NCBI GenBank assembly: GCA_951406725.2 | Contig: OX597818.1 | Location: 49,476,001 to 49,540,000 of the forward strand | Direction: 5' to 3' | Source: Octopus vulgaris | Lineage: Eukaryota | Length of the DNA: 64,000 bases | Part shown: positions 1 through 64,000 of the stretch, one piece after another | How positions within the stretch are numbered: position 1 is the first letter of the stretch | How the letters are laid out: each line of letters opens with the position of its first letter | Position numbers and translations under genes: made by a program | The notes under the pieces: model-generated | What the model saw: the letters and a program-made list of their open reading frames with translations, nothing else | Told to the model about the DNA's origin: nothing | Databases searched by the model: none

Positions 1-3000
1 TAAACATACGCAGATCCTAGAAAATATTTAAAATGATTAATTTAACACACTAAAGAAAGGTTTGACACAAGTTAAATATTTTGTGATTTTTGTCATAGAA
101 TTTCTGTAGCTTTTGTAGCTAAAAGTCTTATGTTAAACATTTCCAAACATAAGTTAAATAATGTTATTGTCATAACTGTTTACAGAATTATATTGGTCTC
201 ATAACTGCATCTACATTTCATACAAAAAATTAAGGTCCTTATAATGCTTATTTTATAACAGAATATCTTTCAATTAAATTACAGGACCAGTAGGGTACAT
301 TGAATTGCAAGGCAACCATGTTTTTATATTCTAATTAGAATATAATTAGTCTTCAAAACTGATCACAAACACTTATTTTATTTGATCATTTGTTCAGAAT
401 ATATTTTATCTCCTAAATAGAAATAATCTAAGCAAGACTAAAATGTCATCTAATTAAGCAATAAGATACAACACACGTTATATATATATGTGTATGTGTC
501 ATATAAATGTGTATGTATAAAGAGATTTATATACTGTCATAGTGATACGTGTAACATGTATTGACTCAGATTAGCTCATATCTAAATTAACAAAACTTTG
601 TCACATATACAATCATATACAAAAACCTTTAAATTTCTAGAAAAATTAAATGATCTCTTAAAGGAATATAAAAAATATAAAAATCAGTAAAATTCCAGAA
701 AATATCATAATCTTGTTTTCGTTATATAAGCCAGTCAATGTTTTGTTACGATTTTACAACCAGCCAAATTCCCCACCTCAAAACGAATTGAAAATATTTT
801 TTTTTTTTTTATTGGCAGGAAATATAAACTAAATACTGCTTCAAATAAAATTTTTAAATTTTGATTTTGATTTTTCTTTTTTTTTTTCTGATGAGAAAGA
901 TAAGACAGAAAGGAAGCTGAAAGCTATCAGCCCTAACCATAGCAATTCAATAAATCAATAGCAGCTGTTTAAACAGAATTATAATTATGTAACAATAGGG
1001 CTTTACTTCTTAACAACAAACTTAATATTAGTAGCAAAGCAAAAAAACGATAAACAATATTGTTTATATTAATTTTTTAAATATTTTTTTTCCTTTTTTT
1101 TTTTCAAGTGATCATGTAGGATTTATTTTAAGAGAAAAAAAATTCATTTAAAAATTCTGGGAAGTACAATTTGATGTGGCAGCAGCAGCATAGCCAATGG
1201 TGAGCCAAGAAGTTACCTTCCAGCAACTAATATGACAGCTCAAGCTGCACAGGGAAGCAGAAAACATAACATTATTAGGGTTTCATTATGAAAAAGAAAA
1301 TTGTTTAAAATATGAATTAATATCTAAGGAAGTCGACATTAGTTATGAAGCATGTTTTTTTTCTTTTTTTCTTTGTTCTTGTTGTTAAGCACCTTAGTAA
1401 TAAAATTAATAAGTGATGTAGCCAAGTGGAAAGGCTGCTGCCAATAGAAGTGGGACAAAAGATGACAAACTACAAAAGAATTTCTTCCTGATGCCAGACT
1501 TTCATTACAATACCTAATTGTTATAATATTACTTGCGTCAGTGTTAGAAATCCTTATTATTATTATTATTATTACCATTACCATAATTAATACTATTATC
1601 CAAAAGAATCCCTGACAAATATCTGAGTGTGGAGAATTCTTTACCAGAATCATAGAGGAAGATGTATGAAGTTCAAGACTATTGGTTTTGCTGTAAACAT
1701 GTGTACACAAACTAATCATATTACCACAGACATACTTAACTGCAATTAATTAAATTGTGTACACATATATACTGATACAAAACAAACAGGGTGCAATCAC
1801 ATTAATTTTCAAATTAAATGCATCTACATTTACACATATGTATATGTTGTTGAGTGTTCAGCCATATAAGACTCAATTCATAGGACTGAGTTTACTCATA
1901 TATATACATATATATATATTTACGCATACAATATGTGAATGCGTTTTTCATGTTCCCATAAGAATTTAAGGAACTGACTGCAGCCGATTGTTATCATTGT
2001 CACTTCTACATCTGTTTTTATTTTCTTCTGAACAAAATGGAACTTAACAGCATTGAAGCATCAGAAAGTAATTCTTATGTATAGAAGAGTTGTCCTTAGA
2101 AAAAAAAAAAAAAAAAAATGGTTACTTCAAAATTTGCTTTAAATTACTCATTTTTTATACATACTTGCAAATCTGTGTGATCAGAAATTGGGTGACGGTT
2201 TATTATCCGTCACAAGAGTTGTAATTTTAAAATTCATTCACTAATCAAACAAACATACATACATACACACACACATATCATGGTCCCACATGGCTTTTTC
2301 TTTTTTCCTTACTTTCTAGAAAGGAAATATTTCTCTTTTGTTTTGCAGGTCATTAATTAGCATGAGGAAAACCAATTGCATCCAAACATGGTTTTTTTAT
2401 TTTTTTTTGCCTTGTTTAATATCAAATGAAAACAGCATTTTTTTTGGGGAAAAAAAAAAGAACTTGTCTAACAGCTGAACAGATTAGAAAAATAAACCAA
2501 TGTTAAATTGGTTTGTTTTTCCAAGTAATTTGTTTTATTTACTTAGATTGGAAAAAAAAAAAAATATCTGCTCAATCCTGCTTTTAATCCCTGGCTCAGG
2601 AATATTTTTGTATGTAACATTTTTTTTTTTATTATTTATTTTTCAAAAATATAACAAAATCCCTCCCTTCAACTGCAACAGATCCCTTTAATAAAACAGA
2701 CTGAAATATTAAAAGGGAATCTTGGCAATGAGGTGTCTTTTTTTTTTTTTCTGCAAAATTGGAGAATTTCAATGGAGTTTATTAGCTTGGCTGCACTTAA
2801 TGGACATCTGTTGTAGAGACAGCAGGATGGCAAGTATGCATGCACAAACACACATACACACATGTGCACACACTAGATGGCCAAATATCTTTAGATATAT
2901 TGGCTGGCTTACAAAAAATATTAATTCATATGAATGCGCATGTGCAATTGAATATGTGTATATGTGTATTATAAGTCATATTTGTTTATATATCTATGTA

Positions 3001-3186
3001 CCTATAGATATTACATAGATATCTATTGATAGTTGTCTTTTTTGTTTGAAATGTCTTTATTAAAAATTTTAATCAAACAGAAAATTTATTTCCTTTCCTG
3101 TTAGGAATTTTAGATTTTCCTACTTCAAGTCCAAAAATTTACAAAAGATCAAGTTATCATTGGGGCCCCTCAAACTTGGGCTTTAG
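1..3186 (-). other. Probable long ARF6 3' UTR
   Basis: Follows the stop codon, is U-rich on the minus strand and lacks the SINE/RTE copies seen elsewhere. Its end is not determined. Confidence 0.55.
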
Positions 3187-3329
3187 TCAGGATTTGAAAT
3201 TAGAAGTCAACCAAGTGAGGCCCTCATAGAGTCCATCTCCTGTTGTTGCACATGATGGCTGCACATACCAATTCCTATCGCGCAGTCGAGTAAGACCTAG
3301 TTTCTCTTGAATTTCGTGTGGTTTCATTG
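3187..3329 (-). CDS. ARF6: ARF6 last coding exon ([47 protein letters not shown])
   Basis: Matches the ARF6 C-terminus. Acceptor ttacag at 3335-3330, phase-1 join G|CA (Ala), TGA at 3189-3187. Confidence 0.97.
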
Positions 3330-3676
3330 CTGTAAGAAACAATAAAGGACATACACGTAAAAATTTATTCAAGTTGCATTACCAAGATACAAAGACACTA
3401 ATATTTTAATAACAATCATATATAAGACAAAATTTTAAAGAATTGGCAAAAAGAAGCTGAAGTAAAACCATTTAAAAATCAAATTACCTTTAGTGCATAT
3501 TGGGACTATTATAAAAAGAACCATGTTCCTTCATGGCTTACTTTTTCTTTATTGCAACATTTTTGGTGTGGCACTGGTTGTTTGGCCCCAGGGTCAATCT
3601 GAATTGAGTAAGCCTTTGATTAAAAGGCATGACAGCCCGACCATTATATCATTTCAAGGATATCTAACATATCCTT

Positions 3677-3912
3677 CATCATCATCATCATCATTTAACG
3701 TCTGCTTTCCATTCTAGCATGGGTTTGCCGATTTGACTGAGGTCTGGCGAACCAGATGGCTGCACCAGACTCCAATCTGATCTGGCAGAGTTTCTACAGC
3801 TGGATGCCCGTCCTAACGCCAACCACTCCGAGTGTAGTGGATGCTTTTACGTGCCACCAGCATGAGGGCCAGTTTGGCGGTACTGGCAACGGCCACGCCC
3901 AAATGGTGCTTT
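3677..3912 (-). mobile_element. 5'-truncated RTE LINE 3' end with (GAT)n tail
   Basis: Reverse complement matches the 3' end of the RTE at 22300-22528. Confidence 0.85.
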
Positions 3913-4654
3913 CAAAATGATAAAGTGAGATTTGAAGGCATTTAACTTGTGGCACTAAAGGTTGTCACACTAAAGCTGGCTCTAATTTTTATTAACTGGT
4001 TAGTTTCCTTGTCTAGCCAGTGTTGTATTCTTTTCACATTACCTTTCATTCTATGTAATGGTTTTAGATGTTTTTGTAATTATATCATTGAATGTGTACA
4101 GCAATTTCATTATTATAGAAACCTAAGATATTTTATGAATGTTCCATAAAAAGAATGTTTAATTTGTATTTGAGCTAAGTGCTTTTGTGTTCTGTGTAAT
4201 TGGTGGAAATTGTTTTTTGTTGACAACTGTGATTGCTGGATGTTTTAATAGCACATACGTGATTTTATTTATTTATTTTTTTTTTTACAACTATTGTTTC
4301 AACAATTAAGATTTAATCTTCAGTCTCAAATTGCATAAACTAAGAGCACATGAGCTGAAAGAGTGACTGAGCATCAAAAAAGATCAGCTGATGTGTGTGT
4401 GTAGGAGAGGTAGGTGCATTGATAATATAGGATATGAAAATAGAGGATTCCCTGACAAATGAAAAACTGCTGAGCGGAAGATACATGCAGCAAACAATGA
4501 CCAAAGAAAATCTATGTTAAGAACAGAGAGCTGGAGTTTGGACAGATGATGATGATGATCAAGTAGGTCGATCAGATCTCAGAATGGTGGTCCATTCATA
4601 TAACACAAGATCAGAAGAATTGTGACATGATATACTACACACTGTTCAACTCAT

Positions 4655-5290
4655 GTCATCGTTTAACATCTGTTTTTCATGCTAGCATGATGAGTTGGGC
4701 AGTTTGACAAGATTTCTATGACTGGATGTCTTTCCTAATGCCAACCACTTGACTGTGTGTACTGGGTACTTTTTCTCATGCCACCGAAACTAGTGAGGTT
4801 GCTAAGTTAGTTGCAAGATTCAGGGTAAAAAAAAAAAAAAAAAAGAAAGAAAAAGAAATGGAGGTGGCTTTATGCCAAACCTCAAAAGCAAAACCATGAT
4901 AGAAGGATAAGCATGGGAATCTTGCGATACGAGAGATACATGGCTGCACCACATTATAGGAGTGGGTTAGAATAGCTAGAATGAAGATAAAAAATATTGG
5001 TGGCAGTGGGGTGGGCTAGGGCTTGTTCTGTAGGTACAAGATGGTAAGTGTAAGAACGAGTACAAATAGTGGAGGGTAATTTCATTAGAGTATGAGAGGA
5101 AGGTGTCACATGATTAGAAGTGTCTGTAGGTATTTACCATCAACCACACCTTCAAAAACAAAGGTAGAGATGTAGTTGATGGTAAATATCAGTATGGAAA
5201 GGCAAAGAAGGTGAAAGAGAGATCAAAGTAGCTCAGAAAAAGAGGTGACAAGAGGTTGCACAGGTGGAATAGAGATAAATCTGTAGATAG
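4655..5290 (-). mobile_element. Degenerate RTE 3' UTR and tail
   Basis: Tail motif plus similarity to 54100-54500 and 13190-13330. Confidence 0.55.
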
Positions 5291-5374
5291 ATCACTAAGT
5301 AGGGAGATGATATACAAGGTGTGAGAGAAAAGAGGGAGGGTACAGAGTTTTTAAGAACAATCTTTGATACATAC

Positions 5375-5573
5375 CTTCTGGAAGGTCTTGTTTGTTAGCA
5401 AATATAAGAATGATAGCATCTCTCATTTCTCGGTCATTAATAATTCGATGGAGCTCTTGTTTAGCTTCATCAATTCTATCTCTATCGGCACAGTCTACCA
5501 CAAATATAAGCCCCTGTGTTCCAGTATAGTAGTGACGCCATAATGGACGAATTTTGTCTTGACCTCCAACATC
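5375..5573 (-). CDS. ARF6: ARF6 coding exon 3 ([12 protein letters not shown]...NKQDLPE)
   Basis: G3 (DVGGQ) and G4 (NKQD) motifs. Acceptor tcttcag, donor G|gtatgt, 199 nt. Confidence 0.97.
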
Positions 5574-5779
5574 CTGAAGAAACAAACAAAGCAGAAAGTT
5601 TATAATAATAATAATAATAATAAGCATACATAGGGCAGAAGTCAATTGAAATGAAGGACTCAGAGTCAGTACATGCCTTCTTTATAGCCAAATTAAACAC
5701 AACAGGTAACAATGACTAATTTAATGAAAATGGTGATATGTATATGATTGTTCACAAATGAAGAGCATAAAATTACCAA

Positions 5780-6020
5780 ATATGAGGCCTATCGTGAGCC
5801 CTAGGGATTCATGTCTGAAGCTTAACTGTTTCCACAGTGTATAAGTGACAGATTACAATGGTCCCCATTGAGTGGACACAGATCTGTTGCAGGGTTAACT
5901 TTGTAGGGTTAATCACATACAGCTGAGTGAACTAGAACAATGTGAAATGAAGTGTTTTGCTCAAGGACACAGCACATTACCAAGTCTGAGAATTGAAACT
6001 TATGACTAGCCCACATGTCT
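5780..6020 (-). mobile_element. Degenerate tRNA-derived SINE of the same family as 45790-46051
   Basis: cagctgagtgaactagaacaatgtgaaatgaagtgttttgctcaaggacac is the reverse complement of the 45875-45925 core. Confidence 0.6.
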
Positions 6021-6057
6021 TCACAACCAAACATAAGAATGCTTAACGAATGCTTAA

Positions 6058-6276
6058 CCCTTTCGTTACTGTATTTATTTTGAGATGCTCTGTTTCTTTC
6101 AATTATTTTAAATATAACAAATAATTTAGTAAAATAACTTAGTTATCATTAAGCTAGTATTAGGAATATAAATTGCTACTAAGGTTTGGTGGTATATTTT
6201 GATGCAAAACTTATGAAAACAAGACATTTGTACTACAGAGCCAGAGCCAGTTTTGGCCGGGTTGGTAACGAAAGGG
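6058..6276. mobile_element. piggyBac-like MITE
   Basis: TIR CCCTTTCGTTAC/GTAACGAAAGGG, TTAA on the left and TAAA on the right. Three more copies in the window. Confidence 0.88.
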
Positions 6277-6693
6277 TAAATATATATAGTTTTTACTGGT
6301 TTTACTGTCAATGAAATATGGTCAAGCTGGGGCAATGCTTTCAAGAATTTGTTTTCATCATATCAACCCCAGTACTTGGCAGGCAGTATTTGAGCCAGCT
6401 TTTTATGTTGAGTTCCAATACCACCATGGCCTCCTACTTGAGTGATAGATTTAACCCACTGTCTAAGTCAAGATCACCAACTGGCACTATGGGTGTCCTT
6501 AGAAGAGTCCACTCTGTTGCAAACACTCTGGGCCAGGTTTCCTGCTTGAGGACATCTCCTTCCTTCCACCCAGTCTCACAGGCCTTGTAATGACTCATGG
6601 TCACTAACTTTACTCCTGACTAAATAAATGAAAAGTAAAAAAAAAAAAATCCTAAAAAGCAGAGAACCACCGAAGACAAACTGTACAAATATA

Positions 6694-7086
6694 GGCGCAG
6701 GAGTGGCTGTGTGGTAAGTAGCTTGCTAACCAACCACATGGTTCCGGGTTCAGTCCCACTGCGTGGCATCTTGGGCAAGTGTCTTCTGCTATAGCCCCGG
6801 GCCGACCAATGCCTTGTGAGTGGATTTGGTAGACGGAAACTGAAAGAAGCCCGTCGTATATATGTATATATATATGTGTGCCTGTGTTTGTCCCCCTAGC
6901 ATTGCTTGACAACCGATGCTGGTGTGTTTACGTCCCCGTTACTTAGCAGTTCGGCAAAAGAGACCGATAGAATAAGTACTGGGCTTACAAAGAATAAGTC
7001 CCGGGGTCGATTTGCTCGACTAAAGGCGGTGCTCCAGCATGGCCGCAGTCAAAATGACTGAAACAAGTAAAAGAGAGTAAAAGAGT
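6694..7086 (+). mobile_element. tRNA-derived SINE (family C), full length
   Basis: A box TGGCTGTGTGG, B box GGTTCAGTCCC, internal TA/TG tract, (AAGAGT) tail, AAATAT flanks. Near-identical copy at 33215. Confidence 0.9.
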
Positions 7087-7309
7087 AAATATGTTGGAGT
7101 AAAATATGTGAGATGAAAAATATTTCACAAAATGAAATAATCTAGAGAATAAAAATTTAGTCTTGTACTTCAACACAGACAGCAGAGTGTATCATAATGT
7201 ACTAACATAGATAATGTAAGCTATTATAGCAGATATAAGACGCATACTAATGTACATATGAAGAGATATAGTAAATATTTTATAGAAGGCATGGACTAAT
7301 ACAGGTATG

Positions 7310-7514
7310 GGTTTCAAATTTTAACACAAGGGCAGCAATTTGTGGGATGGGCAATTACTCTGATGCCAATGCTCAGATGGTGCTTATTTTATCAACCCCA
7401 AAAAGGACAAAAAGTAGAGCTTGATGGGAATTTGAACTCAGAACGTAAATACAGACAAAATGCCATTAAGCATTTTTGCCTGGTGTGCTAATGATTCTGG
7501 CAGCTCACCACCTT
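7310..7514 (-). mobile_element. Degenerate SINE (family E)
   Basis: Similar to 10305-10537 and 35337-35570. Confidence 0.7.
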
Positions 7515-8869
7515 ATGTACTAATATAGATAATACAGTACAGAAGACATAACAGAAGGCACGTAGTAATACAGAAGACACACTAACATAGATATGGAGAG
7601 ATATCGTAGTAGAAAGAGAAACTATAAAAGAAAAGATAATTATGAGTTCCTAGAATAGACAAAATATAAAATTTCACGGGTAAAATATCCGTATGTCACT
7701 CTTTCATACACATAACCCACTGTTTTAGCAAAATAATGAGTGTCTCAAATACCAGCATAATACTGACACAAGGAAAATCAATCCTCCAACCAAAATAAGA
7801 GAATTGGGTGACTTTGAAAAAATTTAAGAATCAAATATCTTGTTACTTTCTACACGACCGACATTAACACCAAGTGAGGAGATATATCAACACCGAGGCA
7901 GAAATGTATTTGTGAAAAGAAAGGCAGGAGGAAGAAGAGGTTCATTATGGCTGCAAAGATCAGATATTAATAAATAAAATATTAGAAGACTGCAGGCTGG
8001 AAAAGAGAGACCAACCAACATACTGACAGGCTAAAGCTTATAATTGTGTTGAACTGCATTCATGGGTCAGTAAATCAATAGCAATGTATAATTTATTAGC
8101 AGTAGTTATAGGGTTCATGAAAACTACTATGAGCAAATGGAGGACAAAAATATAACTAAATCACAATGAATGAGTCCGAAAAACATACAATTTATTTAAA
8201 AAATATCATATTCCAGAGACATTCATTCGTCGTAAATTCTACTGGGTATGGCACTTACAATGTTAAATATTTCACTAAATTCTAGAGGAACTGACTACTA
8301 GGTTTGTAAAATTGAGTTCAGCCACTGTATAGACAACATTAAACTGTTTACTTGTTAAAAGCTGAAGTCAGAAAATAGTTTTGCAAACTGTAACAATCTA
8401 CAACTCTAATACCAATACAGGATTTGAGGTTGATAAATATGCAAGAGATGCCTTCAGTCGTGCAACCTGAACAAGTTAGTAAACACTGACCACGGACCTA
8501 ATCATGTACTAATAAAATATGCATTGGGAGGGGTTTATGAAAATCTGGAAGTCAATGAAAGCAAACAAATAAAACGTATGAAAGTGTTAATAAACTGAGG
8601 GAGCACCATCATGGTTGCTAGAAAAGGTAGCCAAATGCCTTCAAACCACATCCATTTTTGTTTTCTTTATTATTATTATTATTATTATTATTTTTATTAA
8701 TGAGCATTTTAATAATATAATTCTACACATGATACTTGAAAAATGGTATAAACATGGCAGTAATATTTTTGATCACAAGTCTACTCAAAGCTGAACTGGG
8801 GCAATAATGAGAAACAAGCCAATAAGCTAGACCTAAAATCTCTGTCAGAGATGAATGCAGTAGCTGTAC

Positions 8870-9136
8870 TGGTAAGTAATGCTTGTTGCCACTTCAACAT
8901 AGCTTTTCCATTGGAATGGATGTTACTGAGATGTTTTAATCCCAAGAGGACATTTCTTCTAGCTGGTTAATGATGCACACATGCACCTGATATATTACTT
9001 GAAATATATCGGATGCAGGTGTGCATCGTTAACCAGCCAAAGGAAATATCTTTTTGGGGTTAAAAAAAAAAAAATCACAGTAATGTCTGTTCGAATGGAA
9101 CAGCTGTGCTGAAATAGCAACAAACATTACTTGCCA
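8870..9136. repeat. Foldback element with ~125-bp imperfect inverted arms
   Basis: Arms align by eye at roughly 80% identity, centred near 9000. Confidence 0.9.
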
Positions 9137-9506
9137 ACAACGAGAAAGTTAATCCAAAAGGATACACAACTACCAGATGCGTATGATACTAAAGTGTGAA
9201 CTTGACAACTTTGAACACACAAAGAAACAACAAACCCTACAACAGTCTCATTAACCAAACTAGTTTCAATGACATGAAGTCAAAGTTGCAAGAGATCCAA
9301 CTACAAGACAAAAAAAAAATTATGAAGCTACAATATTGAGAATTCGTCATATAAATACTGACATACATTACATGACAGAATGGAGCGTGTAATCTTGTGC
9401 AATTAAAGATGGCCTATGTAGAGGGATTACCATTATGTTGTACACATAATTCTAGAAAAGGCAAGGCACCCCATTATAAGCAAATGCAAAATGTGACAAA
9501 CGGGTA

Positions 9507-9680
9507 TTCATCATCAATGTTTAACGTCCGCTTTCCATGCTAGCATGGGTTGGATGATTTTGACTGAGGGCTGGCGAACCAGATGGCTGCACCAGGCTCC
9601 AATCTTGATCTAGCAGAGTTTCTACAGCTGGATGCCCTTCCTAATGCCAACCACTCTAAGATTGTAGTGGGTGCTTTTTA
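9507..9680 (-). mobile_element. RTE 3' end
   Basis: Same tail as 3677-3912 and 46700-46920. Confidence 0.85.
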
Positions 9681-10304
9681 TTGTTGTTTAAATTGATTAC
9701 AAATGTTTCAAGTTTTGGTACAAGAGCAACAATTTGGAAGAGAAGAGGTTAGTCAATTACATCAAACCCAGTACTTGATTGGTACTTAACTTACTGACCC
9801 CTCAAAAGAAAATGAAAGGCAAAGTTGACCTCAGTGGTCTCTGAACTCAGAACAAAGATCGAAGAACTGCTACTGAGCATTTTGCCCAATATGCTAATGA
9901 TTCTGCCTGTTCACCTTAAGGAAAAGATAAACTAAAGCACATTTGGAACTGAGCATCCATACAAACCAAACAGAACAGCTATAACAATAAAAGTTGAAAC
10001 ATTTAAAGACTGACGCTCACAGAAGTAGTGTCATCCTCAAAGATATGCATAAACATAGAAATGATGAAACAGGTGGGAATATCCCTGATATAATGTTATA
10101 ATAGACAAGTTTTCCAGATCCTTTGCTATTGTGTAACTTAGGTTGAGAAATTTTCCAAATATAGACCTAGTAACAGAAATAATGTAGAATAGAGACACAA
10201 GAACAGCCTCTGTCACTATATGAGTGACAGAAGCAATGAGGTGTGAAACAAAATATTTAAAAACTACATGGAAAGCTACATATTTAAATCTGAGAAGATA
10301 TATA

Positions 10305-10537
10305 TTTTTCTTTACTACCCTCAAGGGACTAAACACAGAGAGGACAAACAAGGACAGACAAACGGATAAAGTCAATTACATCAACTCCAGTGTGTAACTG
10401 GTACTTAATTTATCGACCCCGAAAAGATGAAAGGCAAAGTCGACCTCGGCGGAATTTGAACTCAGAACGTAACGGCAGACGAAATATGGCTACGCTTTTC
10501 GCCCGGTGTGCTAACGTTTCTGCCAGCTCGCCACCTT
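10305..10537 (-). mobile_element. SINE (family E), full length, with TSD
   Basis: Central GCCTTTCATC-TTTCGGGGTCGATAAATTAAGTACC domain. TTAAATCTGAGAAGATATATA at 10284-10304 and 10536-10556. Confidence 0.9.
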
Positions 10538-11237
10538 AAATCTGAGAAGATATATATATATATATATATATATCTGAGAAGATATATATATATATATATA
10601 TACAGATGTCCACACTATCGATATAGTGTGAAATATATCAATAAAACAAAGACAAAGAAGTGGTGACCACAAATGAATATTATTTTATAATTACCGAATG
10701 GTACTGGTAGAATAGAATACATGTATCCTAAGCAGGACAAAATATTTTGTAATAATAGTAATAACAGTTTTCAGTATAAACTAGTGAAATTTTGAAGTCA
10801 TGTCTATGCTTTTTCCAAAAGCATTTAGTGGAAGCCAAGTCCAAAAGATAAAACCACATCATGGGTTTATTTGCCAAGAAACTTTCATAATTTCTTACAC
10901 AAAAACAGATAAATGGAAAGATGTGATGTTTGTGTTGATAGACATGAAGACTAGTGTAGCAGGCAGATAAGAAATGGATAAAAATAATACCACAAGGTGT
11001 TATTTACATTTTATAAGTTGCGACTGCACTATTACAATCAATATAATAGAATGATTTAAAAATTGCAAATGAACAGTTTTTGTCTAATACTCCCTAAAAA
11101 ATTACAAGTGAATATAACCATAAAATGACTGAAACTTCAACCAAAATTATATTACAAAAGGTAATATAGAAACTAATATTCTACCACAAAGTTTTTTGCT
11201 GCCACATACAAACAATGCCCATAGACTTGAAAATTTA

Positions 11238-11453
<216 letters not shown>

Positions 11454-11995
11454 TCAACAATATTTAAATCTAAAAATAAAAAGTAAGTAAATTGATACAA
11501 AACAGCAGATTAAAATAACTATCAACAACAAAAGGTCAGTTGAAACAAGAAAGGATTAATTTACGTTGCATTCCTTGAAGGCAATGTAACGATTATATAA
11601 TTTTAACGGGGGTCACTTAAACATGTTTAAGCATATCAAGAAATGCTAACCTCTCGTAAAAATATTTGCTTCTTGCACAAGCATTTAATATTGAGTTATA
11701 TTGTCTTTATATATATATTTTTTTTTTTTTGCAAAAGAATTTTGAACAAATGCAATAAATGGTTAGTGGTATTAAGCTGGAAAACACAAAAGTACTACAA
11801 TCAATAGGCTGGTTCAGATAGTTGACACAGCTCCCAACCGCTTCATATTCTGACATAAATAGAAAAATTCAATTTTTTTAACCTTTGACGCTTAAAAACA
11901 GCTAAAGACCTGAAAGAGAATACATTATTATAAGAAATACAGCAACGTTAAATCCTAAAACCAAGTCTTTGGTGATACAAATGCTTTTAATAAAG

Positions 11996-12185
11996 ATTTC
12001 AAATTCTGGCACAAGGCCTGCAGTAAGTCATTATCATCAACCCCAGTACTAATTTTATAGACATTGAAAGGATGAAAGGCAAAGTCGACCTCAGCAGCAT
12101 TTGAACTCGGAATGTAAAGCCAGAAGATATGACACTATACATTTTGTCTGGAGCAGAGCAATGACTCTGCTGACTCACTACCTTA
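11996..12185 (-). mobile_element. SINE (family E), degenerate
   Basis: gatgaaaggcaaagtcgacctc core. Confidence 0.75.
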
Positions 12186-12778
12186 AATGCTTGTAATAAT
12201 ACTAGTAAATATAGTTAAATACTCAATAAGCTAAAATCACACTAAAATAAAATATTTAAAATGTTAAACTATTCAATTCCCCACCCCAGACCCAAGCAAA
12301 ACAAACTTTTGTGACCTTAACTTTTCAAATGCCAGCGTTTTTATTCAACTGTCCCATTACAAAAGCAGTTTTAGTGGATGTTATTTGTATATATAAAGAA
12401 ACATTGCATGTGTTGTACAAAGCTATTAAATGGTACAAATCACCTATTAATACTGGAGAGTGGTTAAACAGGCTATCAGTTGAGAAAACAAAAGGCAAAA
12501 TATTCAGGCTTAGAGACACAGGAATCCATTTTCTTATGAGAAATATTCTGATCTGAGCTAGTGTTGCTGCTATCATCTCCCAATCTTTGTTGCATTTATA
12601 GTCTTTTTCAAAGATTACAGTAGTTTATTCTATTCCTTCTTATAAGATGGTTTCTAGACAAAGTAATTTAATACAAGTACATAATTTAATTCGAATTAAT
12701 CAAAAGGATGAATATCTTGGCAAAATCTATTCATAGATTTGTCGTTATTAATATTTTAGATTAAATGTTTAAATATTT

Positions 12779-13053
12779 TTCGTTTTTGGATTTGGTTTGC
12801 AAGATTCTTTATATGAGTTCGTGTGTTGAAGCATATTCTGTTGTGTCTGGGGAGAGTCATTTTCTTTTTGTGCCTTATAATGTAACACACTCACCAGTAA
12901 AATTTCCACTGACAGAGTCAAGACTATTGAAAAGTTTGCAAGAAGCAACGAAAATTTTAGGAAAATAAAAATAAGAAATAAGAGGAAATTTTAACGGTGT
13001 GTGTGTTACATTATTAGGCAGATAAAGAAAATGACTCTCCCCAGACACAACAG
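12779..13053. mobile_element. Penelope-like non-autonomous insertion with inverted duplication
   Basis: 70-bp inverted arms 12838-12908/12984-13053. GTTTAAATATTT duplicated at 12767-12778 and 13053-13064. Confidence 0.7.
12924..12960 (+). ncRNA. Minimal hammerhead-like motif, U3-A8 variant
   Basis: CTA-TTGAAAA-GTTTGC-AAGAA-GCAAC-GAA-AATT-T-TAG. Helix I is only 3 bp. Confidence 0.45.
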
Positions 13054-14399
13054 TTTAAATATTTGAAATGATTTAATGAAATTATATGCCTACCTATTCC
13101 TCAGTCTCTATCCCCCACTCACATTAACCCTCTTGTATCCTGAAGGTACACCCTGGCATATTACCACCATCATCATCATCTCTCTTTTTCTAAGTGGGGT
13201 AGCCATGTATCTCCTTTATGGCAGGACACTTGTCCCTATCTCTCTATCATACACTTGACCCTCAATACTTGGAATAAAGCCACTTCCATCTCTCAAATCA
13301 AATGGTCTTGCTTCACACGCTACTTGGCAACATCACAGTGCTGGAGACATGAAAAAGCAGCCACTACACTCAGGAATTTGGATGCTAAATAATGAAGTTG
13401 ACGATGAATATTAAGCTTGTCTTTGGAGATAAAAAATAAATTGTTTTTTAAATTACATTTGGATAATAAAATAGAAGTACAGAAAGGCCAGAAGATCCCA
13501 AATGAAAGAAAACTGTGGAAGAGGAAGAGCATGGAAAAAAAATATGGATAGGAGTGGCGAAAGCTGAATTCAAGGTGTTGAACCTCACAAATTTTATATA
13601 CTAATATAGGCACTGGTGATGGTGCCACATAAAAAGCACCCAGTATACTCTATAAAGTGGAGATTGACACAATCAGCTGGTTTACCAGTTCCTGTGAAAA
13701 TGTCCCAACCCATGCCAACATGGAAAATGGACATTAAATGATGATGGTGATGAACAATATGCAATTTTTCAAATTTCAATATAAACAGCTTAGAATTTAC
13801 AGAAAAAGAGGAACTGTAAAGTGGCTTTATTTTTTTTAAAGCAATCTCTACATGCAACGAAAGACTTTAAAATGTTCCCTATTAACAATCTCCACCCAAC
13901 TATAAAGTTGCACTGATAAAACCTCAGTCAGTTATCAAACCTGATTTATACAAGAATACCTTCTAACACTAACTTAGACCAAATATGAAATATATTAATC
14001 CACTAACAAAAGTGGAAAATATAATTTTCTATTCATTAAAGATCAGACAATCTTATTTTTGGTTATTGAAAGACATGGATCACATCCGCACTTTGTTTAA
14101 AATTTGGTGTATTAAAACCAAAACGTAATTCTTTCAAAATAGTATTAGAGAAAGATGAAAAAAAGTGTAAAAAGCAATTTCTAGAATTCAAAATGAAAGG
14201 AAATAATTTCTAGATTATAGTTCAATGAACATGTGAAATATCATAGCAATGTGCCACAGAAATATTTCTTCAATAACTTGCCCTTTGAATTAATTTCATA
14301 TCAAATTAATTTATATTTAGAGAGACTATGGTGAAGTATAAGAAAATACAATATTTGTATTACTTAATCACAGTGCTTGACAACTAACTGTAGCTACCA

Positions 14400-14784
14400 T
14401 CTCTATATATATATATATAGACAGCAAAATGTCTGTCTGTGTGTGTGTTTGTGTATATCCTTTATACAAATCCACAATTTTTCAGTTAGAGGGCTCGCAC
14501 TTTCTATGGTCATTCAAAACCGTCCAAGGGTGGTCGTGCACATCTTTACATTTCCCTAGTCACCCCACAAAGCTATTAAAAAAATCAATAGAAGTGACTT
14601 TTTGGTGAATTTTCTATCCAAAACCCAATCAAAATGCCCGAAACTTGATACGCCAATTGAATGCCAGCTAGCTGTATGCGATTGGTCGGAAATTTGGACA
14701 GTACTTGTGAGTATGTGCGCATGCACGCAGCTGTATATGCATGCACTAGCACTATGACCCAGCGTTGCTGGGTCATAGTGCTAG
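14400..14784 (+). mobile_element. Non-autonomous Helitron
   Basis: A|TC 5' end, CTAG|T 3' end, terminal hairpin 14745-14785, no TSD. Confidence 0.8.
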
Positions 14785-17717
14785 TATTTCATAATTTTTC
14801 AAACAATTATATATTCAATTCTAACCTAAAACACTTTGTTATCTCAAGTATTTATCATAAAACAAAGTATTTTATACAATTACAGTTTTTGCAATTCTTG
14901 TGTAGAAATTAACTAAAGCTAAACTTAATTTTCTTTTACAAAGCCTAATTTAGTGTCATTGTTCTGAACCTAAACTGGTATATTTTGCACTGACTGTCCA
15001 CAATTAATAAAATAAACCACCACCAACATATTAGAGTAACTTAGCTACTGCAATTCTCTAGAGGAAGTAACCTCAATATTATTGAGGCAATAGTGAAGTA
15101 GAAAATTTAATATAGTGACTGTAATCATCATTATTTAATGTCCATTTTCAATGCTGGAATGGGTTGGCCAGATTAACAGGAACTGGTAAGGCTTGGAACT
15201 GCACCAGGCTCCATTGTTTTAGTACAATTTCTACAGCTGGATGCCCTTTCCGATGCCAACCATTTTATAGAGTGTACTGGGTGCTACATAAAAAGCTACA
15301 TGGTGCCTTGGGCAAGATCTACTGTAGCCTTACATTGATATTAATCAAAGACTTGAGTGTGAAATTTGGTAGATGAAAACTGTATGCGAGAGCACATCAG
15401 TAGGTGAAAAGTAGAAAAGGTAGACTATTGAGACCAGACACATTGTGGTTGATGGTTAAGTCCCTTCAGATTCTGAGTTTAAATCTTGCCAAGGCTAACT
15501 CTGCCTTCTTTCATACCAAAGCCAATAAAATAAATAGCAAAGCATTGAGAGAGATGTAATCCATTAAGCTAACATGACCAATGGGACAAAAACCAAAACA
15601 AGTGCAAAAAAGTAAAATGAATTATTTTCATTTTCCATATTTGATAAATTTGTCTCTGACCTGAAAAACTTTTCTTGATTATAAACAAAGATTCATAGCT
15701 AAAACTTTTACTAAATACAATACTTCAAGAGAGAAATATTTTTGAAGTGAAACATGTTGCATTTTGAACTTTGCAAATTTTGTCAATCGTTGAATTCATG
15801 CACATGCACCTGTGGCTGTGCATGTACACACACATATGCACGTGCATGTGTGCATGAGCATGCATGCATATGCTTTAACCATGTCTTTGGTTTGTGTGTG
15901 TGTATACACGAATGTGAATTTGCAACAACAACATTTGCAAATAAAATAAAGAATATGTCAACATTTTTATAACATTTATTGTTAAATGTCACACATAATA
16001 ACTATGTGATATGCAGGATATTGTTACAAATATTTCAGCTTGATAGCAACCATTAGTTGTCATTGTTGTCGTCAGCATCACCATTGTCATTTACTATTAG
16101 CATTGTCAGATTGACAATGAAGGAAAAACCATCCTTACTGACCAGATTTACGAGCAAACAACAATGATAAAAGAAAAAATGCAGATATAAAAATTACATA
16201 TTACACGAAGGGAATCAACAATCAAGATATCTAAATTACTGGTTTCTTTTGTCTCAAAACAATACTATTTTGCAGTTATATAATAAAGATAGAAACCAAC
16301 CTCAACTGACTCCTAGATCCACTATTAAGTAATACTAAACAAATGAAGAAAAGTAAATTGAACTCAATAATATAAAAAAGATATAAAATGACAAACAGAA
16401 TAGCCAACACTACGGGAAGTGATTTAGCATTACAATATCCATTACAGCTCACAAAATAAAGACAATTGGTATTTACATATGTATATATATATATTCATTA
16501 CCAAAAAAGGTGTCCTGCAAGGTGATTGCATACCAGTGGTGCTCTTTGTCTTTTCCTTGAAAAGACATTATTATACAATTTCACAAAAGCTGATTGTAGA
16601 AATGGATACTCTGAATCTAGAAATATTGCCCACAGTTTTCTGCAGATGAAATTCAACTGCAGTGACCAAGATCAAAAGCAATTGGGTCTCATTATGCAGC
16701 TTTCCACAGATGATTGAGTGACATTTGTATTCATGGAGGTGAGATGAGAAAATGCAAGCAACTATTTTGGACAAAATAACATTATATATGAGAGACCCAA
16801 TGGCCAGAAGAAGTCAAGAAATTAATAGGTCAAAAGTTTTAAAAAATACAGTCACTGCAAATGTCAACACCAATGGGGATGTAGACAAATATTCTCCACA
16901 CAAGGAAAGAGACTGGAGCTTAATTTGGTAGTAACAGAGAAACAGCGTCTTTCATAGAGAAATATCCTCAGTAACAATATTTCAGAAGTATACAAACATG
17001 AAACTAACAACTTTATAAGGATAAATCTTACCTAATATAACAATAAAAACAAAAACTAGACCAGTTCACTGAAAAGATTGTATATGAGAAATTGAAATGA
17101 AAATTGCATAACATGGAGAGAGTAAATCATACTAAAAGACTGCCATGGGCTGTCAACATGTCCCCGCTAAAAACCTTTTAAACAAAAGACAAAAGTTAAC
17201 AGCTGACAGCTGAATATAAGGTATGTAAAAATTGAAGACATTAGCCACATCATTGTGATAGGATAAGGTCCTATTTCCCAATTACATATGATGTAGTATC
17301 CATGGCAATCAGGGATAAAATAGTAAATAACCAATGAAAGACAAACAAAAATAAAGACTAATAGATCAAAAGAATATGAGAATAACCTAACAATAAAAAC
17401 AGTTATCCCATTAAAACATAAATCAGTCTTATATTGCTTTAGATCACCAGAAAAAAACAAAATACATTGATATGGAAGCCAGATGCCAAAGGACCATTAA
17501 TGCAGTAAAAAAAAAAACTATTGAAAATTTTTTTTTAAAAAAGCAGAGAGAAGATTATAAACCCTGTTTACAGCCTTATAACTTATCATTAAAATGTCAA
17601 GATACAAGTTGCTGGGAACAATTTATTGTCAAATTTAGATTCTTAGTAAAGAACAGCTCCATAATCCAAGATACATATGATCATTAAATCTAGGATGAGA
17701 CCTGCAAGACCTTAAGC

Positions 17718-17865
17718 CAGGGGTCTCCAAAATGGTCAATATTGACTCCTGGGGATAGATGGGACTACTCAAGGGGTCAATAAATGCACATCTACTTCAT
17801 TATCATTTATTTATTTTCTTGTACATGCCAGGGGGTTGATGGTCTAAAAAGTTTGCAGACTCCTG
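17718..17865. mobile_element. hAT MITE
   Basis: TIR CAGGGGTCTCCAAA/TTTGCAGACTCCTG and a perfect 8-bp TSD CCTTAAGC. Confidence 0.88.
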
Positions 17866-18210
17866 CCTTAAGCTCTAAGGATAAATCATCATGCAAATAA
17901 CAAAAAACTTTTTTTTTTGTTTTCTGCAGGTTGATCAAGCAAGCTGTTGGGGTAAAAATTAACTCTAAAACTCTAATCAGAAAATATGTATATATGTACA
18001 TTTCCTGTCTGATTATACAATTGCAACATGTATGCACACAGCTCTAACCTGCAACTTTGAACTGTCCAGCTTCCCTTCAGTATATTAACCTGACTGTTGT
18101 TACTTCTAACAATCTTTCTTCAGTCCTCCTTAATCTTCTACACACAGATGTTATCCACAATCCACTCACAATCAACCCCAAAGCATCGTGTTAAACCAGT
18201 ACTACCTTAA

Positions 18211-18388
18211 CCCTTTAGCATTTAAACTGGATATACTGGCCCAAATATTGTGTTTTATGTTCAAACAGGTCCAACCTCTTGCACATACCCTACAATGTCA
18301 TTCAAAAAGAAGACAATCACATTATTAATTCAAAACAAGGTGAATAAATAAGTATTTCATTTGAGAGAGTAATGTGATAGCTAAAAGG
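18211..18388. mobile_element. piggyBac-like MITE, second family
   Basis: TTAA|CCCTTTAGC...GCTAAAAGG|TTAA. Confidence 0.65.
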
Positions 18389-19458
18389 TTAAACAGAATT
18401 CCCCAATGGGAACATGATAATTGTCTCTTAAATAGAATGAAGATATGACCACTGCATGGAATAATATCACCATTTCTAATCTCTAATCTTGCAATTAAAC
18501 AGTTGTTACAAGCGCTAATCCTTCACAATCTCTGATGATCTTGTATACATAACTTATCAAAAGACTGCATCCCAGATCAGGAAATACTTGATCAGCTAAC
18601 TCTTACTCTTAATAAATTTTATGACTAACAGTAAAATACTGCTCTCACCATCTGCAAAGGTGTTGTTGCTGCCACACACACACACATCCTACAAAATATC
18701 CAAAAGAGGGCCATCTGTCTGATTAACTCATCAATACACCCCACTATAACATTTTATCCCAGTAAGAGCTTCTGCTCTTCTGAACTAGCTAGCTGTTCAC
18801 AAAACTTAATCCATGTCCACTAATCCCTTTTTACTACCTGTACAGTATCTCTCTCTCTTTCTTCATCTCACACCAGTCACAACACCCAATCCTTCCTTCT
18901 TAGACTCTGAAATTCCCTTTCTTCCCATGCTCTTCTGCAGATCTAGAATTACAGATGTACATAAATTGTATAAATGTTGCCATAGGAACTGCCCTTTTCA
19001 CGTGCCTGAATCATGAAAAATACAAAAAAAAAAGAGACACACACACACATACTAGAATATTGTCCAAATTAGTAAAGGACTTTCTAAAACGAAATTTTAA
19101 GAAAATATTAATTCTTGATAATGAAGAATTAAGAAATTACATCAGTGCTGAATAACAATGGTATGTAGTAATGAAAATATTTAGACAGTGAAATTACTTT
19201 ACAGATTAAAGTTTTAAGGCTTTGTTTCTTTCCAGTATTTCAATCATGGATTTGACAATCATGAAATGAACGTTTTGGTTGCTACAATAAAGACAATGTA
19301 ACTTGTACAATACTGCTTTACTGAAATTCTAGATATCATATAGGAGGACAAAAATTGCTTATTTAATAACAAATGCAAAATAAAGTTTTAAAAAACCCAG
19401 CCAAGTTAAAACATATATGAGTAAAAAGAATATCCTTAAAACCAGCAACGTTTACATT

Positions 19459-19467
19459 AAAGGATAC
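19459..19467 (-). promoter_or_regulatory. U12-type 5' splice site GTATCCTTT
   Basis: Exact minor-spliceosome donor consensus at the boundary required by the ARF6 reading frame. Confidence 0.93.
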
Positions 19468-19549
19468 TTGTTTTTCCTGCTGCATCAAGACCCAACATTA
19501 ATATCCTCATTTCCTTATTTCCAAATATCTTTGAAAATAACTTCCCCAT
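19468..19549 (-). CDS. ARF6: ARF6 coding exon 1 ([27 protein letters not shown]); exon begins at 19570 with 21 nt of 5' UTR
   Basis: Kozak gaccATGG, myristoylation Gly2, P-loop GLDAAGKT. Upstream pyrimidine tract and ccag acceptor at 19574-19571. Exon lengths 82+104+199+143=528 nt. Confidence 0.97.
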
Positions 19550-20023
19550 GGTCGCCGATGTACCAACTCACTGGAAAATAGAAATTAAAAAAAAAGAAAT
19601 GAACATCAGTGGAAATTCAAACCATGCAAAATCAATAAATCTGAAAAAAGAATTAAATCTGTTGGTATTGATAAACTATTCTTAGAGAATAAAAGAAAAT
19701 AAGAATTATTTCAAATATTAAATATAAAATATGGATATGTTTTGGATGTCATTTATCCTGTCTTCCACCCAATAGAGTAAAAAAAACAGAAAAATGAAAA
19801 AAGAAAAAAAAGCTGATAATTGCTATCTGGTATATACAGTTGCATTTTCTAGTTTTGTATCATGTTCGCATAAAAGAAAAACAAAAAAAAAAAAACTACC
19901 ATGCATATCTGATGCTGTAGACACTTGGAAATGTTAGATAGATATAATATGAAAATATGACTGAAACATCTTTTTAAAACTGTACACACATTAACATATT
20001 GTCTTGAATTTAACTAAAATATA

Positions 20024-20256
20024 TATTTCTTTACTACCCACAAGGGGCTAAACACAGAGGGGACAAACAAGGACAGACAAAGGGATTAAGTCGATTATAT
20101 CGACCCCAATGCGCAACTGGTGCTTAATTTATCGACCCCGAGAGGATGAAAGGCTAAGTCGACCTCGGCGGAATTTGAACCCAGGACGTAGCGGTAGACG
20201 AAATACGGCTACGCATTTCACCCGGCGTGCTAACGATTCTACCAGCTCGCCGCCTT
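20024..20256 (-). mobile_element. SINE (family E), young and CpG-rich
   Basis: Matches 10305-10537. TSD TAAAATATA at 20015-20023 and 20257-20265. Confidence 0.9.
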
Positions 20257-20789
20257 TAAAATATAATTGTCTGTTTACTGTTTGCTGGACAAGATTGGGG
20301 GTGGGGATTACTTTAGACAGACTATTATCTTGTACCGAAGAAAATTGACTCATAAATGCTAACTTAGATTTACACCACTCCCTGATGTCTTGCTATGTAT
20401 AGGGGTCACCGAAAATATCCAACAGTATTTGTAAGTGATCCTCATAACATCAGTCATACCATCTTTGGAAATACCTTTGACTGTCACTTTGGACACTGAT
20501 AGTGGACTAGTTTCAGAAATCTGATCTGTGAGTGACCTACAGTATAAACCAACATACTGAGATATCATTTACGTAATGATATTAGAACTGTTTCAAACGA
20601 TAACCCAATGAAGTATGTCAAGTAAGCACCAATGGCTTAACCACCTGATAATGACCAAAATTTTACAAAGATTTTTGAAATTGTAATTTATGAAAAGAAT
20701 TTAAGCCAACACACACCTGTTACACATGTCCATCCCAAACACCAACCAAGATTTCTGAGATGATCTCACTTTCTTCATCTATTATTATA

Positions 20790-22528
20790 GTACATGCAAA
20801 CCATGTACAGGGATGCTGTCAGTAAGGTGAGGGTTGGTTGGTACAGTAAAGAATTCCAAGTAGGGGTAGGGGTCCACCAAGGATCAGTCCTCAACCCCTT
20901 CTTATTCATCATAAGTCCTCCAGGCAATAACAGAAGAATTCAAGACAGGATGCCCTTGGGAGCTTCTCTATGCTGATGACCTTGCTCTAATTGCTGAGTC
21001 ACTACCAGAACTAGAGGAAAAGTTTCAGGTGTGGAAGCAAGGATTATAATCAAAGGGCCTTCGGGTCAACCTAGCTAAAACCAAAGACTTAATAAGTAGG
21101 AAGGCAGACAAACAACAAATCCCTTCAGGTAGATGGCCCTGCTCAATCTGTACAAAAAGCATAGGGAGAAATTCCATAAGCTGTACCCAGTGTAAGCTAT
21201 GGACACATAGGAGATGCAGCAATATCAAAGGAAGGCTAATTGGGAAGATAGTTTTTGTATGTGGCAAATGCTCAGGAGCAATAAACACTGAAAATGTGCA
21301 GAGAACAACTTCTGTCACATTCCAGGGAGAAAAACTAGAAGTAGTTGATAGCTTCCGTTACCTAGGTGACGAAGTCAGTAGCTGGGGTGGATGCTCTGAA
21401 AGTGTAGTTGCTAGAATAAGAATTGCCTGGGCAAAGTTCAGAGAGTTCCTACTTCTGCTGGTGACAAAGGGTCTCTCGCTCAGAATAAAAGGTAGACTGT
21501 ATGATGCATGTGTACGAACAGCCATGCTACACAGCAGTGAAACATGGGCTGTGACTGCTGAGGATATGCATAAGCTTGCAAAGAATAAAGCCACTATTCT
21601 CCACTGGATGTGTAATGTCAGTATGCAGACATGACAGAGTGTAAGTACCTTGAGAGAAAAGTTGGACTTAAGAAGCATCAGATGTGGTGGGCAAGAGAGA
21701 CGACTGCACTGGTATGGTCATGTGTTGCAAATGGATGAGGACAGTTGTGGGAAAAAGTGTCACACCCTAGCAGTTGAGGAAACCTGTGGAAGAGGTAGAC
21801 CCAGGAAGACCTGGGATGAAGTGGTGAAGCACAACCTTTTTGAACATTGAGCCTCACCGAGGCAATGACTAGTGACTGAAACCTTTGGAGACATGCTGTG
21901 CTTGAGAAGACCCAACAAGCCAAGTGAGACCATAACTCGTGGCCTAAACCAGTGGTGTATAAGCAGCCCACTTATGAGTACCCTTCATTCATTGGATAAT
22001 AAACTTTGCTTGTGAAGACTTGAAGCAAATGAAATCAAAATCACTGATGTGGCTGATTAGAGTACCGCCTGATTGGCACTCACGCCAGTGAAACATTAAA
22101 AGCACCATCTGAGCATGATCATTGCCAGGGTCGCTGACTGGCTCCCATGCCAGTGGCATACGAAAAGCAACATCCGAGCATAATCGTTGCCAGTGTAGCC
22201 TTACTGGCTCCCATGCAGTTGGCACGTGAAAAACAGCATTCAAGCATGGCTGTTGCCAGTGCCACTGGACTGGCTCCTGTGCAGGTGGCATGTAAAGAAA
22301 CACCTTTTGAGTGTGGTTGTTGCCAGTACCGTCTGACTGGTCCTCATGCCAGTGGCACGTAAAAGCACCCACTACACTCTTGGAGTGGTTGGTGTTAGGA
22401 AGGGCATCCAGCTGTAGAAACATTGCCAGATCAGATTGGAGCCTGGTGCAGCCTTCAGGCTTGCCAGTCCTCAGTCAAATCGTCCAACCCATGCCAGCAT
22501 AGAAAGCAGACATTAAATGACGATGATG
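20790..22528 (+). mobile_element. 5'-truncated RTE-clade LINE (RT C-terminal half, Cys-rich insert, 3' UTR)
   Basis: GVHQGSVLNP, LLYADD (20965-20980), FRYLG and GRGRPRKTW motifs with frameshifts, (GAT)n tail. Confidence 0.93.
22062..22370 (+). repeat. ~65-bp diverged tandem repeat (about 5 units) in the RTE 3' UTR
   Basis: Units start near 22084, 22148, 22214, 22280 and 22347 (TGCCAGTGGCACGTAAAAGCAC-like). Confidence 0.85.
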
Positions 22529-23744
22529 GTTTACAATAATGCAAGAAGGGGAGATTTGAGGTTCAAAGTGAAGAATAATCTAACAATAATAATTCAATAG
22601 TAGAAGACAACTGTTTAAGTGACGGTACCTGAGTAGTATGTGACAAAGTACTTTTTTGTTCACTCATACATTACATCCTGTATTCCTGTGATTTATATCA
22701 ACACAGGCTTAGAAATATTTTTAAAATCTGACTTTCTGTTCCACCACCAAACATTTTTTTTTTTTATAACATTAAAGATTAAGGAAGAAGAGACCCCCCC
22801 CCCAAAAAAAAAACTCCCTCACTTTCATATAGTAACCACCTCCACTAATTAGCTCTTAGCTATCTACATTCAACTAAGGTGAAGTTTCATTTCAATGGCA
22901 TTTCACAGAGGCATTTAACAAAGTATATGCATGCCTTTATGCGTGATATGTAAAAAAAAAAAGTAGAAGTGTCTAAAACAAATTCAGCAGTAATGAAGAA
23001 ATATATGAACAAGATATATTTTTATTATATAATATTTACTATGTATTTATTATAACATTCCAACTAAAATCAGGTGATAAATAGCTGAATATTAAGGCAG
23101 ATGAATATTTTTAAATGAATACAGATAAATTTAGACTGCCACAAACATTAGGTATGTATAGGGTGTGATATAAATTTAGCCTGCAACAATTATGTAGGCA
23201 ACAAAATATAAAAGATTTCAGCTGAAGCTACTTCATGCGTCACATTCCTTTTACTTAGAATGAAGCTTTCAGTATGAAGAAAAGAGACTCTTATTTCACT
23301 GCAGTTATTAAAAAGGGACTATGTAAAGAGTCATTAATGAGTAATTTATAAATTAAACTGGAATTAATGAGATGGACTTTTCAGATTACTTTTGTATATT
23401 TTTAGATTACAATTGATATAAAATTCAACCTTCTACATGTTACAACTAATTATCATAAAGTTAACAGAAGATTTTGAGAAAGTAATACTCTTGGTGTTAT
23501 ATTTTCTCATCTAGAGTTGCTTTTCATTTCCTTTTAATTACAAAACAGAACAATTTCCCCTCTATTTTGATAAGTGAAAATCTCAAAGAAAGATTTATTA
23601 CAAAACTTGCCAGAGCCAACAATTGAGTGCAAAATTTGGAACCAGATAGATTATAAGTATGATCTTGCCTCATGTATTAAAATGAAAACAAAGAAATAGT
23701 TTAACTTACAATTTACATAAGTATAGCTATGGTTATTGTCAGAG

Positions 23745-24112
23745 CTGTGTCTGTATGGTTAAAAAGCTTGCTTCCCAACCATAAGGTCTTGGGTAAATGT
23801 TTTCTACTATAACCAGGGCTGAAAAATGCCTTGTAAGTGGATTTGAGAGGTGGAAACTGAAAGTAGCATGTCGTGTATGTGCCTTTGTCTTGTCTTGATA
23901 TCATATGATGTTTGTAAATGAGCATCAATGACATACAAGTGTGGTTGTTTGTTTCCAGTCTTCTGTGAAAAGCATGACTGGTCATAAGGTAAATATTACC
24001 TTGCTAGAGAACAGGTAAGGGTTGGTGACAGGAAGGGCATCTGGCTGTAGAAAATCTACCTCAAAAGATACCATCTGATCCATGCAAGCATGGAAAAGTG
24101 GACATTAAATAA
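23745..24112 (+). mobile_element. Composite SINE (family D): family C head plus RTE-like tail
   Basis: Head matches 6700-6860, tail matches the RTE 3' end. Reverse copy at 32345-32716. Confidence 0.7.
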
Positions 24113-24164
24113 CAATTTTAGGTTTCATATATTAAGACTAAGGTGGGTGGGAATATCTAATGTT

Positions 24165-24365
24165 AAAACATCAGGACCAGTAAGGGAGCCTCAATACTAA
24201 CTCTGCTAGAAATAGCAGCCAATTTTCCTCAATTTACATCTTACTGTCATATGTAAGAACACACATTGGATAATGTTGTCCCATATATGCCTAAAAAGGT
24301 GGGATAGTCATAGCTGGAATGTCTGATTATAAATTTACCCTATTAGGCTTAGCCTGGGGGGTAAA
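24165..24365 (+). mobile_element. Old dispersed repeat (family G)
   Basis: ctagaaatagcagccaa...cattggataatgt...gggatagtcatagctggaatg. Related copies near 3575-3670(-), 8595-8805, 37745-38180 and 57815-58010. Confidence 0.6.
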
Positions 24366-24789
24366 AACATCAGGAATTGACAAACCAATGAAGAAGCCTC
24401 TATGGAGTTACTTAAACTGTAACAGCAGGCAACCGAATCATTAAATAATACTCTGAATAATGTCAATTTGTATCTTTTCCATATGTGGACACTATCAGAA
24501 TTCAACAGATGCAATATCTACATGAAAAGCTAAAATTCATAAATAAAAAAAAAAAATTTTTTTTCTAAAATACTCAAAGGAAGAATCAAATAACACTATT
24601 TACAAAATCTCAACAAAATATGCACAACATTATAGAAACAATAACAACAGCAACAGTAAAAACAGAAAATACCATTATTATCTAACTTCACAACATCACA
24701 AGTCTGTACAGATTATATTAAAAAGAGAAAAAAAAAATAAACCTAACAAGACTTCACACCACATAAAAAAAAATATTTGTGAAACTGAC

Positions 24790-26200
24790 AAAAAAATTTT
24801 TTAATAATAACATTAATGGCATCAAAATACATGAAAGTAAGATTTTATCATCGTACACGACATTCCACGTAATAATAATTCAGGAAACAATATTAACTCA
24901 ACACAGAATATCACACATTCTTAATTACACTCCAAATTTGACAGACCCTATCACGACGGAAGCCTTATAACGTGTATAATATCGTGCATTCAGGATATAG
25001 ATATCACAAATGACATTTCATAAACTAATGAGAGATGACACCGTACTAGAAATGCTAGCTTTCAATATAGAAAATTAGCAATATGAAGCACTTTAATATA
25101 ATAATTAAACATATAATATCACCACCAATCACACCCATTGGTCCCCCTCCCCCAGGTTACTCACTCCAACTACAACACTTTCACAAACACAATAAATGGG
25201 GAAAACCTCAATGTACTGCAACATGTACTACTTTCAAGTAGTGCACTACTTAAGACAAGAGGTAACGTAAAAGCATCACAGCTGAACTCCTTTTACATCA
25301 AATTAACCCAGGCTCTCACACACACGCACACTCACCAAATCAACTACAATAAGTCTTCTTTGGTGATCACCTTCTGCCCCACAATCGCTTGGCAAACAAT
25401 CTCCCAACTCTCTTCGGACCATTCATCAATTATCAATGGAATACACTTATGTCAGTGAAGAAAGAAAGGAAAACAAAAACACTTTCACAAACATCAAAAA
25501 AAACCCAAAAAAAAACCACCTCATAATGAAGCAAGTTTGGCCAAGAAACAGTAATACTGAGTTTAGAATCTAATAACACCATAACCACCACTACTGTACA
25601 TATTCAAGATAATTAAAGATGTATGGAAAATAAATAAATAAGGTAACATAAGCAAATACACCTTCCATTACATATCAAAAATACCTCATGTCAAACAGTA
25701 CGCACCAGTGAGATAAAAACAAGGCACCAAACAGCTAAACAAGGAAATAACAAAAATAAAACATACAAAAGCAGATAGATAACACATATCAAACCAACTA
25801 TAAAACAAACAGTAAAACACTATATAAGAGTAATTAGCAACCAAGTATTATTCACATGCAATCTAGACACCCAACACCAAATCTGCAGTGTCTATGAAGA
25901 GAGACCTCAAAAATATCCTCCAATGGTGGGAGTCATACTAATTCTGGCACCTCAACAGCAAACAAAAACGCTCACTGCACATATTAAGAAAACATTATTA
26001 TACTTCACCTCTCCTAGCATGAACAACTAGAACCCCCACAATTACTACACCTCTGCTGAAAATCTCTCATGGTAAACATATATCCTCGATATAGCAAAGA
26101 TAGTATCTCAAAGACTGGTATTCATATCTGGAACCAGAAAATACTGGAGGTTTCAAACATCTACTAACCCTCAACAACAGAGGTCTTATATCATTTAACT
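24790..26200 (+). mobile_element. Decayed LINE with AP-endonuclease remnants
   Basis: NINGIK, IIIQET and SSDH motifs in ORFs 24779-24970 and 25138-25458. Confidence 0.55.
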
Positions 26201-26379
26201 CCTTTATGGAATCATTGATAATTTATTGATCCCCATCATGCAAATGTCTTAAATAAAATTAAAAATTATGATAATAAAAAATTCTTGATTCAAAAGTAAT
26301 AAATCCTTGTCTCATTACTGCCTTTTATTTAGAAATATTTAAAGAAATTTAATGAAAATATGTAATGCAAACTGTAAAA

Positions 26380-26567
26380 ACCTTGTGCCACGCAACAAGC
26401 ACTAAGCCCACTCTGCAGAGTGGTTGGTGTTAGGAAGGGTATCGAGCTGTAAAAATCCTGCCAAAACAGTTACAGAAGTCTGGTGCAGGCTTCTATCTGG
26501 CCGGCTCTTGTTAAACCGTCCCACCCATGCCAGCATGGAAGGCGGACATTAAATGATGATGGTGATG
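26380..26567 (+). mobile_element. RTE 3' end
   Basis: Very similar to 54310-54499. Confidence 0.85.
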
Positions 26568-26937
26568 TATCCCTCTCAAGCTTCAGTGATTCCATATTAC
26601 ATGAAAGTCAAAGAGAAAATACATTTTGTGCTCTGGAACTCCATGTTAACACAAGATTTTCATGAGTGCTATTGAGGGTGGGTGCCTTCACTACTGCTTA
26701 AGCCAAAATTGTTTCACAATATTCTTGAATTCTTGATATGTTTTTAATGCTATTGTGTAATCCCAGGTCAGCTTTAATAGAGCAGTCTTTTTGACATGCA
26801 AGTCGCTGGTGAGATGCAATGTATAGATTTGACTTCCTTGCTGCCCATCCAGTCTGTATCTGCATACTTGTTAAGGGTGCAACAGTTGCTGTTATGCTCA
26901 CTTCTGTTGGTGATGTGCTCCCTAGCACAATGCTTGA

Positions 26938-27590
26938 GACATATGAAGCTACTGGGCATTTGAGAGAATCTAAATCTCGTGAGATCTTAGTGTTTATTGT
27001 TCCTGCACATCTGTCACATACAAAGACAACTTTATCTGTTAATCTACCTGTGATTCCACTGCACCTTTTATGTGTCCATAGTTTACACAGGGTGCAGCGA
27101 ATGGAATTTCTTCCAACTCTTTTCCTACATATTGAGTAAGCCCATTTACCTGACAGAAAGAGTTTTATCTTCTTTCTTACTAACAACAACTTTAGTCTTT
27201 GCTAGGTTAACTTTAAGGCCCTTTGATTTTCGGATTTGGTTCTATACCTGAAATTTCTTCTCCAGTTCTGCTAAAGATTCTACAATAAGAACAAGGTCAT
27301 CAGCATATAGCAATTCCTCTGTTATGGCCTGGAGGACTACAATGAATAAGAGTGGGCTAGCCCTGGTGAACCCCTACCTGTATGCTAAATTCATCACTGT
27401 ATTCATGGCTAACAGCACCACTGTACATGGCTCATACAGCTCTAACAAGCCACTCCTTTATTCCTACCTTCCTTAGAGACCACTATATAACAGAGCAGGG
27501 AACTGTCGAAAATGTTCTCCAGGTTGACAAAGGCTAAGTACAATGGCTTACTTTTGGTCAAGTACTTTCCTGCCACTATCTCACTAGGAA
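26938..27590 (-). mobile_element. RTE RT fragment
   Basis: Homologous to 52540-53170. CRKRVGRNSIRCTLCKLWTHKRC in ORF 26698-27189. Confidence 0.88.
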
Positions 27591-30500
27591 GATTAATTAG
27601 CTGGAAGGAAATTCTAAGTAGGTCTTAACCAAATAGTGTGTCATGAATTATCAAAAATGTAATTTAAGACATAAGGATATTGACATTACTGATTGAGTAT
27701 CTTTAAAACTGTATAATTCATAATTTTGTTTTATACAAGTATGATTACCTATATATTTTTTTTAATGCACTTTAAAACAGTATTTTTAAACTTTCCATGG
27801 AAAGTGCAGCAGTAAATTTTTTTTTTTTAAATTTGACTTCAAATTATTACCAAGTCAAAAAATTTAAGAACCACTGTCTAAGCTGGTTTAGCTTTTGAAA
27901 TTGAGTGAAATACAGGCATTATACTCTTTGAATATATGAATATTTCTATGGTCATGGCTTAGGATCAGGGTCCTGAAGATGCAATGAAGGTGTCATTGGT
28001 CTTCTGACCTAATTTACTGTCGGGGTTGACTTGCTTAGCCTTTGCCTCTTTGCAGATACTCACAAGTACTGAGGATTTGTGCTCAGAGTTGTCCTTCTAT
28101 TCTGGCTGCCTTCTAAGGCTGTCATACACAGATCAGTTATACCACTGGTGTAGCTGTAGCCACAGCAGTGACTCCTCTCTAACAAAAGCTAAAGAGTAAG
28201 ATTAATCCCCAAGGTCTTCCAGCATCATTCTTTGTATTAACCCGGAATTGCTAAGTCACCATGCTATTGTCAGATTATTTTTGACCCTATATTGAGTTCC
28301 TCCATTATCCCTTGTTTTTATCCTGCTGGACGTTTTAGGAACCCTCTTATCAGGCAAATTGAGAGCCAATTTAGTCATCAATAAATGACATGACACAGAA
28401 TACACTTTATGTTCCATTTATAATCTTAGCAGTTAACAAGTAGATAAATACAACAAAGATCAACAAATTCTAACAACAAAGTAGCTATTAATAATCTTCA
28501 AACACTAAAAACATCCACCTTTACAATGAATTACACATAAAAATCTCATACACCTCACACATATTACATACAACTATTTCTAATTACCACTCCTGAACAG
28601 CTTCTATCCGCAACATGACTATAATTTCACCTAGAATAATAGTCTTTTCAATAGGTAGTTTATTGACCTTTTACAAGGTCAACATCTACTCTAGATCAGG
28701 CAATAGTATAACTATCTCAGCGATAAATCACTAAATTACATTTGAGAAATACTAATCTGACGCTAATATCTACTTTTCAGCAATGTCCTCTCTCTGTCTA
28801 ACTTCCTAATTTTCAGCCAGTTCCACTTAGAAATGCACATTACACCACCATGTATCCACCATTTCGGTCAATACCCATTCTGTATCACTTTATTAAACTT
28901 CACAAACTACTGGATTATCTCATTTCTTGCATTAAATAAAAGCCAAAATGTACAGAATTTAGATAATATATCAACATAATATTTGAAAATTATTCTACAA
29001 AAAAATTCTCTTTGCATTTTTGTGACAATTTCTAATGAACAGACTGTGTGTTTCGATTAATTTTAAATATAATCAAGATTTTGGAGTTGGTGCGTAGTAT
29101 TAAGTAACTTTATATTATGTTGGTGTTGACAAGCTGATATATTACATATATGTTATTAGAAGTTTTATTTTAAATATGACCCTAATTTACTAAGTTGGTA
29201 ATAAAAGAATTAAATAATCTCTTCTCTTTTCCTCAGATGGCCGCAGTGTTAGTTAATATTAATGATCAAAACAATTTCAAGTACAACTATACTTGAATTC
29301 CATTATATTCCTTATGATGGAGATAATTAAGTAGCAGCATCTATTTACAAATAAGCCATTCTGAAGATAAGAACAGTTAAGCTTAAAACAATACCAACGC
29401 ATAAATGGTTATTTTGTTTTTAAAATATTAATTCAATAAATTTTTGTGATAGAACAATATAGATAACCATAATCTTTCACAATAGGAAACAATGGGACAT
29501 TTTATGATAAGGCTTGTTGAAACCAAAAACAAAACAATTTCCACAAATATACCAAAAACCAATACTTAGTTATATCATAGCAAGATATATTGCACACACT
29601 TGCACATATGAATATATATAGTGTGACATATGGTGTGTGCGAGTGTGTCCAACAAAGAGATATATTCGTATTAAGTTAGGTTTTATAAATGATTAGAAAT
29701 GCTGAAATTTCAGAGCTTGATGTAATTATAATTTCTTACATCATTTGCAGCAACGCAATACATATATTGAAATTTGACTAGAAAAGGCCAAATGAAGAGC
29801 TGAATATTGTACTGGTCTGGAGTCTTAAAGAGACAGAGTAAATTGCAGCAATTCCAAAGAGAGTATTGGCAACAGAGTATGATAATGAGTTGATGTATAT
29901 AAGCTGTTGGTGATAACATGTCAATAGGGCAGATTATCCTGCCTTCTGCAAGATAATGCTGATAAAATTAGATGAAACATCTTAATTATAAAAGCAATTT
30001 CTAATAGATTAAACTCTTTAAAAACATGATTAGAGAGGGGATGATGATTCCACAGTAGTCAATAATGGATGTAATTCACTGAAATTTTCTTGATCAAGTG
30101 CTATCACTGAATAATCTTAGTATCTCTGAAGAATAATGGTATCAACCAATTAGAGCAGTTATCTGCCTTTCTCAATAGTAGTTCAGCCATCTGTTGATCA
30201 CATCTGTAATGAATTTATTTTTTGGTACATGAAACAGTATCTTGCCTGTTCAATGGGTTATCCATCACCACTTATAGCTTATTGAACATTTTTTTTGATT
30301 AAGCTGCTGTGAACACGCATGCGCGTGCACACATATGTATGACCTTTTCTTTTGAATTAGTAACATTTACATTAAGAATGTGTCATTCTTTGCAGCATTG
30401 TTTTATTTGGTTGCATATTTTGTGTCAGGAACATTTACAAGTAAATAAAACAGGATATTTCTGAATTTCTAAAAATTGGTTTCAAACTTTGGTCAAAAGT

Positions 30501-32344
30501 CAGCAAATTCGGGAGAGGCAGTAAGTCAATTACATCATTACATCAACCCCAAAAGAATGAAAGGCAAAGTCAGAATTTGAACTCAGAATGTAAAGATGGA
30601 CAAAATGTCCACTAAGCATTTTGCCCAGGGTGCTGACAATTCTACCAGCTCAAAAACTGTAGAAGGGTTAATTATGCATTCAGAAGTGTACTTTTGCTGA
30701 TATCTTTTTAATCATAAATAAAAATACAGACAGATAAGCCAATAATGTATGGAGGTTCATAAATTCAGAGAAGAATTTTTAACGCATGCATTCTGAGTTA
30801 CAATTTAGTCGTAATTAGCTGACTAACTATTTAAATGGATTCATTTTGAATTATTAACCTTATCTTTAGAGATGAATGGTTTCAATCTTTATATCACTAC
30901 TTTGCAATTGGTTTCATCTCTGGCATTAAGTGCTTTACTTCTGAATGTATTCACAGCACCACACTTGAATTACAAATATTTATTTCTAATTTAATTCATA
31001 TTTGTCCTTATGCTGGTGCCACATAAGGGTACCCATGCCAGTGCCATGTATAAAACACACATGCTGGTACCACATATAAAGCTCCCAGTAGACACTGTAA
31101 AATGATTGGCATTAGGAAGGGCATCCAGCCATAGAAACCAGCTTGGAAAACATATTAAATGATAATGATGATCCACAAAGGCTATCAATGCAGGTAACAA
31201 TGACCATAGTAAGTAGAATTTGGTACTATGTTTAAACCAATGAACAAGACACCTGATAATTCACAACTGAACCAACTGAATAAAATATTTAGCCCTTTAA
31301 AAAAAATCTTAACTCATCTCAGGCATTTTAAATATTTCAAAATTTTGTAAATACGACACTAGAGAAATTAAACAACACAATTATATGGAAAAAAAATTCA
31401 GTAGTTTAATTTAATTAGCGTATTTTTATCCAAATTTTTGTAAGATGCAATTTGTGATTCTATTAATTACAGCAGAGAGATTCAAGCAGATATCACTATA
31501 AAAATTCTGACATTGTTATACAGTGTAACTGAGTGCACAACTAAAGCATCTTTTATACTCGAGTTCATTTGAGATCATAGTTCTTAGTAAAAATATTTTA
31601 CTCAAACCATCTGATTATATACAACATATAGGTAAATTGAAAACTAGTTTAAATTTCAATGTTCTACAAGGTATGATAATATCTAAATTCTCCATTAAAC
31701 TTATTAGAGGAATTTTTTTTTTTAAATCAAGAATGCTATAATTTCTGGGAATAGGGGGAAGAAAACTATTACCAGTATACAAGCCAGAATCTCATCTCAT
31801 TCTTCAGGGTTTTTTTCTTATGGAAGCTAATATTATCAATGATAAATTGTTAGATTTGTTAGCCAAGATAAATGCATTATCAAAAAAATGGGAAAGTATT
31901 TTTCCCTTTTCGACATTTGCTTAGAGAACTTAAAATATTATCCCACCTCCTATCTGCAGCAGAATTTCTACAATTGCACTGCAATAACTTTTCTTTGATT
32001 TTATTGCAAATCTCAGCACTTACAGACAAGTAATGTGAATTTCTGTTTTTTTTTTTTTTAAAAATCTTTTTCTAGTTCTTATTAAAGAATATTTCTGCTG
32101 GGTATAACTATATATAATTGGTCACATATGCTCAAGTGATTATAGGTATGGATAGAATATGTAATTAGCTATTTTGAAAAATTCATGATTAGTGGCTATC
32201 AGCCATAAACATTTTGATGTATTTAAGATCTACATACCATTCTCAAGAACACATCACTTTTGTTGCTAGCCTTGTGAACAACTTTGTTGGTGAGCAGAGA
32301 TACAGAAAAATGTTTCAGTTTAATAATTTTCAATATAACTTAGT

Positions 32345-32716
32345 ATCGTCATCATCGTTTTAACCCCTACTTTTCCATGTTTGCATGGGTCAAATGAAGC
32401 TTACCGAGGCAGATTTTCTATGGTTGGATGCCTTTGCAGTCACCAACTTTTACCCATTTCCCAGCAAGGTAATATTTCCCCATGGCCAGGCATGTTTTTG
32501 CAAGATATTAGAACAATGCTCATTTACAACATTCACACACATTTACACCCTCTAATTCACACGATGGGTTTTTTTCAGTTTTCATAATTCAAATACACTC
32601 ATAAAGCTTTGGTCAGCCCAGGGATATAGGAAACATGCCCAAAGTACCATGCAGTAGGCTAAACCCAAAACCTTGTGGCTGGAAAGCAAACTTTCTAACT
32701 GCATGACTGCGCCTGT
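32345..32716 (-). mobile_element. Composite SINE (family D)
   Basis: Reverse-complement homolog of 23745-24112. Confidence 0.7.
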
Positions 32717-33060
32717 ATCAAAACTGTAAATGTTTAAACTAGCATTAATGGAATAGTTTAGCACAAATTAGAACACTTGCATATTGTTGCAGCAACTGTT
32801 ATTACAGCTGGATGCTGTAGCTTACCACTGTCTATGTAATATGAGTGGTTCCTGTTGTTAAGCAGGATGAAGTAAGCAAAGTTATACACTGAATGCAATT
32901 AGGTCACAACTTAAGGTGTGAGCTCAAGATTATGTGGTCAGTAAATTTGTACTGTAACTTGCCCTAATATGAAGAAAGGTAGAACTTTTCAGAATTATAT
33001 CTCTTCCTCCAAACACCAACACTTAAATGCCTTAGTTTATTCAATCCTCATTATCTACAG

Positions 33061-33376
33061 CAGTGGTTCTCAATCATTTTTTACCTATGGCCCCTTTGAC
33101 TTCTATTTTACCTGGATGGATCCTTCCAGTCCATTCAATGTTTAAAAAATTCCATTACATCTTTATAATTAAATATTATTAGAAATTGTATTTAAAAGAA
33201 AAATTATCAAAATAGGCATAGGAGTGGCTGTGTGGTAAGTAGCTTGCTTACGAACCACATGGTTCCGGGTTCAATCCCACTGCGGGGCATCTTGGGCAAG
33301 TGTCTTCTGCTATAGCCTCGGGCCGACCAAAGCCTTGTGAGTGGATTTGGTAGACGGAAATTGAAAGAAGCCCGTC

Positions 33377-33430
<54 letters not shown>

Positions 33431-33740
33431 TTGTATGTGTGTGTTTGTCCCCCCAACATCGCTTGACAACCGATGCCGGTGTGTTTACGTCCCCATAACT
33501 TAGCGGTTCAGCAAAAGAGACCGATATAATAAGTACTAGGCTTAAAAAGAATAAGTCCTGGGGTCGATTTGGTCGACTAAAGGCGGTGCTCCAGCATGGC
33601 CACAGTCAAATGACTGAAACAAGTAAAAGAGTGAAATATTTTGTGTATTGTAGAAGTATCATCGATTTATTGGAGACAAATTTTAACAAAAATTTATTTG
33701 GACCCCCAAAGGCCATATGGACACTGACTGAAAACCACTG
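33061..33740. mobile_element. hAT (Charlie-like) MITE interrupted by a SINE
   Basis: CAGTGGTTCTCA...TGAAAACCACTG ends, 8-bp TSD ATCTACAG/ATCTAAAG. Confidence 0.8.
33215..33632 (+). mobile_element. tRNA-derived SINE (family C) nested in the hAT MITE
   Basis: Near-identical to 6694-7086, with an expanded (TA)n tract. Confidence 0.92.
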
Positions 33741-34004
33741 ATCTAAAGGAACTTTAGAATATTCTTAATTGCTGCTGCATAAAAATGAAGACCAAATTCA
33801 ATCTTAATTTCAGGAGAAATTCCCTTTTCAGATATTTTAACATAAGACAAAGAAAGAGAGAAGGGAAGGAAATAAGTGTTATCATCACAATTTCCAGTTT
33901 TGCTTTACTATGACTATGAAGAATAATGAAAGGTTGATTTGGATAATTTTACAAACCTTATTTTTGTGCAATTTTATATTAAAAACAAAATATATATATA
34001 TATG

Positions 34005-34255
34005 TGCAGGTGGCACATAAAAAGCACCATTTGAGCGTGGCCATTGCCAGTACCGCCTGACTGGCCCTCGTGCTGGTGGCACGTAAAAGCACTCACTACA
34101 CTCTCGGAGTGGTTGGCGTTAGGAAGGGCATCCAGCTGTAGAAACTCTGCCAGATCAGATTGAAGTTTGGTGCAGCCATCTAGTTCGCCAGACCTCAATC
34201 AAATCGTCCAACCCATGCTAGCATGGAAAGCGGACGTTAAACGATGATGATGATA
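34005..34255 (+). mobile_element. RTE 3' end
   Basis: One to two tandem units plus the (GAT)n tail. Confidence 0.88.
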
Positions 34256-35336
34256 TATAGAGAGAGAGAGAGCGAGAGATATAGTTATATAAATAAAAAC
34301 AAATATCACTTCTGAGGGGTGTAAGTTATTTCAATAATCACATTTTATTTTGAAAATAAATTATGGCAGGCAGTCCACCAACTTATAAACAAATGTGAAT
34401 ACATACATATGCCATAAAAGTCACTTTAAAAATTACACTTCTAAATAAAGGTGGTGGGATGGGGGTACGACTTTAGGTTCTTGTAAAAATTTCCATATAA
34501 TTTATCAATTACGTTCAGAAATTTTTTAAAAATAACAAAAGCATTTTTAACCCATACAAAAGCTAAAAATTGATTTGTACCAAACGAAAAAAGAAAAACC
34601 TTTATATGGAAAATTACAACAATGTAAGCTCTATATTTACTTGTTCTTTTCTCAGTCATTTTTTTTTTTAAAGATATTTGTGAACTATTTCTATCATCTT
34701 ATTAATCTGAAATATAGCTATATTATTAAATTCATTGGTCAAATTCTTGTGCTGAGTGTACATATCTATATATTTATATATATATATATATAATTCAAAT
34801 TTACAGAAAACAAAAGACATAGACAGTTGTAGGAACAACAAACAGATGTATTAGTTTAACACTTGGGAAAAAATTGAAAAGTCTTTTATGTTTTGAGCCT
34901 ATGCTCTTCAACAGAAAGGATTAAGCGGGAAAAAATGGAGAGAGAAAAATTGTGCAGAGGTCAACAGCCCAACATGGCGAGATGACCAGAAAAAAGAGGT
35001 TGAATGAAAGGGAGATAATAATAATTATAGTAATGATGATCCCAACGAACTAAGGTGCATAAGCATGTGTGTGAGTGTGCATGTGTGAAAGGGGGTAAGT
35101 GAATGTAACATTGTGTGTGTATAACAGTTGTGTGCACAAGTGTGATCAAATAATGTGCATGTGTATAGTGTATATTTGTGGGCGAAAGTTATCTTTGTCT
35201 ATTATGTTGCTTGTGTTTATGCGAGTTGTGTGTATATATTGTCTGTGTTCAGGTATTATGTGATTGTATGCGTGAGTGTGCATGATGGTATGTAGCATGT
35301 GTACTGAGTTAAACAGTATGTGTGGCAGCTCTACTT

Positions 35337-35570
35337 AAGGTGGCGAGCTGGCAGAAACGTTAGCACGCCGGGTGAAATGCGTAGCCGTATTTCGTCTGCC
35401 GCTACATTCTGAGTTCAAATTCTGCTGAGTTTGACTTTGCCTTTCATCCTTTCGGGGTTGATAAATTAAGTACCAGTTACGCACTGGGGTCGATGTAATC
35501 GACTTAATCCATTTGTCTGTCCTTGTTTGTCCCCTCTATGTTTAGCCCCTTGTGGGTAATAAAGAAATAG
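35337..35570 (+). mobile_element. SINE (family E), full length
   Basis: Reverse complement of 20024-20256. Confidence 0.9.
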
Positions 35571-35653
35571 GTATGTATGGTGATGCTTTTGAAGATTGTG
35601 TGTGGGTATGTGGATAATGGTGTGTGGTGTGAGTGATATATATATATATATAT

Positions 35654-36305
35654 ATTAACAATCAAGGAACGGCCATAATAGGCCATTCACCCACTAGAAA
35701 TAACAGCCAAAAGCTTTAACCGCAAAATAACGTCAATTCCCACTAGGCCGCTGGAGGCAAAAGAATTCTACAAAATTTTTTTTTGCCACCCTATATTGAT
35801 TAATTATGAATTTTCTGGTTAATTCCGTAATGGAATCGGCGGCTTATATTTATTTGCTGCCGATAAATTTGGCGCGAGTGCGACGATTTGAAAATTTTAG
35901 GTCAGATATTGACGAGGTAGCAATGAGAATGCCTCGTGAAAAATATCTGTTCCGGTTTGGCTATTTCTTACTGATGAATCTAAGGGCCTATGGTAGATTG
36001 GCTTGATTTAATTTAATCAGGTTAGTTTTCCATTAAACAGAAGATGAAACGGTGCATCGTCTAAGAAATTACAGGGTAAATGTTTTTCAATTTTCTCCTG
36101 GTTTACGGAATTGACGTTATTTTGCGGTTAAAGCTTTTGGCTGTTATTTCTAGTGGGTGAATGGCCTATTATGGCCGTTCCTTGATTGTTAATGTTGAAC
36201 TTAAAAATGGTTTATGACTATTTAATTTTTTCCCACTAGGCCGCTGGAGGCAAAAGAATTCTACAAAATTTTTTTTTTTTTTGCCACCCTATATTGATTA
36301 ATTAT
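35654..36305 (+). mobile_element. Retrozyme/Penelope-like non-coding element with direct terminal repeats and an inverted segment
   Basis: Direct repeats 35737-35807/36230-36305 (period 493), perfect 87-bp inverted repeat 35654-35740/36107-36193, (TA)n on both sides. Confidence 0.85.
35963..36069 (+). ncRNA. Type I hammerhead ribozyme, canonical core, long helix II insert
   Basis: ATTTCTTA-CTGATGA-ATCT...AGAT-GAA-ACGGTGCATCGT-C-TAAGAAAT. 8-bp helix I, predicted cut after GUC 36061. Confidence 0.82.
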
Positions 36306-37819
36306 ATATATATATATATATATCTATCAATTTAAAAATTGTAAAGTGATATAATTTATTTAGTGACACAGAATTCAGTAGACTGAGTAGAACAGATATA
36401 ATAAAAATTGGTAGTCAACTCAGAAATTTGTCCTTGGTCAAGATGTTCAAGTCTTGAACAATCCAGCCAAGAGTGAAACTCAGAGTAGACAGTTGATTTT
36501 TGATTGATTGATTAACTGATTGGATGTATGTATGTGTGTGTAGCAGATGGTGGTTTCACACATGTGTAAGTTACAGTTAAGCATAAAATGCACTCAATAC
36601 TCTAAGGCAGAATGAAATAAATGAGACATCTTTCAAACTGGGTTTGTATGAGTAGCTTACACTGCTGGTTCTCAGACAAGTGGCACTGTAGTTTTCAAAG
36701 CTTGCTTATAAACATAATCCACTGACTAACTTTAATCAGGTGATCCTGAAAAACAACTTTGGCAGGGGTAATTGTTACACCATCTCCACATACATACCTT
36801 TTTACTGTTTTGCTGTTTTTTTTTATATGTATGTATAAATCTATTATACACAACTAATCACAACAAAAGGGAGCTTACTATATATGCTATCTTAGCCCCT
36901 ATCAGAATGAATAAAACACATTAAATGATATTTTCCCCCCTCTTACCACAGGTCAAAAGCATCCATCCGCATGAATACATATGTGTACTTGCATGCAAAC
37001 GCATGCGTGCATGCACACACACACACTTGTGACATCCATAAAACACTACTTAACAGAAAGCTGCTGAAATTCTGGGAGAACACTGACACCATTTTTATTT
37101 TATTTTTCTCATCTATTATTTTCCTTCTTTTCCATCACCCACCAGTTCTTCTCTATGGCTTTTCTCTCTTCTCCTTCCTTTTTTTGTCTCCTTTTCTATA
37201 CAGTTTGTTACTTGTCTATGTAATCAATAATCCCTATCAAATTTGTTTTGAGGGAATCAATTGATCGTTTTATGCATAAGCAAGTTTAAAAAATAACAAC
37301 ACTAGTGATCTGAGGACCAAGAACAAGAAACTCTGAATTGTGACTCAGCTTCCAATACTACTACTACTACTACTAATAATAATAATAATAATAATAAATG
37401 CATGTGCATGCCCCCACACACACACACATACACACACAAAAGTCACATTAAGTACATGAACATAAAAATAATTTAAAGCATTGTATTTTCTCTACAGCAA
37501 CAGGCAAGAAACATTATCCAAAATTAGTACACACAGAAGAAGAGACTACTTCAAAGTCAATAAAACAGTTTTCCAGCATTGCATTGGTGGTAAAGAGACA
37601 TGTTGTTAACAATTATCACTTGGTAAGTGTATTTAAATGGAATCACTTAAAAAATATTTTAAATAGTAATTTCTTATTGAACTAGATGACTGCAAAAAAT
37701 TTAAATTATCAAGATTATTATAGGAGTCTATTGAATATAAATATTGGAGGAACAAGGCAATGAAAGAGACTCTATGCAATCACTTAACTGGCTAAGTAAA
37801 GCAACCAAATCTCCCTTAA

Positions 37820-38033
37820 CCCTTTCGTTACCAACCCGGCTGAAACCGGCTCTGAGTACAAATGTCTTGTTTTCATAAGTTTTGAATTAAAATCTTCCAC
37901 CAAACCTTAGTCGCAATTTATGTCCCTAACACTAGCTGAATGGTAACTAAGTTATTTTACTAAATTCTTTGCTATATTTAAAGTAATTGAAAGAAACACA
38001 GAGCATCTCAAAATAAATACAGTAACGAAAGGG
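37820..38033. mobile_element. piggyBac-like MITE nested in a family G repeat
   Basis: Perfect TIR CCCTTTCGTTAC, TTAA on both sides. Confidence 0.92.
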
Positions 38034-38187
38034 TTAAGTCACATTGTACCAGTTTAAAATAATTAAAAAAGGAGAGAGAACATATCTCAGAAATACAAAA
38101 AAAAAAAAAAAAAAGGGATGATGGTCATAGTGGAACACTTTTGAACAAAGGGCTGCTCAATCAAAGTCAACTTGGTACCATCCAAGC

Positions 38188-38631
38188 CAGTGGTTCTCAA
38201 CCTTTTTCACCTTTGGGCCCAGGTTTTTATGATTAAAAAGTCCCAGGCCCACTGACCTCTAAACCAGTTATCTGACCCTCTTCTGGAATATAAACCCCAT
38301 AAAGTAGTAATTGTTTCCACATGCCAGCTTCATGTACAATGACAATCGTTAAATAAATACTACACTAGTGTTATATCTTCTTGTTTATGGAACCTGCAAG
38401 CACAAAAAAAACCCCATCCAAAAATGGAAGAAAAGTATATTTACATTTTTATTTAAAAGAAATGAAGAAGCAATTTAATGGCTACATTGCAGTTGGTGTT
38501 TTTCAATTAGGCTAACAATTTGAACTTCAAAGGATTAGTTCAACTTGAAATGCAAAAATCTCTTTTCGCAATTTTCAAAATTTCCTCAGGCATCCTCAAA
38601 ATTTTCCCAGGCTCAATGTTGAGAACCACTG
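38188..38631. mobile_element. hAT MITE
   Basis: TIR CAGTGGTTCTCAAC/GTTGAGAACCACTG, TSD ATCCAAGC/ATCTATGC. Confidence 0.8.
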
Positions 38632-39049
38632 ATCTATGCAACAACTCTTCAGTTTCTATCTCTCTTTAAGGTAATTCCTGCGTAGTGTGTTGCTTATCAA
38701 TATAATTTTCACACACACAAAGTGATGTTTATTTCCAGTCATGTGTAAAAAAAAAAAAAAACGTCGGGCAATCTAGCCATAGAAATTGCCTCAACAAATT
38801 CCATCTGACCCATGCCAATATAGCAAAGTGTGTTAAATGAGAAAAAAGAAAGAAATACACACACACACAGAGCATTGTTTTTTTTTAAAGTTTCTTCCCT
38901 TATGAATCCCTTTTTATCAGACAGAATTTCTCACGACCTTCACTGTTATAAAATTAAGTAGAGAAAAAAGAAATGCAAATATATTAAATAAAAAATTATT
39001 AATTACAAACTAAAACTTATATTAAAAAAATAGCTACAAGACCACACAA

Positions 39050-40760
39050 CTTTACAAACAGCAAAAATATATGACTATTTTTAGTGGGAGGGGTGTGCTT
39101 GTTTATTTTGGCAAAATACATCAAACTGTAGCTTGATGTTTGTCAGTGATGTTCTGAAGGGAATTTTTCTTTTTTACATTCTTAATAGTTGAGTGGTATT
39201 TTGTCTTAATTACTGTTTAAGCTGAAATTGCAGATTCATATACACATGTAGAAGGAAATGGTAGGAAAGCTGTCGTTGCTAATTCAAATGGCATTGGAAA
39301 TCTTGATATCACATTCAGCTTCAAAAATACTTGCTTATCTTTTAAAATTCAAGTTTGAAAACTGGATTGCATGACAATTCTGCAAATTCTTGTACCTTCA
39401 AAAAAAAAAGGTGGGGGGGGCTTCACTGTTCCACTGCTAGAATGAATGCAACTGGACGCCTCCTGTTCCCATCTGATTTACAACTGTCTTGTGTCTAGTA
39501 AAATATATTTATGGAACCTTTTATTCATACGTGCAAAAATGCTTTCTTATTTTCTATCTCTGAGTTAAAAGTCAAATTATTTACTGAGAAAACATCAGTA
39601 CATGAAAACATCTCAATTCTAATACTTTGCACTGCATATTTCTAAAGATTTATTTCAAACTTGCCTTTTCAAAGGAAAAATATTTATTGTCTTGCAGAGA
39701 CATTAAGTTTCTTAAATATGCCTGAAAAATAACTATTTACAAAATCAAATTCACACAGTGAAAAAATTCTGCACGAAAGTAATGTTTTATTGATAAAGAG
39801 CATAACTTTTCTTTCTTTCTTTTTTCTTCTTTTAATACTTAAGTTTACTTAATTCTCTCATCGCTTGTCCCTTCAACAACCATTACACTTACACTTGTGT
39901 CTGCAGTAAAAGTTTGTGTGAACTCAGAATTCATCCTGGTATAGGTTTACAAACAGCTATTAATGTATGACTGCTAATGAAATTGATAATTTTAACTACA
40001 TCTTATATTACAACACTTAGCTTTTTCCTAGAAAGTGCCCCCCCCTCACTAATGCCTCTCTATGAATTATTGAATAAATGCAGTCAGTGCACTGTCTGCA
40101 AATATCACATTAGCTTGAAATTCTATATTCTCTCGCCACCTCTCACTTCAGTGTCACCAGTATATACATACACCATCACAGTTATTCTGTTTCAGATAAA
40201 TTTCCTTAAAAAATTTAGCCCACTTTGAGGAAAACATTTTCACTTGTTGAATGTTTTCCTGACAAAACATTAAGCTCTTGTGCACACTGTTTTCATAGAA
40301 ATATCTGACAAATATCAACAGATGAGCTACATTTGTGATGTCAGTTTAGTCAAATGAATTATAAATTTAGCATTTCCTTTAAATCTTTCAATAAGTAGCA
40401 CAAATTGGTCATTGTTAATTTCTGCAATTCTTTTACATACTGTATCATTTGACAATGGAACTTTTCATATTTCATAAAGTCTTTCTCTGAATAATTTTTA
40501 TGATTCCTCATGCCATTGGCAATGCAAGTTCATCAACAATCACATATGGTTTCTTTCCTTTTGTAACTAAGCATGAGGTTTTCTATGATGGTCTTAAATG
40601 TTTTTGTTGAACCAAACTGGTGAATGAGGTTTCAAAAAAAAAAAAAAAAAAAAAAGGAAAAATTTGTCTGTGTAGGAAGCAAGTATTAAGTACCAGAACA
40701 CCTTTTTTAATTTAGCAGGCTTCATACTTCCAATCGGTAATATTCATCTATCAATGATAA
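39050..40760 (-). pseudogene. Fossil hAT (Charlie/Buster-type) transposase
   Basis: Hand translation gives, in order, SMKPAKLK, KKPYVIVDEL, KVPLSNDTVCKRI and TDITNVAHLLIFVRY, with stops and frameshifts. Confidence 0.78.
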
Positions 40761-41954
40761 TAAACATGATATTCTGTCTGTCTGTCCAGAAACCTATCTC
40801 AGTCTACATAGACATATCATACCATTATGGAATCAGAATGATCTGAGGATTGAAAATCTGCCTTTCATTTGATTCTTGAACATTCAGCATTGGAATCAGG
40901 TTTGAATGAAGATTTGTTATATGGTAACAGTTGAAAATTCAAATGTTAAAAGAACTCCAAAAATTTATGAACTTAAAGTTTTTCATTCAAACTGATTTTA
41001 AAGTAATACCATACTGATAAGGTACTAATAAATGCTTTATTTTTATTACTCTCTTTAGTTTTGGGCCACAGGCCCAATAAGCCCTCCACAGGAGCCAGTT
41101 TAAAAGTATGCATGGAGTGCAGCTTTTAATAAAGGAAACAGTACAGTGTTCTTCCTGCCTTAAATTGAAGCCAATCCATATTGCAAAAAAGATTCGCACT
41201 TTCTCATTTTTGTCCAGGACCAGCTTCTAGTCTCACTCACTTTTTGATTTGCGGTATTGCTGTGTTCTTTGACAAATTTAACCATTTATCCATGGGAGAT
41301 ACGTTTAATTCTACATATTAAAAAGAATCTATCTAATAATTTGAAAAGAATGTTAAAAAGAAATCTTAAACTCATATAAATTAGTCAAAATTCATAAGTA
41401 TTTAAATTCTACAATAAATTTGAAGTTAAAATATTTAAAACTTTGTTTTATTATTTACAGATAATTAGGTATAATATAAAGTTAGTTTGGAAAATTGCAT
41501 CATCATTTGTTGATATTACGAGTAAATTACAGACTATAACAAATTATCTTAAGTACTTACTGTTATGACACAACTCATTACCTACATATAATATATTTCC
41601 TGATTAAGAATTCAAAATCATGGTTGTACATAAACGTCATTAACACCATTCACAAAAACATTTATAAACTTTATGACTATATGTAAAACCCACATAATGA
41701 TAACTGCCTTAAAAGACAATACTGAAATCTTATATTTGGAAAGCTTGTGTTGTACCATCAATAAGAGTTTTTAAAGTATATAGCAGCCATTAAATGTCAT
41801 CATTTTTAGTGTAAATGCAACTATGGAACAAACATTGCACAAAAGAGGACAAGAGTAGTCTATCAAACTTGTTCCGTTATTGTTTATTTTTTATTCCATG
41901 CTTGCATTTTATAAACAAATTTTATTGTGCATGTATTTTAAGTGTAATTTTATT

Positions 41955-42303
41955 TTACGGAGATGTACTTGCATAGCGAGTGACTTGATCTGAGATCGTG
42001 TGCCGGAATGAAAACAATTGTAGCATGGAAGGTGTAGCATGGAAGAAACACACAAAAACTGTTACATTCACTTCAACATTTAAATTTGTCAAAATATTTT
42101 TGGCGCTTTGAGACCGCGACCTGTTCACTGACAAAACTTCGTGCTGCATCTCTAATTCGTGCTGGATGCAGCACGAAGTTTTGTTAGTGAACAGGTCGCA
42201 GTCTCAAAGCAACGAAAATATTTTGACAAATTAAAAATTTAAATGCTGAAGTGAATCTAACGGTTTTTGTGTGTTTCTTAAATGGCTTATAAACACCTTC
42301 CAC
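41955..42303. mobile_element. Penelope-like insertion with inverted duplication
   Basis: Inverted arms about 42045-42150/42165-42280. The same family occurs uninverted at 60925-61135. Confidence 0.8.
42180..42230 (+). ncRNA. Minimal type I hammerhead, G3-C8 variant
   Basis: TTTGTTA-GTGAACA-G-GTCGC-AGTCTCAAA-GCAAC-GAA-AATATT-T-TGACAAA. Confidence 0.62.
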
Positions 42304-43974
42304 TAATTTTATTATTCTCTGTTACAGTTCCACAACCCCAAATATTTACATGACACCCAGGAGGGGGATACAACATAATGTAAGAAACGAACATATACCA
42401 TCCATCATTTCAGTGTCCATATTCCATGCTGGCATGGGTTGAGTAGTTTGACAAGATCTGACAGGTCTGAGGACTGCATCAATGTCTGTTTTGGCATACA
42501 CACACACATTATTCTTTGAGTATTGAGTGTGTGTATCGTTCACTAATCAGCTATAAACTCCAGCGATTTTGAAAACTAAGACACTTTAAAGTAAATATCA
42601 ACTTTTAACCCTTTGGGTACTTTATTCTACATTAGACAAAGTAGAACAAAATAAATAAGGTTTACTACTAACTACACAAACCATGTATTAGTTAAATCAA
42701 TACATCATTGATTATACAACAAAAATTTTACAATGAGGCATTCTTTCTAATCTTGACTACAGTAAAAACATTTCAATTTATTATTTTTATTTTTTTATTT
42801 TTTATAAATAATACTGAATTCAAAACAGTTTAAAAAGCAACATTTGATCTGAAAAGTGTAATAACACCTCAGAAAAAGATATCAAAGACCTTAAATTTTA
42901 GATATATTGCCTACCAATGTTAGGTAGTAATTAACAAAATGTATTATTACTATCGCAGCGATTGAGAAGGCGTCAAACACAAAGGAACATACTTTTGATC
43001 ATAAAACTCCTCAGTGGAGAATGCAATGCATATTAAAGTTGCATCAACAATACTTAAATAGCAAGAAATATTCAACTATAGAACAATTTTTATGAAAAAT
43101 ATAATTATGTTCAGAAATGAAAAGAAAAACCACCAAATACTTTTTTTTTTCCTACTTACTGATAAGTTAATGCATACTCAGAGAACATAGAAATATAGAC
43201 CATAGCAAGCAGTATAAAAGATTCTCAAAATGCTATCAACAAAACATATATAAAAGGGATTCTCAATGGTATGCAATGAAGATATTAAAGTGTAAATTAT
43301 TTTTTATAGAATTTATGAAGATGAACATTCCATAATATTTCGTTAGATGAAATTAATATATAAAGATTACTCAGTAATTGAAATATTTTACTACCAAGAA
43401 AAATATTCAGAACTTGTTTTATTAAAATGTTCATGTTGACATAAGCTGGTCTCTAGATCTTAATACAAGTTTAATATAGCAGATAAAAGAATACAAGAAC
43501 ACTTGAGCTTTCTGGATTAGAATATTGAAGCAAAAAAAACTATTTTTGTTTTTTGAATGAGTACAGGTTTGCTTTTAGACATCAGACAGTTTCAAAGACT
43601 TACTATAACAATAAAATAAGGACAATTTCAATTTTTTTTAGTGGTATAGTCAACTGATTTTCCCCTAGTATATGACAGGTATTATTTTATCAAATTCTGC
43701 ACCACTTTGTCAAGAGTCTGTTGACAGCTGCTTTAGTTGATTAATCACAGGTAACCTAGTTCAATGTGAAATAATCACACAGTAGCACCAATGACCTCCC
43801 ACTCAGTACCTACACTCAAAAGTGTCAGGCAATTTATCTTAGTCAAAACCACTACCCACAAATCATATAGTTTTGTCTAACAGCACCTGCTGCTTGACAA
43901 AACTACAAAAACACTTGAAATTCCAGCAACCATCCAATTAGCATATAATTTATAACATAATAGGTTTAAAAATT

Positions 43975-44230
43975 ACGATGACGGTCACCCCCGTCAATTT
44001 TGATGTATGACTGTTTGAAGGAAAGGATTAAAAATAAAAGAAGCTGCATCCATTTGCGATGGATGCATAAATGTAATCTGAGTCCTGGTATAGATTTTGC
44101 TATGAAGTCGCAATGGGAACAATGATGATTTTGATTTTGCCCAGGATTAGACAAAAGTACGTTGATTGCAGGATATATTTCTTTTATTGATTAAGTTATC
44201 TTTAAAGTGCAGCAGTCACAAGCAATTATA
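43975..44230 (-). mobile_element. 3' end of an old RTE/BovB-like LINE
   Basis: C2H2-like CSHCDFIAKSIPGLRLHLCIH near a stop, as in RTE C-termini. Confidence 0.45.
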
Positions 44231-45564
44231 TTTGTTTGGGAGGTATGGATTAGAAAAACCAAGCTATAACACTTGTGGCATTATGCTACTGGAAAGCTAT
44301 CCACCCCCAAGAAATAGAAAGATGGAGAGAAAGATGAGAATAGCAACAGAACCAGCAAAAACAGATGCTATTGTCCCAACAACCCCATCACTTGTAGGAC
44401 TGAGTAAAGTAAAAAAAAAAGCCTATCTTGTTTCCAGAACCAACAGCCAATAAAGAGACATTCCTTGCCCAGCTACAACCAAGAGTACCACCTTATCATC
44501 TTGTAACACTAAGGATAACATGGAAAGCAAGCAAGGGTGACAAACTGCCATACTTAAAAAAGTAGAAAAAGAAGAGGCTCTAAAAAAGAAAAGTTTACTC
44601 CAAGTGCAAACAAATATAATATACAAGAAAGGGCATCTTTCCCAGTACATGTTTTTTATGGTTTCACAAAGCAACACTGTTTTTCTCTAATAAAAGACCT
44701 TAAGCAAAATGATGAGGATGAGGTAGTTATTGGAGAGATGAAAAAGCCAGAATTTAAAAAACACTCAAACAAGACATAGAAACTGGTGATCACAGCAATT
44801 AGCCTAAAAATATCCCTGAGGACATGGGGTGCCTTAAGTCACATCCAACTCATTAGTGCCTTTGGGTTGAAAAATGTTTTAACATGAGCAGTAGCAGACA
44901 GCAAGCAAAGTGTAAGATGGAGCCTGTCTCCTCTTACTGAGTTTAATTCAATTGCACAGTTCTTAGCAAAACAAATGAAGAACTGATAGAACAACTAAAC
45001 TGAAGATAAAAGAAATAACAATATGCTAAGTGAGGAGGAGAATGGCCCCAGTTTTATGGAACACCCAAATGATACGAAGTGAAAAGCACATGAGCAGTCT
45101 ATGAATTACTAATATGGAATTTCCAACAGATTTCTAGAGTAGCTCAGCATATATGCTCACAGGCATCAGTTCCAAGGCACGGCAGAAGGCCAGTGCAAAG
45201 GAGTGTTCTGACCCAACCTAGTTGGTGTATTCTCAGTTGTGTGTGGTTGTGTTACTGTTTTCCAAGATTTTCTAAAATTAGATCTTTCTTTTTAATAATT
45301 GTGCTTTTATATAATTATTTATTTTAGTCAATTTATATCAAATTTTTAAACATGTCCAACTTTGGTGCTCCACCCAGCAAGACCACAGCTTTAAAGCTGA
45401 AACACTTTTAAAACATGTCCAGTTATTTATTGTATAATGTCTAATTCTCTCTTTATATAACTTTAGTTTTATCCCTCCTAACATGCATGAAATCCCTATA
45501 TATAACTTTTACTGCATGTATGAAATTGCTATGATAAGATTGTCATTATTATTATTAATAATAT

Positions 45565-45778
45565 GACAAGCTGACAGAATCATTAGCACGCTGGGTAAAA
45601 TGCTTAGCGGCATTTTGTCCGTCTTTGTGTTCTGAGTTAAAATTCTTCCGAGGGCAACTTTGCCTTTCATTCTTTCGGGGTTGATGAAATAAGTACCAGT
45701 TGAGCACTGGGGTCGATGTAATCGACTAGCCTCTTTCTCCAAAATTTTAGGATTTGTGCATATAGTAGAAAGGATTAC
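45565..45778 (+). mobile_element. SINE (family E)
   Basis: Matches 35337-35500. Confidence 0.8.
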
Positions 45779-45789
45779 TAATAGTGAAG

Positions 45790-46051
45790 ACTGGAGGCAT
45801 GTGGTTTAGTGGTTAGGGTGTTAGCATCATGATCATAAGATTGTGGTTTCGATTCCTCGACCGGGCGATGTGTTGTGTTCTTGAGCAAAACATTTCATTT
45901 CACGTTGCTCCAGTCCACTCAGTTGGCAAAAATGAGTAATGCTGCAATGAACTGGCGTCCCATCCAGCTGGGGGACAAATATGCCATTGAAACCGGGAAA
46001 CCAGACCCATGAGCCTGGCTAGGCTTCAAAAGGGTACATTTATTTATTTAT
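45790..46051 (+). mobile_element. tRNA-derived SINE, third family
   Basis: A box TGGTTTAGTGG, B box GTTTCGATTCC, (TTTA)n tail, 11-bp TSD TAATAGTGAAG. Confidence 0.88.
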
Positions 46052-46699
46052 TAATAGTGAAGGTAGTGAACTGGCAGAATCTTTAAGAGCACTGGACAAA
46101 GCAACTTGTGATATTTGTTCCAGCTCTTCACTTTCTGAGTTCAAATCTCACCTAAATTAAATATGCCTTTCAGCCCCTTTTTTTTTTTTTGCAGGGGGAG
46201 GGTCAATAAAATAACTTAGCAGTCTAATAGTGAGGTCAATTTAATCAATTAAATTCCTCCCCTCAAAAATGTTGGCCTTGTGTGTAACAGTTGTCAACAT
46301 TTTTTCATGATTCTGAGCTTATTGTTATATTTAATCTTGGCTTTATCTCAGAAACAATGAACAAGCTGACTTGAACAAAGTGAACGGAACAACACATCTT
46401 GTTTGAGGATAAACTATAATACCATGAAATATAAATCACAGGTTTTGTTACTTGGCTCACCACTGTCATGGCATCTAATCTTTTAAGAGTTCAAAGAAAT
46501 ATACAAGAACAGTTTGAACATAGTGGTACTGTCCAAAAGTTTGAAGTATTGTTTCTGTTTGTAATAAAAAGGGCCTCACCCCTTTAGGGCAAAGGAAAGA
46601 ATTTTTTTACAACTAAGGCAAATTGCAAGTATATTAAGAACCTGAGGAGAAGCATGTACACAGAGAAAACTGAATTTTTAATTTTATCAAATTAATAAG

Positions 46700-46920
46700 G
46701 TACTGGCAATGACCTTGCTCGAGCCCCCGTGCCGGTGGCATGTAAAAAGCACCCACTACACTCTCGGAGTGGTTGGCGTTGGGAAGGGCATCTAGCTGTA
46801 GAAACTCTGCCAAATCAAGATTGGAGCCTGGTGCAGCCATCTGGTTCGCCAGCCCTCAGTCAAAATCGTCCAACCCATGCTAGCATGGTGAGCGGACGCT
46901 AAACGATGATGATGATAATA
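46700..46920 (+). mobile_element. RTE 3' end
   Basis: Same tail family. Confidence 0.88.
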
Positions 46921-47390
46921 ATAAGGTGTGCCACATATTGTAAATTGCTGTTTAGCTTGAACCTTTATTCCCACAGACTCATCAGTTTAATATTTAAATG
47001 TGGATAAAATTTTATCCATGAACAAAGAGTTTCCTATCTGCTTGAAGGAAAGTAGATCTAGGATACAATAGAGGGTATGCAATAACTAAAAAGAAATGAC
47101 TTTAAAAGGATCCACTGGCTTTGAGAGCAAAATAGAGTGTAAACATGTTCAGAAGAAAATGAGATGTCAATAAGAGGTCACTATGTGCAGAAAGTAATTA
47201 CACTGTTAATAATATTTATTCCTGTCTTCCAAGACTAGCAAGGAAAAACTGAAGCTAGCCAATGGTGAAGATGAACTGGTGAGTTTATTGCTTAGAGTTA
47301 TTGAAGTCTTTCGTTGTAATAGTTATTGTGATTGGTTAATTATGAAACAATTTTAATGACTACAAGACAGCTTATAGTAATATATTATCA

Positions 47391-47470
47391 CTAGTGTTAC
47401 CTGTCAAATGACAGGTAACTTTGGGTGTATATTTTACCACCATGGGTAAGATAAGGAAATACAGCATATA
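47391..47470 (-). mobile_element. Helitron 3' end fragment
   Basis: 11-bp hairpin GTTACCTGTCA/TGACAGGTAAC followed by CTAG|T on the minus strand. Confidence 0.5.
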
Positions 47471-47474
47471 TACT

Positions 47475-47863
47475 ATCTTATCTTTTTTACTTGTTTCAGG
47501 CATTAGATTGTGGCCATGCTGGGGCACTGCAATGAAGACTTAGTCAAACAACTCGACCCCAGTACTTATTTTCTTTTTAAAAGCTTGGTACTTATTCTAT
47601 CAGTCTCTTTTTGCCAAATTTCTAAGTTATGAAGATGTAAACACACTGACACCAGTTGTGAAGCAGTTGCAGGAGAAACACAGACACATATGCATAAATA
47701 CATAATGTGTGTGTGTGTGTGTAAATGGGCTTCTTTCAGTTTCCATCAACAAAATCCACTCACAAGACTTTGGTCACTTGCCCAAGGTTCCAATCAGTGG
47801 GACTGAACACAGAACCATGTGGTTGGGAAGCAAACTTCTTACCACACAGCCACACCTATACCT
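47475..47863 (-). mobile_element. tRNA-derived SINE (family C, older)
   Basis: Reverse-complement homolog of 6694-7086. Confidence 0.85.
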
Positions 47864-48136
47864 ATAATTAAACTTTTATCAAATTTCTCAGTGGTCAATT
47901 TTCAAAAGAAATATAAATATTACCTTAAAATAAAATTAAAGCAAATTTCTCATTTTTAATTTGCAATAAATACTATTAATAATAATAATAATACTCATCC
48001 AAAATCTCTTATGTTAACAATCAGTTTATCTCATTTTTATTCTCTTTTCTCCTCTCTATGATGTAAAGTGTTACTGAATAAATCAATTGATAAACCAACT
48101 AACCAACATTTACACTGGATATTATTATATAGGGAG

Positions 48137-48355
48137 AAGGTGGCAAGCTGGCAGAAATCATTACAATGTTGGGCAAAATGCTCAGCAGCATTTCGTCCGT
48201 CTTTAAGTTGTGTCCAAATACTGCCGAGATCAACCTTGGCTTTCATCCTTTCAGGTTTGGTAAAATAAGTACCAGTTGAATACTGGGTCAGTGTAATTGA
48301 CTTCCCCACTTCCCTGAAATTGCCGGCCTTGTGCTAGAATTTGAAATCATTATTA
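48137..48355 (+). mobile_element. SINE (family E)
   Basis: ggctttcatcctttcaggtttggtaaaataagtacc core. Confidence 0.8.
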
Positions 48356-48361
48356 TATAAG

Positions 48362-48551
48362 CTGTTGCCAGCCTCGCCTGGCATGTAAAAAGCACCCACT
48401 ACACTCACGGAGTGGTTGGTGTTAGGAAGGGCATCCAGCTGTAGAAACACTGCCAGATCAGACTGGAGCCTGGTGCAGCCTTCTGGCTTCGAATCATCCA
48501 ACCCATGCTAGCATGGAAAACAGACATTAAACGATGACAATGATGATGATA
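48362..48551 (+). mobile_element. RTE 3' end
   Basis: Same tail family. Confidence 0.85.
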
Positions 48552-49273
48552 GCTGTCTGGGTTGTGGAACTGGCATACAAAATCTTTGATTGCACCTCAA
48601 CTCATCACTTTAGAGTGCCACTGATTCTGACTGACTCCTCTGTTTGTAATTAAACAATCATATATTTTTTATATATTGATTGAAAGAACACAACATACAT
48701 GATCAATCAATCTGAATCATCAGATTACATTTTAGCACCCTAACCCATTAAAGTTTAGGTTAAAAGCTAAAGATAACTATGCTTTTGTGGTTTTTTGAAA
48801 AATGTGTTATTTAATAAAGTTAACAATTAAGCATAATTCAAAACTTAAAAAAAATTTTTTTTTTTAAAAAGAGGCTGTTTTTATCTAAAGGCTATGAAAG
48901 AAATGGACTATAAAAATACCATAAAAGAAAACCAAGTTCATTTTTCTTTACAAGTTCAAAAGTCTGGAGTACATCAAAGTTGAAACTAAAAGATTGAACA
49001 ACTAAAACAACTTAAATGAACATTAAAAAAATACATACCCTTTCTTTTTAAAGATTAAAACATTGCATACATATAAAATTAAAGTGAAGTAACATGAAAG
49101 ATTATAGTATATGAAATAAAAATTATATTGCAAAAGATTGAAAAGTTTATTCCTAAAAAATTTATTAAGAGATAACATATCTATAGAATAGGGGTTAAAC
49201 CAAAAAGCCAATTCCTACATTTACAAACATCTTGTTCTTAGAAATAATTGTTTCTACTAGATCCTACATTTAA

Positions 49274-49495
49274 CCCTTTTGATACCAACCCAGCTGAGAC
49301 CGGCTCTGGCTCTGTAGTGCAAATGTCTTGTTTTCATAAGTTCTGAATTAAAATCTTCCACCAAACCTGAGTCACAATTTATGTTCCTAACACTAGCTTA
49401 ATGATAACCAAGTTTATTTTACTAAATTCTTTGTTATATTTAAAGTAATTGAAAGAAACACAGAGCATCTCCAAATAAATACAGTAACGAAAGGG
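49274..49495. mobile_element. piggyBac-like MITE
   Basis: TTAA flanks, homologous to 37820-38033. Confidence 0.9.
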
Positions 49496-50736
49496 TTAAA
49501 GAAGTCCTTAGATCTGATTTCATTATTTTTTGTGCAAAAGCAGTCCATTGATGCTGATTTCGGTAAGATAGTGGGGGGGGGGGCTCAGACAAAATCCCTT
49601 ACAAGCAAGAAACATAGGTACACATTCTTCTGGCTAGGTATCAACATTGGAGTTGGAGTAGGAATATTATTGGCAAAGAAATAGATTAAATAAAATAATT
49701 AAGGTAGTTAGAGCATGCAACAAAATAACTGAGCTTAAGCTAGTCATAAGCAACATTACAGCAACAGTGAATTATGTTTATGCTCCATAATCATGACTGA
49801 TGGATGAGCAAGGGGACTATTTCTCTGAAGATCTCTTGAAAACTACCCCAATAGTCAGCAATTTAGTTACAGTGGTTGATGACTTTAATGGGCATGTTGG
49901 GTAACACCATGACAGTTATTCTGATCTACATTGAGGTTCTGGTACACAGACTAAAGAACGACCAAGGTTCTTAAGTTTTGTGATGAACTATTACAGTTCT
50001 GGTTCCATCATGAATAATTTCTACAGAAAGAGACAACTTCAGTTCAATGAACAGTCACACTCTTTTGAATCCAATTTCCAAAAATCTTACAGAAAATTCT
50101 TTTAATAGGATATTAACTGATTGTTTTCTTATTTTTGAATATTTTATTTCGTCCAATTCTTCAATTGAAGAGGATGATACTGAATTACTAATATGTCAAG
50201 CTCCTTTGTACTACAGCTCAGAAGTTTGAGACAGTACTTGTAACCTTTGCATGTGAATTAATATTTCAAAGAGTTTAGTAATTTTGGTCATTATTCAACA
50301 AAATTCAGTCCATTCAACTGATGTAAATAGCAACTAACAGGATTTGATTATCCAGCAAGAGATCTCTTTTGACTGTGAAGTCACAACACCACTGGAATTA
50401 TATTAAAATTTATACTTAGTCAAAATCGATACATTTTTACAGACTCCAACTTCAGAAACCTAATAATTACTTCTAACTCACAGCCTTGTTTAGAATCTAA
50501 TCAAATCACAGTGTTTAAAACGATTCATTCCAATCTTGTCCAGCTAATATCAAATCAGACATTGCTGTACTTAATAAAATGCATTAATATATTTTCCTTT
50601 AAAATCAATTCTAAGGTAAATTTTAATTATGCCTGGTTCTAACATTTACTGGTTTTAGGCATAAGACTGTGTTCAAGCTAGGGTACTGCTTTCTAAGGTA
50701 TAGGCAATTACAATGGACCTACAAAACTTAATTTAA

Positions 50737-50944
50737 CCCTTTCATTACAAACGGCTCTGGCTCTGAGTACAAATGTCTTGTTTGCATAAGTTTTGAATAA
50801 AAATCCTCCACCAAACTTTAGTAACAATTTATGTTCCTAACACTAGCTGAATGATAACTAAGTTATTTTACTAAATTCTTTGTTATATTTAAAGTAATTG
50901 AAAGAAACACAGAGTGTCTCAAAATAAATACAGTAATGAAAGGG
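50737..50944. mobile_element. piggyBac-like MITE
   Basis: TTAA flanks, homologous to 37820-38033. Confidence 0.88.
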
Positions 50945-52334
50945 TTAATGACCCTGGACAAATGAAATGCAAAGTGGACATGAACAGGATTTGAACTTCA
51001 AAGATAGAAAGGCATCACTAAATACTACAAGGTATTTTCTCTGATACTCTATCAATCCAGCCACTCACTATATCTGTAGGTATATGACAGAAATTTCAGT
51101 CATTAAGGTTAATAAATATCTTCCATATATCAAACAAGATTAGATTATACTAATAAATAACTAGTTTTACAACACCTTAGCTCCTTCTCAAAGATTGAAG
51201 TAGTTATTAGTGAAATACTACTTCAAGAGAAAACTTAAACAAGGTGAAGTTCTATTTCATACCAATATCTACTAAAGTAATAAAAACTATCAGATATATA
51301 TATATTGCGATGGATGGGTATATTTTAGTTTTCTTTGTTATGTATATATATGCAGTACACTGTAAAGTGGTTGGTGTTAGGGTGGACATCCAGCTGCAGA
51401 AACCAAAGTCACTATTGGAGTTCTATGCAACCCTGCAGCTCATTGGATCCTGTCAAACTGTCCAACCAATACCATCATGGAAAATGGACATAAATGGTGA
51501 TGCCTATGTGTGTTTATGGGTATAGCTATGATTGCATAATTGAGAGGTTCGTTTTGCAACTACAAGGTTTTGGGTTCGATTCCATTGCACTGCACCTTGG
51601 ACAGATAACCTCTACCACAGCATTGGATCAATAAGTGCTTTATGAGTGATGGAAACTTAATGGAAACCCATCAGAGAAACCATAACTTTATCTCATATGG
51701 AAGATGTAATACACTGCCAGTCCTTGCAAGAGGCTACTCTGCTGAAAGCAACCATGGGGATAACTATCTCCTATCAGGCTAAGAAGCCCTGCAAAAGAGA
51801 AATGTGCACTTTTTCTAAGAATAGTGATACAATATTAAAAGGGCTTGAACAGGCTAAGCTACAAGTATTTTGAGGTCACTTTCCTTGTTAGTTAGCCTTG
51901 CAGACCCCCAATGAGTCCTTATCTTTTCTTCTTATGAACACTCTTGCCCTCATATATATTTTCCATCGTCTTTAACTGTATCTTTCTTGTCCCGTCCCAT
52001 CTCAATCTACTTCCCTTTACATTAATCTCCACCCATTAATCTCACCAAGTCATTTTCATCCTCCTTCAGCACATGACACAACCAGCTTATCCCATTTCTA
52101 TTCACATCAATCACTGACTATTCTCACCACTCTCAACAATAAATTATTTGTCTTCCTCTCTCAGAAATACTTTGTTCATCCCCCAAACTATTCTTATTTC
52201 CATTCTTTCCAACCTTCTCTGTTCATTACTCATGTTACACTCCCACAAACCATGGCACTTCTCTCACATGCAAACATACCTTTCTCTCCAGCTTTACTAC
52301 ATACTTTACCACTTACCATTATCTTTAATATTCA

Positions 52335-54499
52335 CCAGGAGGGCACCATCCCCAATGACTGGTGTAGTACTATTATAGTTAGCTGCTACAAGGGTAAAGG
52401 TGATGTTAGATAGAAACAACTACAGAGGCATTATATTGCTAGACCAAACCATGAAAATTACTGAGAGGGTTATAGCTCGACTGATTAAAATAGAATTAAA
52501 TTAGATGAGATGCAGTTTGGTTCTGAACTTGGGAAAAGTACTACAGATGTCATCTCCCTAGTGAGACAGCTGCAGGAAAAGTACTTGGCCAAAAGTAAGA
52601 CATTGTACTTCGTTGACCTGGAAAAAGCTTCCGACAGAGTTCCCCACTCTGTTATATGGTGGTCTCTAAGGAAGTTAGGAGCAGAGGAATGGCTTGTTGG
52701 AGCTATACAAGTCATGTACAGTAGTGCTGTCAGTAACATGAGAGTTGGTCGTGAATAGTGATGAATTTAGCATACAGGTAGGGGTTCACAAGGGCTCAGT
52801 TCTCAGCCCACTCTTATTCATTATGGTCCTCCAGGTCACAACAGAGGAATTCACAACTGGGTGCCTGTGGGAACTGCTATATGCTGATGATCTTGCTCTC
52901 ATTGCAGAATCTTTAGCAGAACTGGAGAAGAAATTCCAGGTATGGAAACAAATCCTGGAATCAAAGGGCCTTAAAGTTAACCTGGCAAAGACCAAAGTTG
53001 TTGTTAGTAAGAAAGAAGATAAAACTCTCTTTCCGTCAGGTAAATCGCTCTGCTCAGTATGTAGGAAAGGAGTTGGAAGAAATAGTTGTCTTTGTATGTG
53101 ACAGATGTACAAGAACAATAATCACTAAGAGCATATGGGTTTTAGGTTCTCTCAAATGCCCAGGAGGCTCTCTTGAGGTTGTAGATAGTTTCTGTTACCT
53201 AGGTGACCAAATGAGCAACGGTGGGAAATGTTCTGAAAATATTGTTTCTAGAATAAGAATTGGATGGAAGTTCAGAGAGCTATTACTTCTGCTGGCAACA
53301 AAAGGACTCTCTCAGAGTGAAAGGTAGACTATATGATGCTTGTGTGTGAACAGCTATACTCCATGGTAGAAAGGTACGGGCTCTGAATGCAGAAGACTAG
53401 AGAGAAATGAAGGTAGTAGGCGCCATCAGTGCACATGTACAACAAAGTTCAAATGTATTGAGAGAAAAGTTGGGCATAAGAGGAATCAAATGTAGCCTGA
53501 TTTGGATATGTGATGCATTTGAATTAAGACAGCTGCATAAAGAAGTACCGATCACTGAAAGTATATGGCACCCACGAAAGTGGGAGACCCAGGAAGAAGT
53601 GTGTTGAAGTGGTAAGGACTGATCTCAGGATGTTGTGCCTTATGAATGAAATGACAATGGACCGAGATGTCTGGCGATATTAAGTTCTTGAGAAGACCCA
53701 CCCACGTCGGCGAAACTGAGTTCTAGAAGTGTTGTGTGTCCCACCCACACTTAAGAAAATTTCTTATACACACTATCATAACAAACCAAACTACCTCTCT
53801 TCTCTTCCTCACATTTCCACTTCAAGCACTAGGCTTGCCTCCCACTCCCCAATCCTGTCCTCTTGACCCTGTACCACTGTATCATTGCTCTCCACTAGCT
53901 TCCAACCTGTGTGTTCCACCCACGCCCTGTCTCACTGTTTCATTGCATATCCCCAGCACTTAGCCACCATCTCTATTCTGCTGTCTCCCACTCTCTCTCT
54001 CTCTCCTTCTCCTGCACTTCCCTCAGGTTGAGTAACCACATACTTCTTTTGTGGCAGAATACCTGTTTCTGTCTTCATTCCTCATCTCTCTCTCCAGCCA
54101 GGTAACCGTGTACCTCCTCTACAGCAAGACACCTGTTTCTGTATCTCTGTGTCACTATAACCTTTCATCATCTGACACAAGATCACCTCCTCCAATGCCC
54201 TTTCCCCTCTCAATCAAGTTTTTGTTTTTGTCATGAAAGTACTCGGTGACTTTGTCAGTGCAGATGCATTCAGCTGTAAAATCATTGCCAAAACTGACCT
54301 TGTCTGTGCTTGTGCCATGTAACAAGCACTAAGTCCACTCTGCTGAGTGGCTGATGTTAGGAAGTGCATCCAGTTGTAAAAATCCTGCCAAAACAGTTAC
54401 AGAAGTATGTTGCAGGCTTCTGCCTGGCTGGCGCTTGCCAAACCATCCCACCCATGTCAGCATGGAAGGCAGATGTTAAACGATCATGATGACGACGAC
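52335..54499 (+). mobile_element. 5'-truncated RTE LINE (RT domain, pyrimidine-rich 3' UTR, tail)
   Basis: NYRGI, MQFG, FVDLEKA, GVHKGSVLSPLLF and LLYADD motifs, frameshifted. Confidence 0.93.
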
Positions 54500-54789
54500 A
54501 CCATTTATGTTCATACATTTCTTTCGCCTCTCATCATCTTCAATCTATCCATATGCTCTTTTATTAAAACTAAATCCTCTCACACCTGCCATAATAAACT
54601 TTCCTTTAAGTTTCAAGCATCTCTATTATAACTGCAAATAGTAGATTCGTGTTTGAAGTCAAAATGCCACAAAGTACAACATTTTGAAAGAACATCACAA
54701 AAGCACCATTTGGGAACTTAATAAATAACCTGCTCCTTTCAGATGTAAAAAAACAAACATGAACAACAGACCCATCATTGGAAAACCCT

Positions 54790-57360
54790 CCATTTCCTGT
54801 AGGGTGCCAAACTTCACAGTTGACACAATCAACAATGCTATAACAAAATGTCTGGAGAGATTTTAGAAGCTAGAGCAGAGGTGAGTAGATATGTGTTATG
54901 TACAAAGAGTAAGACGGGAGAGTGTCTTAGCCAGATTTCTCACAGGCAAGTAACACAAGGATAAAGTCTTTTGGCTTGGTAGCAGCACTAGATTTGGTAG
55001 AGTATGCCAATTATTGGCAGAGACATAGGTATAATTAAGGTAAAGCAGGTGACAGAATAATTAGACAAAAACTAATCATTAGTAATCTTACAGCAACAGT
55101 GATCTCTGCATATGCACTACAATCAAGACTGACAGATAAGTGGACTGTTTCTCTGAGGTTCTGGCAGACTCCCTCAATAGACAGTGATCTCATTATCATG
55201 GTTGGTGACTTTAATGGACATGTTGAGCAACACCATGATGACTATTCTAATGTACATCGAAGATATGGTTACAGAGTAGAGAATGAAGAGGGAACGAAAC
55301 TCTTGAAATCTGGTGTAAGTTGCATATACTTCATGCTCACTAGAAGACAGGATAGGCAACTGGTTATAAATACTTTATTCTTTCCAACAGAAGCAGTTTC
55401 AGAGGCATAAAACAGTCTGAAGAAAGATATAGAAGTTGAAAGATGCTCTGGCAAGACATGTGATGAGAAGGAAGAGATAAACTCATAACACAGAAAACAA
55501 TATTGGTTAGCTATAAAACAAAATCTGTTGATTGAGTAAGGTTATAAACAGACAGACGGCATCAAGATAGTGGAATATAGTTGAGTTACAAAAACCAAGA
55601 AACAAGCCAAAAAAGATTAGGAGAAAGGAGGGAATATGGAAAACATTAGGTAGGGAAGAGAAAGTGAAAGAAGTCAGCCAACATTCCGTAATGAAAAGGA
55701 AGAGGTGTTGCAGATTGCAAAGTGCATCAGGGTGAATCAAAACAATGGGGAAAGGTGTGTACTGAATTATTGTAATGCACTTGTGAGGCTGTTAAGAGAC
55801 TTGAAAAAGTAACTAAAAGAGATTGCTGGACAAAGAACTGTATGGGAAACGTTGGAATTGCTCCAAATAGACCCAATAATGGGACCAGTTACTGAGATTG
55901 AGAATTATAAGGTTGGAAGCACTATTAAGAATATCAATGAAACTGGACCATCAGGGATAGTTGCCAAGATGCTGAAAATGTCTGGCAAACCAGAACATGT
56001 GCCAGTCATTCACGTAATCAATCAGATAGTGCAGTAAATCCAATGACCAGCAAAGCAGTTTCATAATCAACCACTACTAATCATCATCGTTTAACATTCA
56101 TTTTCCATGCTGGCACAGGTTAGACAGTTTGGCAGGAGCTGGAGAGCTGCACCAGGCTCCAATTGCCTGTTTTGATACGGTTTCTCAGGCTGGATGTCCT
56201 TCTTAAAGCCAACCACTTTACAGAGTGTACTGGGTGCTTTTTATGTGGAACTTACACGAGAGATTTTTACTTGGCAATCGCATGGGTGCTTTTCATATAG
56301 CACCAGTAACTAAGTAAAAATAAATACTTTAAAGGCATCAAATTGATAACCAAGTAATAAAAGTAACACAACTGATTATGGTGAGTATTCATTTAGGTTT
56401 GTGCTAGGTTGGGGAACTATTGATGGCACATTAATGAGAAAACTATAGAAGTTCTTAGCTACAAGCAAGTCACAGTATATCTGTCAACTTGGAGAAGGCC
56501 TTTGATAAGGTACTAACTACATTCAGTTGCCTGGAAGTCTTTGAGATGGAAGGTAGAGATGAACAGATATTGAAAGTCATGCAAGCTGTCAACAAAGTAA
56601 GATTTAGCAATGAATACAACAAGGAATTTAGTACGCAGGTGGGTGTACATGAGAGTTTAACACTTGTTTTTTAATTACAAATTCTCTAGGTAATAACTGA
56701 GAAGTTTAAGACTGGCTGTGAATGAGAATTTTTGTATGACTTTTGTATGACTAGTTCTTACAGTTGAATCCTTTGATGATTTAGAGAAGAAATTCTAAGT
56801 GTAGGAGCAAAGCCTATAAATTGCATCTTTAAGAAATAGGAAGTTATCTATCTAATACTATGCAAAGAATACAGCCATACACTCCTTGAATTTCTTTTAT
56901 TTATATATTTCAAATTAAAAACAAAATTCTTTTGTATTAGAAATGACAAGCCTCAAAGTAAACATAGTGAACACAAGTTTTAGTTAGCAGGAAAGAAAAT
57001 AAGACTTCAGGTTTTCTGGAATGTAGCTATGCAGAAAAGGAGTAGATGGAAATTCTATAAGGTCAACTCAATGAAAACAGAGTACACAAGAGATGCAGCG
57101 ATCCACTGCATCAGTGGCAGACTGACAGAGATAGATTTTGTATGTAACAGACAAGCGTGAGTAAGAGTTTCCATGAAATGAATGTGATGCATATAGATGG
57201 TAGTTTGGTAAAGAAGTACCAAGCACTTTATGTGGAAGGATGTAGAAGAGGAATCTCATGAAGGAAATCACAAAGAGCTGCAACAAGTATTGAGACACAG
57301 TGCAAGAGAAGACCTCTCCAACCTATGCAGACATGGAAAACTAAATGCTAAAATAACAAG
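54790..57360 (+). mobile_element. Old near-full-length RTE remnant (endonuclease to tail), interrupted
   Basis: ISAYALQ and GDFNGHV, then GPSGIVAKML, LEKAFDKV and QVGVHE in order. Related endonuclease fragment at about 49600-50030. Confidence 0.75.
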
Positions 57361-57500
57361 AAGTTTGTTGCATAACTAATACAAAAGATTTTTTTTTTCA
57401 ATTTGAAATATATATAAACATAGAAATTCAAAAGGTGTATGGTTGTATTCTTTGCATAGTGTTAGATAGCTAACTTCATCTTTCTGAAAGATGCAATTTA
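56817..57500. repeat. ~125-bp inverted repeat pair (56817-56940 / 57377-57500)
   Basis: Arms align by eye. Confidence 0.85.
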
Positions 57501-59177
57501 CTTGTTGTCCACAAACTTGAATATTTATCTTACACTCAGATTGTAGCAGCCATCATTTTAAGTCTTTTGACTTCCTGTAGTATATCTAATGCAAATGACA
57601 TTGGCTAAGTGTATCTCTCCAAGTTATAACCAAGGGAGAATTTGAATACAGTACTTGTACTCTAACAATGCTTGCTTTAGTGTGAACTGTACCATCGTGC
57701 AGAACCTCTTTGTAGTTAAATCAAAGAGAATGTCAAAACTAACAATTACAATGCTAGAGGTGAAATATTAAGTGCTGATCCTTCAGTTTGTAAATGAAAT
57801 CCTATAACTAGCCAACAAGGGAACCTCTATGTGTTTGTTGAGATGCGAGAAGAACAGCAGCTAAACCTTCCAATTACACCTCACCATCTTAAAAAGGGAC
57901 ATGTGGCAATGTAGTTGGAGATATACTACATCTGAAATAATAGACAAGGTCACAACTGAAAATTCAATGATCATTGCTGTGTTGGAGTTAACATGGAGGG
58001 TTAACCAACAACCCTGTCAACCCTGCCAGTTACAACCAGTTCACCAAAGAAAAACAAGCCATTTAAGGTTTCTCGTTTACCAAATCTTGAAATTGGCATT
58101 TTTCAGTTCCAAATAAAATGAAACCTCAAAAATAGAATTACAGAGTTGAAATTTAAAATGACATTACTAGTTGCGAGTCATAATCTCTAAGATTTAATAT
58201 AAACCACAGAAATTTAACCAGTAGAAAAAGCTAGCTAAGTTTAGAAAGGAGCCATAATACTTTGTCAGGATGGCAACAGAAGATAACAAATCAAGATAAA
58301 AGATAAAAACAGGTGAAGAGAAGATAAAGATGAAGTAATGCAGAAGAAAATGGAAAGAACAGTTACGATATGAGGAAACCATGAAAATGGGAATTGTATA
58401 AACCTAACGAACCTTCATTAAGATGGGAAAATAGAAAACTATATCAGTGCTGTAGCAGAGTGTTCCTTTAACATCCCTAGGCCATATAAGCTTACTCAAA
58501 CAGAAATTGAGATAAAAGAGAAAAAAGGCTTTCAGAAGTCTGTCATAAACAATTGTTATGTTAAAGAAAGCATGTGCAGTGTACAGGTATCACACAAACA
58601 ATTAGTGGATATACAGCTTACAAGAGTCACAGCTGTGCAATAATGGCCTAGAGTCAAACCTTAAATGGAGATTTGTGAATAGCTTGATGTGACACATTTA
58701 CTAGATTATAGAGACTAAGAGACCATTTAAGCTTAGCAGTAATTTTAGGAAGAGGGTATATGGATTAAGAACTTCTGATAAAGATAAAACAGGACAGCAG
58801 CTGAGGGTCAGTGGTAAGAAAATTAGATCTTAATGTATCATTTAAATATATTTTTATTTTATGCTTTAAGCATTCTAGTAATATAAATTAAGCATAATGT
58901 CAAATTAATCAACAAAAACCAAAGTTAAATGAATCCACTCCATGAATTATGAACTCAACAGTAAAGCGCTAACCTATATATCAATGTAACTAACTACCCA
59001 AATTTATAAGACAGGCAAGCATGCAACTTCAGTTGCTCTGTGCAGCTTAAAGTTTCATAGGCTTATAGAAAGAAGCCATTGCATCAGGTATCTCTCTCTT
59101 TCTTATATATATACACACACATCATCATCGTTTAAAGTCCACCTTCCAGGCTGGCAATATATATATATATTATAAGG

Positions 59178-59275
59178 AAAAGGTTGGCAGCAACTTAGAA
59201 GTTTCAACTTGCTCGCCTTTGTCAGAGCATCTGATAAAGGTGAGCAAACTGAAACTTCAGAGTTGTTAGCCTTTT
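59178..59275. repeat. Palindrome of two decayed minimal hammerhead motifs
   Basis: Plus strand CTGATAA-A-GGT-GAGCAA-ACT-GAAACTTC; minus strand CTGACAA-A-GGC-GAGCAA-GTT-GAAACTTC. Confidence 0.65.
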
Positions 59276-59365
59276 ATTTGTAAAACTTAAAGCTGTACTC
59301 TACAAAAAAAAAATCCACCAGTTTAATGTAAAAACATTTTTAACACTTCCCATAAACACAAACAT

Positions 59366-59426
<61 letters not shown>

Positions 59427-59460
59427 CGGTGACCAGTGAATAGATTTCACTGTAAATATA

Positions 59461-59602
59461 TATATTTGCGAAGGCTTGGCAGGTATCTCAACTAGCAGGA
59501 CTTGCTACTCTGGACTGATGATGGGCAAGACCTAGAAACATGCATGTCTTCAGGTTGCTAGTCCTAGCTGGTGGGGATGCTTGCCTCCCCTTCGCAAATA
59601 TA
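59461..59602 (+). ncRNA. Type I hammerhead ribozyme at the tip of a ~55-bp rod
   Basis: TCTGGA-CTGATGA-TGGG-CAAGA-CCTA-GAA-ACATGCATGT-C-TTCAGG. Helix I extends to TATATTTGCGAAGG/CCTTCGCAAATATA. Predicted cut after 59548. Confidence 0.88.
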
Positions 59603-60924
59603 AGGACGCAGGAAATGTGTCAAAGCCGACAGGAAGCATCGATGCTTCCTAGGGCTAAATAGTGGTGGTGTAATTCCCTTTATGGGACTGACACGTTATG
59701 TTGACAGTATACAACCACTATATATATATATGAGGAAAACTGAAATCTCATATAACAAATTAAAAAACTTTTTTGAGAAGTTTGCTTCCCAACCACATGG
59801 TTCTGGATTCAGCCTGAGTGGCATCTTGGCCAAATGTCTTCTACTATAACCCCCAGACTGACAAAAACTTTGTGAGAGGATTTGGTAGATGGAAACTGAA
59901 GGAAGATTATCTTGAAACCACATGGTCGGGTGACCAAACAAGTTAACCACACAGCTATGTCTGCCCCATATATTAAAAGATTAAAGGAAAATGCTATAAA
60001 AGCATCAATACAGAATCACAACCAATTGACAATTTACAATTTAGATGTCTGAAAATTGCATGTGGTTGGTTTCCCTTTGCAGCGCTGTGGCATCACTGAT
60101 TGGAGCTGACCCAATTCATCTAAAACGATTGCTGACGCAAGTGCTACTAAGTTACAGTACATCAGCTCACTAGTAATAGATTTTCGTGCTAGCGCAGAAA
60201 ACGGACGTTAAACGATGATGAATCCATGAGGTACTTACCATTCAATCAGCTATAGAATATATACCAACTAAATTTGAATTTATAGAATAAATCCTCCCAT
60301 AAAGCTGACATCTAACATACTCTTTTGTAGTACCCACGAAAGAAATTTCATAGTCATCATAGCACTACAAAAAAAAAATGTCCCTACAGAGCAGTAAATA
60401 TTATCATTTCTTTTGTTAGTAAATTCAACAATAATAGCTCTCTTCTCTCAGAAATGAGACAACCATATTTCACAAACATCTTTAACCTTTATCAACATGA
60501 ATAATTTATATAGAGCAATGTGTGGGTCAACTATTAAACGTATTTATAAATATACCAATGAAAGACCTATTTAAAGCTTCCCAATTCTATACACAATCAA
60601 AATAATAAACCAGTTCAACTTCAGGCATGAAGAAGGAGTTAACGATTGAAGAGGGAAAGAGAATTAAAGTATTAGTTTCTGGCTCTTATATAATTGAGAT
60701 AAGTAAATCAATAAATAAAAACATACAAATGTGCATACACATACGTGTACACACACACAGTGACGTATTATTTTACATGACACAAAACAAATTTATCATC
60801 AAGACTAGGGGGCATGTACAGCAACTGTTGTATATTAACTCAAGCAATTAAACTCATCCTAAGAGAGCCTCTTCATAAGCTATATTCAGCTGAGACAAAG
60901 ATAAAAATGTGTGTGTAATATATA

Positions 60925-61135
60925 TATTACAGAGATGTACTTGCATAGCAAGTGACCTGATCTGAGATTGTGCGCTGGAATGAAAACAATTGCAGCGTGG
61001 AAGGTGTTTATAAAGCTATTTAAGAAACACACAAAAACCGTTAGATTCACTTCAACATTTAAATTTAATTTGCCAAAATATTTTTGTTGCTTTGAGAACA
61101 CGACCTGTTCACTGACAAAATTCCGTGCCGCAGCT
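60925..61135 (-). mobile_element. Second copy of the G3-C8 hammerhead-bearing repeat (core decayed)
   Basis: Homologous to 41955-42150, with GAAA mutated to AAAA. Confidence 0.8.
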
Positions 61136-61811
61136 ATATATATATTTATATGCCAAAACAGACAGTGAAGCCTGGTGCAGTCTTCTGCTTAGCCAACCCC
61201 TCTCAAACTGTCCAACCCATGGCAGCTTGGAAAACACATTAAACAAACATTTTACAAACAAACTCAAATTAGCAAAAAATGCACACAAAACTGTCCATGT
61301 CATTATACATTTGCCACAATCCAAACTTCTGTACTAAGCATTACACCAAAGCACCTCCGGTATATTCAGTCAACTCACACTAGCACCCTTACAGTGACAT
61401 AGAGCAAGCTACTTAGATTTTTTAAAACTATTTCTATCTCGTCTATAACATGACAACTATCAATGCTTTGTAGTTATCTAATCCTTGGCAGAAGAGCGAT
61501 CATTTAATACTTTATTTTTTATAAATTCTTTGAAACAGTTTTCACCAAAATTTTCCATGTTAAGATTGGAACTATTTTTCATCATACAAATATTAGCAGT
61601 CAATGATATAAAGTAAACTATTAAGATTTCCAATTATGAAAAAAATATAGTGTGTGTGTTTGTCATTTAAGGTAAACAGGATTACATATCCAAACCAAAT
61701 GTTTATACTCAGCTAAGACAATGGTACCAAAACATAGCCACAAAAGTCCATTAATATGAGGGAATTTAACAGGTACTTAAAATCGTGGTTGTTTTTGTAT
61801 AGCTGTAGTCA

Positions 61812-62183
61812 TCTTTATATATAAAAGAGAAGTTGTGTGTCTGTCTCCTACGATTTAGATTCCTTACTCCCACATTTTGCGGTGCAGTTTAACCAAAAGC
61901 GGGTATCTTATAGTCGCGATTCATATCGAGCCCTTCTGGGTATTAGCGCGCGTCTACGATGAGTCTACGATTTAAAAAAAAATTTACCATCATTTTTTTC
62001 CATTTTAATGCATTTTTTCGCTATTATATAAGGGAAGTAACTCTCTAAAAATGTCTACGATGAGTCAACGATTTAAAAAAAATTTACCATCATTTTTTCC
62101 CATTTTTAATGCATTTTTTGGCTATAACTCTCTAAAAATGCTTATATAGTTATTTCCCTTACAAACCCGAGCGATACTGCTAG
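61812..62183 (+). mobile_element. Non-autonomous Helitron with internal ~101-bp tandem duplication
   Basis: A|TC start, CTAG|T end, duplicated units at 61952 and 62053. The subterminal hairpin is incomplete. Confidence 0.7.
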
Positions 62184-62279
62184 TAGTATATATAAGGATC
62201 ACATTATTTGGTACAATCTCCCCTTTTTAATACAGTAGGGTAAGACTGGAGTTGCCTCACTGGGTGCAAACAGAAACAC

Positions 62280-63300
62280 CAAAGAAATCATTGGTAGAAT
62301 GATGAAGAACAAGAATATCCCATGTACTTAAATAGCTAACAACGTCTGTATTTATGGATAAAACCTGGCTTTCAGATGATTCTTTTTTTTTTTTCTTTTA
62401 ATAAATTCTCTTTTGTTGGATAGATAGCATTATAAAAAATCTAGGGAAATGTTATATCCATTGGCAACAGGATTTCTCTCATTACATAAATGGAAAACTA
62501 AGAGATGTATATTAAGGATGATGATGATGTGTGGTAGGAAAAATATGAATAGTAGCATATGCTGACAAAAGTCAAAAGTTAATAATCCATTGGATTTGCA
62601 TTGATAATCTGAAGTGGTGGAGTTGAAAAGCTAATCTATGGAGAAGAGATAATTCTGCTATTATGGTAATGTAAATGGAGACAGTTTGGGTGATAAATTT
62701 AGTGAGTAGACCAGAGTTGGGAAGAAGTAAAAGCTGGATTGTGGGATGATGTAAGATCAAGACAAACTGCTGGCTTGTTCTAAATGATAGTATTGTTAAA
62801 ATGATGATGATTTGATGAGGAAGTGGGTACATAGGGCTTATCAAAAAGAATACAGAATAAAGCAATAAGGTAATTAGACAATACAATAAATGAGAAACAG
62901 ATAACATTAACTGCAGCAACAATAATTACTTGAGCACTATAGGCAAGATAGTTTTTAATAATGTACCACTATCAAACAGGAGAGAGTATGTAAATAATGT
63001 AATAATTGATTGTTATCTCCAGATGTAATTAAAGTATGAGCCAGTAAGGGAAGCCTGTATACAATAATATGACTTGCTAGAAATAGCAACCAAATTTCTT
63101 CTACTATCTTGGAAAGTAAAAGAAGGCAGTCAGAGGATAATGCAGTCCTGGATATCAAAAAAAAAAAAAAAAAAAAGACAAGGCTGATCAATGACGGTAT
63201 GTCTTTGACCAAAAGTCAGAGCTAACTTCAGGGCATGCATTCTGGATAACTGCATAAATTCAAGTCTACATGAAATAATGGAAATATAGGAAAATTTAAT
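62280..63300 (-). pseudogene. Possible highly decayed Penelope-type reverse transcriptase
   Basis: Ordered weak motifs DSRRNLVAISSKSY, FYFFP, LTFDF..AYATI and MGYSCS resemble PLE DKG, FYLLP, FDVTSLYTNI and MGSP. Confidence 0.35.
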
Positions 63301-64000
63301 TATTTCAGATATCTTTGAACACAAAATTATGCAACTTTTACATATCAAGTTATAACTTTCATGTTCAAAGAATGTCTTTTTTTTCTTTACAAACTTTGGT
63401 ATGAATAATTTATAAAATTACTCATAGCTCTAACAGCAGAAAATAATTATCGCAGCAAAATAAATATCATAGGCAAATTCACATTTCAAATTGAAGGGAG
63501 TTGTAACTATCATAAAATAAAGCATAGTCATTCAAATGTTTTGAAACAAAAATGTACTAGTCAAATATTTTCTTTAGCTATTCCTAAAGCTAATTACAAG
63601 TTGCTGCAGTTGTAAATTACATATTGAATAAAGAGAGAAAATTTGGCAATTAGCATACACAATGACTTAATGGATTTCGTGCCATAATAGAAACAGCACA
63701 TATAGCAGTATCTTAAATAGATCAATTGAAAAGAAACCGAAACAATGCTTATATGCCAAGTTAAATAACACACAAAGTATATATGATAACGTATATATTT
63801 TAGCCTAACAAACTGCATTTACACACAAAGAAACTAGAAAAATATTTGCTTTTAGTCAATGCTGAAAAGTTTAGTTTCACAACTCTAGAGCACCAATGAG
63901 TTAAAAAGCGGCACAGCTTGTTTGTAGAACATTAAAAGTCAATGACATGGAGTTGCATGATAAAATCTCATTTTGCTCTCTTTTGTTTAATTATTAAAAG

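Follow-up and report, generated by a model that had tools for sequence, protein, structure and literature searches.

Type I hammerhead motifs in an octopus genomic window point to ends of Penelope-like elements and to tandem retrozymes

In a 64,000-nt stretch of the Octopus vulgaris genome (hereafter, the window) we identified seven insertions of six repeat families with type I hammerhead ribozyme (HHR) motifs. The elements at 12.8, 34.9, 42 and 61 kb are probably short ends of protein-coding Penelope-like elements (PLEs), those at 35.7 and 59.5 kb are tandem non-LTR retrozymes, probably parasitic small RNAs that these enzymes also copy, and the type I fold is predicted; we give this reading a probability of roughly 0.8. 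A first-pass annotation of the window had described about six short non-coding elements with this fold. Six families do carry it, with intact motifs at 12.9, 36.0, 42.2 and 59.5 kb, but the copies at 34.9, 59.2 and 61.0 kb are decayed, and "non-coding" fails for the three families at 12.8, 34.9 and 42/61 kb, which are end fragments of protein-coding PLEs. Tandem retrozyme behaviour is limited to 35.7 and 59.5 kb, and those three families are not independent non-coding elements. Inverted partial duplications, attributed to most elements, are present at four of the seven insertions (12.8, 35.7, 42.0 and 59.2 kb). PLE hammerheads, retrozymes and natural U3-A8 pairs are already known; G3-C8 as a natural hammerhead core is possibly unreported.

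The type I architecture (open helix I, N3UGAN N8A / GAAA / UH) is found in the window copies of four families, termed F12, F35, F42 and F59b, and in the consensus of F59a. The four palindromic or near-palindromic helices III noted earlier were all recovered on the plus strand: AAUU (core at 12927), AAUAUU (42187), ACAUGCAUGU (59515) and ACGGUGCAUCGU (35971). The cores CUGAUGA, GUGAACA and UUGAAAA were likewise confirmed by descriptor, but the A6U core at 34.9 kb had not been listed. The plus-strand UUGAAAA at 34874 failed to score as a hammerhead with the descriptor and was rejected; the 34.9 kb motif lies on the minus strand. The invariant A6 is kept in five families, with F34 (34.9 kb) as the sole exception.

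Three window motifs have a palindromic helix III, whereas 60 block-wise dinucleotide shuffles gave 0.23 as the summed mean; the descriptor used, with a helix II gap of at most 45 nt, missed the motif at 35.97 kb, which has a 68-nt helix II arm. We also sampled 600 kb of the genome as 60 evenly spaced pieces of 10 kb. A6-type motifs with C-G, U-A and G-C at 3-8 numbered 14 (seven in one array), six (two of them chance-like) and one, against a shuffle expectation of 0.12 per class (8 shuffles), and the only non-paired A6 class was U-C, with two weak matches. Rough insertion counts in the sample are 6 for F42, 8 for F12 (an estimate that includes cross-matches to sister tails), 10 for F34, and one each for F35 and F59b. 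The dense population of PLE- or retrozyme-type hammerheads that had been proposed is borne out by 21 Watson-Crick-core matches in the sample, where about 0.4 are expected; the motif rate, named in advance as the check that could refute the proposal, is well above that of shuffled sequence in both window and sample. In an Rfam scan of the window, 28 matches at E<=5 included no hammerhead model, merely hairpin-like miRNA models below gathering score.

The G3-C8 core belongs to F42, whose insertion at 41957..42303 consists of back-to-back Nematis-like PLE ends: a minus-strand long end (41957-42152, G12 lost) and a plus-strand short end (42165-42303). The HHR (42180..42230, plus strand) has the core GUGAACA at 42187-42193, a 7-bp helix I, helix III AAUAUU and a predicted cut after 42223. 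The second copy, a solo long end on the minus strand (60929..61135), has its G3-C8 core at 61112-61106 and has lost G12. The F42 hammerhead lies downstream of a same-strand GIY-YIG frame in 15 of the 20 endonuclease loci fetched (one further locus is partial and four lack it); the 13 youngest share one and the same hammerhead sequence. The endonuclease is GIY-YIG by Pfam PF01541, and open frames reach 1025 aa, the longest carrying both YVDD and GIY-YIG; Pfam RVT_1 gave no match, the protein homologues nonetheless being labelled RT, and among the loci examined no start-to-stop ORF was intact. The long ORF (RT motifs, then GIY-YIG) is followed by a CA/TA-rich 3' UTR, the hammerhead and the start codon. 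Hammerhead and tail continue into the N-terminus of the ORF, and the two 3' end points of the family fall within the first ~30 codons. A pLTR or partial tandem, an inverted 5'-truncated copy and a tail at one end are all present. The family of an RT fragment beside locus L008 was rejected as the PLE partner: across 30 short and 8 long loci it had no same-strand link to any of the six repeats, except at the seed itself and at a split copy of F42 in L292.

F12 (12778..13053) likewise consists of back-to-back Nematis-like PLE ends, with a ~12-bp target duplication, a short plus arm (12908-13053) and a long minus arm (12778-12910). Its HHR (12924..12960, plus strand) has the U3-A8 core UUGAAAA at 12927-12933, a 3-bp helix I, helix III AAUU and a predicted cut after 12957. 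The core recurs in 36 of 39 family copies. In three of five extended loci F12 is found downstream of a homologous endonuclease, with broken frames; it has the same pLTR or partial tandem, inverted 5'-truncated copy and one-end tail as F42, and a search for a sharp 5' boundary found none. The F12 insertion sits within an intron of an ARF6-like gene. A third sister family, N3, lies outside the window and has a C3-G8 core and frames of 1310-1312 aa; its protein is 54% identical to that of F42 across 814 aa, and at the tail the N-terminal codons of the two are homologous. C9 (A9C) is seen in five of seven N3-type cores, the youngest included. The compact CxxxC-xx-C linker and YIGET motif, compared by eye with the Fig. 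S2 rows, suggest that F42, F12 and N3 are Nematis-like PLEs.

In an alignment of 11 hammerheads the 3-8 pair is UA in four, CG in three, GC in three and another combination in one; helix II adds two compensatory pairs, and 95.5% of cells are paired, versus at most 59% when the rows are slid. Since the rows are related, they represent three events rather than eleven. The 3-8 covariation claimed earlier is real, but it carries information only where homologous sister families are compared, and one of these lies outside the window: the C3-G8 pair of N3 places the covariation among homologues. As judged from these sequences, the 3-8 pair changed identity across sister families (C-G, U-A, G-C) yet remained a Watson-Crick pair, a sign of selection, at least in former times, on the active-state fold.

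F34 (34791..35018, minus strand) is a Neptune-like PLE end fragment with an HHR-shaped motif at about 34918-34883 and the core CUGUUGA; the window copy has lost G12 in addition to carrying A6U. The family core is CUGUNGA, with U6 in 38 of 40 cores. A broken homologous PLE frame lies upstream, its partner protein has a long Neptune-type linker, and two end points are seen, but the sample holds just one inverted pair.

Minimal type I HHRs have been described in the pLTRs of EN+ Penelope-like elements, including a U3-A8 family in the Cercyon PLEs of Schistosoma (Cervera and de la Pena 2014, PMC4209133). In the portions of that paper compared, the PLE motifs share with ours an extra nucleotide between 9 and 10.1, the G10.1-C11.1 pair, a short palindromic helix III and copies that are mostly solo or opposite-strand; what differs is that three sister families here have three different 3-8 pairs. 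The same portions make no mention of G3-C8, A6U or A9C cores, nor does the supplement, as far as compared, include an octopus. Our families also resemble the Nematis and Neptune clades as presented by Craig et al. 2021 (PMC8557442) in their C-terminal GIY-YIG, cysteine linker, partial tandems, (TA)n targets, and inverted 5'-truncated copy with a tail at one end. The linker of F42, F12 and N3 is compact as in the Nematis rows, and that of the F34 partner is long and of Neptune type. Tails are longer here (~57 nt in F42 and F12, ~105 nt in F35) than the 30-40 bp given in that text, whose octopus rows, in two of four mentions, are Naiads, unlike the families here.

For the Poseidon element PAc, a C3G/G8C double mutant was partly active, and the tail is set by a pair of RT start sites internal to the 5' end of the ORF (Frangieh et al. 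2024, PMC11167929). The elements described here agree with that account in having two internal RT starts and a hammerhead adjoining the start codon; unlike PAc, F42 has its hammerhead wholly upstream of the start codon, and G3-C8, engineered in PAc, is the family consensus in F42. In a PLE hammerhead, single 3-8 mismatches abolish cleavage, and insertion in vitro proceeds without need for it. Natural U3-A8 and A6C core variants with reduced activity have been reported (Perreault et al. 2011, PMC3088659; Naghdi et al. 2020, PMC7151607), and the strings G3-C8 and A6U do not occur in the compared text of these two papers, figures aside. Within the literature compared, which covers core variants incompletely, G3-C8 appears only as an engineered rescue.

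F35 is a young tandem non-LTR retrozyme with a 491-nt unit, inserted in (TA)n at 35654..36305. Its plus arm (35737-36305) spans unit positions 169-491 and then 1-237, and its minus arm (35654-35740) positions 46-132. The HHR (35963..36069, plus strand) has a C3-G8 core, CUGAUGA, at 35971-35977, a long hairpin within its 68-nt helix II arm, and a 12-nt self-complementary helix III at 36049-36060 (ACGGUGCAUCGU), with a predicted cut after 36061. F59b (59414..59723, plus strand) represents most of one 355-nt tandem retrozyme unit with an intact HHR (C3-G8 core CUGAUGA at 59515-59521, with ACAUGCAUGU as helix III and the cut predicted after 59548). In both families a short unit bearing a single type I HHR is repeated in tandem, and no ORF of at least 100 aa lies over their window copies; no autonomous partner of F35, F59b or F59a was found in the loci examined. 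Copies of F35 form head-to-tail arrays and are ~99% identical, reaching 100% over 181 nt at all 40 scored places, and in one older copy the core changes are limited to the free positions 7 and 17; 0 of 17 arm 5' ends lie at the cut site. In a search of sequencing runs no holder of F35 was recorded as RNA, and 14 were merely guessed to be RNA. Tandem units, one type I HHR each and low GC are shared with metazoan non-LTR retrozymes as described in the compared parts of Cervera and de la Pena 2020 (PMC7229834) and the preprint of Li et al. 2026 (10.64898/2026.07.22.740005). F59b falls within their known size range, and F35 is longer, with its 68-nt helix II arm. The F35 arrays are also back-to-back with a PLE two-end signature, unlike the metazoan retrozymes described there; the word "tail" has no occurrence in the compared text of the preprint.

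Dimers of F35 and F59b are predicted to form the double-hammerhead helix III with a gain of 10.7 and 9.1 kcal/mol over a pair of separate monomers; predicted dimers of F42, F12 and F34 show no pairing through helix III, and in these families the window copies are no more stably folded than shuffled sequence (z of +0.27, +0.39 and -0.61). Exactly one long end is present in 31 of 31 inverted pairs of F42, 23 of 25 of F12 and 7 of 7 of F35, and the asymmetry is less clean in F59b (~5 of 9). One long and one short 3' end per inverted pair is the two-start "tail" signature described for PLEs. We propose that the PLE protein acts as a dimer to nick AT-rich DNA on both strands, that reverse transcription begins at two internal sites (the tail), and that it runs off to the nearby RNA 5' end, which in F42 may lie ~20 nt upstream of helix I. 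This would account for the tens of thousands of solo and back-to-back copies of 150-210 bp, each inverted pair having one long and one short end. The palindromic helix III would pair two motifs into a double hammerhead that cuts tandem RNA into units, and F35 units may then be ligated to circles and reverse-transcribed repeatedly into arrays. Only tentatively do we join these points into one claim: that a natural C-G/U-A/G-C series in sister Nematis-like PLEs, a first natural high-copy G3-C8 hammerhead, and a long-helix-II retrozyme with a PLE tail would give direct genomic evidence of insertion by PLE dimers, the solo hammerheads being complete cap-to-tail cDNAs and not random truncations.

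PLE hammerheads cleave poorly in vitro, and in the only reconstituted system insertion could do without them. Coding PLEs may keep the fold in their 5' UTR for protein binding, RT positioning or translation, with cutting weak, protein-assisted or dispensable; we take this to be a serious contender, at somewhat less than even odds. The near-fixed A6U of F34, A9C in the youngest N3, and G3·G8 in 12 of 112 F42 copies (10 of the 12 long-form) agree with it, and the spread of these broken cores means that catalysis may be relaxed. None of 30 F42 copies has its 5' end at the cut site, so the RNA template was uncut. In PAc cleavage is protein-dependent, dispensable for insertion and leaves no reads ending at the site, and type I HHRs in viral 5' UTRs promote translation. 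However, the 3-8 pair belongs to the active conformation, selection for cutting is the simplest explanation for its having stayed Watson-Crick across two changes, and broken copies could move in trans. In the endonuclease tree the G8 copies of F42 are interspersed with C8 copies and seem to be derived, with weak support; the tree, built from matched pieces >280 nt in 23 of 25 loci (L337 and L386 absent; the L348 label may stem from an adjacent insertion), is compatible with G3·G8 as an intermediate or as a loss. The 5' boundary itself can be read in two ways. By eye, and for copies picked on their 3' part, ~23 of 30 F42 copies end within ~10 nt of one shared boundary; among 43 short copies G is at -1 in 36, A at -2 in 30 and G at -3 in 20, where the long form has C/T. 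We rejected a fold-back origin of this GAG, since positions -4 to -6 mismatch the 3' end. Splicing to a first exon of 2-4 nt, in place of a start site with a cap-templated G, seems unlikely, even though the long form has a branch-point-like ACTAAC, a pyrimidine tract and a YAG that coincides with the boundary (CAG among old copies, TAG among young ones), and the Penelope intron ends at helix I. We saw by eye no convincing donor for GAG|ATG in the 3' UTR of L361 or L298, the sequence common to F42 copies stops at -3/-4, and TYAGAT at the boundary also resembles an initiator, a use that can coexist with splicing.

For F35, uncleaved multimeric transcripts of existing arrays, or tandem duplication at the DNA level, would be an alternative to RNA circles that we consider doubtful. 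Uncut multimers account equally well for cDNAs that cross the cut site. The difference among units is 0.46 inside an insertion and 1.84 from one insertion to another (21 units in 6 insertions), but opposite arms are on average 0.92 apart (13 pairs), which leaves one template per insertion unproven. On the other side, the arrays share two end positions (~132 and ~237) and are dispersed in (TA)n, so retrotransposition is required, and retrozyme circles are known from coral, mussel and axolotl. To regard the motifs as chance hairpins in AT-rich, palindrome-rich repeats is hardly tenable. Loose descriptors do give ~1.6 matches per shuffled window, an AT-rich A3-U8 match at 47998 (minus strand) was rejected as chance, and the F12 window copy by itself is a weak motif; however, the excess over shuffles in 600 kb, the presence of the motif in family consensuses instead of single copies, and the compensatory changes across sister families already refute chance at the level of family sequences.

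Homologous, recently active elements here offer matched natural variants, C3-G8, U3-A8 and G3-C8 beside the broken G3·G8, A6U and A9C, and the three-pair sister series is a ready-made test of whether PLE hammerhead RNAs must self-cut. The results suggest that descriptors fixed on CUGANGA and a short helix II miss tens of thousands of motifs in a single genome, and that the ends of F35 link retrozymes to PLE enzymes through insertion structure.

The remaining family, F59a, is represented by an old palindromic insertion (59170..59291) whose two arms meet at the 5' strand of helix I. Its window core, CUGAUAA at 59231 (plus strand), has decayed to C3·A8, and the family consensus has the core CUGA(U/C)GA and helix III ACUUCGAAGU.

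A descriptor scan of the window recovered type I hammerheads with a palindromic helix III at positions 12927, 42187 and 59515, which carry U3-A8, G3-C8 and C3-G8 at the 3-8 pair, respectively; these three compare with a summed 0.23 in 60 shuffles. A fourth, at 35971, was read by hand from the sequence and has a helix II arm of 68 nt. The first-pass annotation had ascribed type I topology to about six elements; the motif is intact at those four positions, decayed at 59.2 kb (C3·A8) and without G12 at 61.0 kb. At 34.9 kb it lies on the minus strand and has CUGUUGA as its core. An Rfam scan of the window gave zero hammerhead matches. A 600-kb sample spaced evenly over the genome held 14 (C-G), 6 (U-A) and 1 (G-C) motifs of A6 type versus 0.12 each in shuffles, and the only mismatched 3-8 class was U-C, with 2 weak matches. 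The motif is also present in the family consensuses. The hammerhead feature of the window is real.

Similarity search of the genome shows that each window element is a dispersed repeat, with first-look candidates of at least 3090 for the 42/61 kb family (F42), 2789 for the 12.8 kb family (F12), 1538 for the 35.7 kb family (F35), 742 for the 59.5 kb family (F59b), 3665 for the 34.9 kb family (F34) and 21 for the 59.2 kb family (F59a). Random sampling extrapolates to roughly 28,000 insertions of F42 (6 sample matches) and 47,000 of F34 (10). Among copies taken by similarity search, a non-random sample, the F12 core is UUGAAAA in 36 of 39, and the F42 core is GUGAACA in 98 and GUGAAGA in 12 of 112. 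Older long-form F42 copies are enriched on contig C16 (25 among the first 40 matches listed), from which the query also derives.

Longer F42 copies continue through a UTR rich in CA/TA and enter a frame that encodes GIY-YIG. A GIY-YIG domain search of the genome gave 150 scored matches, often with identical scores and with open frames of up to 1025 aa; the G3-C8 hammerhead lies downstream of the frame on the same strand in 15 of 20 loci and is identical in the 13 youngest. At four loci (L372, L373, L392, L396) the hammerhead and/or the tail, the stretch between two 3' end points, continue into the ORF N-terminus; the start codon is about 55 nt downstream of the predicted cut, and both end points fall within the first ~30 codons. 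No single intact full-length ORF was seen in the F42 loci examined. Judged from its sequence context, F42 is the end of a Penelope-like element (PLE), and its earlier description as a non-coding retroelement does not hold.

In 3 of the 5 F12 loci extended, a homologous endonuclease, in broken form, lies upstream on the sequence. N3 is a third sister family, which does not occur in the window; it has a C3-G8 core, numerous frames of 1310-1312 aa and a tandem of 4.6 kb. The sister-family proteins are 44-62% identical over aligned parts and have in common the N-terminal codons at the tail. In their aligned hammerheads the 3-8 pair is UA, CG or GC and helix II has two compensatory pairs; the proposed 3-8 covariation is thereby borne out, as three evolutionary states and not many independent events. 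Compared by eye with rows of Fig. S2 in Craig et al., the compact cysteine linker of these families resembles Nematis, and the F34 partner resembles Neptune. Loci L390 and L391 (contigs C19 and C15) hold a Nematis-like PLE that is very young; it has an A9C core and numerous open frames of 1310-1312 aa and is, on sequence, a candidate active helper element. Another decayed Neptune-like family (L201-L230, L291-L297; RT PF00078) has ends for which no match among these hammerhead families was found.

F35 and F59b behave as tandem retrozymes. The F35 unit, 491 nt long, is repeated head to tail, with 100% identity over 181 nt in 40/40 scored places and 8 consecutive units at one site among the matches listed. 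The arrays are often back-to-back and sited in (TA)n; units differ by 0.46 within insertions, less than the 1.84 between them. F35 arm 5' ends coincide with the cut site in 0 of 17 cases, which points to a circle or an uncut multimer as template. Folding predictions hold the monomer core in an inactive fold and give the dimer a double hammerhead via a 12-nt helix III; the same dimer is predicted for F59b, a 355-nt tandem unit. F59a copies are palindromes with helix I at the centre, and no partner element was found among the copies examined. Outside the window, a further tandem retrozyme at L231:2097-4768 has a period of about 355 nt; its core is canonical, its helix III is ACCGGU, and 7 motifs lie in its back-to-back array. 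An unrelated-looking second U3-A8 family with canonical helix sizes (UUGACAA/UUGAUAA) occurs at L243:7454-8350 and L269:9750-10000, and L233:4895-5950 has a hammerhead whose helix II arm of about 58 nt contains a splice-donor-like CAG|GTAAG.

The 3-8 pair is formed in the active state of the hammerhead, and its retention across two changes of identity argues for cutting, as does an older F35 copy that differs in its core only at positions 7 and 17. Against cutting, 0 of 30 F42 copies begin at the cut site, broken cores have spread (G3·G8; A6U in 38/40 F34-type cores; A9C in 5/7 N3-type cores), folding predictions do not favour helix III dimers of F42, F12 or F34, and the Poseidon PLE PAc is reported by Frangieh et al. 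(PMC11167929) to insert without cleavage in vitro. F35 and F59b probably self-cleave; for the coding families this is uncertain.

Exactly one long 3' end, that is, one with the tail, is present per inverted pair in 31/31 cases for F42, 7/7 for F35 and 23/25 for F12, whose reference ends at the long end. Published passages place the PLE tail at one end only (Craig et al., PMC8557442), and show that it runs from one of two internal RT start sites to the other; in PAc both strands of the target are cut and a protein dimer is predicted (Frangieh et al.). From these data together we infer that every inverted insertion is a single two-ended event and that F35 is mobilised in trans by PLE enzymes. 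Short F42 copies have a common 5' boundary about 20 nt upstream of helix I (about 23/30), preceded by an enriched G-A-G where the long form has C/T-A-G. This boundary is best read as run-off to a capped RNA start; a cap-templated G is known from L1 and Alu work. The rival reading, less probable, is a micro-exon spliced onto the acceptor-like site at the boundary.

Earlier work already describes PLE hammerheads, their dimer mode and one U3-A8 family (Cervera and de la Pena 2014, PMC4209133), natural U3-A8 plus A6C variants (Perreault 2011, PMC3088659), circles of retrozymes (Cervera and de la Pena 2020, PMC7229834) and retrozymes of PLE origin (2026 preprint, 10.64898/2026.07.22.740005). In the full-text passages covered, G3-C8 appears in engineered uses only; a further review, PMC8495972, also carries the terms. 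On these passages the natural G3-C8 hammerhead is provisionally new; such variants, if described, would most probably be in Lunse 2017. Among the papers listed by literature searches for octopus hammerheads, none deals with these families; the octopus passages covered in Craig et al. concern Naiads.

The window (C5:49.476-49.540 Mb of a 2.8 Gb genome) has 34% GC and plentiful repeats. Its minus strand carries an ARF6-like gene (~3190-19530) of at least 4 exons, at about 19.5, 11.4, 5.5 and 3.3 kb; the 12.8 kb element lies within one of the introns, with the hammerhead antisense to the gene. RT fragments of one non-LTR retrotransposon with a YADD motif, which we take to be RTE-like, occur at 21050-21634, 26698-27201 and 52742-53327 and explain three of the other CUGAUGA matches. 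A SINE-like repeat of about 240 bp with (GAT)n at its end is abundant, with at least 9 copies in the window (3681-3912, 9508-9680, 22295-22533, 34019-34257, 46743-46917, 48388-48545 and others).

What the first reader, a model, noticed from the sequence alone, without database searches (positions are those of the whole stretch)
35654..36305. Young 493-nt retrozyme-like unit with intact hammerhead, direct repeats and an 87-bp inverted cap
Seen: layout A'(inverted)-B-core-A-spacer-B. The B copies are identical except for poly-T length, A and A' are perfectly complementary, CpGs are undecayed, and there is no credible ORF. The core is highly structured (stems 35821-30/36103-12, 35835-43/35856-64, 35903-35949) and holds a canonical hammerhead. 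Inference: a slightly-more-than-unit cDNA from a ~493-nt circular or tandem RNA, inserted recently by Penelope machinery.
Basis: partly seen in the sequence, partly recalled or inferred. Interest (0 to 1): 0.9.

Follow-up and report, generated by a model that had tools for sequence, protein, structure and literature searches.

The report
Two-armed hammerhead retrozyme family, Penelope-type insertions
This is one short copy of a 493-base non-coding repeat that carries a predicted self-cutting RNA (hammerhead) motif and sits at hundreds of TA-microsatellite sites, usually as two head-to-head arms ending at two fixed, different points, a layout that likely records a Penelope-type reverse transcriptase pair copying one, probably circular, RNA from both sides of the cut.

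Summary
The locus is a short member of a young non-LTR retrozyme family: 956 exact copies of its hammerhead 26-mer lie in the genome, with older subfamilies at 80-90% identity. The type I hammerhead has a 60-nt structured loop II and covaries across subfamilies; Rfam misses it. The '87-bp cap' and the 'direct repeats' are not special parts. Insertions are two 5'-truncated arms joined head to head inside (TA)n, one ending at unit position ~457, the other at ~71, 107 nt further. Of 85 insertions, 60 had both ends at these sites, always one of each; none had the same site twice. Intact Hydra-clade Penelope-like elements here follow the same rule (15 of 15). The two arms share a haplotype (433 of 433 site calls), cross up to 11 cleavage sites and do not stop at the cleavage site. 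Likely mechanism: a Penelope RT/endonuclease dimer primes both target strands on one circular RNA. Not shown: cleavage, circles, the exact partner. Class and Penelope link are published, and the scan noted similar layouts in other genomes; new are this family and the strict two-site rule.

The parts
35636..35653 (.). left (TA)n target remnant
   Evidence: sequence; both flanks are (TA)n in most of 42 insertions
35654..35740 (-). short arm: unit positions 371-457 inverted; its outer end is fixed site A
35737..35740 (.). 4-nt microhomology at the head-to-head junction of the two arms
   Evidence: 27 of 41 junctions overlap by 2-13 nt
35737..36229 (+). one full 493-nt repeat unit
   Evidence: 138 full units, mostly 490-496 nt
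35963..36069 (+). type I hammerhead: stem I 35963-70/36062-69, CUGAUGA 35971-77, stem II 35978-81/36042-45 enclosing a 60-nt loop with an 18-bp hairpin (35990-36033), GAAA 36046-49, self-complementary stem III/loop 36050-59, predicted cut after 36061
36137..36152 (+). motif TTGGCTGTTATTTCTA about 40 nt before site A, shared with otherwise unrelated (TA)n-inserted families; likely a recognition signal for the mobilising protein
   Evidence: 29,078 genomic matches, control 4; role inferred
36159..36193 (+). hairpin followed by site A (arm end, unit ~453-457)
36194..36305 (+). 'tail' between site A and site B (107 nt in the unit, 112 here because of the longer T run); pairs back onto the region before site A and holds a second hairpin; ends at site B (unit ~66-71)
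36306..36323 (.). right (TA)n target remnant

Best explanation
The locus is a short copy of a non-coding hammerhead retrozyme whose insertions are two head-to-head arms in (TA)n ending at two fixed sites 107 nt apart, likely made when a Penelope-like (probably Hydra-clade) RT/endonuclease dimer nicks both target strands and primes one cDNA at each site on a single, probably circular, 493-nt RNA. Steps: (1) read-through transcription of an array (inferred; weak sequence-run support). (2) The hammerhead cuts once per unit and the monomer is ligated into a circle (inferred from covariation here and from published retrozymes). (3) The protein dimer binds the structured region between sites A and B, one active site at each (inferred from the one-of-each rule, which is shown). 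(4) Each RT runs for a variable length, past its start if the template is a circle, and stops at random (lengths and random stops shown; rolling inferred). (5) The two cDNA 3' ends are joined by microhomology and filled in (junction overlaps shown). Some arrays later grow by local duplication (shown by periodic variants in about four arrays).
For: One-of-each rule: 34 of 42 young and 18 of 28 older insertions and 8 of 15 loci taken in positional order on contig C1 have both ends at the fixed sites, always A+B; none is A+A or B+B; the other 25 are one-armed, truncated or complex. The same holds for 15 of 15 two-armed copies found for three intact Hydra families and, by eye, for about nine insertions of an unrelated 589-nt retrozyme. 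A purified Penelope protein nicks and extends both strands, starts at two internal sites that bound the tail, and is predicted to be a dimer (PMC11167929). Arms agree at polymorphic sites in 356 of 356 calls (274.5 expected if independent) and 77 of 77 (62.9 expected); sites are linked, so these are not independent tests. Variants private to one locus are fixed through whole arrays, across both arms in L047, L048, L057 and L067. 85 of 90 arms are longer than a cleaved monomer could template, arms cross up to 11 cleavage sites, only 1 of 90 stops within 5 nt of the cleavage site (2.0 expected), and no indel marks that site in 138 units. Hammerhead helices: 97.6% of cells paired, 4 of 7 stem I pairs with changes on both sides, slid controls 25-46%; stem III/loop stays self-complementary in several sequence forms. 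Hydra families here also have type I hammerhead-like motifs, two of them with ~55-nt loop II and ~155-nt tails, and sit in (TA)n.
Against: No autonomous element with sequence similarity to the unit was found, so the partner and its clade are inferred. No circle and no cleavage were observed. In the one putative RNA run the unit is present but about 8-fold scarcer relative to the neighbouring SINE than in DNA, so there is no sign of an abundant RNA (contigs only, RNA status a guess). In a monomer circle the hammerhead helices have predicted probability of only about 0.07. For the purified Penelope protein uncleaved RNA was the main substrate and the ribozyme was dispensable, and 8 of 9 frog retrozyme dimers did not cleave in vitro. 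Period-2 or period-4 variants in L035, L047, L057 and L356 show growth after insertion or multimeric templates, so array length alone does not prove rolling. Most loci were chosen by best score, which favours long arms.
Confidence: 0.62

Rival explanations
1. Same Penelope-type two-site priming, but the template is an uncleaved linear read-through transcript of an existing array. Arrays regain length by unequal exchange after insertion, and the hammerhead has another job, such as trimming transcripts.
For: Uncleaved RNA was the main substrate in vitro (PMC11167929). Local duplications are visible in about four arrays. A lineage that passes through a 1.2-unit arm would also give homogeneous arrays. 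No enrichment in the RNA run.
Against: Both arms are often several units long with one haplotype and private fixed variants. Few single-unit variants are shared between loci (14 shared site-base pairs among 135 singletons). The ribozyme is kept under compensatory change in a unit that encodes nothing. Partly cleaved linear multimers would leave arms that stop at the cut, and these are not enriched.
Confidence: 0.25
2. Only one cDNA is primed at the target. The second arm is made by fold-back (self-priming) of that cDNA or of an antisense template and is resolved at the other site, as proposed for rotifer Penelope elements.
For: It explains arm concordance directly. 4 of 41 junctions are palindromic (both arms start at the same position), and one minor variant is mirrored about the junction (L041). 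The model is in PMC3846280.
Against: With a fixed order of events one arm would always be the longer; A is longer in 18 and B in 23 of 41. 37 of 41 junctions are not palindromic. It does not explain why the same site is never used twice. B arms stop at 453-457, the A site, in 4 of 47 cases, as if meeting a second primer (post hoc, p 0.07 for a 16-nt window).
Confidence: 0.1
3. An ordinary dispersed satellite or DNA-level element whose hammerhead is a relic, spread by recombination or rolling-circle DNA amplification.
For: Tandem arrays; some growth after insertion.
Against: Fixed 3' ends with random 5' truncation, head-to-head inversion, (TA)n targets and the same end rule as intact Penelope-like elements; hammerhead covariation over about 20% divergence.
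Confidence: 0.03

Closest known systems
Animal non-LTR retrozymes (Cervera & de la Pena 2020, PMC7229834, passages read; Li, Clavereau & Pollet 2026, 10.64898/2026.07.22.740005, parts 1-3 of 5 read)
   Same: Non-coding tandem units of a few hundred bases, one type I hammerhead per unit, GC below 50%, monomers to multimers, proposed to be non-autonomous Penelope-like elements.
   Different: Hammerhead with a 60-nt structured loop II. Insertions are two head-to-head arms with two fixed ends in (TA)n; the word 'inverted' does not occur in PMC7229834, and no such layout is described in the parts of the preprint that I read. Circles and cleavage were shown for coral, mussel and axolotl families but not for this one.
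Insertion architecture of endonuclease-bearing Penelope-like elements (Craig et al. 2021, PMC8557442 / 10.1101/2021.04.23.441226, passages and supplement look-ups; Arkhipova et al. 2013, PMC3846280, passages; Frangieh et al. 2024, PMC11167929, parts 1-2 of 4)
   Same: Partial tandems, an inverted 5'-truncated copy, a tail usually on one end only, (TA)n targets, two RT start sites that bound the tail.
   Different: No coding part. Tail of 107 nt rather than 30-40. Here 'usually on one end' is counted as a strict one-of-each rule, both arms can be many units long, and they share a haplotype.
Hydra-clade Penelope-like elements (Craig et al. 2021)
   Same: (TA)n insertion, hammerheads, presence in octopus (Hydra-1_Obim in the supplement). 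Four young Hydra-type families with 722-899-aa frames are in this genome; two have long-loop hammerhead-like motifs and long tails, and three were shown to follow the one-of-each rule.
   Different: None of the four shares sequence with the unit or carries its 16-nt motif in sense in its own terminal repeat, so the partner is not identified.
L1 twin priming (recalled, no call)
   Same: Two target strands prime on one RNA, giving a head-to-head inversion joined by microhomology.
   Different: Both priming sites are fixed and internal, either site can give the longer arm, and both arms can exceed one unit.

Membership tests
non-LTR retrozyme | type I hammerhead motif in each unit | tested here: met
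   137 of 138 full units carry the core motif; covariation. Rfam models do not match.
non-LTR retrozyme | tandem units of a few hundred bases, GC below 50% | tested here: met
   units mostly 490-496 nt, up to about 10 per arm; GC 35.9%
non-LTR retrozyme | no protein-coding frame, no LTR-type termini | tested here: met
   the repeats are circular-permutation overlaps
non-LTR retrozyme | self-cleavage of the transcript | not testable with these tools
   needs in vitro assay; predicted fold of the monomer circle mostly hides the ribozyme
non-LTR retrozyme | expression as linear and circular monomer RNA | tested here: inconclusive
   present in contigs of one putative RNA run without enrichment; contigs cannot show ends or circles
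non-LTR retrozyme | target-site duplication, when present | tested here: inconclusive
   hidden by (TA)n on both sides
non-autonomous Penelope-like element | inverted 5'-truncated copy next to the main arm | tested here: met
non-autonomous Penelope-like element | [quoted passage not shown] | tested here: met
   60 of 60 insertions with two canonical ends; tail is 107 nt, longer than the published 30-40
non-autonomous Penelope-like element | microsatellite / AT-rich target | tested here: met
non-autonomous Penelope-like element | sequence shared with the terminal repeat of an autonomous element | tested here: inconclusive
   none among one Neptune-type and four Hydra-type intact families and several decayed ones; searches score only the best 40-150 of thousands of candidates; Naiad elements were not searched
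Hydra-clade dependent element | mobilised by a Hydra RT/endonuclease | not testable with these tools
   only shared anatomy

The most novel reading that the evidence does not exclude
These insertions are a genomic record of double rolling-circle reverse transcription: two active sites of one Penelope dimer, held at two fixed points of one circular RNA, each copy the circle repeatedly into opposite target strands. A 16-nt signal with about 29,000 genomic copies lets many unrelated hammerhead circles share one enzyme. This would explain the tail, the inversion and the purpose of the ribozyme in one mechanism and give a 493-nt trans-substrate for testing it.
Probability: 0.4. Interest if true: 0.75.

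Novelty: new member of a known kind. Interest (0 to 1): 0.52.

Why it matters
How Penelope-like elements make their tails and inverted ends, and whether animal retrozyme circles are really the transposition intermediate, are stated as open in the papers read. This family gives countable predictions: one RT start per target strand at two different sites, one RNA molecule per insertion, and no stop at the ribozyme cut. It also gives a small non-coding substrate, and the genome holds young intact Hydra-type frames to test with it. The long-loop hammerhead is invisible to Rfam, and at least two more retrozyme families of this type are in the same genome, so such elements are probably undercounted.

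Tried and rejected
Rfam at two thresholds: no hammerhead match. Coding function: rejected. Search for the autonomous partner through GIY-YIG and four protein queries, then DNA comparison of the fetched loci: nothing shared beyond a 19-nt motif that Hydra family 1 carries as an antisense passenger insertion. Motif hits downstream of reading frames: L097 and L208 were read and are separate insertions; L114 and L117 look the same but were checked less closely. A query with another motif-bearing element led to a further retrozyme family, not to a coding element. No N-terminal-endonuclease (Naiad) piece turned up in the held loci, and the motif was not found by text search in the Craig supplement (line breaks can hide matches). 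Raw DNA reads of run X22 gave no read on the unit and only 47 reads on the whole stretch, including a SINE that is very deep in the other runs; I treat the run as uninformative, not as absence. No empty-site joint was among the joints listed. Summed contig depths are no copy number and were not used as one. Template jumping between cleaved monomers: rejected, because the cut site shows no indels and arrays are homogeneous. The second half of the contig C1 census (15 of 30 unsampled clusters) was not examined. Six complex or not TA-bounded loci were left out of the junction count, and two duplicate loci out of the older set. PMC5785218 (dimeric cleavage) was not available; only its title was seen in a reference list.

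Full report
Observation. The layout is as described. An 87-nt perfect inverted repeat (35654-35740 / 36107-36193) and a 493-nt direct repeat that differs only in a T run lie between two (TA)n runs. The unit (window 35737-36229; 'U' positions below) has undecayed CpG (1.18 against 0.29 for the window), no credible frame and a strong fold (z -5.2). The hammerhead is a type I motif with a 60-nt loop II. Rfam does not find it; my own scan finds it and one other motif in the window, and none in 20 shuffles. The host is a 2.8-Gb animal genome. That it is octopus-like is my recalled impression of its SINEs and was not tested.

Copy number and age. A DNA search gave 438 matches from the 40 best of 1018 candidate regions, mostly 97-100% identical. 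An exact 26-mer over the ribozyme core occurs 956 times (control 0), in 35 clusters on the largest contig. Arrays at about 90% and subfamilies at 80-88% (2213 candidates, 40 scored) show repeated waves. The unit is also in DNA contigs of another sample of the same organism label and of a second organism.

Ribozyme. 137 of 138 full units keep the core. On 13 non-redundant sequences the four helices are 97.6% paired; 4 of 7 stem I pairs and 2 of 4 stem III pairs change on both sides; partners slid by 1-3 columns pair at 25-46% (the sequences are related, so the shuffle counts are not probabilities). RNAalifold recovers all three stems unprompted. The 10 nt of stem III and its loop stay self-complementary in several sequence forms, which would allow a dimeric ribozyme (self-duplex -17.5 kcal/mol), though a 4-bp stem III also allows a monomer. 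Against activity: in a monomer circle these helices have probability of about 0.07, and 5 of 63 diverged copies did not fit the motif.

Architecture. Most insertions are two arms, head to head, both ending in (TA)n. The outer ends fall at U~453-457 (site A) or U~66-71 (site B), 107 nt apart across the unit boundary. Among 42 young insertions 34 have both ends at these sites, among 28 older ones 18, and among 15 loci taken in positional order on C1 8. All 60 are A+B. The other 25 are one-armed, truncated or complex; one of them (L312) is cut by another insertion, so its second end is unknown. The inner ends are scattered: 1 of 90 within 5 nt of the cleavage site, 2.0 expected. 27 of 41 junctions overlap by 2-13 nt and 4 are palindromic. 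Arm A is the longer in 18 and arm B in 23. B arms stop at 453-457 in 4 of 47 cases, a post hoc hint of a second primer at site A. The window's copy is therefore an 87-nt A arm plus a 569-nt B arm.

One template per insertion. At 13 polymorphic sites the two arms agree in 356 of 356 calls (274.5 expected) and 77 of 77 (62.9 expected). Of within-locus variant calls, 83 are fixed in all covering units, 24 partial and 135 single-unit in 91 kb; 11 fixed variants are private to one locus. A cleaved monomer could template at most 132 nt from A or 239 nt from B; 85 of 90 arms are longer, and arms cross up to 11 cleavage sites (score-based selection favours long arms). The cut site shows no indels. So the template was a ligated circle or an uncleaved multimer. 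Periodic variants in L035, L047, L057 and L356 show that some arrays grew later by local duplication or came from multimeric templates; the mosaic in L060 may be assembly polishing (inference).

Link to Penelope-like elements. Inverted 5'-truncated copies, a tail on one end and (TA)n targets are published hallmarks (10.1101/2021.04.23.441226, passages; PMC3846280, passages). A purified protein nicks and extends both strands, starts at two sites that bound the tail, with no strand difference, and is predicted to dimerise (PMC11167929, parts 1-2 of 4). This genome holds a Neptune-type family (781 aa; Pfam RVT_1 and GIY-YIG) and four Hydra-type families (722, 778, 899, 727 aa); family 1 shows the CxCX5C linker that defines Hydra, and the others were placed by similarity to it. 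Families 2 and 3 have hammerhead-like motifs with ~55-nt loop II and ~155-nt tails. 15 of 15 two-armed copies found for families 2-4 have one end at each of their two sites (none was found for the Neptune-type family). None shares sequence with the unit. The unit does share a 16-nt motif before site A, and a short AT-rich motif at site B, with an unrelated 589-nt retrozyme of the same layout. The first motif recurs before the ends of several other (TA)n elements and 29,078 times in the genome (control 4); not all of these were inspected.

Expression. One putative RNA run holds the unit while the unique flank is empty. Relative to the adjacent SINE the unit is about 8-fold scarcer than in DNA, so background transcription or DNA carry-over would explain it. 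The raw-read run was uninformative.

Mechanism and rivals. The one-of-each rule, shared haplotype, free arm lengths and microhomology joints fit a dimer whose two active sites prime opposite target strands at two fixed points of one RNA. A circle best explains long homogeneous arms, private fixed variants, the absence of stops at the cut and the selection on the ribozyme (0.62). An uncleaved linear multimer remains possible (0.25). Fold-back copying explains concordance but not the arm-length symmetry or the end rule (0.10).

What is known. Non-LTR retrozymes and their circles are described (PMC7229834, passages), and their origin from Penelope terminal repeats is argued by phylogeny (10.64898/2026.07.22.740005, parts 1-3 of 5; its supplements are closed). 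Five literature searches listed no paper on octopus retrozymes or on a strict pairing of the two ends; subscription papers and Repbase entries were not searchable, so the family may be catalogued there as an unclassified or Penelope repeat. The scan's notes had no look-alike sequence and nothing for this genome, but similar Penelope-type layouts in other genomes. Verdict: a real, young, new member of a known class, valuable mainly as a clean record and test substrate of Penelope insertion. Interest 0.52.

Noticed in passing
window 59456-59722: A second, unrelated element between (TA)n runs with a short-loop type I hammerhead motif at about 59509-59554; no copy among the held loci at E<1e-8. 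Probably a truncated terminal repeat of another Penelope-like family.
   Followed up: partly
window 35337-35574: A very abundant SINE-like repeat just left of the insertion (summed contig depth about 100 times that of the unit in DNA runs).
   Followed up: no
L104:1468-5168 and L101-L113: A young Neptune-type Penelope-like family in which a 479-aa frame without Pfam match overlaps the start of the 781-aa RT/GIY-YIG frame by about 80 nt; endonuclease-bearing elements are described as single-frame. Its terminal repeat has only a degenerate hammerhead-like motif and a 40-nt tail.
   Followed up: partly
L321-L350 (e.g. G000:C9:34224251-34231346): A second young retrozyme family, 589-nt unit, long-loop hammerhead, same two-armed layout, 1831 candidate regions.
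   Followed up: partly
L164:7160-8870: A third retrozyme family, period about 535 nt, hammerhead with 51-nt stem II region, head-to-head arms in (TA)n, tail about 130 nt.
   Followed up: no
L199-L217, L249-L260, L151-L168: Four young Hydra-type families with intact 722-899-aa frames; their tails are about 70-155 nt, far longer than the published 30-40 nt.
   Followed up: partly
L166:6400-6630 and homologues: Hydra family 1 carries a small two-armed passenger insertion with the shared motif inside its own 3' (TA)n and has spread it.
   Followed up: partly
L040, L045, L066, L109, L074, L078, L102, L161, L208, L037, L043, L097: Many further type I hammerhead-like motifs with 26-81-nt stem II regions next to (TA)n, some with a UUGAUAA or CCGAUGA core variant.
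   Followed up: no
L073:341-397: A solo 57-nt piece of the unit ending at site A inside (TA)n; very short copies probably make up many of the unscored candidates.
   Followed up: no

Follow-up and report, generated by a model that had tools for sequence, protein, structure and literature searches.

A 297-nt stretch of the Octopus vulgaris genome is one monomer, truncated at its 5' side, of a non-coding 355-nt repeat that is dispersed in hundreds of copies or more. It is probably best explained as a truncated copy of a non-autonomous hammerhead retrozyme, with an RNA that is likely circular and with the reverse transcriptase-endonuclease of a Penelope-like element (PLE) as the likely agent of insertion. 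It lies in the window, the 64,000-nt stretch of DNA that was analysed (assembly GCA_951406725.2, contig OX597818.1, positions 49,476,001 to 49,540,000, forward strand), and belongs to subfamily A of the repeat, in which its nearest relatives are 94-96% identical. The earlier note on this DNA had described an element of ~300 nt. A natural tandem copy (L049) gives a unit of 355 nt, of which the window copy is only a part, without the final ~55-58 nt (the tail); the retrozyme size class proposed in the same note holds for the 355-nt unit. GC content of the unit is 43-45%, and it contains no ORF of more than 50 codons, the longest ATG frame being under 50 codons. The parts of the window copy are listed in Table 1.

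Table 1 Parts of the window copy and its flanks, in window coordinates
Feature	Position	Strand	Remarks
(AT)23 microsatellite	59378..59423		left part of likely insertion target
5'-truncated monomer, subfamily A	59424..59719	+	3' end is the fixed site A
Predicted 5' hairpin of unit	59424..59458	+	recurs in circular folds of natural units
Helix I, 5' arm	59461..59514	+	conserved UAC bulge 59506-08; proximal 6 bp 59509-14
Hammerhead core CUGAUGA (C3-A9)	59515..59521	+	majority state in subfamilies A, B and D
Helix II	59522..59534	+	UGGG 59522-25, loop CAAGA 59526-30, CCUA 59531-34; variable base position, then three pairs (G-C in the family; the first is G.U in the window copy)
GAA 59535-37, palindromic helix III 59538-47 and GUC 59546-48	59535..59548	+	
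Perfect 10-nt palindrome ACAUGCAUGU	59538-47	+	helix III
Predicted cut	between 59548 and 59549	+	after GUC
Helix I, 3' arm	59549..59602	+	closes in 14-bp base
Perfect 14-bp base of helix I	59461-74/59589-602	+	
3' domain, predicted hairpins up to AC-rich site A	59603..59719	+	likely reverse-transcription start
(AT)n run	59720..59731		right part of likely insertion target

The hammerhead sits where the earlier note had placed it, with CUGAUGA, helix II, GAA, the palindrome and GUC all present; the palindrome and the 14-bp base of helix I are both perfect, as claimed. Helix I had been put at about 55 bp. Its arms are indeed 54 nt long, but in the hammerhead-constrained fold they form only 47 predicted pairs, 5 of which are G-U. 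The stretch folds with a z-score of -8.7, and none of 200 shuffles was equally stable. Structure is favoured on the plus strand, as had been proposed: the minus strand of the window copy folds 26 kcal/mol worse than the plus strand, which is also the more stable one in 70 of 72 family copies. The core CUGANGA, GAAA and NUH of a type I hammerhead are present around three helices, with helix I open-ended, and the conserved motif is predicted to self-cleave its RNA.

The description "textbook" did not survive closer inspection. Helix II varies at its base and is mismatched there, the first position reading C.A, U-A, U.U or C.U across 87 copies, so that no conserved G10.1-C11.1 pair is seen in the usual register. 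The second pair is G-C in 81 of the 87 copies and G.U (59533) in the window copy, which stands alone in this respect among 62 unselected copies. With these base states of helix II and the G.U at 59533, the window copy is less textbook than its own family. Subfamilies A, B, D and E all keep a proximal helix I of 6 bp, the UAC bulge and an A at the end of loop 2, possible elements of a loop 1-loop 2 tertiary contact that may resemble the schistosome motif. A helix II starting with U.U occurs in active natural motifs according to PMC3088659. The Rfam search suggested in the earlier note gave no hammerhead match, either for the window copy at the gathering score and down to E 10 or for four other copies down to E 1; an Rfam match is a detection aid, not a defining trait of the type I hammerhead. 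A loose core pattern has 17 matches in the window against 6.9 expected and carries no significance by itself there, since 4 of 100 shuffles scored as high.

The window copy is probably an ordinary, inactive insertion and a dead end, because it has one ribozyme only and a weakened helix II, and we find it somewhat doubtful that it is catalytically active. A very high-copy short repeat lies directly to its right (about 59746-59933). The element is found ~40 kb upstream of the start codon of a small GTPase gene, presumably ARF6-like to judge from its peptide sequence, with minus-strand exons at window positions 19549-19470, about 11372, 5573-5350 and about 3240. Elsewhere in the window, an 87-nt perfect inverted repeat (35654-35740 and 36107-36193, with 366 nt between the arms) is possibly a young MITE, and three fragments (21050-21634, 26698-27201 and 52742-53327) are taken by us to resemble LINE reverse transcriptase.

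A family search in the 2.8-Gb genome gave 2195 candidates, of which 40 were scored, with full-length matches 90-100% identical. Four related subfamilies, A, B, D and E, keep the core and, through compensatory changes, the six proximal pairs of helix I. Exact matches to the core motif number 211 for A and B against 0 for the reversed control, 281 against 1 for D and 704 against 0 for E; D and E were found with core-containing patterns, from which the share of core-less relatives is not readable. Family D (L139-L168) is colinear with A at 67-80% and has a 6-nt helix III palindrome, ACUAGU; only the 7 positions of its CUGAUGA are unselected, giving a naive p of about 0.06 at 68% background identity. 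Family E (L216-L240; L079:27) is a 365-nt relative with an extended type I hammerhead, colinear with A over 264 of 401 aligned positions (66%; score 284 against a shuffled maximum of 178). Its core reads UUGAUAA, in which the pair C3-G8 has become U3-A8, a covariation that occurs naturally and is active in vitro (PMC3088659, PMC4209133). In 22 of 23 family E copies helix III is palindromic (ACAUGU or ACUAGU), and UAC precedes helix I in 18 of the 23. The expectation that other copies would conserve the core was thus borne out, with CUGAUGA as the majority state in A, B and D and UUGAUAA in E. One more subfamily was suspected, but its 20-nt motif gave 0 matches in the genome. At two neighbouring loci (L126 and L127), element copies 2047 nt apart are arranged in the same way, which probably reflects a local duplication or a repeat of the assembly.

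Between A and B, compared in 31 plus 31 copies chosen by overall similarity, six pairs of helix I have changed on both sides, one of them as a transversion pair, and none of these double changes is in the core. Over 72 rows, 94.2% of cells are paired against 30-44% for slid controls, and there are 198 double-change cells, which count inherited events, against 80 in shuffles. Covarying pairs number 12 against 9.2 in shuffles, which is not clearly above control, as 36 of 500 shuffles were as high. In helix II, G-C is replaced by A-U in 7 of the 72 rows and in most of D. Helix III is palindromic at three different sequences across the subfamilies. Sustained selection on catalysis has very probably acted on the family, to judge from the covariation in the core, from the bulge and loop residues that are conserved and from the retained palindrome.

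These comparisons bear on whether the hammerhead motif could be accidental and the repeat a DNA-level hairpin or MITE-like element. The inverted arms of such a repeat can homogenise by template switching, and one copy (L038) does show arm-to-arm copying at the DNA level, which is able to mimic compensation; the lack of an Rfam match would also fit. However, the double change from C3-G8 to U3-A8 affects core positions that are unpaired, the stability bias towards the plus strand is nearly uniform, and the copies are truncated at the 5' side with fixed 3' ends and have no terminal inverted repeats at their true ends. We consider this explanation extremely improbable.

In all of the 88 copies folded, the core is buried in the minimum-energy structure of the monomer; for the window copy, the hammerhead fold lies 3.8 kcal/mol above that structure. 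When two copies are folded together, the minimum-energy structure is a double hammerhead in 35 of the 88 (15/31 for A, 17/23 for B, 3/14 for D and 0/20 for E; 32/54 for A and B together), including the window copy. These models, which ignore tertiary contacts, weakly suggest a switch that would be off as a monomer and on as a dimer. The conserved palindrome is a stronger sign of such a switch than the cofolds, and its retention across subfamilies agrees with the earlier proposal that a palindromic helix III suits dimeric folding. The search for tandem copies proposed in the earlier note was successful in part: for A and B, direct tandem pairs were found 6 times and arrays of three or more copies not at all. 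Pairs 350-365 nt apart are also listed for D and E.

How the element reached its positions can be read from the insertion anatomy of 116 element loci, which is its most informative feature and does not appear in the earlier note. Among 82 non-inverted pieces, 53 end at site A, which is AC-rich, and 23 at site B, ~55 nt further 3', with 6 ending elsewhere. The 5' ends are variable and scattered along the unit, without a pile-up at the cut site. Copies cross the cut site and the unit boundary, reaching two units or more; 32 pieces are longer than a single unit, and what they add on the 5' side is the 3' end of the unit itself. Of 60 motif hits for site A ends, 2 of them due to chance, 27 continue into (TA)n or (CT)n, against a background of 6%. 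Two tail hairpins recur with changed sequence when the tails of A and D are folded. No LTR organisation was seen in the 116 loci, and no joint revealed an empty insertion site. At one locus, ~1.7 kb between two element pieces (L137:2345-4003) overlaps with a frame of 187 codons that closes in a CCHC knuckle and is probably another retroelement.

Head-to-head junctions occur 45 times in the 116 loci. In 16 of these one end is unassigned (one, L130, may be B-B), leaving 29 that can be scored; 28 combine one A end with one B end and the remaining one is A-A (p 6e-10 against independence). In published descriptions, PLE insertions are partial tandems in which the 5' copy is inverted and one end bears the tail, and they favour (TA)n (PMC8557442, PMC3846280). 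An anole PLE starts its cDNA in vitro at two internal sites in a stem-loop that is AC-rich, and its tail is the sequence between the two start sites (PMC11167929), from which we take the start-site role of site A. The fixed double 3' ends, variable 5' ends, inversions and (TA)n targets of the octopus repeat match this anatomy, which makes mobilisation by a PLE highly likely.

Intact PLEs with reverse transcriptase and GIY-YIG are present in the genome. A GIY-YIG search gave 148 matches among the 150 scored of 6136 candidates, and 16 of the 148 listed matches sit in an open frame of 781 aa. The encoded protein combines RVT_1 (just under the cut-off) with GIY-YIG and a CX4CxxC linker, as in Neptune and Nematis. 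Neptune-type copies (L091-L096, L098; e.g. L094:1039-3384:+) form a young family with intact ORFs, an upstream ORF and a repeated 3' UTR with CCAAT- and CRE-like words, and end in (TA)n at two 3' sites ~38 nt apart. Of 80 PLE loci, 28 contain a minimal hammerhead motif (controls: 0), in most cases with the U3-A8 core and ACAUGU palindrome also seen in family E. An older PLE family (L176, L177, L180, L183, L191, L194) carries a U3-A8 minimal hammerhead-like motif near its 3' end, in the 3' UTR. The chance that the partner of the octopus element is a Neptune-type PLE seems to us about even.

Since insertion anatomy is common to the repeat and PLEs, the unit might instead be the pseudo-LTR (pLTR), at the 3' end, of an autonomous PLE that the search has missed, its copies being 5'-truncated stumps. 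Frog retrozymes are reported to resemble PLE pLTRs (bioRxiv 10.64898/2026.07.22.740005), only a small share of the GIY-YIG candidates was scored, and similarity to PLE proteins flanks 7 of the 116 element loci. Against this, long copies extend 5' into the unit itself and never into a shared ORF, and the sole shared 5' flanks, at three loci, are another repeat. An ORF with reverse transcriptase and GIY-YIG joined to the repeat was not found in the 116 element loci and 80 PLE loci. Extended similarity between the unit and the PLE families sampled was also absent, with only AT-run matches in the 30 and 10 PLE loci compared. The hammerheads of animal PLEs are usually minimal (PMC4209133), as are the PLE ones found here, whereas that of the unit has the 6-bp helix I with its conserved bulge. 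The one copy directly behind a PLE ORF (L112) is nested in the 3' UTR of the PLE, and the unit is absent from all 38 further copies of the two neighbouring PLE families. A pLTR origin therefore appears improbable.

Three further candidate links between unit and PLEs were rejected. A likeness of their 3' ends was equalled in 93 of 1000 shuffles, the PLE neighbour of another copy (L012) gave no pLTR link, and the PLE fragment beside one family E copy (L224) looks like a nested insertion.

For the non-autonomous retrozyme that we favour, the proposed life cycle would begin with read-through transcription of a rare tandem copy. The transcript is predicted to be cleaved at GUC, best as a strand-swapped double hammerhead joined via the palindrome; a lone monomer would tend to bury its core. 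It is plausible that the long helix I holds the cleavage products together, as the earlier note had suggested. A cut monomer starts with the 3' arm of helix I and ends just past the 5' arm and the core, so that helix I would pair the first and last ~50 nt of the released unit-length monomer, clamping both ends close together for ligation by a host ligase. RtcB has been reported to ligate such monomers in vitro (PMC7229834). The PLE protein would then cut AT-rich DNA and start cDNA at two internal sites ~55 nt apart, as the insertion anatomy suggests. The resulting DNA copies stop at variable 5' points, pass the cut site and run up to two units or more, often as head-to-head pairs with one end per start site.

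A linear tandem transcript accounts for copies of more than one unit no worse than a circle does; we lean slightly towards a circular RNA as the template. A PLE-mobilised element could also be copied from linear, uncleaved tandem or read-through transcripts, with circles not serving as template and the ribozyme having a weak or protein-assisted role. The copies that cross the cut site, with 5' ends spread and not piled up there, would agree with such a route, as would the hidden core of every monomer fold. In the anole PLE, insertion in vitro was unaffected by ribozyme mutants, cleavage thus being dispensable, and the hammerhead needed protein to cut (PMC11167929); among frog retrozyme dimers, 8 of 9 are reported without cleavage (bioRxiv 10.64898/2026.07.22.740005). 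However, copies of two units or more exist, and no long array was found that might have supplied them; the core covariation, conserved bulge and loop residues and palindrome point to selection on catalysis. We regard linear templates as an unlikely explanation. Assembled contigs of putative RNA runs cover the element and carry no strand, end or level information. A 3' bias of their coverage was considered as a sign of cleavage and rejected, the same bias being present in three much larger runs of unknown kind.

A more specific scheme, possible if on the unlikely side, combines the two halves of this cycle: a dimeric enzyme of Neptune type would copy a ribozyme-made circle into cDNA in a rolling-circle mode, its two active sites starting at fixed points 55 nt apart, one per strand of the cut target. 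If so, two-ended priming would have left its record in the genome as the rule of one A and one B end, and the palindrome would act as a switch, with single circles staying uncut and dimers able to cut.

The earlier note had also spoken of a viroid-like rod. Helix I is rod-like, as described, but whole units are not: the circular folds of four natural full units are branched, with 8 hairpin loops and 67-69% pairing. The octopus unit has in common with hammerhead viroids and viroid-like satellite RNAs its size range, strong self-pairing, a ribozyme predicted to be blocked in the monomer and the option of a double hammerhead. These likenesses, which follow the discussion in PMC7229834, could suggest that the copies are those of a replicating viroid-like RNA, endogenised by reverse transcription into the germ line. 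The octopus unit differs in being genome-encoded, retrotransposed, branched instead of rod-like and, as far as seen, of one polarity, no minus-strand ribozyme having been found in the window copy. The divergence of its four subfamilies and their fixed PLE-type ends speak for a long stay in the genome, and the genomic anatomy argues for retrotransposition instead of RNA-to-RNA replication. We judge a viroid-like origin very improbable.

By its testable features, the retrozyme family described here is likely a new superfamily of metazoan non-LTR retrozymes (for comparison see PMC7229834, PMC7761336 and PMC6155905), and likely a PLE-mobilised one. With the coral, mussel and axolotl families of PMC7229834 it shares a non-coding unit of 150-450 nt (350-390 nt in mussel) that carries a type I hammerhead, a GC content under 50% and a palindromic helix III. 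According to the same source, the axolotl HHR_Amex2 is also mismatched at the base of helix II, and some mussel circles likewise have a core predicted to be blocked in the monomer. In contrast to coral retrozymes, for which dimers to 62-mers are given there, octopus copies are nearly all dispersed, range from less than a unit to two units and form no arrays that we found. Family E differs by its U3-A8 core. We found no published description of such a family in the literature; repeat libraries or supplements may hold it under another name. The words hammerhead, ribozyme and retrozyme are absent from the main text of one octopus repeat-annotation paper (PMC13282606).

The vertebrate non-LTR retrozymes of Li, Clavereau and Pollet (2026; bioRxiv 10.64898/2026.07.22.740005) have in common with the octopus family a unit near 350 nt, families rich in monomers and the co-occurrence of endonuclease-positive PLEs. 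These authors already argue that retrozymes derive from and depend on PLEs; their link is drawn from pLTR similarity and co-occurrence, and local tandem amplification is proposed. In octopus no pLTR similarity was found and the link is made by insertion anatomy, which would mean that each octopus copy was retrotransposed. Compared with the endonuclease-positive Neptune and Nematis PLEs (PMC8557442, PMC3846280, PMC11167929, PMC4209133), the family agrees in its partial tandems, truncated 5' ends, head-to-head inverted copies, tail at only one end and (TA)n targets, as well as in a type I hammerhead with palindromic helix III; U3-A8 and ACAUGU are common to the resident PLE and family E. The octopus unit differs from these PLEs in having no ORF, a tail of about 55 nt against 30-40, an extended and not a minimal hammerhead, and no extended sequence common to any PLE examined.

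As the source of the enzyme that moves animal retrozymes, PLEs have been proposed from co-occurrence and pLTR similarity (PMC7229834, bioRxiv 10.64898/2026.07.22.740005). As far as PMC7229834 goes, PLEs are only proposed as the partner there, whereas the octopus family shows a PLE-type tail and inversion signature, and this PLE footprint is unusually clean. The subfamilies also offer a natural series of hammerhead variants missed by Rfam, with three palindromes, C3-G8 against U3-A8 and four states of the helix II base. Because the PLE signature lies on a short unit without an ORF, in a genome with intact Neptune-type ORFs, both the identity of the partner and the origin of PLE inversions would be testable in vitro with a 355-nt template.
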